This document shows positions 1 to 49,955 of a stretch of DNA of 49,955 nt, one piece after another. The stretch is from Candidatus Ratteibacteria bacterium (GTDB taxonomy: Bacteria > CAZDME01 > JAYEMH01). The stretch lies in contig JAYEMH010000007.1 in assembly GCA_034717985.1 (NCBI GenBank), positions 1 through 49,955 of the forward strand, in the 5' to 3' direction. The notes beneath the pieces are model-generated. The model saw only the letters and a list, made by a program, of their open reading frames with translations, did no database searches and was not told the DNA's origin. Positions within the stretch are counted from its first letter, which is position 1; each line of letters begins with the position of its first letter. The position numbers and the translations under genes are program-made.

Positions 1-24
1 AAATTAAAAAATAGAGACAAGGAA

Positions 25-215
25 TTTTAGACAGGATTTACAGGATAAAAAAAATAACCACAGAGCTTATGAAGAATATCAAATGGAACCACAGGTGAAC
101 ACAGATGAACACCGAAGAAGAACTTTTTCATAAGGAGGTGCAGGGGGAAAATATAACAGTGTTTCCCTGTGTTAATCTGTGGTTTAAATAAAAATCCTGT
201 TAATCCCGTCAAAAA
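25..215. repeat. Nested inverted repeats built of 9-10-nt tandem units
   Basis: Outer arms 25-46 (ttttagacaggatttacaggat) and 194-215 match 19/22 as reverse complements. Inner arms 87-112 (aaccacaggtgaacacagatgaacac) and 159-184 match 21/26. Confidence 0.85.
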
Positions 216-261
216 AAGAAAAAGATTTTTGACAGAACCAAGATGGAAGATGGGAGTGTTT

Positions 262-645
262 ATGGATATTTTCTCGGAAATAAAATTTAATAAATCGGGA
301 CTTGTCCCGGCAGTCATCCAGGACAGTGAAACCAATCAGGTCTTGATGCAGGCCTATATGAATGAGGAGTCAGTAAGACTTTCGCTGAAGACCGGACTGG
401 CGCATTTTTATAGCCGAAGCCGGAAGAAAATCTGGCGTAAAGGGGAAAAATCCGGCAATGTTCAAGAGATAAAGGAGATTTTTTTAGATTGCGACGGAGA
501 TTCCCTCCTGATTAAAGCGAAACAGAAAACAGCCGCCTGTCATTTAGGATACAAATCTTGTTTTTTCAGAAAGTTAGATCAGGGAAAATGGGGGATTATC
601 GCTCCTAAAATTTTTGACCCGGAAAAGGCCTATGGGAAAAAATAA
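262..645 (+). CDS. hisI: Phosphoribosyl-AMP cyclohydrolase
   Basis: GLVPAVIQD, YSRSR..W.KGE.SG, DCDGD and ACH.G..SCF motifs. Start moved to ATG 262, which follows GGGAG. Confidence 0.95.
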   Translation: MDIFSEIKFNKSGLVPAVIQDSETNQVLMQAYMNEESVRLSLKTGLAHFYSRSRKKIWRKGEKSGNVQEIKEIFLDCDGDSLLIKAKQKTAACHLGYKSCFFRKLDQGKWGIIAPKIFDPEKAYGKK

Positions 646-2113
646 ATACTCTCTCAGTCTTGAAGAGTTTAAAAAGAAAGCGCTTTGCGGCAATCTTATT
701 CCGGTATATCGGGAGATTCTGGCGGATATGGAAACCCCGGTATCGGCTTTTCTTAAAATCGGCGCCCGGCCTTACTCTTATCTGCTGGAAAGTGTTGAAG
801 GAGGGGAGAAATGGGCGCGTTATTCTTTTCTGGGCAGCCAGCCTTCACTGGTTTTCCAGGCTAAGGGGAAGAGGGTTGAAATCAGGGAGGGAAAAGATAA
901 AAAAATTATGGAATCGGATGAGCCTCTCCGGGAATTAAAGAAGATTATGGGAAGATTTCGGCCGGTTTCAAGCAAAGCTCTCCCTCGTTTCTATGGCGGG
1001 CTGGTGGGATATTTGAGTTATGATGCGGTGCGCCATTTTGAGAAACTTCCGGATAGGAATCCCGATGATTTGAACCTGCCCGATTACTTTTTTATGTTAA
1101 CCGATACCCTTTTGATATTTGATAACATCGAGCACACCATAAAGATTGTCTCTAACGCCTTTGTCAGCGGTAGTGAAAAAGAGGCCTATCGGAAAGCGAT
1201 AGAGAAGATTGAACGGATCGAAGAGCTGCTGAAAAAACCTTTATCTTTAAAAGGTGGAAAGAAAGAAAAGAGACCGGGCAAGGGTTGGATTTCTAATTTT
1301 ACTCCCCGGAATTTTGAAACAGCTGTTGATAGGGCAAAAAAGAACATTTATGAAGGAGAGGCAATTCAGGTTGTTCTTTCCCAGCGTTTAAAAGAGGCTT
1401 CGCCGCCTGAGGCAGTTGATATATACCGGGCGCTCAGGATGATTAATCCTTCGCCTTATATGTATTATCTGGGCGGCGAGGATTTTCAAATTATCGGTTC
1501 TTCACCCGAGATTTTGGTGAGAAAAGAGGGGGAGAAAGTTGAATTGCGGCCGATTGCCGGGACGCGTCAAAGGGGCAAAGATAATGAAGAAGATGAAAAA
1601 TTAGCCGGAGAGCTGCTCGCTGACCCAAAAGAGAAAGCGGAGCATATTATGCTGGTTGATCTGGGAAGGAATGATGTCGGCCGGGTGAGTCTTTACGGAA
1701 CGGTTGAGGTTTCCGAGCGGATGGTTATTGAAAAGTATTCCCACGTGATGCATATTGTCTCCCATGTCCAGGGGAAGCTTGCTCCGGGACGCGACGAATT
1801 CGATGTTTTAAAAGCCTGTTTCCCGGCCGGGACGGTAACCGGCGCTCCCAAGATTCGGGCGATGGAAATTATCGATGAATTAGAAAATGTCAAGCGGGGT
1901 CCCTATGCCGGGGCCCTGGGATATTTTAGCTTCTCCCATAATATGGATATGGCCATTATTATCCGCACCCTGGTAATCAAGGATAATTTTGCCTATGTCC
2001 AGGCCGGCGCCGGGATAGTAGCCGATTCTATTCCCGAGAAAGAATATCAGGAAACAATGAATAAAGCCCGGGCGATGATTAAGGCGGTTGAGCTGGCCAG
2101 GAAGGGGTTGTAA
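632..2113 (+). CDS. trpE: Anthranilate synthase component I
   Basis: LLESVEGGEKWARYS, NPSPYMY, PIAGTR, AEHIMLVDLGRND and GAPKIRAM motifs. Confidence 0.95.
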   Translation: MGKNKYSLSLEEFKKKALCGNLIPVYREILADMETPVSAFLKIGARPYSYLLESVEGGEKWARYSFLGSQPSLVFQAKGKRVEIREGKDKKIMESDEPLRELKKIMGRFRPVSSKALPRFYGGLVGYLSYDAVRHFEKLPDRNPDDLNLPDYFFMLTDTLLIFDNIEHTIKIVSNAFVSGSEKEAYRKAIEKIERIEELLKKPLSLKGGKKEKRPGKGWISNFTPRNFETAVDRAKKNIYEGEAIQVVLSQRLKEASPPEAVDIYRALRMINPSPYMYYLGGEDFQIIGSSPEILVRKEGEKVELRPIAGTRQRGKDNEEDEKLAGELLADPKEKAEHIMLVDLGRNDVGRVSLYGTVEVSERMVIEKYSHVMHIVSHVQGKLAPGRDEFDVLKACFPAGTVTGAPKIRAMEIIDELENVKRGPYAGALGYFSFSHNMDMAIIIRTLVIKDNFAYVQAGAGIVADSIPEKEYQETMNKARAMIKAVELARKGL

Positions 2114-2677
2114 ATGATCGTTATTATTGATAATTTCGACTCTTTTACCTACAATCTGGTGCAAGCTTTAGGTCAGGGCGGAGAAGAGATCAAGGTTTTT
2201 CGAAACAATGCCTTTTCGCTGGAAGAGATACAGAATCTTAATCCGGAAAAGATTGTCATTTCTCCCGGACCGGGACGGCCGGCAATGGCCGGCTTAAGTT
2301 GTTTACTGGTGCAAAAACTGGCCGGGAAATTTCCCATTCTTGGCGTTTGTCTGGGGCATCAGGTTATCGGCGAGGTCTTCGGAGCAGAGGTGGTTCAGGC
2401 CGAACGGATAATGCACGGGAAGACTTCTCTTATTCATCATCAGGGAAAAGATATTTTTAAAAATCTCGCCAATCCCTTTGAGGCAACTCGATATCACTCT
2501 TTAATTCTTAAAAAGGAATTTTTTCCGGATTGTTTGGAGATAACGGCCGAAACGGAAGAAAAAGAGATTATGGCGGTAAAGCATCGCCGTTATCCTGTTT
2601 TTGGAGTCCAGTTTCATCCGGAATCCATTTTGAGCAAAGAGGGAAAAAAACTGCTTAATAACTTTTTGGAGATATGA
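2114..2677 (+). CDS. trpG: Anthranilate synthase component II (glutamine amidotransferase)
   Basis: IDNFDSFTYNL, SPGPG, GVCLGHQ and QFHPES motifs. Directly follows trpE. Confidence 0.93.
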   Translation: MIVIIDNFDSFTYNLVQALGQGGEEIKVFRNNAFSLEEIQNLNPEKIVISPGPGRPAMAGLSCLLVQKLAGKFPILGVCLGHQVIGEVFGAEVVQAERIMHGKTSLIHHQGKDIFKNLANPFEATRYHSLILKKEFFPDCLEITAETEEKEIMAVKHRRYPVFGVQFHPESILSKEGKKLLNNFLEI

Positions 2678-2678
2678 A

Positions 2679-3440
2679 ATGAATTGGTCTGAGGCTTTAT
2701 TTGAACCCAGCGGGGCAATTTTTCAAAAAATCGGTGTGTTTTTCTTAATTTTACTCACCGTGCTGGTGTTTCTTCTTTTTGGCTGGCTGCTGGCGCATTT
2801 ACTCAGAAAGGCGGCCCGGGTGTTATTTAAAAAGTTAAGTCTGAACGAGCTTCTTGCGGAAACCTGGGCAGGGAAATTTTTAAGGCGGGGAGGGATAACT
2901 AAATCCCCGACCGAACTTTTAGGCGGATTTTTGTATTGGCTGATAATTGTTATTTTCATTGTTATTGCCTCTCAGAGTTTGGGACTGGATTCTACAGCTG
3001 ATTTATTGGACCGATTTCTGATTTTTCTTCCCCGGGTGATTGCCTTTGCCTTAATTTTGATCTTCGGGATTGTTTTTGGAAGTTTCATGGGAAAATTATT
3101 TCAGATTGTTTCCGGAAATCTCGGGGTGAAAGAATTTAAAGTTATCGGCCGGATTCTTCAGGTAGTGATTGTTTTGTATGCGGGCGTTTTGGCTTTGGAG
3201 CAGTTAGGTATGGCGGTTTTTGCCGTGGCTGCTTCTTTTAATATTCTATGGGCGGCTGTTTGTCTTACTTTAGCCCTGGCCATGGGATTGGGAGGAAAGG
3301 ATTGGGTCAAAAATCTTCTGGATAATTTTGCTAAAAAAAGGTTCGGCAAGGGAAATTCCCCGAAACAAAGCACTCAAAGAGTTAATAGAAAAAAGTCAAA
3401 AAAAGCCGGCGGAAAACAGGAGACGTTTCCTTATGATTAA
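2679..3440 (+). CDS. Membrane protein, CmpX/MscS TM-helix repeat type
   Basis: About five hydrophobic helices with the FLPRVIAFALILIFG and ALAMGLGGKD patterns of this family. Confidence 0.7.
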   Translation: MNWSEALFEPSGAIFQKIGVFFLILLTVLVFLLFGWLLAHLLRKAARVLFKKLSLNELLAETWAGKFLRRGGITKSPTELLGGFLYWLIIVIFIVIASQSLGLDSTADLLDRFLIFLPRVIAFALILIFGIVFGSFMGKLFQIVSGNLGVKEFKVIGRILQVVIVLYAGVLALEQLGMAVFAVAASFNILWAAVCLTLALAMGLGGKDWVKNLLDNFAKKRFGKGNSPKQSTQRVNRKKSKKAGGKQETFPYD

Positions 3441-4479
3441 AGAAGCGATAAGCAAAGTTATTGAAAAAATAGATTTGAGTCAAAGAGAGATGGAATCGGT
3501 AATGGATGAGATTATGACCGGCCGGAGTTCACCGGCTCAAATTGGAGCTTTTCTGACGGCTTTGCGGCTTAAAGGGGAGACGGTTGAAGAAATTACCGGA
3601 GCGGCCCGGGTGATGCGCCAGAAAGCCGCCCGGATAAAAACTTTCGGGGATAAAGTTAAAATCGATGAGGATGAAATTATTGATACCTGCGGCACCGGCG
3701 GAACCGGTACCAATACTTTTAATGTTTCCACTACCAGCGCTTTTGTGGCTGCCGGGGCCGGTTTGAAAGTAGCCAAGCATGGAAACAAATCTGTTTCCTC
3801 CCTCTGCGGCAGCGCCGATGTTATCGATGCCCTGGGGATTAGTTTGAAGCTTAGTTCCGAGGCGGTGGGTGAGTGTATTAAAGAAGTGGGGATAGGTTTT
3901 CTCTTTGCTCCTCTTTTTCATAGAGCGATGAAATATGCCATTGGCCCCCGAAGAGAGATTGGCATCCGCACAATTTTTAACATTTTAGGGCCCTTGACCA
4001 ACCCTGCCGGAGCAACTTCCCAGGTAATGGGTGTTTATGAGGAAAAGCTGACTGAAATTTTAGCCCGGGTGTTAGGGAATCTGGGTCTGAGGCATGCTTT
4101 AGTTGTTCACGGAATGGACGGTCTGGATGAAATTACCGTAACCCGGGAAAGTAAAATTTCTGAATTCAAGGAAGGGAAGGTCAAGACTTATTATCTAAAG
4201 CCGGATGATTTTAGCCTCAGCCGCGCTGTTATGGAAGATATAAAAGGCGGCCGGGTAAAAAAGAATGCCGAGATGGTTATTGAGGTTTTGAAGGGAGAAA
4301 AGGGCGCTCCCCGGGATATAGTTCTGCTTAATGCGGCGGCCGCTTTTATCGCCGCTGATAGAGTAAAGAATTTTAAAGAAGGTATCAATATGGCCGAGGC
4401 CTCTATTGATGAAGGCAAAGCCCTGGAAAAGTTAGAGGCACTTAGGAAAAAGACACAGGAGTTGGGAAAAAGCTGTTGA
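3433..4479 (+). CDS. trpD: Anthranilate phosphoribosyltransferase
   Basis: DTCGTGG, FNVST, KHGN.SVSS..GSAD and GLDE motifs. Start set at ATG 3433 (MIKEAI). Confidence 0.95.
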   Translation: MIKEAISKVIEKIDLSQREMESVMDEIMTGRSSPAQIGAFLTALRLKGETVEEITGAARVMRQKAARIKTFGDKVKIDEDEIIDTCGTGGTGTNTFNVSTTSAFVAAGAGLKVAKHGNKSVSSLCGSADVIDALGISLKLSSEAVGECIKEVGIGFLFAPLFHRAMKYAIGPRREIGIRTIFNILGPLTNPAGATSQVMGVYEEKLTEILARVLGNLGLRHALVVHGMDGLDEITVTRESKISEFKEGKVKTYYLKPDDFSLSRAVMEDIKGGRVKKNAEMVIEVLKGEKGAPRDIVLLNAAAAFIAADRVKNFKEGINMAEASIDEGKALEKLEALRKKTQELGKSC

Positions 4480-4488
4480 TAAGGTAAT

Positions 4489-5268
4489 ATGGTTTCTTTA
4501 GATGAAATTTTAAAGGTAACTCACGAGAGGGTTGAAAGAGCGAAATCGAGCCTGCCTCCGGATGAACTTCAAAAAAGATGCCAGAATAGCCCTCCTGTCC
4601 GCAGTTTTCAAAAAGCCTTAATAACCTCCCCGACAATAGCCTTAATTGGCGAGATAAAAAAAGCCTCTCCCTCCGCCGGTCTTATTCGAGAAGATTTTTC
4701 GCCGTTGAAGCTGGCTAAAATCTATTTAGAAAACGGGGCGCGCGCTTTATCGGTTTTAACCGAGGAGAAATTTTTCCAGGGGAAGCTTGATTATCTTTTA
4801 AAGATAAGGGGAAAGATAGAGCTGCCCCTCCTGCGTAAAGATTTCATTATTGACGAATATCAGGTCTTTGAATCGCGTTTCTTCGGGGCGGATGCGATTC
4901 TGCTGATTGTCTCTGTCTTAAGCGACGAAAAAATAAATAGACTTTTCCGTTTAGCCCGGGAATCAGGCATGGAGGTAATAGTGGAAATTCACAGCGAAGA
5001 AGACTGGCGGCGGATATCTTCTCTTCCGGCTAAATTAATCGGTATAAACAACCGCAATTTAAAAACTTTGACGACAGACTTATCCACCACCTTTAAGTTA
5101 GCGCCGTTTATTTCCAAAAATCAGGTAGTCATCAGTGAAAGCGGCATAAAGACGAGGGAGGATGTTCTGAATTTGGAAAAAGCCGGGGTTAAAGGGATTT
5201 TAGTCGGTGAAACAATTATGGGAAGCCGGGATGCGGCGCAGAAGATAAGGTATTTACTGGGGAAATGA
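4489..5268 (+). CDS. trpC: Indole-3-glycerol phosphate synthase
   Basis: EIKKASPS, SVLTE, LRKDFI, GINNRNL and SESGI motifs. Confidence 0.95.
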   Translation: MVSLDEILKVTHERVERAKSSLPPDELQKRCQNSPPVRSFQKALITSPTIALIGEIKKASPSAGLIREDFSPLKLAKIYLENGARALSVLTEEKFFQGKLDYLLKIRGKIELPLLRKDFIIDEYQVFESRFFGADAILLIVSVLSDEKINRLFRLARESGMEVIVEIHSEEDWRRISSLPAKLIGINNRNLKTLTTDLSTTFKLAPFISKNQVVISESGIKTREDVLNLEKAGVKGILVGETIMGSRDAAQKIRYLLGK

Positions 5269-5894
5269 CGCGGATAAAAATATGCGGGATTACTAATCTG
5301 GAAGATGCGCTGTTGGCGGCGAGTTTGGGTGCGGACGCGGTGGGTTTTATATTTGCTCCCAGTCCCCGGCAGATTAATTTAGCTAAAGCCAGGGATATTA
5401 TTAAAAAGATCCCTCCTTTTATCAGTCCGGTCGGTGTTTTTGTTAATGAAAAGCTGGAAAAAATTAGAGAGACAGCTGATGAATGTCCCCTGGATTATAT
5501 TCAGCTTCACGGGGAAGAGCCGCCGGAATTCTGCCGGAGTTTGTTTCCGCAAAAAATTATTAAAACCTTCCGGATAAAAGATGAAAAAAGCTTAGAACGA
5601 GTTTCTTCCTATTTTCAAGTTAGAGCGATTTTGCTGGATACATTTGTGGAGGGCCAAGCCGGCGGAACCGGAAAAACTTTTAACTGGCGGCTGGCCGAAG
5701 AAACTAAAAAAATTGGCAGACCGATTATTCTCTCCGGCGGGCTTTCACCGCAAAATGTCCGACAGGCAATCGAATCGGCTGCCCCTTTTGCCGTAGATGT
5801 TTCCAGCGGCATCGAATCCCATCCGGGGAAAAAAGACAGGGTGAAACTGGCCGCTTTTATAAAGGCCGTCCGGGAAATACCTCAAAATGGTTAA
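5265..5894 (+). CDS. trpF: Phosphoribosylanthranilate isomerase
   Basis: KICGIT, QLHGEE, GGTG.TF.W and DVSSGIE motifs. Confidence 0.95.
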   Translation: MTRIKICGITNLEDALLAASLGADAVGFIFAPSPRQINLAKARDIIKKIPPFISPVGVFVNEKLEKIRETADECPLDYIQLHGEEPPEFCRSLFPQKIIKTFRIKDEKSLERVSSYFQVRAILLDTFVEGQAGGTGKTFNWRLAEETKKIGRPIILSGGLSPQNVRQAIESAAPFAVDVSSGIESHPGKKDRVKLAAFIKAVREIPQNG

Positions 5895-7272
5895 AAGAGA
5901 ATTTCTTTTTTTATTTATTTTAACCGCTCTTTTTTTTAATCTTGGTCTGGATATTAAAGGGAATATTCTCCACCAGGTGTATTATGTTAAAGGGGTAAAG
6001 GCTTTAAACAATGAGCAATATCCCGAAGCTATCGGGCAATTAAGAAAAGCCTTTGAGATTGACCCGGGTTCTATGAAGATAAAGAAGGCTTTAGCGGTGG
6101 CTTTGAATAATTATGCTCTATCACTTGGAGATGGGAATAAAGAAGAGTCGGTTGAACTTATGGAAGAAGCGATCCGGGTTTTACCTGAAGATACCTCGCC
6201 AAAACAGAATTTAGCGGTGCTGTTTAATGAATGGGGACTGGCGCTTCATAAAAAAGGAGATTTGGAAGGCGCGGCCGAAAAATTTAAAAAAGCGGCAGAG
6301 CTTCACCCCCGAAAAAAAACCTATCAAAAAAATCTGGGCGCTGTCGTGAGCCAGCAGGGGAGTAATTATTTGAAGAAAGGTGAATTTGATTCGGCCATAA
6401 AGGCATTCCATGAAGCTGTCCGATGTATGCCCGAAAGTGAACATCCATGGATAATGATGGGAGACTGTTACTATCAGTTGGATGATCTGGGAGAAGCGAT
6501 AGATTGCTGGGAAGAAGCAAAAAAATTATCGCCTGAGAACCGGCTGGTAAAAAACAGATTAGACAAGGCGAAGAAAGAGTGGCCGGTTCAGAAAAATTTC
6601 GACCAGTTCAGTTCCAGCTATTTTAGAATAAACTTCTCGCCGGATTTTAGCCGCGATAAAACCGACGAAATCTATAATTATGTCAAAGAGGCAATCTGGG
6701 ATGTCGGCCGGGATTTAGGTTTTTATCCCAGGCAGAAATTTTCTGTTTTTGTTTATCAAAGCGAGCAATTTAAAGAAGTTTTCGGGCCCAAAAAACATCT
6801 GGCCGGACTTTATGACGGAAAAATCCATCTCCATATAAACGATAAGACGGCTCCGGAAAGAATAGCGGCCGTGGTCAGGCACGAATATACCCACGCGGTA
6901 ATCTTCTGGATAACTCAGGGGAACTGTCCTCTCTGGCTTAACGAAGGATTGGCCTGTTTTGAAGAGAAAAAAAAGGAGGCCGTTAATTTCAAGGAGCTTA
7001 AAATACCGGCTCAGCAGAATAGACTGATTCCTTTATTTAAGCTTTCAGAGGCCTGTTTTTATTCAGCCGATTTTGAAGAGGCAAGTTTAGCCTACCGGGA
7101 AGCCCACAGTGTGGTGAAATACCTGCTTGGTGAATATGGCTGGTGGACGGTGCGAAAAATACTGGTTTTATTTGGAGAAGGAAAAACGGAGGAAGAGGTT
7201 ATAAAAGAAGCTTTACGGATGACTCCGGCAAGGTTAGAAGAGAAGTGGAGAAGCAGTTTAGACGATGAGTAA
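5887..7272 (+). CDS. TPR-repeat protein with C-terminal zinc metallopeptidase (MA clan) domain
   Basis: N-terminal hydrophobic anchor, TPR repeats, then HEYTH and PLWLNEGLA. Confidence 0.8.
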   Translation: MVKREFLFLFILTALFFNLGLDIKGNILHQVYYVKGVKALNNEQYPEAIGQLRKAFEIDPGSMKIKKALAVALNNYALSLGDGNKEESVELMEEAIRVLPEDTSPKQNLAVLFNEWGLALHKKGDLEGAAEKFKKAAELHPRKKTYQKNLGAVVSQQGSNYLKKGEFDSAIKAFHEAVRCMPESEHPWIMMGDCYYQLDDLGEAIDCWEEAKKLSPENRLVKNRLDKAKKEWPVQKNFDQFSSSYFRINFSPDFSRDKTDEIYNYVKEAIWDVGRDLGFYPRQKFSVFVYQSEQFKEVFGPKKHLAGLYDGKIHLHINDKTAPERIAAVVRHEYTHAVIFWITQGNCPLWLNEGLACFEEKKKEAVNFKELKIPAQQNRLIPLFKLSEACFYSADFEEASLAYREAHSVVKYLLGEYGWWTVRKILVLFGEGKTEEEVIKEALRMTPARLEEKWRSSLDDE

Positions 7273-7353
7273 GAGTTCTTTGGTAAAATTTAATTTTAGT
7301 TAGTGCTTGCCAGAAAATACGTAATGTTATAGGATAGCAGGTTAGGAGGCAAG

Positions 7354-7707
7354 ATGGAGTTAAAGAGTGAATGTTTGTTCTGCCGGATTATTGAAAGAAA
7401 AATTCCGGCTAAGGTTATTTATGAAAACGAGAAGGTTTTAGCCTTCCACGATATTAACCCTCAAGCTCCGGTTCATATTATTGTTATTCCCAAGAATCAC
7501 ATCGAGCGGGTTTCTGATTTGAAGCGGGAAAATGCCGGCTGGGGAGACGAACTAATTCTGGCGGCGAATAAAATTGCCTCCGATTTAGAGATAAAAGACA
7601 GTGGATACCGTTTAATCATTAATTGCAACAAAGATGCCGGACAGGCAGTTTTTCATCTTCATCTCCATCTCCTCGGCGGACGAAAAATGGCTTGGCCCCC
7701 GGGATGA
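7354..7707 (+). CDS. hinT: Histidine triad (HIT) nucleotide-binding protein
   Basis: CLFC, DINPQAPVH, HLHLHLLGG and WPPG motifs. RBS AGGAGG. Confidence 0.92.
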   Translation: MELKSECLFCRIIERKIPAKVIYENEKVLAFHDINPQAPVHIIVIPKNHIERVSDLKRENAGWGDELILAANKIASDLEIKDSGYRLIINCNKDAGQAVFHLHLHLLGGRKMAWPPG

Positions 7708-7710
7708 AAT

Positions 7711-7755
7711 TAGTCAACAGTTAATAGTCCATAGACCATAGTCGATAGTCCATAG
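7711..7755. repeat. Left arm of heptamer inverted repeat (six TAGTCCA-like units)
   Basis: tagtcaa cagttaa tagtcca tagacca tagtcga tagtcca tag. Confidence 0.9.
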
Positions 7756-7824
7756 AGAGAAGAAGTCCAAAGGCGATAGAAAAAACTGTGGACTATGGAC
7801 TAACCGAACGAAGTGAGGTTAAGG

Positions 7825-8177
7825 ATGTTTAAATTTGAAAAGCTGAAAGTTTGGCAGAGAGCAATAAATCTCAGTGCAGAAATTCATAATTTAACTAGAG
7901 AATTCCCTAGAGAGGAATTATATATATATTGGCCAGTCAGATTAAACGAGCCGGAGATTCTATTGCTTTAAATATTGCCGAAGGTTCAACTGGTCAAAGC
8001 AGTGCGGAGTTTAACCAGTTTTTAGGATATGCTATTAGGTCAGCAATTGAGGTTGTCTCGTGTCTGTTCATTGGCAGAGAGAGAAAGATCGTAAATAAGA
8101 GAAATTTCGAGAAATTATATAATGAATTAGAAGAAATTATTAAAATGCTTCAGGGATTACGCAATTCACTTAAATAA
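7825..8177 (+). pseudogene. Four-helix-bundle protein (23S rRNA IVS / Avd-like family), frameshifted in a (TA)5 tract
   Basis: Frame 1 gives MFKFEKLKVWQRAINLSAEIHNLTREFPREELYI. The protein continues in another frame as LASQIKRAGDSIALNIAEG...FLGYAIRSAIEV. Removing one TA at 7919-7928 gives an intact 116-aa ORF. Confidence 0.88.
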
Positions 8178-8222
8178 CTGTGGATTATTAACTATGGACT
8201 GCGGACTGTCGACTATGGACTA
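8178..8222. repeat. Right arm of heptamer inverted repeat (six CTATGGA-like units)
   Basis: ctgtgga ttattaa ctatgga ctgcgga ctgtcga ctatgga cta. Same length as 7711-7755 and its degenerate reverse complement. Confidence 0.9.
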
Positions 8223-8236
8223 GATGGGAGGAAGCA

Positions 8237-9442
8237 ATGATTCCGATAGAGTTAATTTCTAAACTTGCGGTAGAAAATAAAGCCAGGATAATCTATCTGG
8301 TTATCGATGGATTGGGAGGTTTACCCTCAGAGGACGGAAAAACAGAATTGGAGTTTGCTTCTACACCTGAGTTGGATAAATTAGCCGGGGATTCTATCTG
8401 CGGGTTAAGTATTCCCGTCTCTTTCGGTATTACCCCGGGCAGCGGGCCGGGACACCTGAGTTTGTTTGGCTATGACCCGCTTAAATATGAAATTGGCCGG
8501 GGGGCTTTATCCGCGGCCGGGATTGGTTTTTATCAAGAAAAAAATGATTTAGCCGTTCGGATTAACTTTGCTACCCTGGATTCAGCCGGGCGGGTAAGTG
8601 ATAGACGGGCCGGAAGGATTTCTACCACCAGGGCGGCCCGGTTATGCCGGCTGCTTGAAGAAGGTCTTGATTTGAAGGAGATAAAAGTTTTTATCCGCTC
8701 AGTAAAGGAACATCGGGGAGTAGTGATTTTCCGCGGCAAGAAACTTTCGGATAGAATAACCGATTCGGACCCGCAGATTAGCGGGGTTTCCCCTCTGGCG
8801 GTAAAAGCAAAAGAAAAATCGGCCCAGGCAACCGCTAAAATGGTTAATCAATTTTTGTCTAAAGTAAAAAAGATTCTTAAAGACGAAAAACCGGCTAATA
8901 TGATTTTAATGAGGGGATTTGCCAAAGCTCCGCATCTTCCCCAAATGAAGGCTCTTTACAAATTAAATCCAGCGGTTATTGCCGGTTACCCGATGTATAA
9001 AGGTATTGCCAGACTTATGGGCATGGAAGTTCTTAAAACCGGGGAAAATATGGCAGGGGAATTTGAAACACTGGAGAAGAATTTTTCAAGGTTTAATTTC
9101 TTTTTTGTTCACATTAAAGGGACAGACAGCGCCGGTGAAGATGGTGATTTTAAACGGAAGGTTAAAGTTATTGAAGAGGTAGACGGGTATATTGCCGGAT
9201 TAAGGGCCTTGAATCCTGAGGTGCTGGTAGTGGCCGGCGATCATTCCACCCCGGCCGCTTTGAAACTGCACAGCTGGCATCCTAGTCCGTTTTTGTTGCA
9301 TTCTAAGTGGTGCCGCCGTGATGAGGTCAGGAGTTTTTCTGAAAAAGATTGTTTGCGGGGAGGGCTGGGTTTATTTTCCGCTTTAGATATTATGCCTTTA
9401 GTCCTGGCCAATGCAGGTAAGCTTAAAAAATTAGGAGCTTGA
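8237..9442 (+). CDS. apgM: 2,3-bisphosphoglycerate-independent phosphoglycerate mutase (archaeal-type ApgM)
   Basis: [33 protein letters not shown] and GDHSTP motifs. Confidence 0.88.
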
Positions 9443-9443
9443 A

Positions 9444-10640
9444 TTGGAAAGACAACCGAATACTCATGGATATTTTGGCCGGTTTGGCGGCCAATTTGTT
9501 CCGGAAACATTAATGCCGGCTTTGGAAGAATTAAGCCGGGTTTATACCAAAGCTAAAAAAGACAAAAATTTCCGCAAAGAACTGAATTATTATTTAAAAA
9601 ATTATGTCGGCCGGCCGACACCTCTTTATCGGGCGGAAAAACTTTCCAGGGCTTTAGGCGGGGCGAAAATTTATTTAAAAAGGGAGGATTTAGCTCATAC
9701 CGGAGCGCATAAAATCAATAATACCGTCGCTCAGGTACTTCTGGCTAAAAAGATGGGTAAGAAGCGGGTTATAGCCGAAACCGGAGCCGGGCAGCATGGC
9801 GTGGCGACGGCGACGGCGGCCGCTCTCTTTGGGCTGGATTGTGAAATTTATATGGGTGAAGAGGACATCAGACGGCAAGCCCTGAATGTCTACCGGATGG
9901 AATTATTAGGGACCAGGGTTAATCCTGTTTCGGCCGGCAGTAGAACCTTAAAGGACGCCATCAATGAAACCCTGCGTGACTGGGTAACCAATGTTCGGAC
10001 TACCCATTATGTTTTGGGTTCGGTGGTTGGGCCGCATCCTTTCCCGGTGATGGTCAGGGATTTTCAAACTATAATTGGAAAGGAAGCCCGCCGGCAGATT
10101 TTAAAAGAGGCGGGGCGGCTGCCCAGTTATTTAGTGGCCTGTGTCGGCGGCGGAAGTAACGCCATCGGATTGTTTTATCCCTTCCGGAAAGATCCGGTGA
10201 GGTTTATTGGTGTAGAAGCCGGAGGAGAAGGGATTCAATCCGGCCGGCATGCGGCTACGCTGGTTGCCGGAGAACTGGGGGTGCTGCATGGTAGTTTAAG
10301 TTATCTGATGCAGGATAAATTCGGTCAGGTTCTTCCCACCCACTCTGTTTCTGCCGGGTTGGATTATCCCAGTGTTGGTCCGGAACATAGTTTTTTCAAG
10401 GAGACCGGACGAGCCGAATATACGGCGGTTACCGACAAGGAGGCTATTGCCGGATTTCACCTTCTTTCCGAGTTAGAAGGAATCATTCCCGCCTTAGAGC
10501 CGGCTCATGCCATTGCCTATTTGAAAAAAATGGTTAATCGCTTGACTAAAAAGGATTTAGTGATACTTTGCCTTTCCGGACGGGGAGATAAAGATATTGA
10601 CCTTGTCAGACTCTGGGAGAAAAATGACTCGAATCGTTGA
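9444..10640 (+). CDS. trpB: Tryptophan synthase beta chain
   Basis: [24 protein letters not shown] and SAGLDYP motifs. Confidence 0.97.
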
Positions 10641-11436
10641 GCGGTTTAGAGAACTAAAAAAGAAGAAGCAAAAAGCCTTTATTGCCTTTTTGATGGGGGG
10701 CGACCCCAGCCTTAAGGAGACTGAATCTTTGGTTTATGAATTAGAGAAAAGGGACGTGGATATGATTGAAATCGGAGTTCCCTTTTCCGATCCGATTGCC
10801 GACGGGTCGACCATTCAAAGAGCCGGGGGGCGCGCCTTGAAAAATAAGGTTAGCTTAAAGGATATTCTTGATTTAGTAAAGAGGATCAGAAAAAAATCCC
10901 GGATTCCTTTGCTCATTATGACTTATTACAACCCGGTATTTAAATTCGGTCTGCAACATTTTGTCAAAGCGGCCAAAAAAGCCGGTCTTGACGGACTGAT
11001 TGTGCCTGATTTAACTCCTGAAGAGTCAGGTGAATTAGGCTCATTATGCCGGAGGCAAAATCTGGATTTGGTTTTTTTTATTGCTCCGACCAGCACTTTT
11101 AAAAGAATTGAACAGGTTAATTTGAAAAGCAGCGGTTTTATCTATGGTATTTCACTTTTAGGCGTAACCGGAGAGAGAAAAGTGCTTTTTCTGGGGATTA
11201 AGAAATTTCTTCAGCGGATAGAGAAACAGCTTAAATTGCCGTTAGCCATAGGTTTCGGCATCTCCGCGCCATGGCAGGCTCAAAAGATCGGTAGTCTTCC
11301 GGGGGTTTCCGGGATTATCGTGGGAAGCGCGATTGTAAAAAAAATAGAAGAGAGTTCAGGCAGGAAAGATTATCTGAAAAAAGTCGGCTCTTTTGTTGAA
11401 AGTTTAGTCCGCGGCCTGAAAGGGAAACAATACTAA
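10624..11436 (+). CDS. trpA: Tryptophan synthase alpha chain
   Basis: [17 protein letters not shown] and GFGIS motifs. Start set at ATG 10624. Confidence 0.95.
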
Positions 11437-11454
11437 ACAAAGGAAATTTTTAGT

Positions 11455-11483
11455 TTGCATTTAAAATGTATGTATGCTATATT
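11455..11483 (+). promoter_or_regulatory. Sigma70-type promoter
   Basis: TTGCAT-17bp-TATATT with TG extension, upstream of the small ORF at 11516. Confidence 0.55.
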
Positions 11484-11515
11484 TCTACAAAGCAATTATG
11501 GAAGGAGGATGAGTT

Positions 11516-11659
11516 ATGGAAGGTTATTGCGTTAAATGTAAGGCCAAGAAAGAAATGCAGGAGACTAAAGAGGTTACGATGAAAACCGGCCGCCGGGCGA
11601 TGAAAGGCAAATGTCCCGATTGCGGCACCGCTATGTTTAGAATTCTCGGAAAAAAATAA
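11516..11659 (+). CDS. Small zinc-ribbon protein (DUF5679-like), not in ORF track
   Basis: MEGYCVKCKAKKEMQETKEVTMKTGRRAMKGKCPDCGTAMFRILGKK. Two CxxC motifs and RBS AAGGAGG. Confidence 0.88.
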   Translation: MEGYCVKCKAKKEMQETKEVTMKTGRRAMKGKCPDCGTAMFRILGKK

Positions 11660-11693
11660 GCAAATCGGATATTTTATCAAATTTATCCTGGAG

Positions 11694-11713
11694 GGGGCAG
11701 GCATGCCTGCCCC
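11694..11713. repeat. Perfect 20-bp palindrome (REP-like or terminator hairpin)
   Basis: GGGGCAGGCATGCCTGCCCC. Confidence 0.65.
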
Positions 11714-11765
11714 GTTGCTTTATTTAATGGTCCTGTCAAAAAATGAAATTAAAGGAGTTCCTTGA

Positions 11766-12845
11766 ATGGTTGTAGCTTTAATTTTAGCTGGCGGAAGGGG
11801 AGAGCGTTTTTGGCCGAAAAGCCGAAAGAAATCACCCAAGCATTTATTGAAACTTTACGGCAAAAAATCTCTTTTGACTCAGACCGTAAAGAGATTGAAA
11901 AGTTTAGCTGCTCCTGAGCATATCTGGGTGGTTACCAATCAGGAACAGGCCAATTTAATCAGAGATGTATGGAAAAGAGAGGCCGTTAGAAATTCTCGCA
12001 TTTTAATCGAGCCGGAGGCAAGAGATACGGCGGCGGCTATCGGTCTGGCGGCTCTTAAAATGGAAAAAATCTATGGGCCGGAGACGATTATGCTGGTCGT
12101 ATCGGCTGACCACTGGATAGGAAAAACAAAGGTTTTCCAGGAGAGTCTGCGCCGCGGCATAGATTTATGCCGGCAAAAAAAAGGATTGGTAACTGTTGGA
12201 GTAAGGGCTGTTCGTCCGGAAATCGGATTTGGCTACATTGAAAAAGGAAGGCCGCATCCGGCGATACCCCGGGTTTTTAAAGTAAAGAGATTTATCGAAA
12301 AGCCTGGATTAGCCCGGGCAAAAAACTTCTCTCGCAGGTCAAAGTACCTCTGGAATTCAGGAATTTTTGTCTGGAAAATCGAAGAAATTTTGGCCGCTTT
12401 TAAAAAATATTTTCCGGCCGGTTTCAAATATTTATCTCAAATCGAGAAAGAGTCCGGCCGGCCAAATAAACAAAAGACCATTCTGGAAATTTATCGCCGG
12501 GTGAAAAAAGTCTCCATTGACTATGGGATAATGGAAAAGGCAGAAAATGTCTGGGTGGTAGAAGGAAAGTTTCCCTGGGAGGATGTTGGTTCCTGGGCGG
12601 CCTGGTCGGGAATTCAAAAGAAAGGGGCATCCGGAAACGTTTTGCTCGGGGAGGTTATTCCAATTAAGGTGAAGAATTCCATCATCTGGAGCGACAAGCG
12701 GCTGGTAGCAGCTCTGGGTATAGACAATTTAATTATCGTTGCTGAGAAAGATGCCGTTTTAGTTTGTGGGAAAGAGCACTCTCAGGAGATTAAAAAAATC
12801 ACGGCCAGGATTCGTCAAAAAAAGAAATGGCAGAAATACATCTAA
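11766..12845 (+). CDS. manC: Mannose-1-phosphate guanylyltransferase
   Basis: ILAGGRGERFWP.SR...PK, EP..RDTA, F.EKP, WNSGIF, SIDYGIME and WEDVGSW motifs. Confidence 0.92.
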   Translation: MVVALILAGGRGERFWPKSRKKSPKHLLKLYGKKSLLTQTVKRLKSLAAPEHIWVVTNQEQANLIRDVWKREAVRNSRILIEPEARDTAAAIGLAALKMEKIYGPETIMLVVSADHWIGKTKVFQESLRRGIDLCRQKKGLVTVGVRAVRPEIGFGYIEKGRPHPAIPRVFKVKRFIEKPGLARAKNFSRRSKYLWNSGIFVWKIEEILAAFKKYFPAGFKYLSQIEKESGRPNKQKTILEIYRRVKKVSIDYGIMEKAENVWVVEGKFPWEDVGSWAAWSGIQKKGASGNVLLGEVIPIKVKNSIIWSDKRLVAALGIDNLIIVAEKDAVLVCGKEHSQEIKKITARIRQKKKWQKYI

Positions 12846-12863
12846 AAAACGAAAATTGCGGTA

Positions 12864-14261
12864 ATGAACGAGACACCTAAAATAAAATTTGGGACTGACG
12901 GTTGGAGAGCGGTGGTTAATGAAGATTGCAGCCTTTCCAATATTAAATGTATCGCCCAGGCCATCGCCGACTATTTTAAAAAAGGAAAAATCATTGTCGG
13001 TTTTGATACACGCAATCTTTCTCCTGAGTTTGCTTCCGCCGCCGCCGCTGTCTTAAGCAGTAACGGATTTTCCGTAATTTTATCTAAAGATTACGTTCCC
13101 ACCCCTGTCCTTTCCTACAAGATTAAAGCCGAAAAAGCCGAAGCCGGGATAATGATTACCGCCAGCCATAACCCGGCCAAATACAACGGACTGAAAATAA
13201 AAGGGAGTTTTGCCGGGCCGGTAAATGAGCAGGTAACCAATCAAATCGAAATTTTATTGGATAAGAATCCGGTTAAAGAAACAGAAGATTCGAAAAATAG
13301 AATTATTACCGAGGATTTCAGCTCTGAGTATTTAGCCGGTGTGAAAAAATATATCAAGCAGGAATTTCTTAAGGAGAGCCGCTTCAAGGTTGTTATAGAC
13401 GGTATGTATGGCGCCGGGGGCGATTATTTGCCGCGCGCTTTAGAAGAGACTCCGGTTGAAATTAAAATGATACGGAATCAGAGGGACATCTCTTTCGGCG
13501 GAATCCGTCCCGAGCCAATTGCCGAGAATCTCCGGGCTTTGACGGAGAAGGTAAAAGAAGAAAAAGCCGCTCTTGGATTGGCGACGGATGGAGACGCAGA
13601 CCGATTGGGAATAGTCGATGCGGCGGGAAACTATATTAACGCCCAATTGGTTTTTTCTATGCTTTTACTGCATTTGCTTGAAAGCCGCCCCTGGCGAGGC
13701 GGCCTGGTTAAAAGTATTGCCTGTAGTTTTCTCCTTGATAAAATAGGCCGAAAGTTTCAACTGCCGATTTATGAGACGGCTATCGGTTTCAAGTATGCGG
13801 TTCAGTATATGCTTGACCAGGATATCCTGATGGCCGGCGAGGAAAGCGGCGGTTATGGATTTAAAGGACGACCGCCGGAAAGAGACGGGATACTGGCCGG
13901 ACTTCTACTTTTAGAAATGATGGGCAGAAGGAGGCAATCCTTAGGAGAAATCCTGAAATATCTGGAGAAAGAATTCGGGCCGTCTTTTTATCAAAGGGTA
14001 GATGTGCCGTGTTCTCCAATCAAAAAAGAGGAATACCTGAAAAAGCTCAGAGACTCCTTACCGAAAAGTTTGGGAAGAAAAAAAGTGAAGAATGTTAATT
14101 CAAAAGATGGCTATAAATTCATCCTTGAGGATGAAAGTTGGCTTCTAATGCGGTTCTCCGGTACCGAACCATTACTGCGTATTTATACGGAGGCAAAATC
14201 CTTAGAGGATGTTCAGCAATTGCTCCTTGAAGGCAAAAGAATGGCCGGTGTTGAGTTCTAA
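12864..14261 (+). CDS. Phosphoglucomutase/phosphomannomutase
   Basis: FGTDGWR, ITASHNP, DGDADR, GEESGG and R.SGTEP motifs. Confidence 0.92.
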   Translation: MNETPKIKFGTDGWRAVVNEDCSLSNIKCIAQAIADYFKKGKIIVGFDTRNLSPEFASAAAAVLSSNGFSVILSKDYVPTPVLSYKIKAEKAEAGIMITASHNPAKYNGLKIKGSFAGPVNEQVTNQIEILLDKNPVKETEDSKNRIITEDFSSEYLAGVKKYIKQEFLKESRFKVVIDGMYGAGGDYLPRALEETPVEIKMIRNQRDISFGGIRPEPIAENLRALTEKVKEEKAALGLATDGDADRLGIVDAAGNYINAQLVFSMLLLHLLESRPWRGGLVKSIACSFLLDKIGRKFQLPIYETAIGFKYAVQYMLDQDILMAGEESGGYGFKGRPPERDGILAGLLLLEMMGRRRQSLGEILKYLEKEFGPSFYQRVDVPCSPIKKEEYLKKLRDSLPKSLGRKKVKNVNSKDGYKFILEDESWLLMRFSGTEPLLRIYTEAKSLEDVQQLLLEGKRMAGVEF

Positions 14262-14279
14262 TTGGGGAAGGGAAATAAA

Positions 14280-14825
14280 ATGAAAAGGAAAAAATCGATT
14301 TTTAGAGAATATCTGGAGACGGTGATTATCGCCGTGGTTTTAGCCCTCTTTATTCGTACATTCATTGTTCAATCTTTTAAGATTCCCTCTGATTCTATGG
14401 TGCCCACTTTACAGTCAAAGCCTATCAATGACCGCATCATGGCAAATAAATTCATTTACAAATTTCATCCGCCCAGACGAGGAGACATCGTTGTTTTTCG
14501 TTCGCCGGCAGAACCCAAGAAAAATTTTATTAAAAGAGTGATTGCCGTTGGCGGGGAGGAAGTAGAAATAAAAAACGGAGATATTTACATTGATAGACTT
14601 AAGCTGACTGAACCCGAGGAAATTGTCAATATTTATTATTACGCTTCCGGGTCGTCCTATGGAAGCGGAAAAATTGAGGTGCCTTTAGGCCATTTTTATG
14701 TTTTAGGCGATAATAGCGCCAATAGCCAGGACAGCCGTTATTGGGGATTTGTGCCCGGGGAAAATGTTGTCGGCAAGGCGCTGTTTATTTTTTGGCCTCC
14801 TTATCGAATCGGAAAGGTAAGATAG
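14280..14825 (+). CDS. lepB: Signal peptidase I
   Basis: IPSDSMVPTL, FIKRVI and GDNS.NS.DSRYWG motifs. Alternative TTG start at 14262. Confidence 0.93.
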   Translation: MKRKKSIFREYLETVIIAVVLALFIRTFIVQSFKIPSDSMVPTLQSKPINDRIMANKFIYKFHPPRRGDIVVFRSPAEPKKNFIKRVIAVGGEEVEIKNGDIYIDRLKLTEPEEIVNIYYYASGSSYGSGKIEVPLGHFYVLGDNSANSQDSRYWGFVPGENVVGKALFIFWPPYRIGKVR

Positions 14826-14844
14826 GTTCTAAGAGATTTCAACT

Positions 14845-14992
14845 TTAATTACCAATAACCAAGATACAAGTTACAAACAATCACCAATATTCAATAACCA
14901 ATTACCAAACATGATTTTACTATATTTTTTGGTTATTTGAATTTGGTTACTGGTCATTGTTTGATTATTGTTTCTTGATTATTGGTTATTTT
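14845..14992 (-). repeat. ~150-bp heptamer-built hairpin element, copy 1 (TAACCAA family), inverted relative to copies 2 and 3
   Basis: Its reverse complement aligns colinearly with 22593-22732 and 16514-16690. Arms are of the aaccaat and attggtt types. Confidence 0.88.
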
Positions 14993-14993
14993 A

Positions 14994-15022
14994 TTGACAA
15001 GGCACCGAAGAGGTGGTATAAA
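14994..15022 (+). promoter_or_regulatory. Sigma70-type promoter for the tonB-like gene
   Basis: TTGACA-17bp-TATAAA with TG extension. Confidence 0.65.
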
Positions 15023-15048
15023 AAAGAAAAACACCCGGGGGAATCCAG

Positions 15049-15681
15049 TTGGGCAGTTATTCATTATTGAGGCTCAGTTTTGTCATTTCTTTATGTATCC
15101 ATTTCAGCCTGGGTTTTTTGCCTTGTTTTACTCCCCCCCAAGCTCATCAATCACCCTCAAAATTCATGGAGGTAGTTTTTTCAAAAGTCAGGAAAAACAA
15201 AGTTTCGGCTGGAGATAAAAAGAAGATAGCAGAGAATAATCCGGTAGAGTTAAAGAAAGCAAACCGGGCGGCTGATGTTTGTGCTCAGCCGATAGAGAAA
15301 AAGTATTACGAAGAGACGAATGATAAGAAGGTGATAATTGCCGAGCAATTTGAACTTGATTTGATTAATCTTGAAGGCAATTGCTCATCCAATTTATTTT
15401 TTGACTACGCTCATCTTTTGCGAGCTTGCATACAAAAGGAGATAATCTACCCTTCGCCGGCTTTTAACCAAAATATTCAGGGCAGGGTTCAGCTGAAATT
15501 TATCCTTTTGCCCGATGGCAATTTAAAAAATGTCTATATTGTGGAATCGTCGAATTATTTAATTCTTGACACCGCCGCAATTAATGCCATAGAAAAAGCC
15601 AATCCGTTTCCTCCGTTTCCCGGGAATTTGAGAGCCAAAGAGCTTTTCGTCAAGGTTCCGATCATTTATAAACCAAACTAA
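15049..15681 (+). CDS. TonB family energy transducer
   Basis: N-terminal anchor S..IH and C-terminal YP..A....IQG.V...F...PDG...SS...LD.AA...A.PFPPFP. Confidence 0.8.
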   Translation: MGSYSLLRLSFVISLCIHFSLGFLPCFTPPQAHQSPSKFMEVVFSKVRKNKVSAGDKKKIAENNPVELKKANRAADVCAQPIEKKYYEETNDKKVIIAEQFELDLINLEGNCSSNLFFDYAHLLRACIQKEIIYPSPAFNQNIQGRVQLKFILLPDGNLKNVYIVESSNYLILDTAAINAIEKANPFPPFPGNLRAKELFVKVPIIYKPN

Positions 15682-15684
15682 AGA

Positions 15685-15772
15685 CCGTATATCGTATTCC
15701 GTATTTCGTATACCGCAAGTATTTTTTCCTGTTTAAGAATCACGATATACGAACGACAGTATACGGAAGACG
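15685..15772. repeat. Heptamer inverted repeat (CGTAT family)
   Basis: Left arm ccgtata tcgtatt ccgtatt tcgtata. Right arm acgatat acgaacg acagtat acggaag. Confidence 0.75.
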
Positions 15773-15777
15773 AAAAT

Positions 15778-16497
15778 ATGTATGTAGAAAAAAATTATCG
15801 TGGGTCTGTTAAAGAAGAAGACCTGGTAAATTTCACCGTAAGAGAAAAGGAGACAGATCTTTTAATTTCGGCTGACAAGGATTTAAGACGGATTGCCCGG
15901 CAGGCAATTTTAGACGGGCGTAAAATCCTGGAAGATTATATCAAGTATCATCCCGATTTTTCTATCACGCTTGCACCTTATCACCCTGAACCGAAGGCGC
16001 CGGCCTTGATTCAAGAGATGGCGGAGGCCGCCGGTTTAGCAGGGGTGGGTCCGATGGCTGCGGTTGCCGGACTTTTTGCTCAGAAAGCGGGAGAAGCTCT
16101 CCTGCCATTCTCCTCTCAGGTGTTGGTAGAAAACGGAGGAGATGTTTTTATTACCACTAAGAAAAAAAGGAGGATTGGAATATATACCGAGAATGGTAAT
16201 TTTGGTGATAAATTGGCATTGGAAGTTTCTCCGGAAGATTCTCCGTTGGGGATTTGTACTTCATCCGGGAAACTCGGCCATTCTTTAAGTTTTGGAAAAG
16301 CTGATGCGGTAGTTGTTCTCTCCCATCAGGCCAGCTTAGCTGATGCTGCGGCTACAGCGATAGGCAACCGGGTGAAAAATATAAAGGATATATCTTTAGC
16401 TTTAGCCTGGGGAAAAACTATTTCCGGTATTATGGGCATTTTAATTATGATAGATAAGAAAATTGCTGTTTGGGGAAGAATGAATTTAGTAGTGTAA
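15778..16497 (+). CDS. UPF0280 / ApbE-like family protein
   Basis: GVGPMAAVAG, VENGGD, CTSSG..GHSLSFG.AD and ADAAATA motifs. Confidence 0.88.
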   Translation: MYVEKNYRGSVKEEDLVNFTVREKETDLLISADKDLRRIARQAILDGRKILEDYIKYHPDFSITLAPYHPEPKAPALIQEMAEAAGLAGVGPMAAVAGLFAQKAGEALLPFSSQVLVENGGDVFITTKKKRRIGIYTENGNFGDKLALEVSPEDSPLGICTSSGKLGHSLSFGKADAVVVLSHQASLADAAATAIGNRVKNIKDISLALAWGKTISGIMGILIMIDKKIAVWGRMNLVV

Positions 16498-16513
16498 AAA
16501 GTTGTATGGAGAT

Positions 16514-16707
16514 AAAATAACCAAGATACAAGAAACAATAACCAAATAATAACCAATAACCAAATTCAAATAACCAAAAAATATGATAAAATTAGTAATA
16601 AACTGATAGGTTTGATGATTGGTTATTGAATATTGATGATTGTTTGTAACTTGTATCTTGGTGATTGGTGATTTAGGTAATTGGTGATTTAATAGATATC
16701 TTTGACA
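16514..16707 (+). repeat. Heptamer-built hairpin element, copy 2 (TAACCAA family)
   Basis: aaccaagatacaagaaacaataaccaaataataaccaataaccaaattcaaataaccaaaaaatat...ttggttattgaatattg...ttggtgatttaatagatatctttgaca. Confidence 0.88.
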
Positions 16708-16735
16708 AAACGGTAAGTTTATTCGGGAGGGAAGA

Positions 16736-17512
16736 ATGCAAAGTTTTGAGATAAATCCTTTGAAAGTTAAAAAGCAGTTAGTTGAATTCATAAAGGAAGA
16801 GGTAGATAAGCGGGGATTTTCTAAGGTTGTTATCGGGCTTTCCGGCGGAATTGATTCTACCGTAGCGGCTTATCTGGCCGTAAAAGCCTTAGGGAAGGAT
16901 AACGTGATAGGATTATTACTGCCTTATGGGAAAGCTTTTATAACCGATCTAACCATCGCCAGACTGGCTGCCGAGAACCTTAAGATAGAAACTAAAGAGA
17001 TTGATATCTCTGCAGCGGTTGATGCCGCCTGTTTTTTAGTCGGGTGTGCGCGGGATAAAGTTGGAAAAGGAAATATTATGGCCCGGATACGGATGATTAT
17101 TCTCTACGACCGTTCCCGCTTTTTAAATGCGCTGGTTTTAGGCACCGGCAATAGAAGCGAAAGTCTTTTAGGTTATTGCACTCTCTGGGGAGACATGGCC
17201 TGTGCTATCGCCCCGCTGGGCAGTTTGTATAAAACACAGGTTTACACCTTAGCCAATCATCTGGGTATTCCTCAGACAATTATCAAAAAGCCTCCTTCGG
17301 CCGGGTTATGGGAGGGCCAGATTGACGAAGATGAATTAGGGGTTACTTATAAAGAAGCTGACCGTTTATTATATTTTATGGTTGATAAGAAATATAATTT
17401 TGACCGATTACGGCGGGAGGGATTTCAGTCAAGTTTCATTTATCGGGTAAAAAGTATCTTAGCCCAGGCTGCATTTAAGAGACAATGGCCGGCGGTGCCG
17501 AAACGCAGTTAG
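16736..17512 (+). CDS. nadE: NH3-dependent NAD+ synthetase
   Basis: GLSGGIDS, GNIMARIRM, GTGN.SE..LGY.T.WGD and PSAGLWEGQ.DE motifs. No glutaminase domain. Confidence 0.93.
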   Translation: MQSFEINPLKVKKQLVEFIKEEVDKRGFSKVVIGLSGGIDSTVAAYLAVKALGKDNVIGLLLPYGKAFITDLTIARLAAENLKIETKEIDISAAVDAACFLVGCARDKVGKGNIMARIRMIILYDRSRFLNALVLGTGNRSESLLGYCTLWGDMACAIAPLGSLYKTQVYTLANHLGIPQTIIKKPPSAGLWEGQIDEDELGVTYKEADRLLYFMVDKKYNFDRLRREGFQSSFIYRVKSILAQAAFKRQWPAVPKRS

Positions 17513-18846
17513 AGAATCGGCAGGTACTTTTTTAATTCATGGGAGGTTATCTGAATGCGATAGTCCTCCCATTCTTTATGTTTATTTAAAAGGAAGCGAT
17601 TGAAGATGTGTTCGCCCAGGGCTTTTTTAACGAACCGGCTTTTTTCTGTTTCCTGGATGGCTTCAAAAAGGCTGCCGGGAAGGGCAACCAATTTCCTGGT
17701 TTCTATTTCTGACATCTTCATCTTGTAGATGTTTGGTTCAACTGGGGGAGGCAGTTTGTATTTTTTCTCAATGCCTTCTAATCCGGCCGCTAACATAACG
17801 GAAAATGCCAGATAAGGATTGCAGGCGGGATCCGGACAACGCAGTTCGGTGCGGGTTGCCTGTTCGTTTCCCGGATGATAATGAGGAACGCGAATAAGGG
17901 TGGTCCGATTGCGCTGTGCCCAGGATATATAGACAGGAGCTTCATATCCGGCGACTAAGCGTTTATAAGAATTGACCCACTGGGCGGTTAAAGCGCAAAT
18001 TTCCCGGGCATGGATAAGCTGCCCGGCAATAAATTGTTTGGCGGTTTCCGAGAGGTGATATTTATCATCGGCATCAAAGAAGATATTTTTATCTCCTTGT
18101 TTAAAGGACTGATGCAGGTGCATGCCATTGCCATTTAGGCCAAGTAGAGGTTTAGGCATAAAGGTGGCATAGACGCCATTGCGCTGGGCAATTTCCCTGA
18201 TAACCATCCGGCAGGTAATGATATTGTCAGCGGTGATAAGCGCTTCGTCGTATTTTGGGTCAATTTCGTGCTGGCTGGGGGCAACTTCATGGTGACTGGA
18301 TTCAACGGTTACACCCATTTCTTCCAGCATTTTAATGCTCTGGTTGCGAAGATAATTAGCCAGGTCATTAGGTATGACTTCAAAGTAGGTCCCTTCATCA
18401 ATAATTTCCGGGGCCTTATCGTTCTTAAAATAGAAATATTCCAGTTCAGGGCCGACGCAATACCGGAATCCCATCTTTTTTGCCCGAGCGATATTTCTCT
18501 TCAGGGCATAACGGGGATCACCCGGATAAGGATTGCCTTCAGGGGTTAGAATGTCGCAAAAAAGCCGGGCAATACGCGGGCGGTCAGTCTGCCAGGGCAA
18601 AATTTGGAAAGTAGCCGGATCCGGTTTAGCGACGATATCGCTTTCTTCAGCTTCGGCAAAACCGGTTATCGAAGAGCCGTCAAAGCCCTTGCCATAGTCA
18701 AAGGCTTCTTTCAATTCGTTACTGGTGATAGATACACATTTAAGAATTCCCAGGATATCGGTAAACCAGAGCTGAATAATTTTTACTTTTTCATCCGAAA
18801 CTTTGGAAAGGACTGTTTGCCTGGTGTATTTTTCTTTTTTTACCAT
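17509..18846 (-). CDS. glnA: Glutamine synthetase type I
   Basis: FDGSSI.GF, GPELEYF, HHEVAPSQHEI, TFMPKP and NSYKRLV.GYEAP motifs. Start set at ATG 18846 after AGGAGG. Confidence 0.95.
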   Translation of the reverse strand: MVKKEKYTRQTVLSKVSDEKVKIIQLWFTDILGILKCVSITSNELKEAFDYGKGFDGSSITGFAEAEESDIVAKPDPATFQILPWQTDRPRIARLFCDILTPEGNPYPGDPRYALKRNIARAKKMGFRYCVGPELEYFYFKNDKAPEIIDEGTYFEVIPNDLANYLRNQSIKMLEEMGVTVESSHHEVAPSQHEIDPKYDEALITADNIITCRMVIREIAQRNGVYATFMPKPLLGLNGNGMHLHQSFKQGDKNIFFDADDKYHLSETAKQFIAGQLIHAREICALTAQWVNSYKRLVAGYEAPVYISWAQRNRTTLIRVPHYHPGNEQATRTELRCPDPACNPYLAFSVMLAAGLEGIEKKYKLPPPVEPNIYKMKMSEIETRKLVALPGSLFEAIQETEKSRFVKKALGEHIFNRFLLNKHKEWEDYRIQITSHELKKYLPIL

Positions 18847-18873
18847 TATTTCCTCCTTTAGATTTACACCCTG

Positions 18874-18902
18874 ATTATAACCCAAATTGATTGGTAAGGC
18901 AA
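18874..18902 (-). promoter_or_regulatory. Sigma70-type promoter of glnA
   Basis: Minus strand TTGCCT-17bp-TATAAT. Confidence 0.6.
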
Positions 18903-18926
18903 GAAGAAAAGAAGAAAAGTTACTCC

Positions 18927-18955
18927 TTTACAAAGGTTCTGAAGTATGCTATGTT
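18927..18955 (+). promoter_or_regulatory. Sigma70-type promoter of the rpsU operon (divergent from glnA)
   Basis: TTTACA-17bp-TATGTT with TG extension. Confidence 0.55.
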
Positions 18956-19015
18956 ATTTTAATATGCAGGATATACTAAAAGGGTAATATTGCCCGAGAA
19001 AGGGGTGTAAGAGAA

Positions 19016-19180
19016 TTGTCAAAAGTCGAATTAAGGCCAAATGAGCCTTTAGAAAGAGCTCTGCGCCGATTTAAGAAGAAAGTGGATCGCGAAGGAATAA
19101 TCCAGGAGATTAGAAGGCACGAGCATTATGAGAAACCCAGTCAAAGAAAACGACGGGAAAAAACAGGAAAGAAAAAATAG
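19016..19180 (+). CDS. rpsU: 30S ribosomal protein S21, not in ORF track
   Basis: TTG start. MSKVELRPNEPLERALRRFKKKVDREGIIQEIRRHEHYEKPSQRKRREKTGKKK. Confidence 0.93.
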   Translation: MSKVELRPNEPLERALRRFKKKVDREGIIQEIRRHEHYEKPSQRKRREKTGKKK

Positions 19181-19182
19181 GA

Positions 19183-19461
19183 ATGTCCGGAGAGAAAAAG
19201 GAAGAAATTAAAAAGGCTGAAGATTATCTGGATATAGGTAAACTCTATTTTCTCAATCAGAGATATGAAGAAGCCCTTTCTGCTTTCCAAAAAGTAATAG
19301 AATTAGAGCCGGGAAATCCTCAAGGGTACTATAATTTGGGTCTGGTTTATGAAAGCAAAAATATGATGCTTGAGGCTAAAAAGATGTTTACCCAAACCTT
19401 AGAGTTGGATTCCAAATTCAAACCGGCGGAAGACCATCTGGCTAAATTGGTAGGCATATAA
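19183..19461 (+). CDS. Small TPR-repeat protein
   Basis: Two TPR consensus repeats (YEEAL.AFQKVIELEP, YYNLGLVY). Confidence 0.8.
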   Translation: MSGEKKEEIKKAEDYLDIGKLYFLNQRYEEALSAFQKVIELEPGNPQGYYNLGLVYESKNMMLEAKKMFTQTLELDSKFKPAEDHLAKLVGI

Positions 19462-19465
19462 AAAA

Positions 19466-19879
19466 GTGAATGCTAAAGCAAAGTTAAACTTAGCTTTCTG
19501 TTTAATTTTTTTTATTCAGGGATGTATTCCGCTTGCCTATCCCTTCAAAGAGGCAATTCCTTCAAAAATCAGAGCTCAAGGGGAGGCAGAGGCTTGCTTT
19601 CAACTGGAAGATCCCAGGCAGGTGCGGCGCTTAGCCGCAGAAGCAGCCTATAGCGAAGCAATGTTTAACTTAATGCGAAAAATCGAAGATTTGTATATTA
19701 CTCCCCTGTCCCGGGTTGGAACTATTCTGGAAAGAAATCCTCAGGCAAAACTTGAGGTTCTCAGTCTGGTTAATCAGGCCCGGATAAGAAAGACGCGGTT
19801 TCTAAAAGAAAGAAAGATTATGGTTGAATTAGAATTAAATGGGGATAAATTAAGAGAAGTGCTTTCACCTTATCGTTAG
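19466..19879 (+). CDS. Hypothetical lipoprotein
   Basis: Signal peptide with a lipobox-like IQGC. Fits the operon spacing. Confidence 0.6.
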   Translation: MNAKAKLNLAFCLIFFIQGCIPLAYPFKEAIPSKIRAQGEAEACFQLEDPRQVRRLAAEAAYSEAMFNLMRKIEDLYITPLSRVGTILERNPQAKLEVLSLVNQARIRKTRFLKERKIMVELELNGDKLREVLSPYR

Positions 19880-19883
19880 AAAA

Positions 19884-20426
19884 ATGCGATTAGCCAATAA
19901 ACTTACCGTTTTAAGAATACTTTTAGTCCCCTTATTTCTCATCTGTATTGTTTATTATCGGCCGGAAAATGAGAAGCTCAGGATAATTGCCTTATGCCTT
20001 TTTGCTTTAGCTGTTTTAACTGATTTTGTTGACGGAATAATTGCCCGGGCTAAAGGAGAAAAGACAAGACTGGGAAGTATTCTTGACCCTCTGGCGGATA
20101 AGCTGCTTTTGGTCAGCGCTTTTATTTCTTTGAGCCGGGCGCAGCTTCCCGTAACCTTGCCGGCCTGGGTAGTAATAACCGTAATCAGCCGGGATATCAT
20201 TATTGTCCTGGGGGCGGTGATAATTCATTTTATCACCGGGCAATTGGAAGTTATTCCCAGCCGCTTGGGCAAGCTTACTACTTTTTTCCAGATGGCGACC
20301 GTGATTAGCATCCTCTTGAATTTTACTTTTTCGTGTTTCTTTTGGTATGCCGCGGCAGTTTTTACTCTTCTTTCCGGGCTTGATTATATCCGTCAGGGAA
20401 GCAGATTGCTGAACGAGAATAAATGA
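19884..20426 (+). CDS. pgsA: CDP-diacylglycerol--glycerol-3-phosphate 3-phosphatidyltransferase
   Basis: AN.LT..RI and D..DG..AR.....T.LG..LDPLADK motifs. Confidence 0.88.
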   Translation: MRLANKLTVLRILLVPLFLICIVYYRPENEKLRIIALCLFALAVLTDFVDGIIARAKGEKTRLGSILDPLADKLLLVSAFISLSRAQLPVTLPAWVVITVISRDIIIVLGAVIIHFITGQLEVIPSRLGKLTTFFQMATVISILLNFTFSCFFWYAAAVFTLLSGLDYIRQGSRLLNENK

Positions 20427-21097
20427 ATACACTTTTCTTCTTAGCTTTAATTATTATTGTTGTTGGATATCTTATCGGCTCTTTTCCCACTGCTTATGTT
20501 ATCGGCAAAATATTTACCCGCCGGGATATTCGTAAATTAGGCAGCGGTAATGTCGGAGCAACCAATGCTTTTCGTGTTTCCGGGGTTTTGCCTGGAATAA
20601 TTACTTTGATTGTTGATGTGGGAAAGGGATGCATAGCTGTCCGGGGAGGATACTGGATATTTATAAATAGTCTGCGAATTTTTAACATTGGTTCTTTGAA
20701 AGAAATTACATTTTCGCTTCTTTTGCCTCTTTTTGCCGGCTTGGCGGCTATTATCGGCCATAATTGGCCGGTTTTTCTCAAATTCAAAGGAGGTAAAGGG
20801 GTAGCCGCTACCTTAGGAGTTTGCCTGGCTATTTATCCAACGATAGTCCTATCTGTGATTTTAGTTTGGCTGTTGGTATTAATGTTAGGTAAATATGTTT
20901 CTCTGTCTTCAGTGATTTCCGCTTTAACCTTGCCTCTTTTTGTCTGGTTGTATTCGGCCGGGAGAGAGTTAAGTTCAACTTTGCAAATTACTTATAGCTC
21001 GATTTTGGCCCTGCTTATTCTTTGGCGTCACAAGGAGAATATTAAAAGATTAATTCGGCACCAAGAAAGGAAATTTAGTTTTTCGAAAAGTGGCTAA
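20423..21097 (+). CDS. plsY: Glycerol-3-phosphate acyltransferase
   Basis: YLIGSFP, GSGNVGATN, GHNWP.F.KFKGGKGVA and RH.ENI.RL motifs. Confidence 0.95.
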   Translation: MNTLFFLALIIIVVGYLIGSFPTAYVIGKIFTRRDIRKLGSGNVGATNAFRVSGVLPGIITLIVDVGKGCIAVRGGYWIFINSLRIFNIGSLKEITFSLLLPLFAGLAAIIGHNWPVFLKFKGGKGVAATLGVCLAIYPTIVLSVILVWLLVLMLGKYVSLSSVISALTLPLFVWLYSAGRELSSTLQITYSSILALLILWRHKENIKRLIRHQERKFSFSKSG

Positions 21098-22091
21098 TAA
21101 AATTTGTGTTTTAGGAGCCGGTGGCTGGGGAACGACCCTGGCTGTTCTTCTTCACAAAAAAGGACATCAGGTAAGGCTCTGGGAAGTTTTCCCCGATTAC
21201 GCCGGAATTTTAAAAGAAACGAGAGAAAATGTTAAGTTTCTTCCCGGGATAAAAATTCCTGAGGAGATTTTAGTGACCGCTGATTTCGGTGAAGCTTTGG
21301 AGAAAGCCGAAATTGCGGTTATGGCTGTCCCTTCGTTTGCCGTCAGGGAGGTTTCCCGGATGATTGTCCGGGAGAATTCAGGAAAAGGTAGTTTCTTAGT
21401 CTGTGCTTCCAAAGGATTAGAATTATTGAGCAACAAAAGGTTGAGTCAGGTAATTCAGGAAGAAGTGGGAAAGGCTAATCTGGCTGTTTTATCCGGCCCG
21501 AGTCATGCTGAGGAAGTCAGCCGGGAAATTCCAACTTCAGTAGTTGTGGCTTCCCGGTCTTCAGATTTTGCCGAAGTTATTCAAAAGGTTTTTATGACGG
21601 AAAGATTCCGGGTTTATACCAGCTCGGATTTAATCGGGGTTGAGCTGGGAGGGGCGCTTAAGAACATTGTGGCAGTGGCCGCCGGGATATCGGACGGATT
21701 AGGCTATGGTGATAATACCAAAGCCGCTCTTTTAACCCGGGGAATAGTAGAGATAAGAAAGTTAGGAGTGGCTTTAGGGGCGGAGTTAGCCACCTTTAGC
21801 GGTCTTTCCGGAATGGGTGATTTGATTGCTACCTGTGTCAGCCCTTACAGCCGTAACCGCAGACTGGGGGAGGAGATAGGAAAGGGAAAAACCTTGGGGC
21901 AGGCTTTGGCTGAAACGGAAATGGTAGTTGAAGGGGTAAATACCAGTCGGGCGGCAGATGAACTTTCCCGTCGGTTAAATATTGAGATGCCGATTACCGG
22001 TGAAATTAAAAGAGTATTGTTTGGAGGGAAGTCTCCTCTTCAAGCGGTTAAAGATTTGATGACTCGTAAAGCTAAGTCAGAAAAAGATTAA
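21090..22091 (+). CDS. gpsA: NAD(P)H-dependent glycerol-3-phosphate dehydrogenase
   Basis: GAGGWG, SGPSHAEEV, GGALKN and GDL.ATC.S..SRN motifs. Confidence 0.95.
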   Translation: MANKICVLGAGGWGTTLAVLLHKKGHQVRLWEVFPDYAGILKETRENVKFLPGIKIPEEILVTADFGEALEKAEIAVMAVPSFAVREVSRMIVRENSGKGSFLVCASKGLELLSNKRLSQVIQEEVGKANLAVLSGPSHAEEVSREIPTSVVVASRSSDFAEVIQKVFMTERFRVYTSSDLIGVELGGALKNIVAVAAGISDGLGYGDNTKAALLTRGIVEIRKLGVALGAELATFSGLSGMGDLIATCVSPYSRNRRLGEEIGKGKTLGQALAETEMVVEGVNTSRAADELSRRLNIEMPITGEIKRVLFGGKSPLQAVKDLMTRKAKSEKD

Positions 22092-22096
22092 CCTAA

Positions 22097-22432
22097 ATGG
22101 AAGTAAATCTGCCTAAAAAATTGTATTACACCCTGGCCGAAGCCGGCAATTTTCTAAGGGTTAAACCGCATGTTTTGCGATATTGGGACAGGGAATTTAA
22201 AGTTAAACAAAGACGGAAGAATAAAAAGCAGTTTCAGAAATATCACCGTGATGACCTCAAGAAATTTCTGGAGATTAAGAGCTGTTTATATGAAAAGCTT
22301 TACAGCGTCGCCGGAGCGAAGAAGAAATTAGCCGAGAAAAAGAGAAAGGCGGTTGACAAAGATGCGGATTACCGGGGACTGCTGCGGCGGGTAAAAAGGG
22401 GACTTAGATTAATCGAGGCAATAGTGAAATAA
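22097..22432 (+). CDS. MerR family transcriptional regulator
   Basis: PKKLYY....A....V.PHVLRYW..EF and LYEK.YS..GAKK motifs. Adjacent to tRNA-Pro(GGG), a common context for this family. Confidence 0.82.
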   Translation: MEVNLPKKLYYTLAEAGNFLRVKPHVLRYWDREFKVKQRRKNKKQFQKYHRDDLKKFLEIKSCLYEKLYSVAGAKKKLAEKKRKAVDKDADYRGLLRRVKRGLRLIEAIVK

Positions 22433-22437
22433 TGCGG

Positions 22438-22514
22438 CGGGGCGTGGCGTAGCTTGGCAGCGCACTCCCTTGGGGTGGGAGAGGTCGTCCGTTCGAATCG
22501 GATCGTCCCGACCA
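22438..22514 (+). tRNA. tRNA-Pro(GGG)
   Basis: Acceptor stem cggggcg/cgtcccg, anticodon arm ctccc-ttGGGgt-gggag, T-loop ttcgaat, CCA end. Confidence 0.95.
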
Positions 22515-22516
22515 AA

Positions 22517-22747
22517 CTCGTATCTCGTATGTTGTATTTCGTATCTCGTGAAAAACAAAGATAAAAAAATTGAAATACGAGATACAAGATACAATAACCA
22601 AGAAACAATAACCAAATAATGACCAATAACCAAATTCAAATAACCAAAAAATATAATAAAATTATGTTTGGTGATTGGTTATCGAATATTGGAATTTATT
22701 TGTATCTTGTATCTTGGTTATTGGTGATTTAATAGATATTTTTGACA
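22517..22747 (+). repeat. Composite heptamer element: CGTAT-family hairpin (22517-22594) fused to TAACCAA-family copy 3 (22593-22747)
   Basis: tcgtatc tcgtatg ttgtatt tcgtatc...gaaatac gagatac aagatac aataacc aagaaac...ttggttattggtgatttaatagatatttttgaca. Confidence 0.88.
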
Positions 22748-22774
22748 GTACCACACGTAGTACAGGGAGAAAAT

Positions 22775-24073
22775 ATGAAGAATAAGGTAAATATTGGTTT
22801 AATCGGCTGGGGGACGGTCGGCAGCGGCGTAGTAAGGATTTTGAAGGAGAGAAAAAAACACCTATCCCGCAGGGTGGGTGCCCAACTTCGGCTAAAATCC
22901 ATTGTTGATCTGGATATCAATAAGGCGCGTTCAGTTAAAGTCAACCGAAAAATTTTAAGCCGGGAGGCAAAAAATATTCTCTCTGATCCGGAAATAGATA
23001 TTGTCGTCCAATTAATCGGAGGAGAGCATCCGGCCAAGGATTATATGACCAATGCTTTTAAAAAAGGCAAATCGGTAGTAACCGCCAATAAAGCCCTGTT
23101 GGCTAAACACGGGAAGGAAATTTTTAAATTAGCCCGGGAGAATAATGCCGAAGTTGGCTATGAAGCCAGTGTTTGCGGCGGTATTCCTTTGATTCGTTCT
23201 ATTAAAGAAGGTCTCCTGGCTAACAAAATCGAAGAGCTGAGGGGAATAATTAACGGCACCTCCAATTACATTCTCACCCGGATGGAAGAGGAGAATTACA
23301 GCTTTAATGAAGCGCTCCAGGAGGCAAAGAAAAGAGGATATGCCGAGGCCGATGCTGGTCTGGATATCAGCGGATTGGATTCAGCCCATAAACTGGCGGT
23401 TCTTGCTTCGTTGACTTTTGGCACTTCTGTTGCCTTATCCGATATCTATGTGGAGGGGATTGATTTAATAACTCTCCAGGATATCCGGTATGCGCGCGAA
23501 TTAGGTTACGCGGTGAAACTTTTAGCCATAGCCAAGGAAAAGCAGGGTCGGATTGAAGCCAGGGTTCATCCGGTTTTAATATCGGCTGATTATATTTTAG
23601 CCTCGGTAAGGCATAATTTTAATGCTGTTTGTCTCAAGGGAGATAAGGTCGGTGAATTAATTTTTTACGGAGCCGGAGCCGGACAACTCCCCACGGCCAG
23701 TTCTGTAGTCAGTGATATTTGCGATATTGCCGGCAAACTTATTCGGGGCGGAAAAGGCAGGGTGAATTCTTTTTTATATGATGCACTCTCCAAAAAAGTT
23801 TCCCCTATCAACAAACTGGAATCGCGTTATTATGTTCGCTTTACCACCTTGGATAATCCCGGAGTTCTGGCTAAGATTTCCCGGATTCTGGGGAGAAAAA
23901 ACATAAGCATTGCTTCAGTAATACAAAAACAAAGGAAGGAAGGCCGGACTGTTCCCATTGTGATGATGACCCACAAAGCCCTGGAAGAAAATATGCGCCG
24001 GGCCTTAGGGCAAATAGATAAGCTCTCTGTCGTCAAAGGTAAAACAGTTGCCATTAGGGTAGAGGAAGTTTAA
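22775..24073 (+). CDS. hom: Homoserine dehydrogenase with C-terminal ACT domain
   Basis: G.GTVGSG, TANKALLA, EASV.GGIP, NGT.NYIL and GAGAG.LPTAS motifs. Confidence 0.95.
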   Translation: MKNKVNIGLIGWGTVGSGVVRILKERKKHLSRRVGAQLRLKSIVDLDINKARSVKVNRKILSREAKNILSDPEIDIVVQLIGGEHPAKDYMTNAFKKGKSVVTANKALLAKHGKEIFKLARENNAEVGYEASVCGGIPLIRSIKEGLLANKIEELRGIINGTSNYILTRMEEENYSFNEALQEAKKRGYAEADAGLDISGLDSAHKLAVLASLTFGTSVALSDIYVEGIDLITLQDIRYARELGYAVKLLAIAKEKQGRIEARVHPVLISADYILASVRHNFNAVCLKGDKVGELIFYGAGAGQLPTASSVVSDICDIAGKLIRGGKGRVNSFLYDALSKKVSPINKLESRYYVRFTTLDNPGVLAKISRILGRKNISIASVIQKQRKEGRTVPIVMMTHKALEENMRRALGQIDKLSVVKGKTVAIRVEEV

Positions 24074-24079
24074 AAGCTC

Positions 24080-24114
24080 ATAGGTGATAGGGAATAGGGA
24101 GTAGGTGTTAGGTG
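24080..24114 (+). repeat. Heptamer tandem array (five ATAGGGA-like units), single arm
   Basis: ataggtg ataggga ataggga gtaggtg ttaggtg. Confidence 0.75.
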
Positions 24115-24115
24115 A

Positions 24116-24478
24116 ATGAGGAAAAAGGAATTGGGGTTAACTTTAGTTGAAGTAATGATTGTAATTTGTATTCTGGGTTTGATAATTGCCGTGGCTTTGC
24201 CAAATTTTTTGCGGGCTAGACGGGAGGCAAATGCTAAACTTTGTCTTACTAATCTTAAACAGATTGAGGCGGCCAAGGAACGTTGGAGTTTTTCTTACGG
24301 AGCGGCTCTTGATGAAGAAATTTATATAACAGATTTAGTTCCGGACTTTATAAGGGTGGCTCCTGTTTGCCCGGACAACGGAGAGTATACGCCGGGAATC
24401 CTCGTCGATAATCCAACTTGCAGTATCGGCACAAATAATACAGCTGAAATATTTGACGACCACGAATTACCTTATTAA
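24116..24478 (+). CDS. Prepilin-type N-terminal cleavage/methylation protein (type IV pilin / pseudopilin)
   Basis: G|LTLVEVMIVICILGLIIAVALPNF, C..NLKQI and the CP..G.Y...P.CS pattern. Confidence 0.88.
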   Translation: MRKKELGLTLVEVMIVICILGLIIAVALPNFLRARREANAKLCLTNLKQIEAAKERWSFSYGAALDEEIYITDLVPDFIRVAPVCPDNGEYTPGILVDNPTCSIGTNNTAEIFDDHELPY

Positions 24479-24480
24479 AA

Positions 24481-24628
24481 TAGACCATAGACGATAGACC
24501 ACAGACAATAGACTAAGGTGAAAAAAATAAATAGAGATTAAAAGAATTATAGGCAAAAAATCAGGAAGGATACTCCAGAGGTTGACTGTTTACATAGAAA
24601 AGTCTGAAGTCTAATGTCTATAGTCTGC
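24481..24628. repeat. Heptamer inverted repeat (TAGACCA family) with an ~85-bp loop
   Basis: Left arm tagacca tagacga tagacca cagacaa tagacta. Right arm agtctga agtctaa tgtctat agtctgc. Confidence 0.8.
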
Positions 24629-24678
24629 CTTTCTGTCTGAATTCCAATGTCTGAATCAGAATTATTAAATAGAGAGAG

Positions 24679-25773
24679 ATGGGAATAATGCTTTGGCCTG
24701 GTGTAATCAGGCATTATAAAGAGTTTTTACCGGTTACCGGGAAAACGCCGATTATAACCTTGAAAGAGGGAAATACCCCTCTGATACAGGCGGAGAAATT
24801 ATCTAATTACCTGGACGGGACAGTTAATCTTTATCTGAAATATGAGGGATTGAATCCGACCGGCTCATTTAAAGATAGAGGAATGACCGTTGCCATTTCT
24901 AAAGCTTTAGAGGAAGGCTGTAAAGCGGTCATTTGCGCTTCTACCGGAAATACTTCAGCTTCAGCCGCCGCCTATGCGGCCCAGGCAGGGATGAAATGCG
25001 TAGTTTTAATTCCGCAGGGGGCTATTGCTTTGGGCAAGCTGGCCCAAGCGCTGATTCACGGGGCGCAGGTTTTGGCTGTCAAAGGCAATTTTGACCAAGC
25101 TTTAACTTTGGTTAGAGAAATTACCGAGAAATACCCGATTACGCTGGTCAATTCCTTGAATCCTAATCGAATTGAAGGGCAGAAAACGGCTGCTTTTGAG
25201 ATTTGTGACCACCTGGAGGTCCCTGATTTTCAGGCGATGCCCGTAGGCAATGCCGGAAATATTACCGCCTATTGGAAAGGCTATCAGGAATATTTCCATA
25301 AGGGAAAAATAAGGAATCTGCCCAAAATGCTGGGTTTCCAGGCCTCCGGCGCGGCGCCGATTGTCGAGGAAAAAATAATTGAGAATCCGGAAACGATGGC
25401 TACGGCGATTAGAATCGGCAATCCCGCCAGCTGGAGAAAGGCAGAGGCAACCCGTGATGAGTCGGGTGGATTAATTGATAAAGTCACCGACGAGGAAATC
25501 CTTGAAGCCTACAAACTTTTAGCTGAATTTGAAGGAGTATTTGTGGAGCCGGCTTCGGCGGCATCTTTAGCCGGTGTGATTAAATTGCAAAAAACCCAAT
25601 TTTTCCGCCGGGCGGCTTCAGGCAGAGTTCCGACGGTCGTTTGTATTCTAACCGGACACGGCTTAAAGGATCCCGACCGCGCTATACAGACAGTTAAGGA
25701 ACCAAAGCTTGTTTCGGCTCGGGTTGAGGCAGTGATCGAAGAAATTGGTATGAGTAATAAGGATAAAAGATGA
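24679..25773 (+). CDS. thrC: Threonine synthase
   Basis: [26 protein letters not shown] and LTGHGLKDP motifs. Confidence 0.95.
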
Positions 25774-27056
25774 AAACGAAATTTATTGTTCTTGTCCCGG
25801 ATGGAATGGCGGATTATCCTCTGAAAGAGTTGAATTATAAAACACCGCTTGAAATTGCTAAAACACCTAATCTGGATAGACTCACCCGGGAGGGCCAGAT
25901 AGGCTTGTCAAAAAATGTTCCGGCTAAAATGACTCCGGGAAGTGATGTAGCCATTCTTTCTCTTCTGGGATACAATCCGGTTAAATATTACACCGGCCGC
26001 GGTCCTCTTGAGGCGGCCAGCCGCGGAATAAAATTAAGCGATGAAGAGGTTGCTTTTCGCTGTAATTTAGTTACTGTTGACCATGAGTTTTTGACTGATT
26101 ACAGCGCCGGTCACATTCAAAGTCAGGAAGGCAGTATTTTGATGGAGATGATTAATAAAAAGTTAGGGGATAAAGACATTCGTTTTTATCCCGGGGTGAG
26201 TTATCGGAATTTGATGGTCGCAAAAACAAAAGTTTTTGAGCCGGATTCTTCCGGTCACGATAAATTGAAAGAGAAATTTTTCAAGAAATTAAAAAAAGAA
26301 AAGAGTGCCGCGGAGAACATAAAATGTTATCCGCCTCATGATATCTTGAACCAGCCCTATAAGGAGTTTCTTCCCCAAGGAGAAAAGGGGTCTCTAATCA
26401 GGGAACTTACCGAGCATTCTAAAGACTTATTAGAGAAGCAGGATGTCAATCGGGTGCGTATCGACCTGGGGGAAAATCCCGCTAATATGATTTGGCTTTG
26501 GGGACAGGGCGGCCGTCCCAAACTGCCCGGTTTCTGGGAAAAATATACCTTAAGAGGCGGGGTGATTTCGGCGGTAGATTTAATTAAAGGCCTGGGTAAA
26601 TATCTGGGGCTTAAAGTGATTGACGTGCCGGGGGCAACCGGCTATTATGATACTAATTACGAGGGGAAGGCCGAAGCGGCCTTAGCCTGTCTTACTAAAA
26701 CTGATTTTGTTTTTGTTCATGTGGAAGCTCCTGATGAAGCCGGGCATAACGGGGATATTGTGGCTAAGATAAAAACAATCGAAGATTTCGACCGGAGATT
26801 ATTGGGCCGGATTTTAGCTGGGCTTGAAAAACCCCGCCGTTATCGGGTTATGGTTTTACCTGATCATCCTACCCCGATTGCTCTTCGCACTCATACCAGG
26901 GAGGCGGTTCCTTTTGTTATCTGGGGTTCCGAGGTGAAAAAAAATAATTTTAAGACTTTTTCGGAGAAGCAGGCCCAGAAAAGCTCCATCCATTTCAACA
27001 AGGGATACAATTTAATGCCGCATTTCATCAACTTGAAAGGCGGCCGGGCAGTATAA
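25770..27056 (+). CDS. Cofactor-independent phosphoglycerate mutase family protein, probable alternative homoserine kinase
   Basis: [27 protein letters not shown] and PDHPTP motifs. Lies between thrC and lysC. Confidence 0.85.
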
Positions 27057-28303
27057 TGAAAATTATTGTTCAGAAGTTTGGGGGTTCCTCAATAGATATC
27101 GGTTCTCTTTATGAGCCTAATCCCGAATTAATAATGAAAGCGGCCCGAAGGGTTATCGCCGTTCAAAAAAAAGGTTACCAGGTAGTGGTGGTAGTTTCTG
27201 CTCCGGGCAAGCATACCGACTGCTTATCTCAAGTGGCTTTAAGCGTCAGCGGCAGAGCTGTTCCTTCTGCCCGGGAATTGGATATGCTCCTCACTACCGG
27301 CGAGCAAATCTCTATTGCTTTATTCAGTATGGCTTTAGATAAATTAGGGGCCAGGGCCATTTCTTTAACCGGACATCAACTTGGTATTGTTACCGATAGT
27401 TCTCATACCAAAGCAAAGATTAAAAAGATAAAGACGAAAAATCTGAAGAGGCTTCTTGAAGACGGCTATATTGTAGTTGTGGCCGGATTTCAAGGTGTCA
27501 GCAAAAAGGATATTACCACTTTGGGCCGGGGTGGTTCCGATTTAACGGCTGTCGCCTTGGCTTCCGTGCTCGGGGCAGAACACTGTGAAATTTTTACTGA
27601 TGTTGACGGGGTTTTTACCGCCGACCCTCGTATGGTGCCTGCGGCAAAAAAGATTTCTCGAATTTCCTATGAGGAAATGTTAGAGATGGCCAGCGCCGGC
27701 GCCCGGGTAATGCAAGCTCGTTCCTTAGGTTTTGCTCAGAAATATAATGTAGTTGTCCATGTGCGTTCCAGCCGCCACAATCGGCCGGGAACTTTAATTG
27801 GAGGAGAAAAGAAAATGCTGGAAAGAGTGGTTATTAGCGGTGTTACCTATGATAGAAACCAGGCCAAGATTTCAATTGTTGATATTCCGGATAGCCCGGG
27901 GGTAGCGGCTTACCTTTTTGGCGCTTTAGCCGAGAAGAATATCAATGTTGACATGATTATTCAAAGTGCCAGCAAAAACGGGAAAAACAGCATCTCCTTC
28001 TCCATTTCCCGGAATGATTTGAAAAAAACTTTGGAGGTAATGAAAAAGGTTAAAGGCCGTCTTAAAGCTAAACAAGTTATCGCGGATGCAAAAATAGCCA
28101 AGGTATCTCTGGTGGGTCTGGGAATGCGCACCCATGCCGGGGTAGCGGCCAAGATGTTTAAGGCTCTGGCCGGCAAGAAGATTAACATAGAAATGATTAG
28201 CACTTCAGAGATAAAAATTTCCTGCGTAATTAGAGAAAGGGAAGTGAAAAAAGCAGTACAGGCAATTCACCGTAAATTTAATCTGGGGAAACAAGAAAAA
28301 TGA
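27056..28303 (+). CDS. lysC: Aspartate kinase
   Basis: [17 protein letters not shown] and DVDGV.TADPR motifs, plus two ACT domains. Confidence 0.95.
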
Positions 28304-29865
28304 AAATTTATGACACCACCCTTCGCGACGGAGCACAAAGTGAAGGAATTTCGTTTTCGGTAAAAGATAAAATTCATATTGTTAAAAAACTTGACCAATT
28401 TGGCCTTGATTATTTAGAAGGTGGCTGGCCCGGGTCTAACCCTAAGGATATCGATTTTTTTAGAGAAGCCAAAGAGTTATCCTTGAAGAAAGCCAGACTG
28501 GTTGCTTTTACCTCTACCCGGAGAGCAAATGCAGCGGCAGAAAAAGACAGGAATTTACAAATAGTCCTGGAGGCAGAAACCCCGGCGGTTGCCATTTTTG
28601 GAAAGAGCTGGGTGCTTCACGTCAAGGAAGTGCTTAAGACCAGTTTAGAAGAAAATCTTCGGATGATTTATGATTCCATCGCTTTTTTAAAGAATAACGG
28701 AAGAGAAGTTATCTTTGACGCGGAACACTTTTTTGACGGGTACAAAGAAAATCAGGGGTATGCCTTAAAGACCCTGGAGAAGGCTGAGAAAGCGGGAGCG
28801 GATTGGCTGGTGCTTTGTGATACTAACGGCGGAACTTTATCCCGGGACATTCGAAAGGCGGTCGGGGTGGTATCAAAAATGACCAAAGTGCCTTTAGGGA
28901 TTCATGTTCACAATGATAACGGGATGGCGGTGGCCAACAGCCTGGCGGCGGTCGAGGCCGGGGTAACGCAGGTGCAGGGAACAATTAATGGCTGCGGGGA
29001 ACGCTGCGGTAATGCCGACCTTTGCGTTATTATTCCGAATTTAAAATTGAAATTGGGCATTGATTGCCTGAGTGATGAAAAATTGAAGTATCTTCGTGAA
29101 ATTTCGCGTTTTGTAAACGAGGTAGCTAATATTATCCCTGATGAGAAGCAGCCCTATGTGGGTAACAGTGCCTTTGCCCACAAAGGAGGAACTCATGTGG
29201 ATGCAGTTAAAAAAACGCCCCGTTCCTTTGAACATATCAATCCTGAATTAGTCGGAAACCGCCGGCGTATTCTGGTTTCCGAACTTTCAGGAAAAAGCAA
29301 TATTCTTCTTAAAGCCAGGGAATTGAATCTGGATCTGACTAAAGAAACTCCCCAGACTCAAACGATTCTGGACCGGGTAAAAAACTTAGAATATAAAGGT
29401 TATCAGTTTGAAGCGGCGGAGGCTTCCCTTGAGCTTTTACTCAAGAAGATTATGGGGCATTACCGCCCTTTTTTTGAACTTGAGGGTTTTGAAGTAAAGG
29501 TGGTCAATCAAGCCGGGAAACTTGTCTCCGAAGCAACGACTAAATTGAAGGTGAAAGGTGAGAAAGAAATATGCAGAGCTTTCGGCGATGGCCCGATCAA
29601 TGCCCTGGATAGTGCTTTAAGAAAAGCCTTAGAAAGATTTTTTCCCTCTCTTAAAGGGATGCATCTGACCGATTTTAAAGTTAGGGTATTAGACGCCAAA
29701 GCGGGCACGGCGGCTAAGGTCAGGGTATTAATTGAATCGGCTGACCGCGAAAGTTCCTGGTCAACCGTCGGGGTTTCCGAAAATATTATTGAAGCCAGCT
29801 GGGAGGCTTTAATTGACAGCGTTGAATATAAACTTATTAAGGAAGAACAGAAAAGGCCCCATTAA
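28300..29865 (+). CDS. cimA: Citramalate synthase
   Basis: [41 protein letters not shown] and SELSG.SN motifs. Confidence 0.9.
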
Positions 29866-29868
29866 AAG

Positions 29869-30468
29869 ATGAATATTCATAGTGAATCAGGAGTACTGCA
29901 GAAAGAGGTGATTGCGGGCAAGACAGTGTGTGTGGCTGTCGGGACGATTACTTTTACTTTTTTAACTATCATGGGAGCTTTCATTCGAATTCCTCTTCCT
30001 TTTACCCCGGTGCCCATTACCGCTCAAACCTTTTTTGTTTTTTTGGCCGGGCTATGTTTAAGCAAAAGATGGGGTGCAATTAGTCAAATAAGCTATCTTC
30101 TTTTAGGGGCAGGAGGGTTGGCGGTTTTTGCCGGAGGCGGTGGATTGCTCTATTTAGCCGGCCCGACCGGCGGTTATCTTTTGGGTTTTGTCGCCTGCGC
30201 CTGGATTATCGGCCGGCTTATCGAGGTAAAGGAAAAGACTACTTTTGGCTGGGTGGTTTTTAGCGTTTTTGCGGGCAGTATGGCTCTGTATTTATTAGGG
30301 ACTGTTCATCTGATGCTTGTTGCCAGGGTGAGTGTCGGTAAAGCAATTTCTTTGGGAGTTCTTCCTTTTATTCCCGGATATATTCTCAAGATGTTTTCGG
30401 CCTCATTGTTTTTCTGGAAATTCAATCACCGGATCAGGCAGATTTTTCCCCGGGAAAATGGCAGCTAG
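29869..30468 (+). CDS. bioY: Biotin ECF transporter substrate-binding component
   Basis: IPLPFTPVPIT.QT, GPTGGYL.GF and GVLPFIPG motifs. Confidence 0.92.
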   Translation: MNIHSESGVLQKEVIAGKTVCVAVGTITFTFLTIMGAFIRIPLPFTPVPITAQTFFVFLAGLCLSKRWGAISQISYLLLGAGGLAVFAGGGGLLYLAGPTGGYLLGFVACAWIIGRLIEVKEKTTFGWVVFSVFAGSMALYLLGTVHLMLVARVSVGKAISLGVLPFIPGYILKMFSASLFFWKFNHRIRQIFPRENGS

Positions 30469-30597
30469 TTAATTGGCATAGGAAAGTATATCATCCCCCC
30501 TTGATTTCTCAGCCTACGGCTTTGAAATCAAAACAGGGGGACGGCGAAAATCGCCAAAAGGTTATCGCGAAGCGATTTTCTTGGAAAGGAGAATAAC

Positions 30598-31566
30598 TTG
30601 GGCAAGGACTGGGAAAGATTACTCGAGTGTATCAGGGAACACAAAAATTTTGTTCTGGCGGCGCATGAACATCCTGACGGCGATGCTTTAGGAAGCGTAC
30701 TTGCCCTGCGGTTGATTTTAGAAAAAATGGGCAAAAGGGTGGAGATGGTGATTGACCCTGATACAATTCCTTCCAAATATGATTTTCTCCCCGGAGTTAA
30801 ATCTGTAAAGGCAAAAAATACCCCCCCGAAGCCATTTGTTTTTGTCGCTTTAGAATGCGGGTCAAAAAAGCGGCTGGGCGAGGCGCAAGGATTGGTTGAA
30901 AAAGCCTCGGTGTTCGTGAATATCGACCATCATCCCGACAATGATAATTTTGGCGATATCAATGTGGTTGACCCTCAAAGCGCGGCGGTTTGCGCTTTAA
31001 TTTTCCAATTAGCAAACCGATTAAAAGTGGAATTAGATTACTCCATCGCTCTCTGTCTATATGTGGGTGTTGTTACCGATACGGGCCGATTTCAATACAG
31101 CAATACCACCCCTCAAATTTTACAGATTGCCAAAGAACTTTTAACTCATGGCCTTGATGTCTATAAAATTTTCAGGAAAGTCTTTGAAAACCAAAGTTTG
31201 GACAGTTTAAAAGTTTTTGCTCTGGTTATTGACCGCGTGCGGTTCGATAAAACCAGCAAGGTTATTTTCTCTTATTTAAACCGCCGGGATTTTATTAAAG
31301 CCGGGATAGAATATTATGAGACGGAAAATTATATTGATTTTTTGCGGGCGGTTAAAAATGTGGAAGCAGCGGTTTTTTTAAAAGAAGTCTCTAAAGGTTT
31401 ATTTAGGGTAAATTTACGCTCAACCGGAAAGGTTAATGTAGGTGAAATTGCCCGCAGTTTTAAAGGCGGCGGCCATGCTTTAGCGGCCGGTTTCACCACA
31501 AAAGAAGGAAAAAAGAAAGTCGTCGCGGCAATCAAAAAGATAGTTACCTCCGAGTTAAAAAAATGA
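30598..31566 (+). CDS. nrnA: DHH family phosphoesterase (NrnA-type oligoribonuclease/pAp phosphatase)
   Basis: H..PDGDA.GS, IDHH, TDTG.F.Y and GGGH..AAG motifs. Confidence 0.88.
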   Translation: MGKDWERLLECIREHKNFVLAAHEHPDGDALGSVLALRLILEKMGKRVEMVIDPDTIPSKYDFLPGVKSVKAKNTPPKPFVFVALECGSKKRLGEAQGLVEKASVFVNIDHHPDNDNFGDINVVDPQSAAVCALIFQLANRLKVELDYSIALCLYVGVVTDTGRFQYSNTTPQILQIAKELLTHGLDVYKIFRKVFENQSLDSLKVFALVIDRVRFDKTSKVIFSYLNRRDFIKAGIEYYETENYIDFLRAVKNVEAAVFLKEVSKGLFRVNLRSTGKVNVGEIARSFKGGGHALAAGFTTKEGKKKVVAAIKKIVTSELKK

Positions 31567-32693
31567 ACGGCGGTTTAAAATTAGGGAAAATCTTCGGTAT
31601 TAGCATCGAGGTGCATCACACCTGGTTTATTATTTTTATCGTCGTTACTTTGAGTTTGTCCAAATTCTATTTTCCGACTTTTTATCCTAACTTAAGCAAT
31701 CTTTCCTATTGGTTAATGGGTTTTATTGCTTCTTTGCTTTTATTTCTCTCGGTTTTTCTGCACGAATTGAGTCATTCTCTAATCGGGATGAAAAATGGAG
31801 TTCCGATAAAGAAGATTACTCTTTTTCTCTTTGGCGGCGTCGCCCAGCTGGCGGAAGAACCAAGAAACCCCCGGGTGGAGTTTATGATGGCCGCAGCCGG
31901 ACCTGTCTGCAGTTTCCTTCTTTTAATCCTTTTTGGCTGTTTTTGTTTTTTTCTTGGAGCACGAGGAGGTCCGATTGAAGTAATTGCCATACTTAAATAT
32001 CTGGCTATTATTAACGGCGTTTTGCTTTTCTTTAACTTGATTCCCGGATTTCCTCTTGACGGAGGCCGGATTCTCCGGGCAGCTATCTGGCATAAACGCA
32101 AGGACTTGAAATTTGCCACTTTAATTACCAGCCGGATTGGCAAGGGATTTGCCGTTTTTTTAATTATTTTCGGATTCTGGAACGCCTTTATTTTTCGAAA
32201 CACTTTGCAAGGATTATGGCTGGTTTTAATTGGATTTTTCTTACAGCAGGCGGCGGACACCGGTTACCGCCAGGTGGTCATTAAAGACGTTCTCAAAGGA
32301 ATTAAGGTTAAAGAGATGATGAAAAAACCGGTCATTTCCGTATCCGATAGTCTAACCTTATCCCAGGTCGTTGACAGGTATTTTTTGAAATATCATTTTA
32401 AAAGTTTCCCGGTGGTTAATTCCCATAATCGTTTCATGGGTTTAGTTACTTTGCAAAATGTCAAGGAGGTGCCGTCTGAACGCTGGGTGCAGGTTCAGAT
32501 TGCCCAGGTGATGCATAGAGAATTAGCGCAAATTTCCGTTCATCCCCAGGAAGAGGCCGTTGAGGTTTTAAATCAGATGATACGAGAAGGGATTGGGCGG
32601 CTGGCGGTTATTGAAGGGGACGAATTGGTTGGAATTATTACCCGGCGGGATATTATGCACCTCTTGCGTATAAAGACAGATTTGGGCACTTAA
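31563..32693 (+). CDS. Site-2 (M50) zinc metalloprotease with CBS domains
   Basis: HELSH and FNLIPGFPLDGGR motifs, C-terminal CBS pair. Confidence 0.92.
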   Translation: MNGGLKLGKIFGISIEVHHTWFIIFIVVTLSLSKFYFPTFYPNLSNLSYWLMGFIASLLLFLSVFLHELSHSLIGMKNGVPIKKITLFLFGGVAQLAEEPRNPRVEFMMAAAGPVCSFLLLILFGCFCFFLGARGGPIEVIAILKYLAIINGVLLFFNLIPGFPLDGGRILRAAIWHKRKDLKFATLITSRIGKGFAVFLIIFGFWNAFIFRNTLQGLWLVLIGFFLQQAADTGYRQVVIKDVLKGIKVKEMMKKPVISVSDSLTLSQVVDRYFLKYHFKSFPVVNSHNRFMGLVTLQNVKEVPSERWVQVQIAQVMHRELAQISVHPQEEAVEVLNQMIREGIGRLAVIEGDELVGIITRRDIMHLLRIKTDLGT

Positions 32694-32697
32694 GCGT

Positions 32698-32773
32698 GTG
32701 CTCGTGGCTCAATGGATAGAGCGTTGGCCTCCGGAGCCGAAGATTGAGGGTTCGACCCCCTCCGAGCACGCCA
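32698..32773 (+). tRNA. tRNA-Arg(CCG)
   Basis: Acceptor stem gtgctcg/cgagcac, anticodon arm ttggc-ctCCGga-gccga, ggttcga, CCA end. Confidence 0.95.
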
Positions 32774-32802
32774 TAAAGTTTGTAAAGGAAAGGGAAAATA
32801 GA

Positions 32803-33210
32803 ATGGTATTTGGAGCTAAGTACTGGAAGAAACACGAAAGAAGACGACACCCCAGAGTTAATGTTTTGTTTCCGGTGCAATATGTCGTCATTCCCAAGGT
32901 CTTGAAGGATATAGATGTAGAACCGGCCTCTTTAGGCATCTGCCGGAACATCAGCGGAGGAGGGATTCTTTTGGAAGTGGCTCAATTAAAGGAAGAGATG
33001 CTTCTCTGCGACAATTTATTGAAACTTGAGGTTAAATTGCCCGATGAAAATAATCCCATTTATATTTTTTCCCGTTTGATAAAGGCAGAAAAAAGTCTCA
33101 CCGAGGACAGCTATTATTTGCGCTTGTGCTTTGTTAATATAGATGAAGGTACCCGGGAGAAAATAATGGGATTTACAGATAAATGTCGTTCTAAGAAGGC
33201 AAGGGGTTAA
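32803..33210 (+). CDS. PilZ domain protein
   Basis: ERRRHPR and NISGGG c-di-GMP-binding motifs. Start moved downstream of the tRNA. Confidence 0.85.
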   Translation: MVFGAKYWKKHERRRHPRVNVLFPVQYVVIPKVLKDIDVEPASLGICRNISGGGILLEVAQLKEEMLLCDNLLKLEVKLPDENNPIYIFSRLIKAEKSLTEDSYYLRLCFVNIDEGTREKIMGFTDKCRSKKARG

Positions 33211-34028
33211 TGTACCGCATTCTATTTCGTCTGGGCCCGGTGACTCTTTATTCTTATGGGGCATTGGTCGCCCTGGCTTTTTTAACCGCTACTTATCTAA
33301 GCTGGAAGAAAGCTGCTGCCCGGGGGATTAATCCGGATAAAATTATTGACGCCTGCCTTTGCATTTTAGTTTCAGGATTAGCGGGGGCGCGTCTTTTCTA
33401 CGTTCTGATTTATCATGATTATTATTTTAGCTATCCCCTGGATATTTTAAAAATCTGGCAGGGAGGTTTAATTTTTTACGGCGGTTTTATCTTTGCCTCT
33501 TTGAGCGCGATTTTTTTTCTTTTGAAACAAAAGATTCCCGTCTGGAAATTTGCTGATTTAATCGCGCCCAACATCAGTCTGGGTTTGGCCATCGGGCGGG
33601 TTGGTTGTTTTTTGAACGGTTGTTGTTTCGGGCGGATTACACCGGGATTTGGGATTCTTTTTCCTTGCCGGGATAGTTCCCCTGTATGCCTCCAGCAGAT
33701 ATCTTCGGGCCTGATAGAGCCTGGCCGCCGGTTTAGCCTTCCGGTAATTCCTACCCAGCTTTATTCTTCCGCGGCCGCTCTTTTTATTTTTCTCATTTTG
33801 GTTAGCTTGCGAGACAGCAAATCTTTCTCCCGGTATCAAGCAAAGAGAACCGGTTGGTTTTTCTGGCTTTTTGTTTTTCTTTACGGTTTCTCCCGGTTTT
33901 TTATAGAAAAATTCCGTTTTTATGAAGCCAATTTCTATTTTTTTTCACTCACCCTTTCCCAGTTAATCAGCCTGGGTTTAATTTTGCTTTCAGGTGTGAT
34001 GCTGGTGATTTTGGATAGACTTCGATAA
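33210..34028 (+). CDS. lgt: Prolipoprotein diacylglyceryl transferase
   Basis: GARL.YV, IWQGGL.FYGG, IGR.GCFLNGCC.G and PTQLY motifs. Confidence 0.93.
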   Translation: MYRILFRLGPVTLYSYGALVALAFLTATYLSWKKAAARGINPDKIIDACLCILVSGLAGARLFYVLIYHDYYFSYPLDILKIWQGGLIFYGGFIFASLSAIFFLLKQKIPVWKFADLIAPNISLGLAIGRVGCFLNGCCFGRITPGFGILFPCRDSSPVCLQQISSGLIEPGRRFSLPVIPTQLYSSAAALFIFLILVSLRDSKSFSRYQAKRTGWFFWLFVFLYGFSRFFIEKFRFYEANFYFFSLTLSQLISLGLILLSGVMLVILDRLR

Positions 34029-34065
34029 ATGTCAAGAAGAAGAGTAAAAGACTATATCAGGTGTT

Positions 34066-35139
34066 ATGGTTAAGAAATTGGAACCACTTATCATCGGAGA
34101 TTTAGAGATAAAGATACCGATTATTCAAGGCGGTATGGGAGTTGAAATCTCTACGGCTTCTTTGGCTAGTGCAGTTGCGAATTGCGGTGCAGCGGGAACC
34201 ATCGCCAGCGTAGGTCTTGGTTATGGCACAGAAGAAAATGAAACCAATTTTGTTAAAGCCTCAAGAGAAGGACTTCAAAGGGAAATCCGTCAGGCTAAGA
34301 AATTGAGCCAGGGAGTTGTCGGTGTAAACATAATGGTAGCTTTGAGCAACTATGAGGATTTGGTGCGGACTACTGTAAAGGAGAAGACTGATTTCATTGT
34401 TTCGGGGGCGGGTTTACCTTTGAGACTGCCGGAATTTACCGGGGAAACCTCGATAAAGCTTATACCAATTGTTTCATCAGCGAGAGCAGCTAATATTATA
34501 ATCAAAACATGGAAGAAGCGTTACAATCGTTTGCCGGATGCCATTGTTGTGGAAGGTCCATTGGCAGGCGGGCACTTAGGATTTAAACTTGAAGATTTAG
34601 AACCGCATAAAGGGAATAGCTTAAAGAATTTAGTCGTAGATGTTTTAAAAGTGGTGGAGGGGTTCAAAAGCGAGCTGGGCATAAATATCCCGGTTATAGC
34701 CGCAGGAGGAATATTTGACGGAAAAGATGTTGCTGAATTCCTTAGATTGGGAGCGAAAGGTGTCCAGATAGCAACACGATTTGTTGCTACCTTCGAGTGT
34801 TCTGTAGCAGATAAATTTAAAGAGTTATATATTGCGGCCAGGGAAGAGGATGTTGTTATTATAAACAGCCCTGTCGGCATGCCGGGAAGGGTGGTAAGAA
34901 CTAAGTTTATTGATAGAATAATGCGTGGCGAAAGAATGCCGATTGAATGCAACTATCAATGCCTTAAGACGTGCGATCCCAACACTGCTCCTTACTGCAT
35001 AGCCCACGCCTTATTTAGCGCTGTAATCGGTGACCTGGATAATGCAGTTGTGTTTGCCGGAAGTAACGTTGCAAAGCTGAAAAGAATCGTATCCGTAAGA
35101 GAATTGATAAGTGATATTGTTGACGAAACCATCAGCTAG
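34066..35139 (+). CDS. Nitronate monooxygenase / FabK-like flavoprotein
   Basis: PIIQGGMGV, SGAGLP, EGPLAGGHLG, AAGGI and C..CL..C motifs. Confidence 0.88.
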   Translation: MVKKLEPLIIGDLEIKIPIIQGGMGVEISTASLASAVANCGAAGTIASVGLGYGTEENETNFVKASREGLQREIRQAKKLSQGVVGVNIMVALSNYEDLVRTTVKEKTDFIVSGAGLPLRLPEFTGETSIKLIPIVSSARAANIIIKTWKKRYNRLPDAIVVEGPLAGGHLGFKLEDLEPHKGNSLKNLVVDVLKVVEGFKSELGINIPVIAAGGIFDGKDVAEFLRLGAKGVQIATRFVATFECSVADKFKELYIAAREEDVVIINSPVGMPGRVVRTKFIDRIMRGERMPIECNYQCLKTCDPNTAPYCIAHALFSAVIGDLDNAVVFAGSNVAKLKRIVSVRELISDIVDETIS

Positions 35140-35140
35140 T

Positions 35141-35900
35141 AACTAATAACTAAGGACAGCGACTAGTTTTCTATTGATTTTGTGTTGTGGTATAGTAATA
35201 TAGGTTAATCATGCCAAGGATAGCAAGGGTTGTAATTCCAGGATACCCGCATCACATCACACAGCGAGGCAATTATAAACAGAAAACTTTTTCAGATGAT
35301 GTCGATTATGAACAATATTTGAAATGGTTGTCAAAATATTGTGTTGACTATAAGCTGTCTATTTTAGCGTATTGCCTTATGCTAAATCATGTACATTTGA
35401 TAGCGATTCCACACAAAGAAGATTCTTTAGCAAGAACATTCAATACATGTCATATGCGATATTCTCAATACTATAATACGAAGCAGAATCAGAAAGGGCA
35501 TCTTTGGCAGGGGAGGTTTTACTCATGTGTCTTAGATGAATATCATCTTTATGAAGCTATAAGATATGTTGAGAATAATCCGGTAAGGGCTAAGATAGCA
35601 AAGAAAGCAGAAAAGTGGAAATGGTCCAGCGCAAAGGCACATTTAAATAAAGGGAAAAGCATTTTAGAGTTAGAAAAAGCAGGCGATTATATAGCTGTAT
35701 CTGATTGGAAGCAGTATCTGGTGGAGAGAGAAGATGAAGCTGTAATAGATAAAATAAAATCTAATACATTAACCGGAAGGCCCTCAGGGAAAGATTTATT
35801 TGTGGGAAAAATAGAGAAAATGTTTGGTAAAAGGCTGAGGCCCTTACCAGAAGGAAGGCCTAGGAAAAGGAAAACTAGTCGCTGTCCCTAGTTTCTAGTT
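35141..35900 (+). mobile_element. RAYT element bounded by 31-bp inverted repeats
   Basis: 35141-35171 (aactaataactaaggacagcgactagttttc) and 35870-35900 (gaaaactagtcgctgtccctagtttctagtt) match 28/31 as reverse complements. Confidence 0.8.
35211..35891 (+). CDS. REP-associated tyrosine transposase (RAYT, Y1 HUH family)
   Basis: MPR.AR, HITQRGN, YCLM.NHVHL (HUH), GHLWQGRF and YVENNPVRA motifs. Confidence 0.92.
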   Translation: MPRIARVVIPGYPHHITQRGNYKQKTFSDDVDYEQYLKWLSKYCVDYKLSILAYCLMLNHVHLIAIPHKEDSLARTFNTCHMRYSQYYNTKQNQKGHLWQGRFYSCVLDEYHLYEAIRYVENNPVRAKIAKKAEKWKWSSAKAHLNKGKSILELEKAGDYIAVSDWKQYLVEREDEAVIDKIKSNTLTGRPSGKDLFVGKIEKMFGKRLRPLPEGRPRKRKTSRCP

Positions 35901-35920
35901 TACACATTATACAAAGTGCT

Positions 35921-35964
35921 GCCCCAATAGCTCAGCCCGGATAGAGCACAGGTTTCCTAAACCT
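35921..35964 (+). repeat. 5' fragment of tRNA-Arg(CCT), att-like copy 1
   Basis: 44 nt identical to 48605-48648, ending just after the anticodon loop. Confidence 0.93.
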
Positions 35965-36182
35965 AAATCTACCAATTCTCATTTCATCTTAATTGTCGTT
36001 TATCTTCCTATATTTCAAACAGTTCTGACAGGTTTTCATTCGCACCAATTATTACCAATTTATGCCAATTTGTCACCGCCATGGACACTATTTGGGCACC
36101 ATTTTAATGCTGATTTCGGCTTGGAATTATTTGGAATATTTGTCTTGACGTCATATTAAAGGAAGCGCAATAATATATATCT

Positions 36183-37748
36183 ATGAAAACTCTGCTTAAG
36201 TTTATTGTCTTAATTGAAATAATCGTCTTTTTCCCGCCTTTTGTTCTTGCCAATATATCAGGGGAGCAGGATGTCACGGTAACCTATTACCACGTTGAAG
36301 GCAATACCGGCAATTCCTTTTATCCGGAAAATAAAGTTACCTATCTTTATGAAGGTCAAGTCGATTTCACCCGTTCCTTTCTCAGTAAAGAGTTGTTCGG
36401 CTCAATGTCCTATCGGGTAACAGATGATCGGTTAGTGGATCTCCAGGATGTGAGTTTGGAGGAGTTTTTTATTGGATTAAGAAAGGATTCTTTTGAATTC
36501 TTGGCCGGAGATTTTTACAGCAGTTTTTCCGGCTATTCCGTGGACAACGCTTTAAAGGGACTCAGGTTAAATTTAGGGGAAGACGACTTAGCCCATTTTA
36601 AATTAGCGGCCGGGGTTGATACCTCAAGGTGGGAAAATTTATGGGAAACCCGCTGTGATGACTCTGACACCCGGAAATACGTTTGGGGATTCCAGTTAGG
36701 TAATAGTTTTTTTGATAAGGACCTCAAGTTAAATCTTAATTACGGAGGTTCTTTAGATGACAAGGCCTTTTTAAGTTCAGGCAGTCCGCAGGTGTTGGTT
36801 GATGTGGTAAGTCTGGATACCGCTTACCGGATTAATGATGTCTTGAGTTCTTCTTTTGAATTTGCCCATAGTTTTACCGATGCAGATAAGAACTTAGATG
36901 AAGTAAAGACAAAAAACGATTATGCCGGTAAGGCCGTCCTTGATTTAAACACCCGGAATTATTCTTTACTTTCTCTCTATTCCAGAATCGGTTCTAATTT
37001 TAATTCCACCAGTGGATTTACCGCCGCTGATTTAGAAACCATTTCTTTTGATGGTGCCTGGTATGCCCACAGGAACGTCAAGTTAACGCATTATCTGCAT
37101 TTAGACCGGGATAATTTAAGCGATCATCTCTACGTCACCACCCGCCAAATTAATCCGGGAGTAATCCTGGGGCTTTCTCTTCCCCGGGAGGTTAATTGTG
37201 ATATCGGATTTGATTCCAGAAAGAGGTATTCAACGGATAAATATACCAATGATGAGACACAAGCTTATTCGGTGAACCTGGGAAAAAATTTCCAGGTTTT
37301 CTACGGCAATATAGGGTATACCAGGACCGTAGTTAAAGATAAGGTTGACCTGGCCCAGGAGAGAGATGTTGATACTATCACTTTGGGGTTAGACGGGGAC
37401 TTTACCATAAGAGAGGTAATTTTTAGCTGGAATATCGCCGAGGATATAAATCACGAGGATTATAAAGAGGCCGGGAAGGCGGATTTATTTTTAACTCATT
37501 CTTTAGGGATGAGGGCGGATTTTCCTTCTGCTTTATCGATTGAAGCCAGGGTAAATCTCTCTGATAGTGATTACTATTCAAATTCCCTGGATAACAATAC
37601 CGCCAATTATGTATTTTCCATCTCCCGCTGTATAAAGGACAATTTGACCTTTAGTGTGAATTACGACTATAAGGATTATGCCTATCCTGACGGTGATGAC
37701 AACTATTCCGAAACGGTGATGACCGCAAAGGCAGCTGTTCGGTTTTAA
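36183..37748 (+). CDS. Putative outer-membrane beta-barrel protein
   Basis: Signal peptide, amphipathic strands rich in Y/F/D/S/N, and a C-terminal Phe (…AAVRF). Confidence 0.65.
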   Translation: MKTLLKFIVLIEIIVFFPPFVLANISGEQDVTVTYYHVEGNTGNSFYPENKVTYLYEGQVDFTRSFLSKELFGSMSYRVTDDRLVDLQDVSLEEFFIGLRKDSFEFLAGDFYSSFSGYSVDNALKGLRLNLGEDDLAHFKLAAGVDTSRWENLWETRCDDSDTRKYVWGFQLGNSFFDKDLKLNLNYGGSLDDKAFLSSGSPQVLVDVVSLDTAYRINDVLSSSFEFAHSFTDADKNLDEVKTKNDYAGKAVLDLNTRNYSLLSLYSRIGSNFNSTSGFTAADLETISFDGAWYAHRNVKLTHYLHLDRDNLSDHLYVTTRQINPGVILGLSLPREVNCDIGFDSRKRYSTDKYTNDETQAYSVNLGKNFQVFYGNIGYTRTVVKDKVDLAQERDVDTITLGLDGDFTIREVIFSWNIAEDINHEDYKEAGKADLFLTHSLGMRADFPSALSIEARVNLSDSDYYSNSLDNNTANYVFSISRCIKDNLTFSVNYDYKDYAYPDGDDNYSETVMTAKAAVRF

Positions 37749-37758
37749 GGGGGAATTA

Positions 37759-39453
37759 ATGATTAAGAAATTATTATTGGTGTTTTTAGCCATTTTTTTT
37801 ATTACGCCGTCTCTTTATGCGCAGAACACAGTCAGAATTAACGGCGAGACGGTAGAAGAAAACAGCGCTTTGAGTATTTTTAAAGATGAACTCACCGGGG
37901 GTAAAATCAGTTTTTTGTTTAAAACAGGGGAAGACATTGAAGGGGTGGAGATTTCTCTGGATAAAGGAAGAATCTGGCGGGAGATGAATGCCGCTGAAGG
38001 CGGTTTTTTGTATCAATACCGGCCTTTGTCTGATAAAGATTTATTCCTCTCGTTTCTTTTTAAAAACAAGGAAGGCACACTTAGGGCCTATAACACCTTT
38101 ATAAAGATTGCTTACCAGAAGAAGAGGCCGGAGGAGGCAATCTTAGCTCTTTTAGAAAAAATGGAGCGTTTTTATGAACAGGAGAATAAACAGCGATTTA
38201 TGCGTCTTTTTTCTTCTAAGTTTCCTAGCCGGATAAAATTCGAGCAGTCAATCCAGAATGATTTTTATAATTACAATAATATACGGCTTGACCGCCGGGT
38301 GGAGAGAAAGATTTTTTCTTCTGATTCAAAATCGGCCATCTGGGATGTCTATGTTGAAAGGAAATGTAATACCCGGACGGGCTCAAGCAAAGACGCTTCC
38401 GCCGTTATTGGCATGCGGATAGCCAACGAAAGCGGAAGCTGGAAAATCACCGGATTCAATAATAATACGGTTTTTGGCTCGTCTTTGTTAGCGGCTGAAG
38501 CGGATTTAACTGTTTCAAGTTCTGATATAAGTTTATCCGGGCCGACTGTTACAGTAACGGTACATAACAACGGGGATGCCATTGCCCGTAATGTCAAGGT
38601 AACCTTTTATCATAAATCCGGCGGGACCTGGGTTAAAGACGGCAACAAAACTATTTCTGTCATCAGGGAGAATTCTCGCGGGACCACCAGGTATAATTTT
38701 TCCTCTCTTTGCGGCATATATGACGTTAAAGTTGTTGTTGACCCGGCGAACGCTATTTCTGAAAGCAACGAAACCAATAACGAAGCGGAAAAAAGCATTA
38801 CTTTTTCACCCGAATTAACTATCGCCAGTTCAGATATAACTAATTCCGGGACCACGGTTAGTGCAGTCGTTCATAATAACGGAAGTGTTATCGCCCGCAG
38901 TGTCAAAGTGCAATTTTATCATAAATCCGGCGGAAGCTGGATTTCAGACGGGTATAACACTATTTCCAGCATCGGCGCTCAGTCCCAGGAAACTACCAGT
39001 TATAATTTTTCATCTCTTTCCGGGACATGTGATATCAAAATTGTCATTGACCCGAATAATACCATTCCTGAGACCAATGAGGACAATAACGAGGCAGAAA
39101 AGAGTATAACCTTTTCATCCACTCCTTTTCTTCCGGATTTAGCCATTTCCAGCTCTGATATCACTAAAACCGCCACCTATACCGTATCAGCGGTAGTGCA
39201 TAATAACGGCAGTGCTTCGGCAAGTAGTATTAAGGTAAAGTTTTATTATAAAGTTGGGGTGAACTGGGTCGCTCATGGTTCTGAAGAAACCATCGCTAGT
39301 ATCGCCGCCGGGGCTCAGGGAACGGCGACGCATGATTTTTCCTCTTTGGGCCCGGGGGCTCAAAATTTTAAGGTGGTAGTTGATCCGAGTAATGCAATTT
39401 CAGAAACAGACGAGACTAACAATGAAAGCACAAAAACACTTACTCTGGGCTAA
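37759..39453 (+). CDS. Secreted protein with an NTF2-like domain and three tandem CARDB domains
   Basis: Signal peptide and three ~103-aa repeats DL.ISSSDI...VHNNG...V.FY...VVVDP.N.I.E.NE.NN starting near 38503, 38812 and 39136. Confidence 0.85.
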   Translation: MIKKLLLVFLAIFFITPSLYAQNTVRINGETVEENSALSIFKDELTGGKISFLFKTGEDIEGVEISLDKGRIWREMNAAEGGFLYQYRPLSDKDLFLSFLFKNKEGTLRAYNTFIKIAYQKKRPEEAILALLEKMERFYEQENKQRFMRLFSSKFPSRIKFEQSIQNDFYNYNNIRLDRRVERKIFSSDSKSAIWDVYVERKCNTRTGSSKDASAVIGMRIANESGSWKITGFNNNTVFGSSLLAAEADLTVSSSDISLSGPTVTVTVHNNGDAIARNVKVTFYHKSGGTWVKDGNKTISVIRENSRGTTRYNFSSLCGIYDVKVVVDPANAISESNETNNEAEKSITFSPELTIASSDITNSGTTVSAVVHNNGSVIARSVKVQFYHKSGGSWISDGYNTISSIGAQSQETTSYNFSSLSGTCDIKIVIDPNNTIPETNEDNNEAEKSITFSSTPFLPDLAISSSDITKTATYTVSAVVHNNGSASASSIKVKFYYKVGVNWVAHGSEETIASIAAGAQGTATHDFSSLGPGAQNFKVVVDPSNAISETDETNNESTKTLTLG

Positions 39454-39871
39454 ATTAGCCCTTATCGGCTGGACATTTCTTTTGCTTGCCATGGCGCCTC
39501 CGGTGGTGACAGAAAAAGCAGCGTTAAAGGATATGGTTAAAGATCGCTTGCAGGAAATGGAAGTTGTCTATGCTTCCAGGGATTTTGAAGGATTTATAGC
39601 TCTTTTGGATAAAGATTTTGAACCTTTGGGAAATTTCAAGAATAGCCTGCAGGAAGAATTTTTAAATAGAAAATCATTGGAGCTAAAATTTATTGTGGAT
39701 AATATTTTGAAAGAAAAAGAAAAGATTTTAGTTAAACTCCACTGGTTTAAAAAATATACTGACCCTTCCGGAAAGTTCCTTAAGGTTAAAGGCGAATCGC
39801 AATTTGTGTTTTTCCGGGATTCTGAAGGACTAAAACTTCTCTCCATAAGAGGCGACAACCCGTTTTTTTAA
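39422..39871 (+). CDS. Hypothetical exported protein, NTF2-like
   Basis: Hydrophobic N-terminus. The Y...D..GF..LLDKDF segment resembles the YEQENK..FM.LFSSKF domain of the upstream gene. Confidence 0.6.
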   Translation: MKAQKHLLWAKLALIGWTFLLLAMAPPVVTEKAALKDMVKDRLQEMEVVYASRDFEGFIALLDKDFEPLGNFKNSLQEEFLNRKSLELKFIVDNILKEKEKILVKLHWFKKYTDPSGKFLKVKGESQFVFFRDSEGLKLLSIRGDNPFF

Positions 39872-39888
39872 ATTAAGAAAGGGTTATA

Positions 39889-42800
39889 ATGTTGTCTAAA
39901 AAAGCTCTTCGCAATAATTCACTCCTTTTCTTTACCATCCTCTTTATAGCGATATCGCTTCACAGTGAATGCCGGGCTGAAGAAGCGGCTAATTCTGGAA
40001 TTGTTCGTTTTATTGAAGGGCAAATCAACACCTCTGAAGGAACAAATCACAGCCGCTTATCTACCGATTTTATCGGCGGTATTTTAACGGGTTTAACAAC
40101 GCCGGCAATTAATGGACTTATGGAAAGCCTGAGCACACAGCCGGCTGCTACTCAGTCCTCAACTATTGAGCCGACTGCTTATACGGTTCAATATCCCGGG
40201 GTTTCTACCGGAGATTTGTCACAGGTAGTTATAGTAGGTGATGGTCCTCCTCCACAACCGGTAAATTCTCAACCCCAAGTGATGGTAGTTAATTCTATTC
40301 AGGAATTACCTCCCGGGACAATTGTCGTTCCTTATTCGCCTCCAAGTGTTAGTCAGGAGATAACAATGAGCCAGAGTCAAAGCAGTGTTCCCAGTCTGCC
40401 GATGGCTGAGGCGCAATTAGGCATCGGGTTAGGGCTTGATACCTTTTTTGTTCCGCCCAGAAGCCCCAACAGCCGGTTTGAAGCGGATATGAAGTTGACC
40501 TGGTCTTTTACCGAGGAAGAGCTTAACCAGTACAACACCCGTTTTAAAATGGGCGGTCTTACCCAGAGGCTTATTCCTATCGGCGCCGTAAGGTTGGAGA
40601 CAGATAGATCCCGGTTCGTGCGCGAAATCGGTTTCCACTGTGATATCGGCGTTGATTTAAAATGGAATGCTAATTGGCATAATAATGTCGCCGGGATTAA
40701 TCTTACTGATTTAGCCATGGAAATTAATGATGAAGATAGAGAAGGGCTGGGAGGGGGAGATGTTGACCATAGCGATTCTGTGAATCTGACGGATGTGCCG
40801 GGGATGGTTACCAGTTTAGTCGAAAAAGTGAGTGCTAAGTTAGCGGCGGGAGCGGCTGGCGGCGCGGCAAAAGAAGCAGGGGATACCTTAGCCGGGGAAA
40901 TATTTGATAAAATGGAGATTGGCGTTCTGGTAACCCAGATAACATCCGACCGGTATGTTACGATAACCTTTGATATTACCGCCGAGGATATGAGAGGTAA
41001 TGCGGTAAGTATTAACCTGGAGGAGGAGAATCCGATAAGATTTGACAGCGAGGGGGTGGACCATATTCTTTACGCCCGCATTCCGGATGGATGCCCGCCG
41101 CTTAAAAAAGTTACTTTAAGGGTGGTAGATGCGGTCTATCGTTATAATGAATCGGCCAATATTGAATTTGGTATAAGCGCTGAATATATTCCGGTTGAAG
41201 TTAGGACCGGTAAACTTACACAGGGAATAGGAGAATATTTCGCTAACGAGCATAACGCTCAAGTTCGGGATGAAGACAAGCCCAGCTTGACGGTTATAGG
41301 CGAGTCGTTAATTTATATCCCCTTTCATGGATTTGTTCAGGATAGCGCGGCTAACCCGTCTTTTGGCTTAGAGGGGGTAACAGTAAATATTTTTGCCAGG
41401 GATAATTCTTTCCATAAAACAGAATATACCCATCCAGACGGGCATTTTTACGGCGATTTCTATATTGCTTCGGCAGCCGGTACAGCGCCTCATTTTATTA
41501 CTGTTTCCAAGGAGGGATATGCGCCTAACTACACGGTTGATTTTATAAATGACCAGGAAGGTTTTATTATAAGTATGCTTAGACCGGCTCAAGATTATCT
41601 ATTTGTGTCCGGACAGGTACTGGATATGCAAAACAAACCGATACCGGGGGCTGAGGTTCATGTCTGCGGTGAGATGGATGTTTGGGCGGTGACAAACGCT
41701 CAGGGTAGATTCAGTTTTGACGTGGTTCGAGGGGGAAGCATTACTATTTCGGCAGGTAAAACGGGCTATCATTTTCCTTTGGTAACTAAAAGCACCGCTT
41801 GTTCTGAAGAAAGGATAAACGTTGATTTAAAGGCGAATATTCAGCCGCCACCGGGATATATAAAATTATTATTTGAAGCAGAGAGTCAATCTTTGCCGCC
41901 GATGATTAACATAAAACGCCCCGGCAGCGCCGCATTTTCCGTTGACTTGGCAAGCGATAGGACGCTAACTATTGGAGCTCTTAGCGCCCGGGAATTTTTA
42001 ACTTTGGGAGCCTTTGGTTATAACCTTAATCCTTCCCAGATCGAAGCGCAATTTTCCGACGACAAACTGGGTGAGGAAAAAGAGTTTAATATCACCGCTA
42101 CGCCTGTATGGGCAAAATCTATTGCTCTTTCTCCTCCTTCGGTATCTATTGAAACCGGCGGAATAAATTTTGATGATAAAAGGACAGAAGAACAAGCTGA
42201 ACTTATAGCCGTGGTAGAATATGCCCGGGGACAAACGAAAAAATCAGGGGTGCCGGTTAGGTTTGAAATGGTGGAAAGAGAAGGGAATGCAGCCGTTAAA
42301 TTTTCCCGGGAAGGATTAATGCCCGGATGCGGTTATGGAATGACTGATGATAACGGAGAGGTAAAAATAGGTGTTTTGGCCTATAATACCCTGGGCAATG
42401 TTAAGATAAAAGCCGTCGCCCTTGATAAGTCTCTTGTAACCGGTTTAGAAGAGGATGAGCTATCAAGTAATGCCATAAATGTGACAATTATTCCTTCAAC
42501 GCGCATTACCCAGACAGCAAAACCGACCGCTTCGGTAACCGCTATGGCCAACAAGAAGTGGCTTTCGGGTGCCGGTGTCCGAATAGAAAAAGGAGGAGAA
42601 ATACTTTTCCAGTTTTCAGCCGCGCCGGGGCAGACCGGGGCGCCGCCTCTTTATGCTTCCGGAATACTGAACGGTTTTAAACTAAGTTTTTCTAAAGATA
42701 ACGGGCCCTGGCAGGATGAGATGTATGAGACTACTCCCTGGGCGACAGCCAGGAGAACATTTTCCGAAAAAGGTGATTATAAAGTTGGTTTTCAGGTAAG

Positions 42801-45174
42801 GGAAAATTACGCCGGAGAGAATATCTGGTCGGACCGGGCCGAGGCGCCTTTTCAGGTAATTGAATTTATCCGGCCGGTAGTGAGTTTAACTATCCCTAAT
42901 ACAACGGGCATAGTGAATATGCCGCTGGATTACTCTTTTGAGGCAACTGCCCCGGCAACTTTGGAAAATATCACTTTGGAATTCGGAGATAATAAGCTGG
43001 ATATAGATATTGACCGCGGTATATTAAGCGGCAAGACACACTGGTCGGGCAGTCATTACCATCTATATTCCCATGAGGGGACTTATCAGTTAAAACTGAA
43101 AGCAGTAGATGTGAATAATAAGCAAGCTGAGGTAACTAAAACTGTTACCATTCAGCCGCTATCGGCTTTAAATGATGATACCGCGCCTACCGGAACTTTG
43201 ACTATTAATGGCGGCGCTCAAAGCGCTGGAGAGATGAATGTGGTTTTACATATTGAGGGCAGCGACGGAGCCGATGGCTCCGGCATATTCAAGCTTAGAA
43301 TTTCTAATGACGGCGCAAACTGGAATGCCTGGCAGGCGGTAGATTTTGCCAATGACCGGCCTTATCGGGATATATCAACAGACCGGGCCTGGCAGCTTGC
43401 CGGAGAAAGCGGCACTAAGACTGTATATGTGCAGTTGAAAGATGCGGCGGAAAATGTTTCTAACAATATTTATGCCTCAATTCAAATTGAAGCGGCGAGT
43501 ATCCAGGTGTCCGGAAGTTTAGCGCCGCCTTCGGTGGTTGATCCTAATTTTCCTAATGCTTCACCTCCTTACGGCAGTATTTCGGTTTCAGAAAGAGCCG
43601 GAAATGTAATTACTCTTGTTTTACAAGCTTCTAATGCCCGGGCATCAATTTTGGTTGACCGGATGGCTTTTTCGTTCGACGGAACCAACTGGACCGGCTG
43701 GATGCCTTTTAGTGATGTAAAACAGATTTCTTTGATTGGACATGAAACAGAAAATAAAATTTATGTAACTTTTGCCGATATTGCCGGCGGACAAAGCCCG
43801 GTTTATTCTGCCGATATACCGCCGGGCGCCGCTCAGCCGCCAGCAGCTGATATTGAAGCTGATATTCAAGAAGAGATTACTCCGGATTCAGAAGAAGCAG
43901 GTGTTTCTCCTGCGCCGGCAACTACCAGTGTCGGCGCAGGCAGCGAGCAGCAGCAAATAGGTGAAGACAGAAAAGTCTCGGCCCTAAGGCGGCGGTTAAG
44001 CGATTTAAGAGCCGCAAGGGCTAAAAAAAGAAGTGTTTTACCGCCGGTTGTCCCGCAGGGAGAAAGAAGAATAGAAGAAGAGACAAGACCGGAGATAGAG
44101 CCTGTTGATCTTTCAATAGAAGGTATAAAAGTTCCGCGGGAAATTCTGATAAATCAAGCATCAAGCATAGAGGTAAAAGTAAAGAATTACTCTGTTGTTG
44201 ATATAGGGGAATGCCGGGTGTTTTTTGAAACAGAGGATGGTTATAAAGATAAGAAACGAATATCTCTCCGGGGGAGGGAACAGAAAAGGCTGAGATTTTC
44301 CTGGACACCCCAGAGAGACGGCCGGCAGAAAATTGCTGTTTCTATTGAATGCAGAGAAGATACGAATTCCAGAAACAACCAGAAATTTCAAATCATCGAG
44401 GTAAAAAAAGAAGAACCGGTTGATGTTTCGATAGGAAATATGAGATGTCCCCGGGAAATACCGGTAAATCAAAAAGCCGACATAGAGGTAAAGGTAAAAA
44501 ATGAATCAGGCGTAGATATTAGAGAATGCTGGGTGCTGTTTGAAACAGAGGATGGTTACCGGGATAAGAAACGAATATTTCTCCGGGGGAGGGGACGGGA
44601 AAGGGTAAGATTTTCCTGGACGCCCCGGAAAGACGGCCGGCAGAAAGTGACTGCTTCTATTGAATGCAGAGAAGACAAAAATCCTCGCAACAACAGGGTT
44701 TCTCAAATAGTTGAAGTAAAAAAAGTGGAAAGAGATGTTGTTAGATCAAGAACGGCAGAAAAAAAGAAAAGAGATGTAATTAGACCAAGGATGGCAGAAA
44801 AAAAGAAAATTAAAAAAACAGAAAAAGAAAGAAAAATAGAAATACCGCGCTTACAAATTCGAAAATTATTTTTAACCGACGAAAGAAACAATGTCTTAAA
44901 AGCCGGACAGTCTTTAATTATTGGCTTGGAAATAGAATCGTCTTCTTCTTTTGATGAGTCTCTGGAGGTTAATTTTGTATTAGAGGGTAAAGAAGGCGGC
45001 AGGAAAACATTTAACGAAAAGATAAAGGGATTAAAAAATGGCCCAAATTCTTTTAAATGGGAACTTTTGAAAGAATTGAAGCCAGACAGATATAGCCTAT
45101 CGGTAGAAGTGCGAAATAGGCTGTTTAACATAAGGGAGAAGCGAAACAAAGAGTTTGAGGTTGTGAACAAATAA
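39889..45174 (+). CDS. Large secreted multidomain surface protein (carboxypeptidase-regulatory-like, Ig/PKD-like and CARDB-like domains)
   Basis: 1761 aa with signal peptide. VSGQVLD...PIPGAEV, H.Y..EGTY and AP.G...INGGA...V.V...D.A.N modules. Tandem 105-aa repeat at 44098-44727. Confidence 0.8.
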   Translation: MLSKKALRNNSLLFFTILFIAISLHSECRAEEAANSGIVRFIEGQINTSEGTNHSRLSTDFIGGILTGLTTPAINGLMESLSTQPAATQSSTIEPTAYTVQYPGVSTGDLSQVVIVGDGPPPQPVNSQPQVMVVNSIQELPPGTIVVPYSPPSVSQEITMSQSQSSVPSLPMAEAQLGIGLGLDTFFVPPRSPNSRFEADMKLTWSFTEEELNQYNTRFKMGGLTQRLIPIGAVRLETDRSRFVREIGFHCDIGVDLKWNANWHNNVAGINLTDLAMEINDEDREGLGGGDVDHSDSVNLTDVPGMVTSLVEKVSAKLAAGAAGGAAKEAGDTLAGEIFDKMEIGVLVTQITSDRYVTITFDITAEDMRGNAVSINLEEENPIRFDSEGVDHILYARIPDGCPPLKKVTLRVVDAVYRYNESANIEFGISAEYIPVEVRTGKLTQGIGEYFANEHNAQVRDEDKPSLTVIGESLIYIPFHGFVQDSAANPSFGLEGVTVNIFARDNSFHKTEYTHPDGHFYGDFYIASAAGTAPHFITVSKEGYAPNYTVDFINDQEGFIISMLRPAQDYLFVSGQVLDMQNKPIPGAEVHVCGEMDVWAVTNAQGRFSFDVVRGGSITISAGKTGYHFPLVTKSTACSEERINVDLKANIQPPPGYIKLLFEAESQSLPPMINIKRPGSAAFSVDLASDRTLTIGALSAREFLTLGAFGYNLNPSQIEAQFSDDKLGEEKEFNITATPVWAKSIALSPPSVSIETGGINFDDKRTEEQAELIAVVEYARGQTKKSGVPVRFEMVEREGNAAVKFSREGLMPGCGYGMTDDNGEVKIGVLAYNTLGNVKIKAVALDKSLVTGLEEDELSSNAINVTIIPSTRITQTAKPTASVTAMANKKWLSGAGVRIEKGGEILFQFSAAPGQTGAPPLYASGILNGFKLSFSKDNGPWQDEMYETTPWATARRTFSEKGDYKVGFQVRENYAGENIWSDRAEAPFQVIEFIRPVVSLTIPNTTGIVNMPLDYSFEATAPATLENITLEFGDNKLDIDIDRGILSGKTHWSGSHYHLYSHEGTYQLKLKAVDVNNKQAEVTKTVTIQPLSALNDDTAPTGTLTINGGAQSAGEMNVVLHIEGSDGADGSGIFKLRISNDGANWNAWQAVDFANDRPYRDISTDRAWQLAGESGTKTVYVQLKDAAENVSNNIYASIQIEAASIQVSGSLAPPSVVDPNFPNASPPYGSISVSERAGNVITLVLQASNARASILVDRMAFSFDGTNWTGWMPFSDVKQISLIGHETENKIYVTFADIAGGQSPVYSADIPPGAAQPPAADIEADIQEEITPDSEEAGVSPAPATTSVGAGSEQQQIGEDRKVSALRRRLSDLRAARAKKRSVLPPVVPQGERRIEEETRPEIEPVDLSIEGIKVPREILINQASSIEVKVKNYSVVDIGECRVFFETEDGYKDKKRISLRGREQKRLRFSWTPQRDGRQKIAVSIECREDTNSRNNQKFQIIEVKKEEPVDVSIGNMRCPREIPVNQKADIEVKVKNESGVDIRECWVLFETEDGYRDKKRIFLRGRGRERVRFSWTPRKDGRQKVTASIECREDKNPRNNRVSQIVEVKKVERDVVRSRTAEKKKRDVIRPRMAEKKKIKKTEKERKIEIPRLQIRKLFLTDERNNVLKAGQSLIIGLEIESSSSFDESLEVNFVLEGKEGGRKTFNEKIKGLKNGPNSFKWELLKELKPDRYSLSVEVRNRLFNIREKRNKEFEVVNK

Positions 45175-45217
45175 ATAAAGGGACAACACATCCCAATATT
45201 TTCTGTATCCTAATGAG

Positions 45218-45246
45218 AAATCTCCATACAAAAATGGAGGTTTTTG
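45218..45246 (+). terminator. Putative intrinsic terminator
   Basis: aaatctccat-acaaaa-atggaggttt hairpin followed by a T-run, downstream of the four-gene operon. Confidence 0.55.
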
Positions 45247-45265
45247 TTTAATGGTCAAATTCCTT

Positions 45266-45383
45266 CTTTACACCCCTTACTAAACTTGCTATAATTTCCA
45301 TTAAGCATTACACCTACACAGTACACTTTATGTTTTACCTGCCCCAATAGCTCAGCCCGGATAGAGCACAGGTTTCCTAAACC
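45266..45383 (+). repeat. 118-bp exact repeat: 75-bp promoter-bearing cassette end plus tRNA-Arg(CCT) 5' fragment copy 2 (45341-45383)
   Basis: Identical to 48530-48647. Contains TTTACA-17bp-TATAAT with TG extension. Confidence 0.93.
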
Positions 45384-45591
45384 GAAACCTGCCTAATCTC
45401 ATTTGAACTCAAACCCCGTCTAATTCCTTTCATTTCAAGCACTTCTGACAGGTTTTCATTCGTACTAATTATTACCAATTTATGCCAATTTGTCTCCGCC
45501 GTGGACACTATTTGGACACCAAGAAGTTTAAGCCAATTAAGCCAATTATAATCACTTGCAAATGCTTTTCTTTAATGCTATACTTTTTTTC

Positions 45592-46206
45592 ATGAAGATC
45601 TATATAGTAGTGTTTATGACATTACTGTTATCTTTATTCGGTTGGAGCGATGGATATACTTTATCTAAAAACATGAACACCGTTTCAGTAAATACAAGTT
45701 CAATAAATAGAACATTTGAAGATTTAACTCTTGGAATGACTGAAAATGAGTTAAAATCGAAATTAGTTTATTTTGGCCCTTCGTCAAGGTCCTGGTTGCT
45801 TCATAATGAATATTCAGTGTACTCTGTTTATTATAACATCTACATAGCAAATGAAAACCCAAGGATGGGTAAAATCACACCGAAAATGAAAGAGATTGAA
45901 AATGTTTATGCAGTTTATTGTAGTTTTTATGAAAACAAACTTTTTAGAATTAAAATAGTGTATAGAAATGCATATCAACTTCCTTGGGGCGATTTTATTT
46001 TTAATGCAAAACAAAAATATGGACCTGGCAAGAAAATGATAGATGGTGTTACATGGAACGATGGAATGACAACCTTGATTATTACCCAAAAACATGGCAA
46101 GCAATTCGAAAATGATTATGGAAAACATTATGAGGTATTCTATATAGACAATAAGCAATTTTCTAAAATGAATGAAAAGATGAAGGAGGAATCACCACAA
46201 TTGTAA
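45592..46206 (+). CDS. Hypothetical exported protein
   Basis: Signal-peptide-like MKIYIVVFMTLLLSLFG. Promoter TTGCAA-17-TATACT at 45556-45584. Confidence 0.65.
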   Translation: MKIYIVVFMTLLLSLFGWSDGYTLSKNMNTVSVNTSSINRTFEDLTLGMTENELKSKLVYFGPSSRSWLLHNEYSVYSVYYNIYIANENPRMGKITPKMKEIENVYAVYCSFYENKLFRIKIVYRNAYQLPWGDFIFNAKQKYGPGKKMIDGVTWNDGMTTLIITQKHGKQFENDYGKHYEVFYIDNKQFSKMNEKMKEESPQL

Positions 46207-46257
46207 AAGGTAAATTACAGAGTATAAAGATAATAGATTTTTTGCTCAAAATTGGAT

Positions 46258-46658
46258 AGTATAAACTACTTCCCTTGTCAAGACCAAAGTTAAGGTAATT
46301 TAAGGTGGGAAATTTTATTTTCCGGAGCGTGAAATTTAATCCCTGAATAAACCTCCCACGGCGTCTGATAGTCCAACGACTGATGTAACCGTTCTGTGTT
46401 GTAACGATTAAAATATGTTTTCAAGCCTCCCCGGACATCCGTTATGGTCTCATACCCCTGGACATAAATATTGTCATATTTGACTGTTCTCCAGAGACGT
46501 TCAATGAAAATATTGTCGAATACCCTGCCCCGTTCATCCATACCGATCCGGATCCTGTTATTCAAAAGTTTTTGCGTAAAGTCTTTCGATGTAAATTGTG
46601 TTCCTTGATCCGAATTGAATATTTCCGGCTTTCCATAGTACAGGAACAAGGTGTCCAC
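46258..46658 (-). pseudogene. Truncated IS3-family transposase (C-terminal DDE core, 46290-46658) with the probable IS end
   Basis: PEIFNSDQGTQFTS, DNIFIERLWRTVKY and YNTERLHQSLDYQTP motifs. The N-terminal part is missing. Confidence 0.88.
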
Positions 46659-46835
46659 CTTTTGTTGGCAAATGTGGTTTAAAGGTATATACTAATGTTA
46701 AAAATAGGGGTGAGTTTCAAAGGGGAAACCTACGTCGACTGGAAAATAAGTAAAACTTTCGCTTAAAAGGTGGAGGTTTTTTGTTTATTGAGGTTTAGAA
46801 TTTGAAAAAGCAGAGAAAAAGAGGAGGTAGAAGCG

Positions 46836-47036
46836 ATGAATAAAAATAAGGAGGCAAGATTAATACGAATATATGTAGAAGATCGTAAGACAAAACCTAG
46901 ATTATTTGTAGACCCCCCACCTTCGTTAAAAGGACGATTCACCCAAAAATACCCGCGTGGGTTTGCATGTTGGAGTAACACAGAAAAAGTGAAAATTGCA
47001 ATTGAAGATATAGTTAAATGGCTAAATGAAAAATAA
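46836..47036 (+). CDS. Small hypothetical protein (66 aa)
   Basis: Strong RBS GAGGAGG before the ATG. No recognisable motif. Confidence 0.5.
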   Translation: MNKNKEARLIRIYVEDRKTKPRLFVDPPPSLKGRFTQKYPRGFACWSNTEKVKIAIEDIVKWLNEK

Positions 47037-47346
47037 TCAAATTGTTTCACTGCGGCTTTAAAAATAGGGACTAAAATAGGGACACCTATGTATGCTATTT
47101 ACAAAACCAATGGGTTATCAAAGAAGGTAGTCTGTGCAAAGTTTGCATATACTGCCGAATGAAAACAGGAACACATCCCAAACACATCCCTAATAATACT
47201 TGACATAACTTATATATTATAGTAAACTATATTATAGGAAATACTATAATGTAAACCTCGTTAGAGATAGAAAATACCATTGAAATAAAACATTGCTTTA
47301 TTTTGGTATCTCTAACGGGGCAAATATATATACGGGGAGGATCAAA

Positions 47347-48471
47347 ATGACCAATCCTTTCAAATTTGGAGAAGCTGTTACCGGAGACTGTTTTGCTGAC
47401 AGAGAGAAGGAAAGCAAGGATATCATTGAGTATATAAAAGCCGGCCAGAATTTATTTATTTATTCATATAGACGATTAGGAAAAACTTCGCTTATTATGA
47501 ATATAATAAAATCTTTGCAGATTAAAAAAGAAGTTATGCCTATATATGTAGATATTCAAAAAGTGACCTCACAAGCGCAGTTTATTGAAGTTTATGCCAG
47601 TGCTATTAGCAGAGCCTTATTCAACTGGAAGGAAAAATTAGAGAAAATATCAAATTTTTTCAGGAAGATTGTTCCCAGTTTTGAAATTGACCGGCAGGGG
47701 GTCTGGAAAATATCTTTTGATTTTTCCAAAACCAAAGCTAACATCGCGAAATCTTTAGAGGAAGTTTTCGAGATGCCGCAAAAGCTCGCCTTTTCTTATA
47801 AGAAGAAAATAGCAGTAATATTTGATGAATTTCAAGAGATAGAAAATCTAAACGGAAAGTCTTTTGAAAAAAGAATCCGTTCTTTTATTCAACACCATAA
47901 TAAAGTTTGCTATATATTTATGGGCAGCAAGACACATATGATTATGGATATGTTTAACAATCCCCAAAGGGCATTTTATAAATCTGGCGCAGTTTATCCT
48001 ATTTCTGTAATTGATAAAACCGAGATGGCACAATTTGTCTATAGACGCTTTTGCGGTTCTGGAAAGCATATTACCAAGAAACTATCAGAAGCGATAGTAA
48101 AAATGGCCGGTGACATTCCGTATAATATTCAGCTGTTGTCGTTTAACGTTTGGTTGTTGGCAAAAAAGAGTGTAACCAAGAAAGATATCTCAAAGGCAGT
48201 AGATACAATAATGCATACTCAGAACGAGTTCTTTTTTAATATTTATGATTCAGCAAGTCTTCATCAAAGGTCGGTATTGTATGCTCTTTCCCAGACGGGA
48301 GAGCTCTTTTCACAAGATACTATTCTGAAATATAATTTAGGTACAAGTTCCTCTGTCCAGGCATCTCTGAAATCCCTGGTTAAAGAAACAGTAGTGCATA
48401 AAGATGAAACAAAATATTATATAGGGGATCCCTTTTTTGAGTTATGGCTCCAGAGGAATATTTCTACATAA
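47347..48471 (+). CDS. AAA-family (archaeal ATPase-like) ATP-binding protein with C-terminal winged helix
   Basis: NPF.FG..V....F.DRE.E, Walker A RRLGKTS, Walker B IFDEFQ, C-terminal DPFF..WL. Start set at ATG 47347. Confidence 0.85.
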   Translation: MTNPFKFGEAVTGDCFADREKESKDIIEYIKAGQNLFIYSYRRLGKTSLIMNIIKSLQIKKEVMPIYVDIQKVTSQAQFIEVYASAISRALFNWKEKLEKISNFFRKIVPSFEIDRQGVWKISFDFSKTKANIAKSLEEVFEMPQKLAFSYKKKIAVIFDEFQEIENLNGKSFEKRIRSFIQHHNKVCYIFMGSKTHMIMDMFNNPQRAFYKSGAVYPISVIDKTEMAQFVYRRFCGSGKHITKKLSEAIVKMAGDIPYNIQLLSFNVWLLAKKSVTKKDISKAVDTIMHTQNEFFFNIYDSASLHQRSVLYALSQTGELFSQDTILKYNLGTSSSVQASLKSLVKETVVHKDETKYYIGDPFFELWLQRNIST

Positions 48472-48530
48472 TGAAAGTTTTTCAAACAGGCGGTTTAATA
48501 ACACTTATGGAGAAGTATAGATATCTTACC

Positions 48531-48559
48531 TTTACACCCCTTACTAAACTTGCTATAAT
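48531..48559 (+). promoter_or_regulatory. Cassette-supplied sigma70 promoter of the intact tRNA-Arg(CCT)
   Basis: TTTACA-17bp-TATAAT with extended TG, about 45 bp upstream of the tRNA. Confidence 0.75.
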
Positions 48560-48604
48560 TTCCATTAAGCATTACACCTACACAGTACACTTTATGTTTT
48601 ACCT

Positions 48605-48682
48605 GCCCCAATAGCTCAGCCCGGATAGAGCACAGGTTTCCTAAACCTGGTGTCGATCGTTCGAATCGGTCTTGGGGCACCA
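48605..48682 (+). tRNA. tRNA-Arg(CCT)
   Basis: Acceptor stem gccccaa/ttggggc, anticodon arm caggt-ttCCTaa-acctg, T-loop ttcgaat, CCA end. Confidence 0.95.
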
Positions 48683-48714
48683 CTGTAACCACGGATGAAC
48701 ACGGAGAAAATATA

Positions 48715-49374
48715 ATGATTGATTTGCATACGCACTCTTTACTTAGCGATGGAGAACTTCTGCCTTCGGAGTTAGTTGCCCGGGCGGTCAAAAAAGGCTA
48801 TCGAGCTATCGCCATTACCGACCACGTTGATACCTCCAATTTTGAATGGGTGATTAAAAATGTGGTGCGGGTTTGCGGAGTGCTCAATAAAAGCCAGAAG
48901 GTTAAAGTCATTCCCGGGGCTGAAGTGACTTATGTTGCCCCGGATTTACTGGCAGGTTTTGTAAAAGAAGTTAGGGCAATGGGGGCAAAAATAATTGTTG
49001 TCCATGGCGAAACGATTGTTGAGTCGGTTTTCCCCGGCACCAACCGCCGGGCGATAGAAGCCGGTGTTGATATCTTGGCCCACCCCGGATTAATTTCCCT
49101 GGAAGACGCCCAATTAGCAAGTCGGAATAATGTTTATTTAGAAATTTCTACCCGCAAGGGCCACTGTTATACTAACGGGCATGTGCTTAGTATGGCCAGG
49201 CAAGCCGGGGCAAAATTGGTTCTTGATACGGATACCCATCAGCCCGGTGATTTGGTAACGATTGAAAAAGCCGGAGCGATTGCCCGGGGAGCCGGTTTAA
49301 CCGAGGAAGAAATTAAAACTATGCGGGTAGATACGGAAGAGTTGATAAAGAAAATCGAAAGGAGGCAGGTATGA
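48715..49374 (+). CDS. PHP-domain protein (histidinol phosphate phosphatase-like)
   Basis: DLHTHS..SDG, AITDH, VHGET, LAHPG and DTDTH motifs. Confidence 0.88.
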   Translation: MIDLHTHSLLSDGELLPSELVARAVKKGYRAIAITDHVDTSNFEWVIKNVVRVCGVLNKSQKVKVIPGAEVTYVAPDLLAGFVKEVRAMGAKIIVVHGETIVESVFPGTNRRAIEAGVDILAHPGLISLEDAQLASRNNVYLEISTRKGHCYTNGHVLSMARQAGAKLVLDTDTHQPGDLVTIEKAGAIARGAGLTEEEIKTMRVDTEELIKKIERRQV

Positions 49375-49814
49375 CGGCAAAAAAAATTATTCTGGTTTTT
49401 AGTTTTGTCTTAATGATGTTTTGCCTGGGGTGCGCTACACTTGGAATGCAAAAAGGAGCGGCGCCCGGGGATGAAGTTTTTCTGGATATGGAAGAGGTGA
49501 TAGCGGTCAATCCTGACCTGCGTTTTGACGATTTACCCATACCGACCGGTTTCCTAATCGATATTACTAATTCTTACGCTTTTCAAAATCAGGAAACCCG
49601 GGTGGCGCTTTTGCGCTATGCCGGCAAAAATTCTGCGCAGAGCTTAATTCAGTTTTTCGTTGAGCAGATGTCCCGGTATAACTGGGTTCTGCTTAATCAG
49701 GTGGAATTTGAGAAGATTATTCTCAATTTTGAAAAAGCCCGGGAAAGCTGTATTGTGATGATTGAGCCCCAGCGAAACAAGATGCTGGTAACCATTTCTA
49801 TCGCCCCGCGATAG
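49371..49814 (+). CDS. Hypothetical lipoprotein
   Basis: Lipobox CLGC. F.D.P.P.GF and W.L patterns. Confidence 0.7.
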   Translation: MTAKKIILVFSFVLMMFCLGCATLGMQKGAAPGDEVFLDMEEVIAVNPDLRFDDLPIPTGFLIDITNSYAFQNQETRVALLRYAGKNSAQSLIQFFVEQMSRYNWVLLNQVEFEKIILNFEKARESCIVMIEPQRNKMLVTISIAPR

Positions 49815-49829
49815 GCTCCTAAAAAGTAC

Positions 49830-49955
49830 TGTTAGCTAAATTTTAAAAGTGCACAGTTTAAGAATTAAAAGTGCACAAGCTTTAAGTCCTTAGTTTTAGC
49901 TCTTTGGATACCCGTAAGTTTATTGTTGTGCCATATCCTTATCTCAGATAATCCG
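49830..49955 (-). mobile_element. Probable IS end: terminal repeat plus the C-terminus of a minus-strand ORF running off the window
   Basis: Begins with TGT and contains TTAAAAGTGCACA twice (49843-49855 and 49865-49877). The minus-strand frame ...GLSEIRIWHNNKLTGIQRAKTKDLKLVHF* ends inside the inner repeat. Confidence 0.5.

Follow-up and report, generated by a model that had tools for sequence, protein, structure and literature searches.

The whole stretch of DNA analysed here (the window, 49,955 nt) carries degenerate repeats of short, fixed period in eight of its intergenic gaps, and the question is what kind of element these repeats build. The initial annotation took them for gene-carrying and empty forms of one hairpin system, linked to genes for four-helix-bundle proteins. 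Tandem Repeats Finder recovers short-period degenerate arrays in all eight gaps, and seven of the eight fold as hairpins, with z-scores from -2.2 to -7.1 relative to dinucleotide shuffles (RNA folding, 40-100 shuffles per element). Arrays with a period of 7 (or 14/21) lie at 7724-7755, 8191-8222, 14878-14908, 15684-15715, 16516-16563, 16612-16689, 22517-22549, 22575-22716, 24087-24105, 24480-24513, and 24599-24626, and a period-10 array lies at 90-112. Both arms of a hairpin are arrays, inverted with respect to each other, of some 4-8 degenerate units, mostly of 7 nt, with a second class of 8-11 nt. The features are the following:

25-215, no strand assigned: empty CACAG-class hairpin built from roughly 10-nt units, upstream of hisI (z -5.9); inner arms 87-112/159-184, with outer pairing that involves 30-47/195-212
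7710-8226, + strand: whole PF05635 hairpin cassette of 517 nt, present or absent as one unit
7711-7757, + strand: 5' arm, ATAGTCC-type heptamer array
7785-7802, + strand: inner complementary arm, GGACTAT type
7825-8177, + strand: four-helix-bundle gene (PF05635/TIGR02436 family), frameshifted (E 1e-22 for 7929-8177)
8177-8223, + strand: 3' arm, array of heptamers of the GGACTAT type, complement of the 5' arm at 7711-7757
14845-14992, no strand assigned: empty hairpin, TAACCAA / TTGGTTA units, arms 14847-14909/14928-14990 (z -6.1)
15684-15772, no strand assigned: empty hairpin, CGTATTT / AAATACG units, arms 15686-15715/15743-15772 (z -2.2, weak)
16514-16707, no strand assigned: empty hairpin, TAACCAA units with a GGTGATT tail and TAATAGATATCTTTGACA, arms 16516-16563/16619-16666 (z -4.1)
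22517-22608, no strand assigned: empty hairpin, CGTATCT units, arms 22520-22549/22577-22606 (z -5.7)
22590-22747, no strand assigned: empty hairpin, TAACCAA units with the tail TAATAGATATTTTTGACA, arms 22592-22648/22667-22723 (z -5.0)
24080-24114, + strand: solo array, ATAGGGA/TAGGTGA units, no inverted partner (z +0.5)
24480-24628, no strand assigned: empty hairpin, ATAGACC / AGTCT units, 85-nt loop (z -3.9 for 24481-24628)
35148-35893, + strand: Y1-transposase-like (RAYT-like) ORF 35211-35891 within a near-perfect inverted repeat (35148-35171 / 35870-35893), a locus outside the hairpin finding

The first hairpin, which is followed by TTTTTGACAG at 226-235, is built from CACAG-type units of about 10 nt rather than the 9-mers first ascribed to it, and units of this type flank GxxExxY genes or remnants elsewhere in the genome (C8:13412-13750 and C37:1040-1186). 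Several elements lie close to their neighbors: the hairpin at 14845 starts 19 nt past the preceding stop codon, the one at 15684 occupies the whole gap between the stop codon of a TonB-like gene (15681) and the next start codon (15778), and the one at 22517 begins 2 nt past tRNA-Pro (22438-22514). The gap 22517-22747, folded as a whole, reaches z -7.1; its second hairpin, which has a homoserine dehydrogenase gene downstream, and the element at 16514-16707 are near-copies. The arm-plus-loop start of the 24480-24628 hairpin is seen again at C33:5539-5638. As had been observed, the array at 24080-24114 lacks a reverse-complementary arm, in agreement with its folding score; its end lies 1 nt ahead of a prepilin-like gene's start codon (N_methyl match). 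A search of the window for rRNA found none.

The only filled element sits between the stop codon of the HIT gene (7705-7707) and the ribosome-binding site of apgM (GGAGG at 8227), in a gap (7711-8222) that folds with z -5.2. Its inverted arms are 7711-7749/8177-8215, with an inner pair at 7725-7742/7785-7802; the inner arm pairs with 7725-7755 to form a small hairpin just 5' of the gene (7711-7810, z -4.7). A four-helix-bundle gene is thus enclosed, as proposed, but it is frameshifted at a TA run near 7921-7930, with its two frames at 7837-7923 and 7923-8156, and is either a pseudogene or the product of an assembly error. A related X4 metagenome contig is shorter by 2 nt at 7921, within the same TA run. 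The gene is intact in a paralogous copy on contig C6. Similarity between the copies starts exactly at the first array unit and stops exactly at the last one; the C6 and C7 copies have arms, inner hairpin, and gene in common as one block, and their neighbors are unrelated. The cassette is therefore duplicated at a second locus of the genome, oriented like its neighbors.

Comparison with relatives bears out the presence/absence polymorphism that had been anticipated. The 517-nt cassette is absent from the family relatives G001 and G002, in which the gap between HIT and apgM measures 59 and 64 nt, and from the contig of a close relative (X4), in which only AATA separates 7709 from 8227, and this sets the boundaries exactly at 7710-8226; loose ends in X3 agree. 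This cassette is gained or lost as one sharp-ended unit, with a stop codon on one side and the following ribosome-binding site on the other. At other orthologous junctions, the empty hairpins are often missing or made of a different unit. At 14845-14992, G001 has just a short hairpin and G002 has unrelated sequence; at 15684-15772, G001 holds a shorter hairpin of the CGTATTT / AAATACG unit and G002 none; at 16514-16707 there is a GGTGATA-type array in G001 and a 25-nt gap in G002; and at 24480-24628, G001 has a hairpin with another unit (ATGTGTA) and G002 none. Both relatives lack the hairpin at 22590-22747 and the array at 24080-24114.

The PF05635 four-helix-bundle ("23S rRNA IVS protein") family is widespread and was first found inside ribosomal RNA insertions. 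Its association with the arrays is much stronger than could be seen from the window. In this genome, all five PF05635 loci are flanked by inverted arrays, with four different units among them, and in sampled genomes arms with z of at least 3.9 were found at 19 of 29 testable loci. Across many phyla, flanking inverted arms (score of at least 28) occur at 60/76 PF05635 loci versus 28/407 neighboring control ORFs, even though the controls were given more sequence; the median arm scores are 34 and 19, and a control family, PIN, reaches the threshold at 1/29 loci. Twenty-one high-scoring "controls" include a GxxExxY gene (110), a DUF559 gene (70), and four further PF05635-like ORFs. The best arm period among the 60 scoring loci is 7 in 46 and 8 in 12. 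The proposal that identity lies in periodicity and pairing rather than in sequence fits these data, given that units vary within a genome and that arm-unit similarity does not track protein similarity (rho -0.02, permutation p 0.32).

Arrays and gene family also occur in the same genomes. Samples of 40 kb contained period-7 arrays in 6/11 PF05635-bearing genomes (27 arrays in 435 kb), with none in the samples from the other five, versus 0/19 genomes without the family (0 arrays in 713 kb); array density differs with a Mann-Whitney p of 2.5e-4, in a small, hand-chosen set of genomes whose kin are not independent. In 435 kb around 76 diverse PF05635 loci, 46 arrays are separated from the gene by over 400 nt. 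In the genome under study, period 7 dominates, with 89 regions per 1.01 Mb (28-nt windows, self-match of at least 75%); period 14, a harmonic, gives 53, and the remaining periods between 2 and 15 give 0-12 each. At a looser threshold, 121/172 arrays fall within the 11% of the DNA that crude ORF calls leave uncovered. For 69 arrays, an inverted partner was found at a distance of up to 300 nt (score of at least 22), compared with 11-14 in reverse-only and complement-only controls, so that about 55/151 arrays are paired beyond the control level; about 60% have no detectable partner, and solo arrays are therefore common.

The architecture is not restricted to one protein family. GxxExxY (PDDEXK_3) nuclease-like genes occupy similar hairpins with units of 8-11 nt: in this genome, one gene (C8:13412-13750) and one remnant (C37:1040-1186) are enclosed, and in other genomes 7/20 loci are, with arm periods of 8-11 nt. 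A possible further cargo remnant lies at C47:744-818. PF05635 genes share the strand of the upstream ORF in 93/102 cases, of the downstream ORF in 86/96, and of both in 78/94, against a baseline of 234/317 for adjacent ORF pairs. The 5' arm has more G than C in 64/75 gene-carrying hairpins, so that in either orientation the ORF is preceded by purine-rich sequence resembling a Shine-Dalgarno site. The empty hairpins of the genome mostly show the opposite polarity, with a C-rich first arm in 22 and a G-rich one in 6.

Among known systems, the closest are the intervening sequences (IVSs) of 23S and 16S rRNA with a PF05635 ORF, such as those of Leptospira and Coxiella, which are likewise self-contained stem-loops bordered by complementary ends, hold a four-helix-bundle ORF of about 120 aa in the loop, sense to the host transcript, and occur sporadically among relatives. 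In Coxiella, the loop of the IVS carries the S23p ORF and the stem is a substrate of RNase III; 3-4 GACAGAT heptamers lie in tandem on the 5' side of the stem, in numbers that differ among strains (PMC4990558). Unlike in the rRNA IVSs, the host site here is a spacer between protein genes and not the tip of an rRNA helix, both arms are entirely arrays of degenerate units, many copies are empty, and cleavage would be deduced by analogy. Except for this one rRNA IVS, the literature searched does not link heptamer arrays to the PF05635 family. The accessory protein Avd of diversity-generating retroelements belongs to a related family, and the C47 copy matches NF033474 at E 1.8e-9, below its cut-off; in contrast to Avd, the genes here stand alone inside hairpins instead of beside a template repeat and a reverse transcriptase, and no reverse transcriptase was found in the genome.

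Cyanobacterial STRRs are intergenic heptanucleotide repeats. Comparable repeats include the LSSRs of Mrazek 2007 (via PMC4679880), TAACTGA in Beggiatoaceae, Cyanobacteria, and Bacteroidetes (PMC4679880), GGGNATC in Xanthomonas and Nostoc (PMC4692102), and GGACCGG and MTYCTGA in Geobacter metallireducens, for which supplementary figure legends hint at paired strands (PMC2700814). They resemble the arrays in having 7-nt units in about 4-5 copies at many intergenic sites near stop and start codons, and units of the GGGNATC/GGGGAYT type flank PF05635 genes at a Luteimonas and a Microcoleaceae locus (L068, L108). They have been treated, however, as direct repeats with one unit sequence per organism; the heptanucleotide-repeat literature compared makes no link to PF05635 or GxxExxY genes and does not describe inverted array pairs as a class. 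The arrays could thus be ordinary slippage-prone repeats (LSSR/STRR type), with arms that are target DNA rather than part of an element, and PF05635 and GxxExxY genes that prefer or survive in pre-existing hairpins. We consider this unlikely, although it would account for the independence of arm unit and protein relatedness, the many solo arrays, and the empty, short-loop hairpins with ATAGTCC arms in the genome and related metagenome contigs, and in many bacteria no other long simple repeats are reported to be as common as heptanucleotide ones (Mrazek 2007, via PMC4679880). At the one population-resolved site, arms and gene are missing together, and the block shared by C6 and C7 amid unrelated neighbors again joins the arms to the gene. 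The lack of arrays in 713 kb without the family would be unexpected if they arose independently of it.

Two other explanations are less likely still. The hairpins might be REPIN-like and owe their mobility to a Y1 (RAYT-type) transposase acting in trans, for example the one encoded at 35211-35891, with PF05635 genes as passengers. REP/BIME and REPIN elements are abundant intergenic hairpin-forming repeats between co-directional or convergent genes, and PMC3116915 describes REPINs as hairpin doublets in intergenic DNA; the window ORF is, as in RAYT systems, flanked by its own inverted repeat, and Y1_Tnp occurs in 12/12 PF05635-bearing sample genomes, this one (G000) included. It also occurs in 11/19 array-free sample genomes, however. 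Within a genome, REPINs have a common sequence that corresponds to the flanks of their RAYT, whereas the units here are many and unrelated. The genome contains the Y1-flanking repeat only 3 times, and no array unit corresponds to it. One or two sequence-guided enzymes would have to recognize dozens of unrelated units. About equally improbable is that the hairpins are host regulatory devices kept for neighboring genes and unrelated to mobility, be it as inter-cistronic mRNA stabilizers, attenuators, protein-binding sites, or phase-variation switches. Such roles have been proposed for the heptamer repeats of Nostoc, Beggiatoaceae, and Geobacter, and would suit hairpins that span from a stop codon to the next ribosome-binding site in co-directional gene runs, or arrays that adjoin or extend into prepilin-like gene starts, as at 24080-24114. 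The orthologous junctions of two family relatives are nevertheless often hairpin-free or carry a different unit, none of the intrinsic terminators detected (20 sites versus 22 +/- 5 expected) coincides with a hairpin, and this reading does not account for hairpins around PF05635 and GxxExxY genes.

On balance, the elements are probably hairpin cassettes of the IVS kind that reside outside rRNA, come and go whole, and have filled and empty forms, because the same architecture normally houses PF05635 genes and, with longer CACAG-type units, also GxxExxY genes. We read the filled form as arm, ribosome-binding site and small ORF, and arm, and the empty form as arm, short loop, and arm. The earlier interpretation is thus partly supported: the data favor the gene-family link, the polymorphism, identity by periodicity and pairing, and the co-occurrence across genomes, and give no support to the RNA mechanism or to the probable remnant, which tblastn confirmed in no loop of the window. 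As the empty-hairpin loops contain no gene remnant recognizable by tblastn, the window does not demonstrate descent of empty forms from filled ones, although empty hairpins may be decayed or non-autonomous relatives.

The initial annotation had also envisaged long mRNA stems that loop out or are cleaved. Among sense-strand arm mismatches at 77 loci, G·U is not in excess over A·C (66 vs 76, with 233 other mismatches), and therefore the substitution pattern does not support RNA-level pairing. RNase III (PF14622, PF00636) was not found in the 88.5%-complete assembly and was found in 5/5 array-bearing relatives. Read-through from the host operon would transcribe the element, and a double-strand RNase might cut the long imperfect stem, as RNase III does in rRNA IVSs, which would leave the insertion nearly harmless to the flanking cistrons. 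Processes at the DNA level (array slippage and repair inside extruded hairpins), instead of selection on RNA, are proposed to keep the arms complementary, which would explain the lack of G·U bias. The shared hairpin structure suggests one poorly known genetic element that comes and goes.

Positions 1-26000 of the window hold co-directional housekeeping genes, as judged from gene calls and profile matches: hisI, an HIT protein gene, a phosphoglycerate-mutase-like gene (apgM), a TonB-like gene, nadE, tRNA-Pro, homoserine dehydrogenase, a prepilin-like gene, and threonine synthase. The initial annotation had described degenerate short-period arrays in eight gaps, seven of them with a reverse-complementary arm, and both descriptions hold. 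Tandem Repeats Finder recovers period-7 arrays, or their 14- and 21-nt multiples, and in the first gap an array of period 10. By inverted-repeat search, seven of the eight gaps have arms 26-63 nt long that are 72-81% complementary. In RNA folding, pairing in these seven elements goes beyond that of dinucleotide shuffles, with z values from a weak -2.2 to -7.1. The elements start 1-19 nt past the upstream stop codon, or 2 nt past tRNA-Pro, and several end a few nucleotides short of the next ribosome-binding site or start codon; the spacers are filled and the genes untouched. Only one hairpin encloses an ORF of the four-helix-bundle family PF05635/TIGR02436, named after the 23S rRNA intervening sequence (IVS); the other seven elements have no ORF match.

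Window elements referred to in the text
25-215: first element, period-10 array
7710-8226: filled cassette, with the PF05635 gene at 7825-8177
15685-15772: element with the weakest folding excess (z -2.2)
16514-16707 and 22590-22747: dispersed near-copies of one hairpin
24080-24114: array with no inverted partner
24480-24628: element whose arm-plus-loop is found again at C33:5539-5638, on contig 33 of the same assembly (G000)

The 9-nt units that had also been reported are corrected: element 25-215 has a period of about 10 and falls in the CACAG/GxxExxY-type class (units of 8-11 nt, after the PDDEXK_3 nuclease-like GxxExxY genes), which makes it the probable source of that reading. The probable gene remnant assigned to another loop finds no support, as a tblastn comparison of the four intact PF05635 proteins and the GxxExxY protein of G000 with the whole assembly (E <=5) matches no window loop except at 7825-8177. 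A weak match lies at C47:744-818 (E 0.15), within a CACGG-type hairpin. In the filled cassette, 7929-8177 matches PF05635 with 80.8 bits (cut-off 33.8), the G000 loci scoring 82-140 bits and the C47 copy 127.7 bits against TIGR02436 (cut-off 24). The window gene lacks an intact frame, being split over two frames at about 7921-7930, in a TA run; the 2 extra nt of this run are missing in a metagenome contig and in the C6 paralogue, and the other four G000 copies have intact frames.

All five PF05635 loci of G000 lie between inverted arrays, built from different units.

Array units at the PF05635 loci of G000, by contig
C6 and C7 (window copy): ATAGTCC units
C8: TTGACAN units
C38: GGTTGRC-like units, period about 8
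C47: CGTATTT units

This enrichment of four-helix-bundle genes in hairpin loops, anticipated in the initial annotation, extends across phyla. Of 30 comparison genomes, two belong to the family of G000 and the others to other families; PF05635 is present in 12 of the 31 genomes, G000 included, and at 19 of 29 testable loci in the sampled genomes the flanking arms exceed shuffles by z >=3.9, the unit differing from locus to locus (L011 was left out, its flank being too short). A further 80 PF05635 loci were fetched from named public genomes of Nitrospira, Planctomycetes, Bacteroidota including cultured Flavobacterium, Luteimonas and Elizabethkingia, and also of CPR, cyanobacteria, Clostridia, and archaea, and 76 of them were testable (L047, L089, L101, and L113 were dropped for short flanks). 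When the upstream flank was scored against the reverse-complemented downstream flank, 60 of the 76 reached at least 28, compared with 28 of 407 other ORFs from the same loci, even though the controls had more sequence to draw on; at 36 or above the counts were 36/76 and 12/407. The best 5'-arm period among the 60 high scorers is 7 in 46, 8 in 12, and another value in 2. PIN, a size-matched mobile control family, gave 1/29 at >=28 and 0/29 at >=32 (29 of 30 loci counted, L171 left out).

Among the strongest control ORFs are one GxxExxY/PDDEXK_3 gene, with a score of 110, one DUF559 gene (70), and four PF05635-like ORFs identified by eye from the sequence. In G000, the GxxExxY gene C8:13412-13750 and a C-terminal remnant at C37:1040-1186 have arms of ACAGATT/CACAGAG-type units. 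Elsewhere, enclosing arms were found at 7 of 20 GxxExxY loci; their periods are 8-11 nt, and CACAG/CTGTG is frequent in them (24 of 26 PDDEXK_3 loci were taken, L147 and L148 overlapping L143 and L145, and four were short-flanked).

Across the whole G000 assembly (1.01 Mb, 49 contigs, 88.5% complete), arrays of period 7 are in excess. Sliding 28-nt windows with a self-match of >=75% gave 89 regions for period 7, 53 for period 14, and 0-12 for each of the other periods from 2 to 15. A looser scan gave 172 arrays with many different units, including ATAGTCC, ATAGACC, CGTATTT, TAACCAA, AGCTATG, CTGGTTT, and ACCTATC, and 121 of them lie mostly within the 11% of the DNA outside crude ORF calls. Once 21 A/T-rich low-complexity arrays were left out of the partner and polarity counts, about 69 of the remaining 151 had a reverse-complement partner at most 300 nt away (score >=22), compared with 11-14 in reverse-only and complement-only controls; a stricter partner test retained 34 of the 151. 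Paired and solo arrays coexist in G000. As in LSSR and STRR repeats, the 7-nt units stand head-to-tail in several copies at many intergenic sites of one genome. Within ATAGTCC-type arrays, an insert of about 17-20 nt (CTACTTGTGCCCGYT...GGGTAT) was seen at C6:3200-3260, C30:23320-23358, and C36:27130-27170. It resembles the very small dispersed repeats that Elhai, in 2008, is said to have described inside cyanobacterial heptamer arrays. Arrays also adjoin or overlap the 5' ends of prepilin-like (N_methyl) genes (C4:1944-1984, C4:3281-3315, and window 24080-24114), where a change in the number of 7-nt units could move the start or the frame and may act as a phase-variation switch.

Arrays and gene family also occur together across genomes. 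About 40 kb were sampled from each of the 30 comparison genomes (G001-G030), in hand-chosen regions that include some known gene-bearing contigs. Period-7 arrays appear in 6 of the 11 PF05635-bearing genomes (27 arrays over 435 kb, of which two flank a single PF05635 gene) and in none of the 19 genomes without PF05635 (0 in 713 kb), a difference with a Mann-Whitney p of 2.5e-4 among partly related, non-independent genomes; five of the 11 carriers have no array in their 40 kb. Many of the carrier arrays are visibly paired hairpins, in genomes of 39% to 64% G+C. Around the 76 diverse loci, 435 kb of sequence contain 46 period-7 arrays at distances above 400 nt from the gene, each other period giving 0-9. 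In G028 (64% G+C; loci L206 and L216), heptamer hairpins are interleaved with a GC-rich, REP-like palindrome type (GGGCGCACNNNGTGCGCCCCTAC). A different case is G019, with nineteen partial PF05635 matches covering only about profile positions 10-100, several of them head-to-head some 150-200 nt apart, such as 104028-104225 (-) and 104402-104554 (+) on its contig C7. Its 40-kb sample contains no period-7 array, and these matches may represent a different, decayed or rearranged form.

Gene order is common to G000 and its two same-family relatives, G001 and G002, and their orthologous junctions differ in what they hold.

Orthologous junctions in the three genomes
HIT>apgM: G000, 529-nt gap with the cassette; G001, 59-nt gap; G002, 64-nt gap
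g13>g14: G000, none; G001, GGACAGR array; G002, none
TonB>next gene: G000, CGTATTT hairpin; G001, shorter hairpin with the CGTATTT unit; G002, no hairpin
g17>nadE: G000, 190-nt TAACCAA hairpin; G001, GGTGATA-type array; G002, 25-nt gap
pilin>thrC: G000, ATAGACC hairpin; G001, hairpin with a different unit (ATGTGTA); G002, none

The filled and empty sites sought at such junctions therefore exist, the cassette being absent from G001, from G002, and from a closely related contig of the metagenome run X4. In the latter, 7709 is joined to 8227 with AATA in between and 517 nt missing, and loose ends in a second run, X3, agree with this. The arms therefore come and go with the gene as one block whose limits are 7710 and 8226. 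In the one filled/empty pair resolved, the empty site has the sequence ...GAAA AATA GGAGG..., and no target duplication, a mark of MITEs and transposons with terminal inverted repeats, is evident in the filled one. The C6 paralogue matches the window copy from the first through the last array unit and is unrelated outside; the two proteins are 89-92% identical, and an 18-nt insertion together with one or two heptamer units distinguishes the copies. Between g12 and g13, at 11516-11660 (+), there is a small CxxC...CxxC zinc-ribbon-like ORF of about 47 aa that is conserved in both relatives.

Several explanations based on known elements were considered. Intrinsic terminators would require a short G+C-rich stem followed by a T run, and this reading is rejected: positions 7000-25000 contain 20 terminator-like sites, all of them away from the heptamer hairpins, and the combined terminator and promoter scan, with both site totals at chance level, flagged no hairpin. 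The sole convincing intrinsic terminator of the region lies at 11694-11713, after the zinc-ribbon-like ORF. T-rich sequence with TTGACA was observed no more than about 10-20 nt after several hairpins, for example TAATAGATATYTTTGACA and TTTTTGACAGTAC (window 226-235, 14996-15001, 16701-16706, and 22742-22747; also C37 and C47:865-880). At g15>TonB, a TTGACA-N17-TATAAA box is kept in relatives without the hairpin, so that the box there is the host's own, and at the Hom junction a TTGACA-type box is absent from the relatives; a consensus promoter scan found no full promoter and no scored -10 box at these tails. A REPIN/RAYT system came into consideration with a Y1-transposase-like (RAYT-like) ORF of 226 aa at 35211-35891, inside a near-perfect 24-nt inverted repeat (35148-35893). 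The flank is not a dispersed repeat, occurring at only three places in G000 at <=3 mismatches (both flanks and C41:1432), and the link was rejected. Y1_Tnp is present in 23 of the 31 genomes, 11 of which belong to the 19 that have no arrays, and thus does not discriminate array bearers. Farther along the window, at 44718-44842, a 39-nt unit is repeated in tandem (2.1-2.3 copies) ahead of an A-rich low-complexity run, in A-rich surroundings of high GC skew. A role of the kind played in diversity-generating retroelements is unlikely here, since no reverse transcriptase was found in G000.

The arrangement of the loci fits transcription by read-through in host operons: the PF05635 gene shares the strand of the upstream ORF in 93 of 102 loci, of the downstream ORF in 86 of 96, and of both in 78 of 94, compared with a baseline of 234 of 317 adjacent ORF pairs, and stands a median of about 90 nt from each neighbour. 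In gene-carrying hairpins across phyla, the first arm is richer in G than in C in 64 of 75. Because inverted repeats look identical from either strand, this polarity puts a purine-rich, Shine-Dalgarno-like stretch 5' of the ORF and its complement 3' in either direction. The mostly empty hairpins of G000 (arm, short loop, arm) have the reverse polarity, the first arm being C-rich in 22 and G-rich in 6, and empty hairpins elsewhere (9 versus 5, with 4 ties) are too few and follow no polarity rule. Selection on arm pairing at the RNA level is not claimed, as mismatches on the cargo sense strand of 77 loci have no excess of the G·U type over the A·C type (66 versus 76; binomial p 0.45). Most arm mismatches are transversions (233), and homogenisation at the DNA level is the simpler explanation for the complementarity. 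Sequence-specific co-evolution between protein and unit is likewise rejected at this depth: over 39 loci, protein identity and heptamer-unit distance are uncorrelated (rho -0.02, permutation p 0.32), which argues against recognition of a particular unit by its own protein. No RNase III was detected in the 88.5% complete G000 assembly; all five array-bearing relatives searched have the enzyme.

The PF05635 family has been known from rRNA IVSs since the 1990s, and it is a large one for which we know of no function. Its ORFs occur within rRNA IVSs that are excised by RNase III, the Coxiella IVS having a 5' stem of 3-4 tandem GACAGAT heptamers and the origin of rRNA IVSs being described as still open (PMC4990558). 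PF05635 genes have also been noted in rRNA insertions of CPR bacteria and wedged between cas genes. Documented intergenic heptamer repeats comprise LSSR (summarised in PMC4679880), TAACTGA (PMC4679880), GGGNATC (PMC4692102), and, in Geobacter, GGACCGG and MTYCTGA (PMC2700814), and regulatory effects have been described for those of Nostoc. Supplementary figures for Geobacter metallireducens (PMC2700814) may already show inverted heptamer arrays. Full-text searches of the published literature returned no statement of PF05635 or GxxExxY genes enclosed outside rRNA by inverted short-unit arrays, of co-occurrence between heptamer arrays and the PF05635 family, or of cassette polymorphism between relatives, an earlier mention of each being possible.

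The elements share with IVSs their complementary borders and a long enclosing stem, both in the window and at the PF05635 loci, and the cassette at 7710-8226 shares with the ORF-bearing subclass of IVSs a PF05635 ORF in the loop. [quoted passage not shown] The site differs here, as the window elements adjoin protein-coding or tRNA genes; Rfam at its gathering threshold returned only two tRNAs for the window and ten loci, and none of these PF05635 loci lies in rRNA. The window elements are read as IVS-type hairpin cassettes in intergenic DNA with heptamer arrays as arms. The initial annotation had taken them for a single, poorly characterised class of hairpin that occurs with and without a gene and is recognised by its period and pairing; its observation proves real and understated, and this part of its interpretation stands, whereas RNA cleavage stays a proposal. 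A wider proposal, possible rather than probable, is that PF05635 and GxxExxY genes are the gene-bearing members of widespread, mobile, structure-defined hairpin cassettes, with rRNA IVSs as the subset that landed in rRNA and intergenic heptamer arrays (STRR, LSSR, and similar) as empty relatives or footprints. Solved relatives of the ring-forming PF05635 protein have five subunits per ring, and with about five units per array the protein may bind the array, promoting spread, processing, or maintenance.

For annotation, the finding is a warning that hairpins stand inside housekeeping operons and differ even among genera of one family. The near-constant position of PF05635 genes between inverted heptamer arrays, the restriction of the arrays to carriers among the sampled genomes, and the gain and loss of whole cassettes tie together two old puzzles, namely the PF05635 family and the intergenic heptamer repeats of cyanobacteria, Xanthomonas, Beggiatoaceae, and Geobacter. 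Cultured carriers such as Flavobacterium, Bacteroides, and Nostoc make the target of the protein, the cutting of the stem, and the spread of a repeat defined by period and pairing directly testable.

Follow-up and report, generated by a model that had tools for sequence, protein, structure and literature searches.

Proteins encoded in the intervening sequences (IVS) of 23S rRNA form a very large family (PF05635) with solved structures and no known function. According to the available part of PMC4990558, the S23p ORF of the Coxiella IVS is preceded by heptameric repeats, the first of which is where RNase III cuts the IVS, and the family protein of Xanthomonas forms a homopentameric toroid. The family has also been found in rRNA inserts of CPR bacteria (bioRxiv 10.1101/2024.02.27.582315, accessible portion), and genes annotated as 23S_rRNA_IVP occur inside cas operons, for instance between cmr3 and cmr2, where the relevant passage of PMC3936711 reads them as CRISPR-associated. 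For heptamer repeats, convergent intergenic pairs of GGGAATC units number 70 and 75 in two Xanthomonas genomes (PMC4692102, in part), and TAACTGA repeats are treated in PMC4679880 (in part); the accessible sections of both papers note an excess of heptamer repeats in bacteria without explaining it. A full-text search, with subscription journals and supplements outside its scope, found no literature that connects PF05635 genes outside rRNA with heptamer arrays on their flanks. Two other systems are relevant for comparison. REP elements are dispersed short hairpin repeats, and the associated RAYT transposase gene is itself flanked by these repeats in inverted orientation. The trp RNA-binding attenuation protein TRAP is a ring of 11 subunits matched to 11 GAG/UAG repeats with spacers of 2-3 nt.

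The window studied here, the whole stretch of 49,955 nt that was analysed, is contig C7 of a Candidatus Ratteibacteria genome (1.01 Mb in 49 contigs, 42.6% G+C, 88% complete). All ORFs of at least 100 aa within positions 169-14261 lie on the forward strand, except for one embedded ORF on the reverse strand (3529-3921). Between a HIT-family gene and apgM in this region lies a PF05635 gene flanked by heptamer arrays, and the features of the locus are as follows.

7354-7707, forward strand: HIT-family gene, upstream neighbour outside the insert (PF01230, 102 bits).
7711-7724, forward strand: outer two heptamer-like units (TAGTCAA CAGTTAA) of the left arm as first described, largely pre-existing flank; absent from the paralog, and the empty-site contig of X4 matches the window through 7721.
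7725-7755, forward strand: core left arm, five TAG triplets with 4-nt spacers (4x7+3 nt), predicted to pair with 8192-8222; common to the paralog and to gene-less hairpins of other contigs.
7756-7785, forward strand: purine-rich spacer with two degenerate units, forming the loop of the local hairpin; two substitutions relative to the paralog on contig C6.
7786-7802, forward strand: internal short right-type arm (CTGTGGA CTATGGA CTA), predicted to pair with 7739-7755 (88%).
7803-7824, forward strand: leader of 22 nt with a ribosome-binding site ahead of the ATG; unchanged in the paralog, with no further occurrence in the genome.
7825-8177, forward strand: PF05635/TIGR02436 four-helix-bundle gene, frameshifted by two additional nucleotides at about 7919-7920 in an AT run; stop codon TAA at 8175-8177.
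8178-8191, forward strand: the two inner right-arm units (CTGTGGA TTATTAA), which belong to the insert; one unit is missing in the paralog.
8192-8222, forward strand: core right arm, five CTR triplets with a period of 7 nt, an uninterrupted run of five phased units and the right end of the insert; homology to the paralog stops at 8222.
8237-9442, forward strand: apgM, cofactor-independent phosphoglycerate mutase, downstream neighbour (PF10143, 155 bits).

The original prediction had placed a gene between two complementary heptamer arms of 45 nt, and all of its arm coordinates were borne out. The left arm begins at 7711, shortly after the end of the HIT gene at 7707, and the right arm begins at 8178, directly after the TAA, and ends 14 nt ahead of the apgM ATG, just before GGGAGG. 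The arms (7711-7755 and 8178-8222) are indeed 45 nt each, lie 422 nt apart and are 73% complementary, with an ungapped arm score of 18.6 against a maximum of 10.0 in 20 shuffles; their best sub-pair is formed by 7725-7755 and 8192-8222 (31 nt, 81% complementary). The shorter right-type arm at 7786-7802 and the string ccgaacgaagtgagg that follows it are both present in the window. It had also been suggested that the left arm can pair either locally or across the whole gene, and both predicted folds beat their shuffles. In the RNA fold of 7705-8228 the two arms close the minimum free energy structure (-139.6 kcal/mol, z -5.5, none of 100 shuffles as good), and the local module folded alone, with its 17-nt pairing between the internal arm and 7739-7755, gives -25.6 kcal/mol (z -3.8, none of 200 shuffles).

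As a paired stretch the 45-nt arms stand, but they are not the arms of the element proper, the true cores of which are 31 nt long (7725-7755 and 8192-8222). A sister copy on contig C6 has the same arms around an intact gene that is 94% identical; homology between the two contigs spans 7726-8222, and their flanks are unrelated. Junctions of HIT and apgM lacking the whole element, which the original prediction had proposed to look for, were found in both of the same-family genomes (G001 and G002) and in two of the four sequencing runs. In the two genomes the apgM orthologues (79% and 72% identity, respectively) follow HIT directly, across spacers of 56 and 62 nt that contain neither gene nor arms. 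The metagenomic joints come from one contig in each of the two runs: the X2 contig passes from 7709 to 8227 with 4 letters between them and is about 96% identical to the window where it matches, and the X4 contig passes from 7721 to 8253 with 30 diverged letters between them, at about 93% identity where it matches. Other contigs contain gene-less hairpins that match the window at 7723/7726-7756 and 8192-8221. The insert is delimited by these comparisons to about 7722/7725-8222, with the 31-nt cores as its own arms. No direct repeat was evident between 7722-7725 and 8223-8226, where the empty-site contigs are 4-7% diverged and were compared by their joints alone.

Since same-family genomes and metagenome contigs join HIT to apgM without the element, the unit is an insertion at this site: the cassette was inserted as one unit into the HIT-apgM spacer of an operon in the host lineage. 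It is about 500 bp long and consists of the PF05635 gene with its own leader between inverted arrays of 31 nt, each with five YAG-N4 units. The converse was observed as well, as two cassettes of G001 occupy sites that are unoccupied in the host genome, where one of the counterparts has no spacer at all and the other holds a one-sided TAGGTNN array. On the time-scale of the family, cassettes are therefore gained or lost as whole units.

For the gene itself, the four-helix-bundle assignment of the original prediction is right, the family being PF05635, but the gene is not intact, a frameshift having been overlooked. The window copy is broken into ORFs 7813-7971 and 7929-8177, which cover Pfam PF05635 positions 1-29 and 32-106, respectively, and has no intact reading frame of about 115-130 aa. 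The cause is the two extra nucleotides (AT) in an (AT)n run, as judged against the paralog, and these are also absent from two metagenome contigs of related copies (X4 record 27 and X2 record 10). The C-terminal ORF scores 80.8 bits on the PF05635 profile against a cut-off of 33.8, and the N-terminal piece alone falls below that cut-off with 27.9 bits; the intact paralog reaches 118.3 bits on TIGR02436 (cut-off 24). Between the window and C6 genes 21 of 351 nt differ, and of the codon differences 9 are synonymous and 11 nonsynonymous. Among the contigs of the sequencing runs, none that is near-identical to the window spans 7794-8171, and decay of the window copy, rather than an assembly error at the frameshift, is the simpler reading. 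The helix-face motif GxxRxxxSxxxNxxE is present in the second ORF, and in a 20-sequence family alignment R41, N49, E52 and G53 are invariant and S45 is nearly so. The PDB relatives of the intact copy, 2gsc and 2rld, have five chains each. A homologous four-helix-bundle fold family is that of Avd, the accessory protein of diversity-generating retroelements; such a role is excluded as far as the 88%-complete genome allows, as the gene scores 20 bits on the Avd profile NF033474 against a cut-off of 80 and no match to reverse transcriptase (PF00078) was found in that assembly.

The packaging of the gene between heptamer arms is supported well beyond this locus. All five PF05635 genes of the host genome lie, as judged by eye, between inverted repeat arrays, with TAGTCCA as the unit in two cassettes and CGTATNN, GGTTGNN and TTGACNN in the others. 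In an ungapped arm test, passed when the arm score exceeds those of all 20 shuffles, four of these five genes pass against 10 of 150 random ORFs (Fisher p 0.0002), and a period of 7 was found in one of the 10 passing controls. A first set of 109 loci from many phyla was composed of the window, 28 loci from whole-genome searches and 80 named genome contigs located via a 6-sequence alignment; arms were detected in 91 of the 107 evaluable loci, of which 65 had a best period of 7, 8 a period of 8, 2 a period of 9 and 1 a period of 11, while 15 had none. In an independent set of 80 metagenome loci, located via the same alignment, 54 of 68 evaluable cases had arms; the period was 7 for 38 of these and 8 for 13. 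Inverted-array packaging is typical of the PF05635 family across bacteria.

A disfavoured and quite improbable explanation is that the arrays are generic intergenic punctuation, serving as terminators, insulators, mRNA-stability hairpins or products of slippage, and that the gene came to lie between two of them by chance. The genome is certainly rich in arrays: 98 strict period-7 arrays were counted against 1 in a block-shuffled genome (arrays of periods 5, 6 and 8-11 number 2-23), 22 heptamer hairpin pairs are present, and pilin-like genes and tRNA genes are also flanked by arrays. Stop codons read inward occur in 41 of 65 units against 28.9 +/- 3.4 in shuffles, which would fit translation stops in all three frames, but the enrichment is weak in the replicate set (23 inward versus 17 outward, of 38 units). 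Under chance placement the single control ORF among 150 with period-7 inverted flanks is hard to reconcile with arms at four of five PF05635 genes in the same test, and the arms accompany the gene at its second locus, are missing along with it from the empty sites and remain associated with it in unrelated phyla. Three-frame stops as the reason for the period of 7 were likewise rejected, being weak in the replicate and absent from 24 of the 65 units, and may be a side effect at most. Scans for promoters and terminators over 7250-8350 gave nothing above shuffles, with no terminator after the local hairpin, and a scan of 7300-8600 against Rfam at E <= 1 matched no family.

The sequence of the units is constrained beyond what pairing requires. 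Upstream arms are purine-rich (61%; 67 of 91 loci), and after rotation their consensus unit is AG-(T/G)-N-N-N-(T/C). The dinucleotide AG is present in the upstream consensus unit of 56 of 65 loci and CT in that of 16, and the replicate set behaves in the same way (AG in 34 and CT in 9 of 38 units). The motif information amounts to 4.81 bits, as compared to 3.73 +/- 0.14 in 60 letter-shuffles with a maximum of 4.13, and the A (0.90) and the G (0.95-0.97) are the best-kept array positions in both arms, other positions ranging from 0.78 to 0.87.

The number of units per arm is also distinctive. Among 103 period-7 loci, uninterrupted runs of four, five and six phased AG were counted 14, 32 and 4 times on the upstream side of the gene, and 16, 38 and 5 times on the downstream side. 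Of 22 period-8 loci, 21 have AG, and the mode is again five units (8 upstream and 8 downstream) with none at six. Across the host genome, runs of four, five and six occur 79, 44 and 11 times, compared with 48, 2 and 0 in a shuffled genome. The drop from five to six units is not an artefact of selection, because the arm test removes short arms and sets no upper bound. The extended upstream arm of the window has 7-8 phased AG and not 5. The phased AG throughout the family, together with a modal number of five units per arm at either 7- or 8-nt spacing, is what is new here.

The best explanation of these observations, to which we give a probability of roughly 0.5 as a whole, is that of a mobile cassette of the IVS type, with arms that probably serve its own pentameric product as binding arrays. 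The description alone, of an IVS-protein-family unit insert with inverted arms of five units, is very probable. The protein-binding part is tentative and has less than an even chance of being right: each arm would provide five binding sites for a single homopentameric ring encoded by the cassette gene. A ring reading its target by wrapping may allow autoregulation as well as recognition of gene-less hairpins with the same unit elsewhere in the genome, for which the protein would be supplied in trans. Against the binding idea, three of the five host cassettes use units without AG (CGTATNN, GGTTGNN and TTGACNN).

At the level of RNA, the arms may close a long stem around the gene in the polycistronic transcript, in the manner of the 23S rRNA intervening sequences cut by RNase III, and it is proposed that insertion between cistrons or in rRNA is tolerable because of this stem and its processing. 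RNase III domains were not found in the host assembly, which is 88% complete, and are present in both of the family relatives. The 23S rRNA gene of the host (C36:13426-16390) is 2965 nt long against a model of 2925 positions, and by this comparison of lengths it carries no insert.

Several tests bear on whether an exact RNA stem is under selection. Mismatches within arms display no sense-strand wobble bias (G:T 116 versus A:C 101, p 0.34; 52 versus 45 in the replicate). When arms are selected by alignment, hairpin order beats preserved order of the units at 29 loci to 5, with 9 ties; this advantage arises because the arms were chosen by their pairing. In arrays placed by their phased AG, independently of pairing, no mirror symmetry at the level of units was detected across 20 loci (mirror order in 6, same direction in 8, ties in 6). 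The right arm of the window matches the left better as a unit-wise reverse complement in preserved order (35 of 42 positions versus 31 of 42); this arrangement is not a general rule, being opposed by the 29 to 5 of the alignment-selected arms and by the 6 versus 8, with 6 ties, of the anchored ones. With neither wobble bias nor mirror order, nothing suggests that an exact RNA stem is selected for, and the tests thus indicate that arm complementarity follows from the shared unit and not from base-by-base compensation. A stem, which would form in several registers, is compatible with these tests, but they do not support it as the target of selection.

The symmetry of the arms, in which G:T and A:C mismatches are about equally frequent, would also be expected of a DNA-level mobile element, which is the strongest rival although it is unlikely. 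The arms would then be terminal inverted repeats or single-stranded DNA hairpins acted on by an enzyme in trans, such as the Y1 transposase encoded in the window, and the PF05635 gene would be cargo or an accessory. The sharp ends of the insert at the arm termini and the differing cassette sites among three genomes of the family agree with such an element. The Y1_Tnp gene (35211-35891) has as its best NCBIfam match the REP-associated tyrosine transposase NF047646, at 67.6 bits and below the cut-off of 80, and is itself situated between 31-nt inverted repeats (90%). These repeats, however, differ in sequence from the cassette arms and have only three copies in the genome. A Y1_Tnp match was identified in 16 of 18 genomes with PF05635 and in 12 of 23 without it (Fisher p 0.018), but Y1_Tnp is common anyway and the 41 genomes are neither independent nor matched in size. 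Two genomes with PF05635 cassettes (L030 and G037), including one with arms of 128 nt, have no Y1 match. Neither a target-site duplication nor a recombinase is evident for the cassette, and no conserved cleavage motif was seen.

A different model builds on the original prediction: the internal arm would form a two-state regulatory structure, and recombination between the right-type arms would delete the gene, leaving gene-less hairpins behind. In its favour, each of the two pairings is credible on thermodynamic grounds, the paralog retains the internal arm and leader (between the C7 and C6 copies, the 100 nt upstream of the gene carry 3 substitutions), and copies differ in how many units the internal arm has, with one more in the paralog and 14 additional nt in an X4 contig. 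Yet of the 61 loci whose spacer is at least 25 nt long, only 4 have an internal right-type arm, and two of these are the window element and its paralog. A variant lacking the gene alone did not appear in the contigs of the four runs. Joints from 7753/7756 to 8192 do occur in three runs, but they enclose unrelated loops of 8-19 nt and have unlike flanks, and therefore represent gene-less hairpins at other loci. The origin of such hairpins as deletion leftovers also fails in the host genome, where the loops of the six heptamer-array regions examined (four simple gene-less hairpins and two compound arrays) retain no trace of either gene or leader. The local hairpin is not followed by a U-run, in agreement with the negative terminator scan. 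The two-state model is thus improbable; the internal arm and its alternative pairing are real, but they are a peculiarity of a subfamily and not a design principle.

If the preferred reading of a cassette with binding arrays were extended to the family as a whole, PF05635 proteins would be ring-shaped, sequence-specific readers of five phased AG units, and each gene would come with two inverted binding arrays. The module might then seed gene-less hairpins and explain much of the heptamer excess of bacteria, and rRNA intervening sequences would be the copies that landed in rRNA. This generalization is rather doubtful. The locus and its relatives tie the IVS-protein family to the heptamer-repeat excess through a cassette that comes and goes as a unit between the genes of operons, and the AG phasing and the five-unit mode suggest a testable function for the family, namely five phased AG units for a ring of five subunits. 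For genome annotation some caution seems appropriate, as genes of this family inside operons, such as the cas loci in the passage of PMC3936711, may be inserts with no functional link to the genes beside them.

With regard to known systems, the likeness to TRAP is one of logic only: the number of subunits would equal the number of short phased purine motifs, but the folds are unrelated and binding by a PF05635 ring is hypothetical. REP elements and their RAYT transposases resemble the present arrays in having dispersed short hairpin repeats and a gene enclosed in inverted repeats, but the enclosed gene is here a four-helix bundle without the HUH/Y1 motif and not a Y1 transposase, many different unit sequences coexist within one genome, and the Y1 gene of the window has different repeats of its own. 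The Xanthomonas GGGAATC repeats likewise form close arrays on opposite strands, and are dispersed, variable in length and without a described function in the available part of PMC4692102; G-quadruplexes are discussed there and no gene is linked to the repeats, whereas in the window a PF05635 gene lies between the arrays, which do not belong to the G4 type. The family members in cas operons are similarly wedged between operon genes and share the motif GxxRxxxSxxxNxxE with the window gene, and flanking repeats go unmentioned in the passage concerned (PMC3936711).

The closest relatives are the ORF-bearing 23S rRNA intervening sequences of Coxiella burnetii, Leptospira and others (PMC4990558, available part), which likewise hold an S23p/PF05635 protein in their loop. 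In both cases the ORF is enclosed by a stem of terminal inverted repeats, here in the predicted fold with z -5.5. According to the same part of PMC4990558, heptameric direct repeats that vary in number precede the ORF of these sequences, their ORF is often decaying and the insert is regarded as selfish, all of which resembles the present cassette. The differences lie in the site, which is an rRNA helix in those sequences and the space between two protein-coding operon genes, HIT and apgM, here, and in the arms, which in the present cassette are arrays of five phased units.

For the intergenic region C5:15916-16030 of the Candidatus Ratteibacteria genome (G000), a TAGGTNN array is found on one side only and is followed by a G+C hairpin, whereas the matching site in G001, a relative of the same family, carries a cassette with TAGCGTN arms (L029), that is, a PF05635 four-helix-bundle gene between inverted arrays of short repeat units. 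One intergenic site is therefore occupied by different heptamer families in the two relatives. Heptamer hairpins without a gene are also present in the window, belonging to several unit families (AATAACC, CGTATNN, ATACAAG and ATAGACC), and some of them exhibit nesting, with one hairpin lying within another.

Heptamer hairpins without a gene, window
14860-14990
15684-15775
16516-16700
22517-22730
24480-24626

One set of these hairpins immediately follows a tRNA-like sequence that ends at about 22510.

Gene-less TAGTCCA hairpins of G000 are accompanied by a conserved motif, approximately CTACTTGTGCCCGTTAG, which adjoins or sits within their right arms, and an 18-nt insertion in the left arm of the intact cassette on contig C6 is the reverse complement of this motif.

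Sites of the motif, G000
C30:14846-14860
C30:23319-23330
C36:27130-27150

In addition, two C30 hairpins have in common a 40-nt loop that resembles a separate small repeat family.

Among the compared PF05635 loci, the longest arms observed (128 nt, with about 18 AGTCTCC/GGTCGCC units in each) belong to L030 (G037:C3), at about 1280-2000, in a genome in which no Y1 transposase match was found. A minority of cassettes (L042, L066, L149, L150, L160 and 17 others) are built of 8-nt units; a phased AG, recurring with each unit, is likewise present in 21 of these 22, and the number of units per arm again peaks at five. At L076, on a Chloroploca contig, a complete hairpin stands on either side of the gene instead of a single hairpin enclosing it, so the same components occur there in a different arrangement.

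Heptamer arrays also flank small genes encoding a prepilin-type N-terminus. The gene on C4 also lies between copies of a direct repeat, aaaaaactatgcctgcctgccgg, an arrangement suggestive of tandem cassette-like duplication.

Prepilin-type genes with flanking arrays
window 24110-24478
G000 C4:3282-3729

For the Y1 tyrosine transposase gene of the window, one further, solo copy of the flanking repeat was identified at C41:1437, and a second, weaker Y1 match in G000 lies at C39:63482-63664.

Y1 transposase features, window
35211-35891, Y1 tyrosine transposase gene, 226 aa
35141-35171 and 35870-35900, inverted repeats, 31 nt, 90% complementary

The top NCBIfam match of the window gene, at 67.6 bits and thus below the cut-off of 80, is the REP-associated tyrosine transposase.

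Follow-up and report, generated by a model that had tools for sequence, protein, structure and literature searches.

Known elements at tRNA genes

Two kinds of elements close to the locus studied here are already known, namely integrase-less elements flanked by att sites and tRNA islands that duplicate a 5' fragment of their target, the latter being a documented minority. Among the former, the CIMEs (cis-mobilisable elements) are known for accretion at att sites in streptococcal ICEs; in Firmicutes, where they are linked to conjugative elements, they occupy the 3' end of a protein gene or a tRNA. For the latter, Table 1 of the Islander study (Hudson, Lau and Williams 2015, PMC4383910) counts 159 5'-fragment and 3760 3'-fragment islands in a total of 3919. 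The 5'-half arrangement, which a preliminary description of our locus had regarded as unusual, is thus indeed rare but already documented. In Prochlorococcus, the available account of the tycheposons (bioRxiv 10.1101/2020.12.28.424599) describes serial integration at one tRNA, by which older elements are displaced. A full-text literature search for 5'-half tRNA integration found none, and since the prime sign is unmatchable in such a search, this is no evidence of absence.

Layout of the tRNA-Arg(CCT) locus

The window, that is, the whole stretch of 49,955 nucleotides analysed here, belongs to a Candidatus Ratteibacteria genome (G000), a metagenome bin of 49 contigs that is 88% complete; being metagenome-assembled, it has an order of features that rests on the assembly. 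Two cassettes stand in tandem upstream of an intact tRNA-Arg(CCT), with the following features.

35141..35900, +, left-edge context outside the cassettes, with a REP-associated tyrosine transposase-like gene at 35211-35891 (Pfam, repeats)
35921..35964, +, copy A of the tRNA-Arg(CCT) 5' half, displaced, matching the gene over all 44 nt
35965..36101, +, L end of cassette 1 (L1), read as an attL arm (repeat search, alignment, motif match)
36183..45174, +, cargo 1 (open reading frames, Pfam)
45266..45340, +, R end of cassette 1 (R1), promoter-like TTTACA-17-TATAAT with leader (repeats, promoter scan)
45341..45383, +, copy B of the tRNA-Arg(CCT) 5' half, displaced, 43 nt
45384..45521, +, L end of cassette 2 (L2), motif at 45499-45520 (repeats, alignment, motif match)
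45556..48471, no strand assigned, cargo 2 (open reading frames, Pfam)
48530..48604, +, R end of cassette 2 (R2), identical to R1 (repeats, promoter scan, alignment)
48605..48682, +, intact tRNA-Arg(CCT) (ARAGORN)

The first 43 nt of the tRNA are present as three exact copies in the window (35921, 45341 and 48605), all on the + strand, where 100 shuffles give an expectation of 0.00. The identity, which covers 44 nt in copy A and 43 nt in copy B, ends in both at tRNA nt 43/44, which is 3-4 nt past the anticodon loop. As in the islands that Islander describes (PMC4383910), there is an intact tDNA with co-oriented 5' fragments upstream, both copies point to a crossover at a recognised sublocation, the anticodon loop, and the units form a tandem array at one tDNA. 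Unlike there, where the published procedure requires an integrase gene inside every island and array member, both units here are without one.

Aligned to each other, the two L ends (35965-36101 and 45385-45521) need no gap and agree at 112/137 positions, divided into 83/90 in the distal and 29/47 in the proximal part. The R ends are identical at 75/75 positions and form, together with the tRNA part, a 118-nt repeat of 100% identity. Just outside the ends the identity is at background (17/60 upstream of R, 12/60 after L), and the repeat search confines all similarity between cargo 1 and cargo 2 to the ends. Overall, the layout with its duplicated 5' half is borne out to the base, and so are the colinear L ends without indels and the identical promoter-bearing R ends, all of which the preliminary description had reported.

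The TTTACA-17-TATAAT elements, with a TG extension, lie at 45267-45295 and 48531-48559, and both rank among the three best promoter-like matches on the + strand (11 of 12; 35100-48800). The same scan gives 54 sites versus 32.1 ± 6.0 in shuffles, so a lone consensus promoter match is weak evidence. The R end shares only 13/60 positions with the sequence upstream of copy A, while the 14 nt directly 5' of copy A (TTTACACATTATAC) agree by eye at 13/14 with the native upstream sequence of a relative, G002; hence the promoter arrived with an element, and copy A is probably the original host 5' half. In G002 and a further relative, G001, tRNA-Arg(CCT) is found with the same downstream genes and without cassettes, the PHP-domain gene downstream being syntenic. 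The promoter of R2 is likely the working promoter of tRNA-Arg(CCT), and the promoter-like element of R1 now faces copy B, L2 and cargo 2. At the left edge, the REP-associated transposase-like gene sits between 31-nt inverted repeats, in a region ending 20 nt before copy A.

Cargo and recombinases

Cargo 1 encodes a 521-aa secreted protein without a family, which is present in one of 41 genomes searched, the source genome itself, together with a 564-aa protein with three CARDB domains, a possible 163-aa ORF and a 1761-aa surface protein (CarboxypepD_reg, CARDB). Cargo 2, whose GC content of 0.33-0.36 compares with 0.42-0.46 in the flanks, consists of a 216-aa ORF (+), an IS3-type transposase relic (46290-46658, -) and an ATPase_2/AAA protein of 392 aa (47293-48471, +). 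PADLOC gives a single weak match on the cargo.

The earlier claim that neither cassette encodes a site-specific recombinase is upheld by every search. Pfam on nine ORFs yields the IS3-type rve_3 fragment at 46290-46658 (-) as the only recombinase-like match; PF00589 has four matches in the genome and none on this contig (C7), PF00239 has one, broken, on C12, and tblastn with three integrases of the clade described below detects no integrase remnant in the cassettes (best 26 bits). A translation of L1 (YANLSPPWTLFGH) was considered as such a remnant and rejected, the tblastn match to the integrase tail (E 0.017, 26 bits) being too weak and arising because the 22-nt motif described below is shared by both.

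Mobilisation in trans had also been proposed; a cognate integrase was not found in the 88%-complete assembly by PF00589, motif search or tblastn. The integrase at C5:6562-7590, 36-39% identical to the clade, was rejected as a candidate: it is part of a classical island that lies at tRNA-Ser(CGA), has a 3'-end repeat of 20 nt and is without the motif. An integron integrase at C3:478-1797, on another contig, looks unrelated; it has no physical or comparative link to the cassettes, and 0/5 other genomes with such cassettes carry one above the family cut-off. The integron-style array of the preliminary description holds as an analogy only. Like integron arrays, the locus has co-oriented, promoterless-looking cargo beside a fixed promoter-bearing site, with the integrase outside the cassettes. 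Unlike them, the cassettes are 3-9 kb long and multi-gene, their limits are set by tRNA halves and att arms in place of attC sites, and, with the integron integrase on another contig, intI does not lie next to the array.

A 22-nt motif shared with autonomous elements

The L end terminates in a 22-nt motif, CCRTGGACACTATTTGGRCACC, at 36079-36100 in L1, where it follows three CCAATT(T) direct repeats with 10-nt spacing (36045, 36055 and 36065). Distant genomes have the motif too, next to the 5' half of other tRNAs. Allowing up to three mismatches, we find 28 matches in 20 of 401 genomes, against nine for the reversed-pattern control, and exact copies occur in four genome and five metagenome stretches. 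The source genome has it only twice at up to five substitutions, both in the L ends. Viral contigs hold no exact copy and four matches to a relaxed pattern. In one viral contig (L103), two motif copies flank a tRNA 3' fragment beside an integrase, a supportive case of a different sub-type. A near-match at G061:C55 was judged to be due to chance, and the possibility that the L end is a known RNA was dropped, as an Rfam scan of 20 related loci gives only tRNAs near the motif.

In autonomous relatives the motif occurs twice, on either side of the tRNA-derived core. One copy lies in the L end and the other overlaps the 3' end of the tyrosine integrase gene that abuts the tRNA. The latter is seen in G219, G315, G161 and, by eye, G397; the integrases of the first three score 130-134 bits with Phage_integrase (Pfam), and their motif lies 53-62 nt from the tRNA. 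A second copy comes after a tRNA half and an L arm. From the point where tRNA identity stops to the L-side motif there are 117 and 118 nt in our two cassettes, compared with 118 nt in G219, 121 in G154, 130 in G315 and 132 in G161, so both L arms fall into the clade's range of about 117-132 nt. On the integrase side the cassettes depart from the clade, their 75-nt R ends being without the motif. The integrase reading frame across the motif varies between loci (by eye), which shows that the conserved element is the DNA and not the peptide. In complete relatives the motif keeps a constant spacing on either side of the core, and one of its copies is overlapped by the end of the integrase gene; it is most likely an arm-type protein-binding site, for which it stands as a candidate.

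Of the 401 genomes, 43 have a homologue of the G219 integrase at E <= 1e-40, and 27 of 30 homologue loci among the matches listed were examined. At nine of the 27 the integrase lies directly upstream of a co-oriented tRNA (5'-type), which begins 15-156 nt after it and is tRNA-Arg(CCT) in two, those of G219 and G152; at 13 of the 27, integrase and tRNA are convergent. The relatives duplicating the 5' half share the boundary seen here (G219 nt 1-44, G154 nt 1-38), and those duplicating the 3' half mirror it (G315 nt 32-87, G161 nt 35-87). The autonomous integrase-bearing elements that had been predicted thus exist, in other genomes; G219 and G154 are the only 5'-type ones with both ends identified, and in each the two ends are on different contigs. 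Other integrase-less units, too, combine this kind of L end with unrelated cargo: G295 has dapF and an aminotransferase between two motif copies, G039 has an AbiE cargo, and G046 has two 5' halves of tRNA-Arg(CCT), separated by 4.7 kb, which have homologous L ends of their own, the ten ORFs scanned there including no recombinase. The standard ends first proposed are accordingly found again, as an L-end motif common to other cargoes in other genomes. The preliminary description had allowed that relatives might reveal simply decayed islands, with no other cargo sharing the ends. Decay stages are indeed present, as a broken integrase (G152), a scar (G178) and the integrase-less cassette of G295; the L-end motif, for its part, is shared by other cargoes.

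Origin of the tandem

Taken together, the cassette anatomy and the homology to autonomous elements are shown directly by the comparisons above. Since the motif is shared with autonomous 5'-type relatives, the locus is probably a tandem of two integrase-less derivatives of anticodon-loop tyrosine-integrase islands that replace the tRNA 5' half. The cassettes have kept the attL arm and the promoter-bearing leader and have lost the integrase and the integrase-side motif; going by sequence, they appear to be reduced relatives of a type of mobile element that targets tRNA genes and is widespread, though uncommon. Such an element would have been a circle with an attP of about 255 nt, consisting of the R leader with promoter, tRNA nt 1-43 and the L arm with the 22-nt motif at its end. 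Recombination in the anticodon loop would shift the resident 5' half, and anything upstream of it, leftward, and would join the element's promoter and 5' half to the host tRNA 3' half. The stack may have come from two such events, or from one followed by homologous recombination within the 118-nt block, after which the R1 promoter would read into cassette 2. At present attL is complete, while attR has the core and leader without the arm motif, and autonomous relatives are found in other genomes only. The cassettes are probably immobile relics by now; at most, a related element coming in from outside might mobilise them, and excision in trans appears doubtful because one att arm is missing.

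Several observations go against this reading of integrase-less island derivatives. The likeness of the R ends stops exactly where the integrase-side motif would begin, and two independent random deletions are not expected to share the stop base. In addition, the R and 5'-half block is identical at 118/118 while the L ends are 82% identical. This is not expected of integrations that took place independently, and it calls for a common source, gene conversion or homologous recombination. Further counter-points are that neither cassette retains an integrase remnant by tblastn and that just two autonomous 5'-type elements, G219 and G154, have both ends identified, each on separate contigs.

The sharp limits of homology at both ends, which coincide with those of an attP-sized module, would suit active non-autonomous cassettes built without an integrase, moved by an integrase in trans and stacking on a tRNA platform. 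The recurrence of integrase-less units in G295, G046 and G039 and the use of tRNA-Arg(CCT) by integrases of the right clade in G219 and G152 also speak for such cassettes. Nevertheless, we regard this as unlikely, given that the genome yields no cognate integrase, that the R ends are without the motif marking the integrase-side arm in complete relatives, that relatives show decay stages, and that cassette 2 contains an IS relic. Moreover, circle or empty-site junctions are not resolved in the assembled contigs of four public runs, one of which (X2), a small run from a different study, matches the flanks at 99% identity (33000 to ~35960, and from 48282 on) and shows zero depth over 36396-48281; no contig joins across the cassette region, so this run is uninformative on the empty site, and run X1 gives scattered pieces at 90-99% without junctions. 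An extended form, in which the integrase clade would maintain tRNA-anchored arrays of trans-moved cassettes with the R end driving both the tRNA and the next cassette, we consider rather improbable. If true, such arrays would be a functional analogue of the integron on anticodon-loop att sites, each cassette being a minimal attP module plus cargo (surface proteins, toxin-antitoxin, defence-like genes).

The contrast of 118/118 with 112/137 in the L ends, and the abrupt end of identity on both sides, could also be explained by one integrase event, with RecA-type recombination in the 118-nt homology supplying the second R and 5' half; this would have been gene conversion, or else the Campbell-type insertion of a circle that a sister strain contributed. 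This too has a low probability in our judgement, as homologous recombination would have had only a short substrate in these 118 nt and L2 is a complete colinear att arm with its motif 118 nt from the core, so that the incoming DNA itself was an att-bearing element. Finally, an assembly artefact joining two single-cassette strains via the shared 118-nt repeat, for which the binning into 49 contigs and the differing GC of cassette 2 might speak, is very improbable, because similar stacks arise independently in G046 and contig ends overlap by exactly 127 nt, suggesting k = 127, so that the path from cargo 1 through R and the 5' half to L2 would need real spanning words.

Compared with the known systems, the cassettes may be likened to CIMEs, as units probably flanked by att sites that seem to have lost their recombination module and that stand in tandem where related autonomous elements integrate; they are unlike CIMEs in replacing the tRNA 5' half, in supplying a promoter, in having only one of the two arm sites and in the absence of a helper from the genome. 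With the islands of tycheposons (bioRxiv 10.1101/2020.12.28.424599) they share partial tRNAs and degenerated integrase-less material beside the tRNA, while the integrase family and hosts are others, and arm motifs or a promoter-bearing 5' replacement are not described in the parts of that preprint used here.

Implications

What appears new here is the L-end 22-nt motif, two-sided in autonomous relatives and overlapping the integrase 3' end. It offers a testable candidate arm site for this integrase clade and a search handle for both element arms. The locus illustrates how islands replacing the 5' half keep the tRNA alive, by bringing promoter and leader along, and how such islands look after the loss of the integrase. 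As tools requiring an integrase, such as Islander in its published design (PMC4383910), discard such units by design, integrase-less stacks on the 5' side of tRNAs may be under-counted, and with them a supply of surface and defence-like genes that differ from strain to strain in uncultured bacteria with small genomes.

Structure and cargo of the tandem stack

The preliminary description placed two tandem cassettes upstream of tRNA-Arg(CCT), and this observation is confirmed, with all of its numbers for the layout, the L ends and the R ends reproduced in the Candidatus Ratteibacteria assembly (G000; 1.01 Mb in 49 contigs, 88% complete, the window being its contig C7). The stack consists of the following features.

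Features of the stack in the window
From 35921, + strand: copy A, displaced tRNA 5' half, 44 nt identical to the tRNA gene
35965-36101: L end of cassette 1
36183-45174: cargo of cassette 1, encoding a secreted protein of 521 aa (no family), one of 564 aa with three CARDB domains and a surface-type one of 1761 aa
45266-45340: R end before copy B
From 45341, + strand: copy B, displaced tRNA 5' half, 43 nt identical to the tRNA gene
45385-45521: L end of cassette 2
45556-48471: cargo of cassette 2, with a 216-aa ORF, an IS3-type transposase relic and a 392-aa ATPase_2/AAA protein
48530-48604: R end before the intact gene
48605-48682, + strand: intact tRNA-Arg(CCT) (ARAGORN)

Nucleotides 1-43 of the tRNA gene are present in three + strand copies (35921, 45341 and 48605) where 0.00 are expected by chance, and in both displaced halves the identity passes the anticodon loop by only 3-4 nt. 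The L ends, one after each displaced half, are colinear and identical at 112 of 137 positions (83/90 in the distal part), the first holding CCAATT(T) direct repeats at 36045, 36055 and 36065, while the two R ends are identical at 75/75; beyond these limits identity is at background (17/60 and 12/60). Each R end starts exactly with TTTACA-17-TATAAT, extended by TG. Both sites rank in the top three + strand promoter-like matches of the region, where such consensus matches are common (54 vs 32.1 ± 6.0 in shuffles).

Contig ends in this assembly overlap by exactly 127 nt, which suggests an assembler k of 127; since this exceeds the 118-nt repeat of R end plus tRNA half, the tandem path is probably supported by genuine words that span the repeat. 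Perfect 127-nt repeats also lie 227 nt apart within contigs (C2:14690/14917, C3:8461/8688, C3:18202/18429), and these, like the contig-end overlaps, are probably traces of the assembler at k = 127.

As the preliminary description held, neither cassette encodes a tyrosine or serine recombinase, according to Pfam searches of the ORFs, profile searches of the genome and tblastn with the integrases described below. The 521-aa secreted protein is found in one of 41 genomes searched, G000 itself, and the 392-aa protein obtained only a weak PADLOC match. Cassette 2 has a GC content of 0.33-0.36 vs 0.42-0.46 in the flanks. Its IS3-family relic (46290-47050, - strand) holds rve_3 and rve fragments, and in two public runs the contigs are broken at 46262-46316. 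In cassette 1, internal repeats of 309-324 nt in the 564-aa gene are its CARDB units (38503-39158), and the 1761-aa gene has 315-nt and 39-nt repeats close to its 3' end (44097-44797).

Native site and left edge

In both same-family relatives (G001 and G002) the cassettes are absent from tRNA-Arg(CCT), which has apt on its upstream side and, downstream, the PHP-domain and lipoprotein genes also seen in G000. The relatives have lgt then smc; instead, G000 has apt on contig C17, followed by REP-like sequence and smc, and in the window lgt, an extra gene (no match in G001 or G002 with the query used), a REP-associated tyrosine transposase-like gene and copy A. The transposase-like gene and the 31-nt inverted repeats that enclose it occupy 35141-35900, ending 20 nt upstream of copy A. 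With its partners swapped in this way, the stack's left edge is also a rearrangement junction, and both new joints carry REP-like sequence; the swap suggests a REP-associated rearrangement. A GTCCCTAGTTT-type sequence, similar to the left-edge REP region, is present at the apt/smc joint too (C17:34360-34540). A simple reciprocal exchange of this kind would split a circular chromosome.

The 14 nt directly upstream of copy A match the native upstream sequence of the tRNA in G002 at 13 positions (by eye) and have no resemblance to the R end (13/60 over the longer comparison), as would be expected if copy A is the host's own original half and the R end was brought by an element.

A 22-nt motif and integrase-bearing relatives

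A search for the L end elsewhere, proposed in the preliminary description, gives no copy in G000 beyond the two cassette sites, but its terminal 22 nt, CCRTGGACACTATTTGGRCACC, are widespread: they are found exactly in four species-level genome-collection stretches and five metagenome contigs, and with up to 3 mismatches in 28 matches among 20 of 401 sampled genomes (9 matches for a reversed-pattern control). At many of these loci a tRNA 5' half is followed by an L-end-like stretch closed by the motif. The halves are of Arg-CCT (G219), Lys-TTT (G295) and Thr-CGT (G154), each checked against the intact gene of the same genome, and, by eye only, of Leu-TAA (G039), Arg-CCG (G219), Ser-CGA (locus L052) and a Sec-like tRNA (locus L036). 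Sequence ahead of the motif varies among elements, but short direct repeats, 2-4 in number and spaced by 10-11 nt, are a regular part of it, CCAATT(T) being the repeat in the L end of cassette 1. Separately, G000 has an abundant family of 60-130-nt intergenic repeats with a TTTCTGACAGGATTTACAGGAT core (C4:1845-4450, more than 30 other places, and 1-51 of the window), often preceding prepilin-like genes, and many contigs end within them; the word TTCTGACAGG is common to this family and the L ends.

In G219, G315, G161 and (by eye) G397 a tyrosine integrase ORF has the motif at its 3' end, with Phage_integrase scores of 130-134 bits for the first three. In G219, 12 nt separate the integrase stop from a downstream, co-oriented tRNA-Arg(CCT), and the motif core is 53 nt from the tRNA, while the integrases of G315 and G161 converge on the 3' end of tRNA-Leu(GAG), and the distal end of the element is the tRNA 3' half (nt 32-87 and 35-87, respectively), then the L arm, then the motif. 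Complete elements have the motif twice, in direct orientation, flanking the tRNA-derived core. On the integrase side 53-62 nt separate it from the tRNA, and on the opposite side 117-132 nt lie between it and the point where tRNA identity ends. Since the integrase frame across the motif varies by locus (by eye), the conserved entity is the DNA site, and we regard the motif as a putative arm-type binding site. On viral contig L103 two motif variants flank a tRNA 3' fragment beside an integrase; another viral contig, L104, has dense GGACAC words in both orientations around its motif (about 1750-2030), with an iteron- or operator-like look.

Homologues of the G219 integrase (E <= 1e-40) are present in 43 of the 401 genomes, and the arrangement survey covers 27 of the 30 loci listed, with the partial matches L125, L129 and L131 left out.

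Arrangement of integrase and tRNA at 27 loci
5'-type, co-oriented tRNA 15-156 nt past the integrase 3' end: 9 loci, at Arg-CCT (G219, G152), Thr-CGT (G154), Ser-TGA (G102, G331), Leu-TAA (G344, G364), Arg-CCG (G101) and Leu-TAG (G304)
3'-type, integrase and tRNA in convergent orientation, 46-146 nt apart: 13 loci
tRNA at about 1 kb from the integrase: 2 loci
Integrase without tRNA: 2 loci
tRNA before the integrase start (contig C5 of G000): 1 locus

Most of the closest homologues are of the 5'-type (41-61% identity, except G364 at 36%), and, when as many as 4 mismatches in 18 are allowed, the motif is at the integrase end in 5/9 loci of the 5'-type and 2/13 of the 3'-type. These 5'-type loci show that the autonomous integrase-bearing element predicted earlier exists, in other genomes.

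Origin and present state of the stack

G000 itself has four tyrosine recombinases in the profile search, two of Xer-like size. A third is a full-length integron integrase (C3:478-1797, + strand, locus L032; TIGR02249, 430 bits vs a cut-off of 265), extended at the N terminus by about 105 residues and notable for a 1-Mb genome; the contig begins 477 nt from it, which leaves the attI and cassette side missing. The fourth belongs to a classical 7.6-kb island (C5:108-7813, locus L033), in which tRNA-Ser(CGA) precedes a 342-aa integrase and the 20-nt 3' end of the tRNA is repeated at C5:108-127. This integrase has 36-39% identity to the motif-bearing clade and a different layout, and a motif search of G000 finds no 22-nt motif near it.

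The cassettes keep the full attL arm, but on the right side only the core and the 75-nt leader, the R-end similarity ending in both where the integrase-side motif would start. We consider it rather likely that the stack derives from 5'-type anticodon-loop islands, as tandem units that lack the integrase and are probably no longer mobile. Serial integration at the anticodon loop would account for the order of the units and the displaced tRNA halves. Serial integration alone, however, leaves unexplained the 118/118 identity of R end plus 5' half against 82% for the L ends, and the loss of the integrase from both units up to an identical limit on the right. Gene conversion may have contributed, or a shared source population, or homologous insertion of the Campbell type via the 118-nt block. 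The preliminary interpretation is thus partly supported; that the cassettes are active and mobilised in trans is unlikely.

Several stages of decay are seen elsewhere: a broken integrase beside tRNA-Arg(CCT) in G152; a degenerate 5' fragment, the motif, 55 nt and the tRNA, in that order, in G178; a unit without integrase retaining both motifs in G295, with dapF- and aminotransferase-like cargo (by eye); and in G046 a stack of two units lacking an integrase, sited at tRNA-Arg(CCT) 5' halves and having an L-end family distinct to them. In the G046 stack, a gene for a group II intron reverse transcriptase/maturase (L031, contig C76, 5230-6513) precedes the first displaced half by about 1 kb.

Comparison with known systems

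Att-flanked elements without an integrase are known as CIMEs in the field of streptococcal ICEs, and the likeness to integrons drawn in the preliminary description is an analogy only. Our limited literature searches, in which the prime sign is not matchable, returned no description of a conserved 22-nt motif that overlaps an integrase gene at its 3' end, and such searches do not establish novelty. The Islander paper (PMC4383910) gives 3919 islands, with a 5' tDNA fragment in 159 and a 3' fragment in 3760; it recognises anticodon-centred sites and tandem arrays, and an integrase is required for each member. Serial integration at tRNAs, with accumulation of partial tRNAs and degenerated material, is described in the tycheposon preprint (bioRxiv 10.1101/2020.12.28.424599). 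Set against these systems, the locus is a new instance in which known features are combined.
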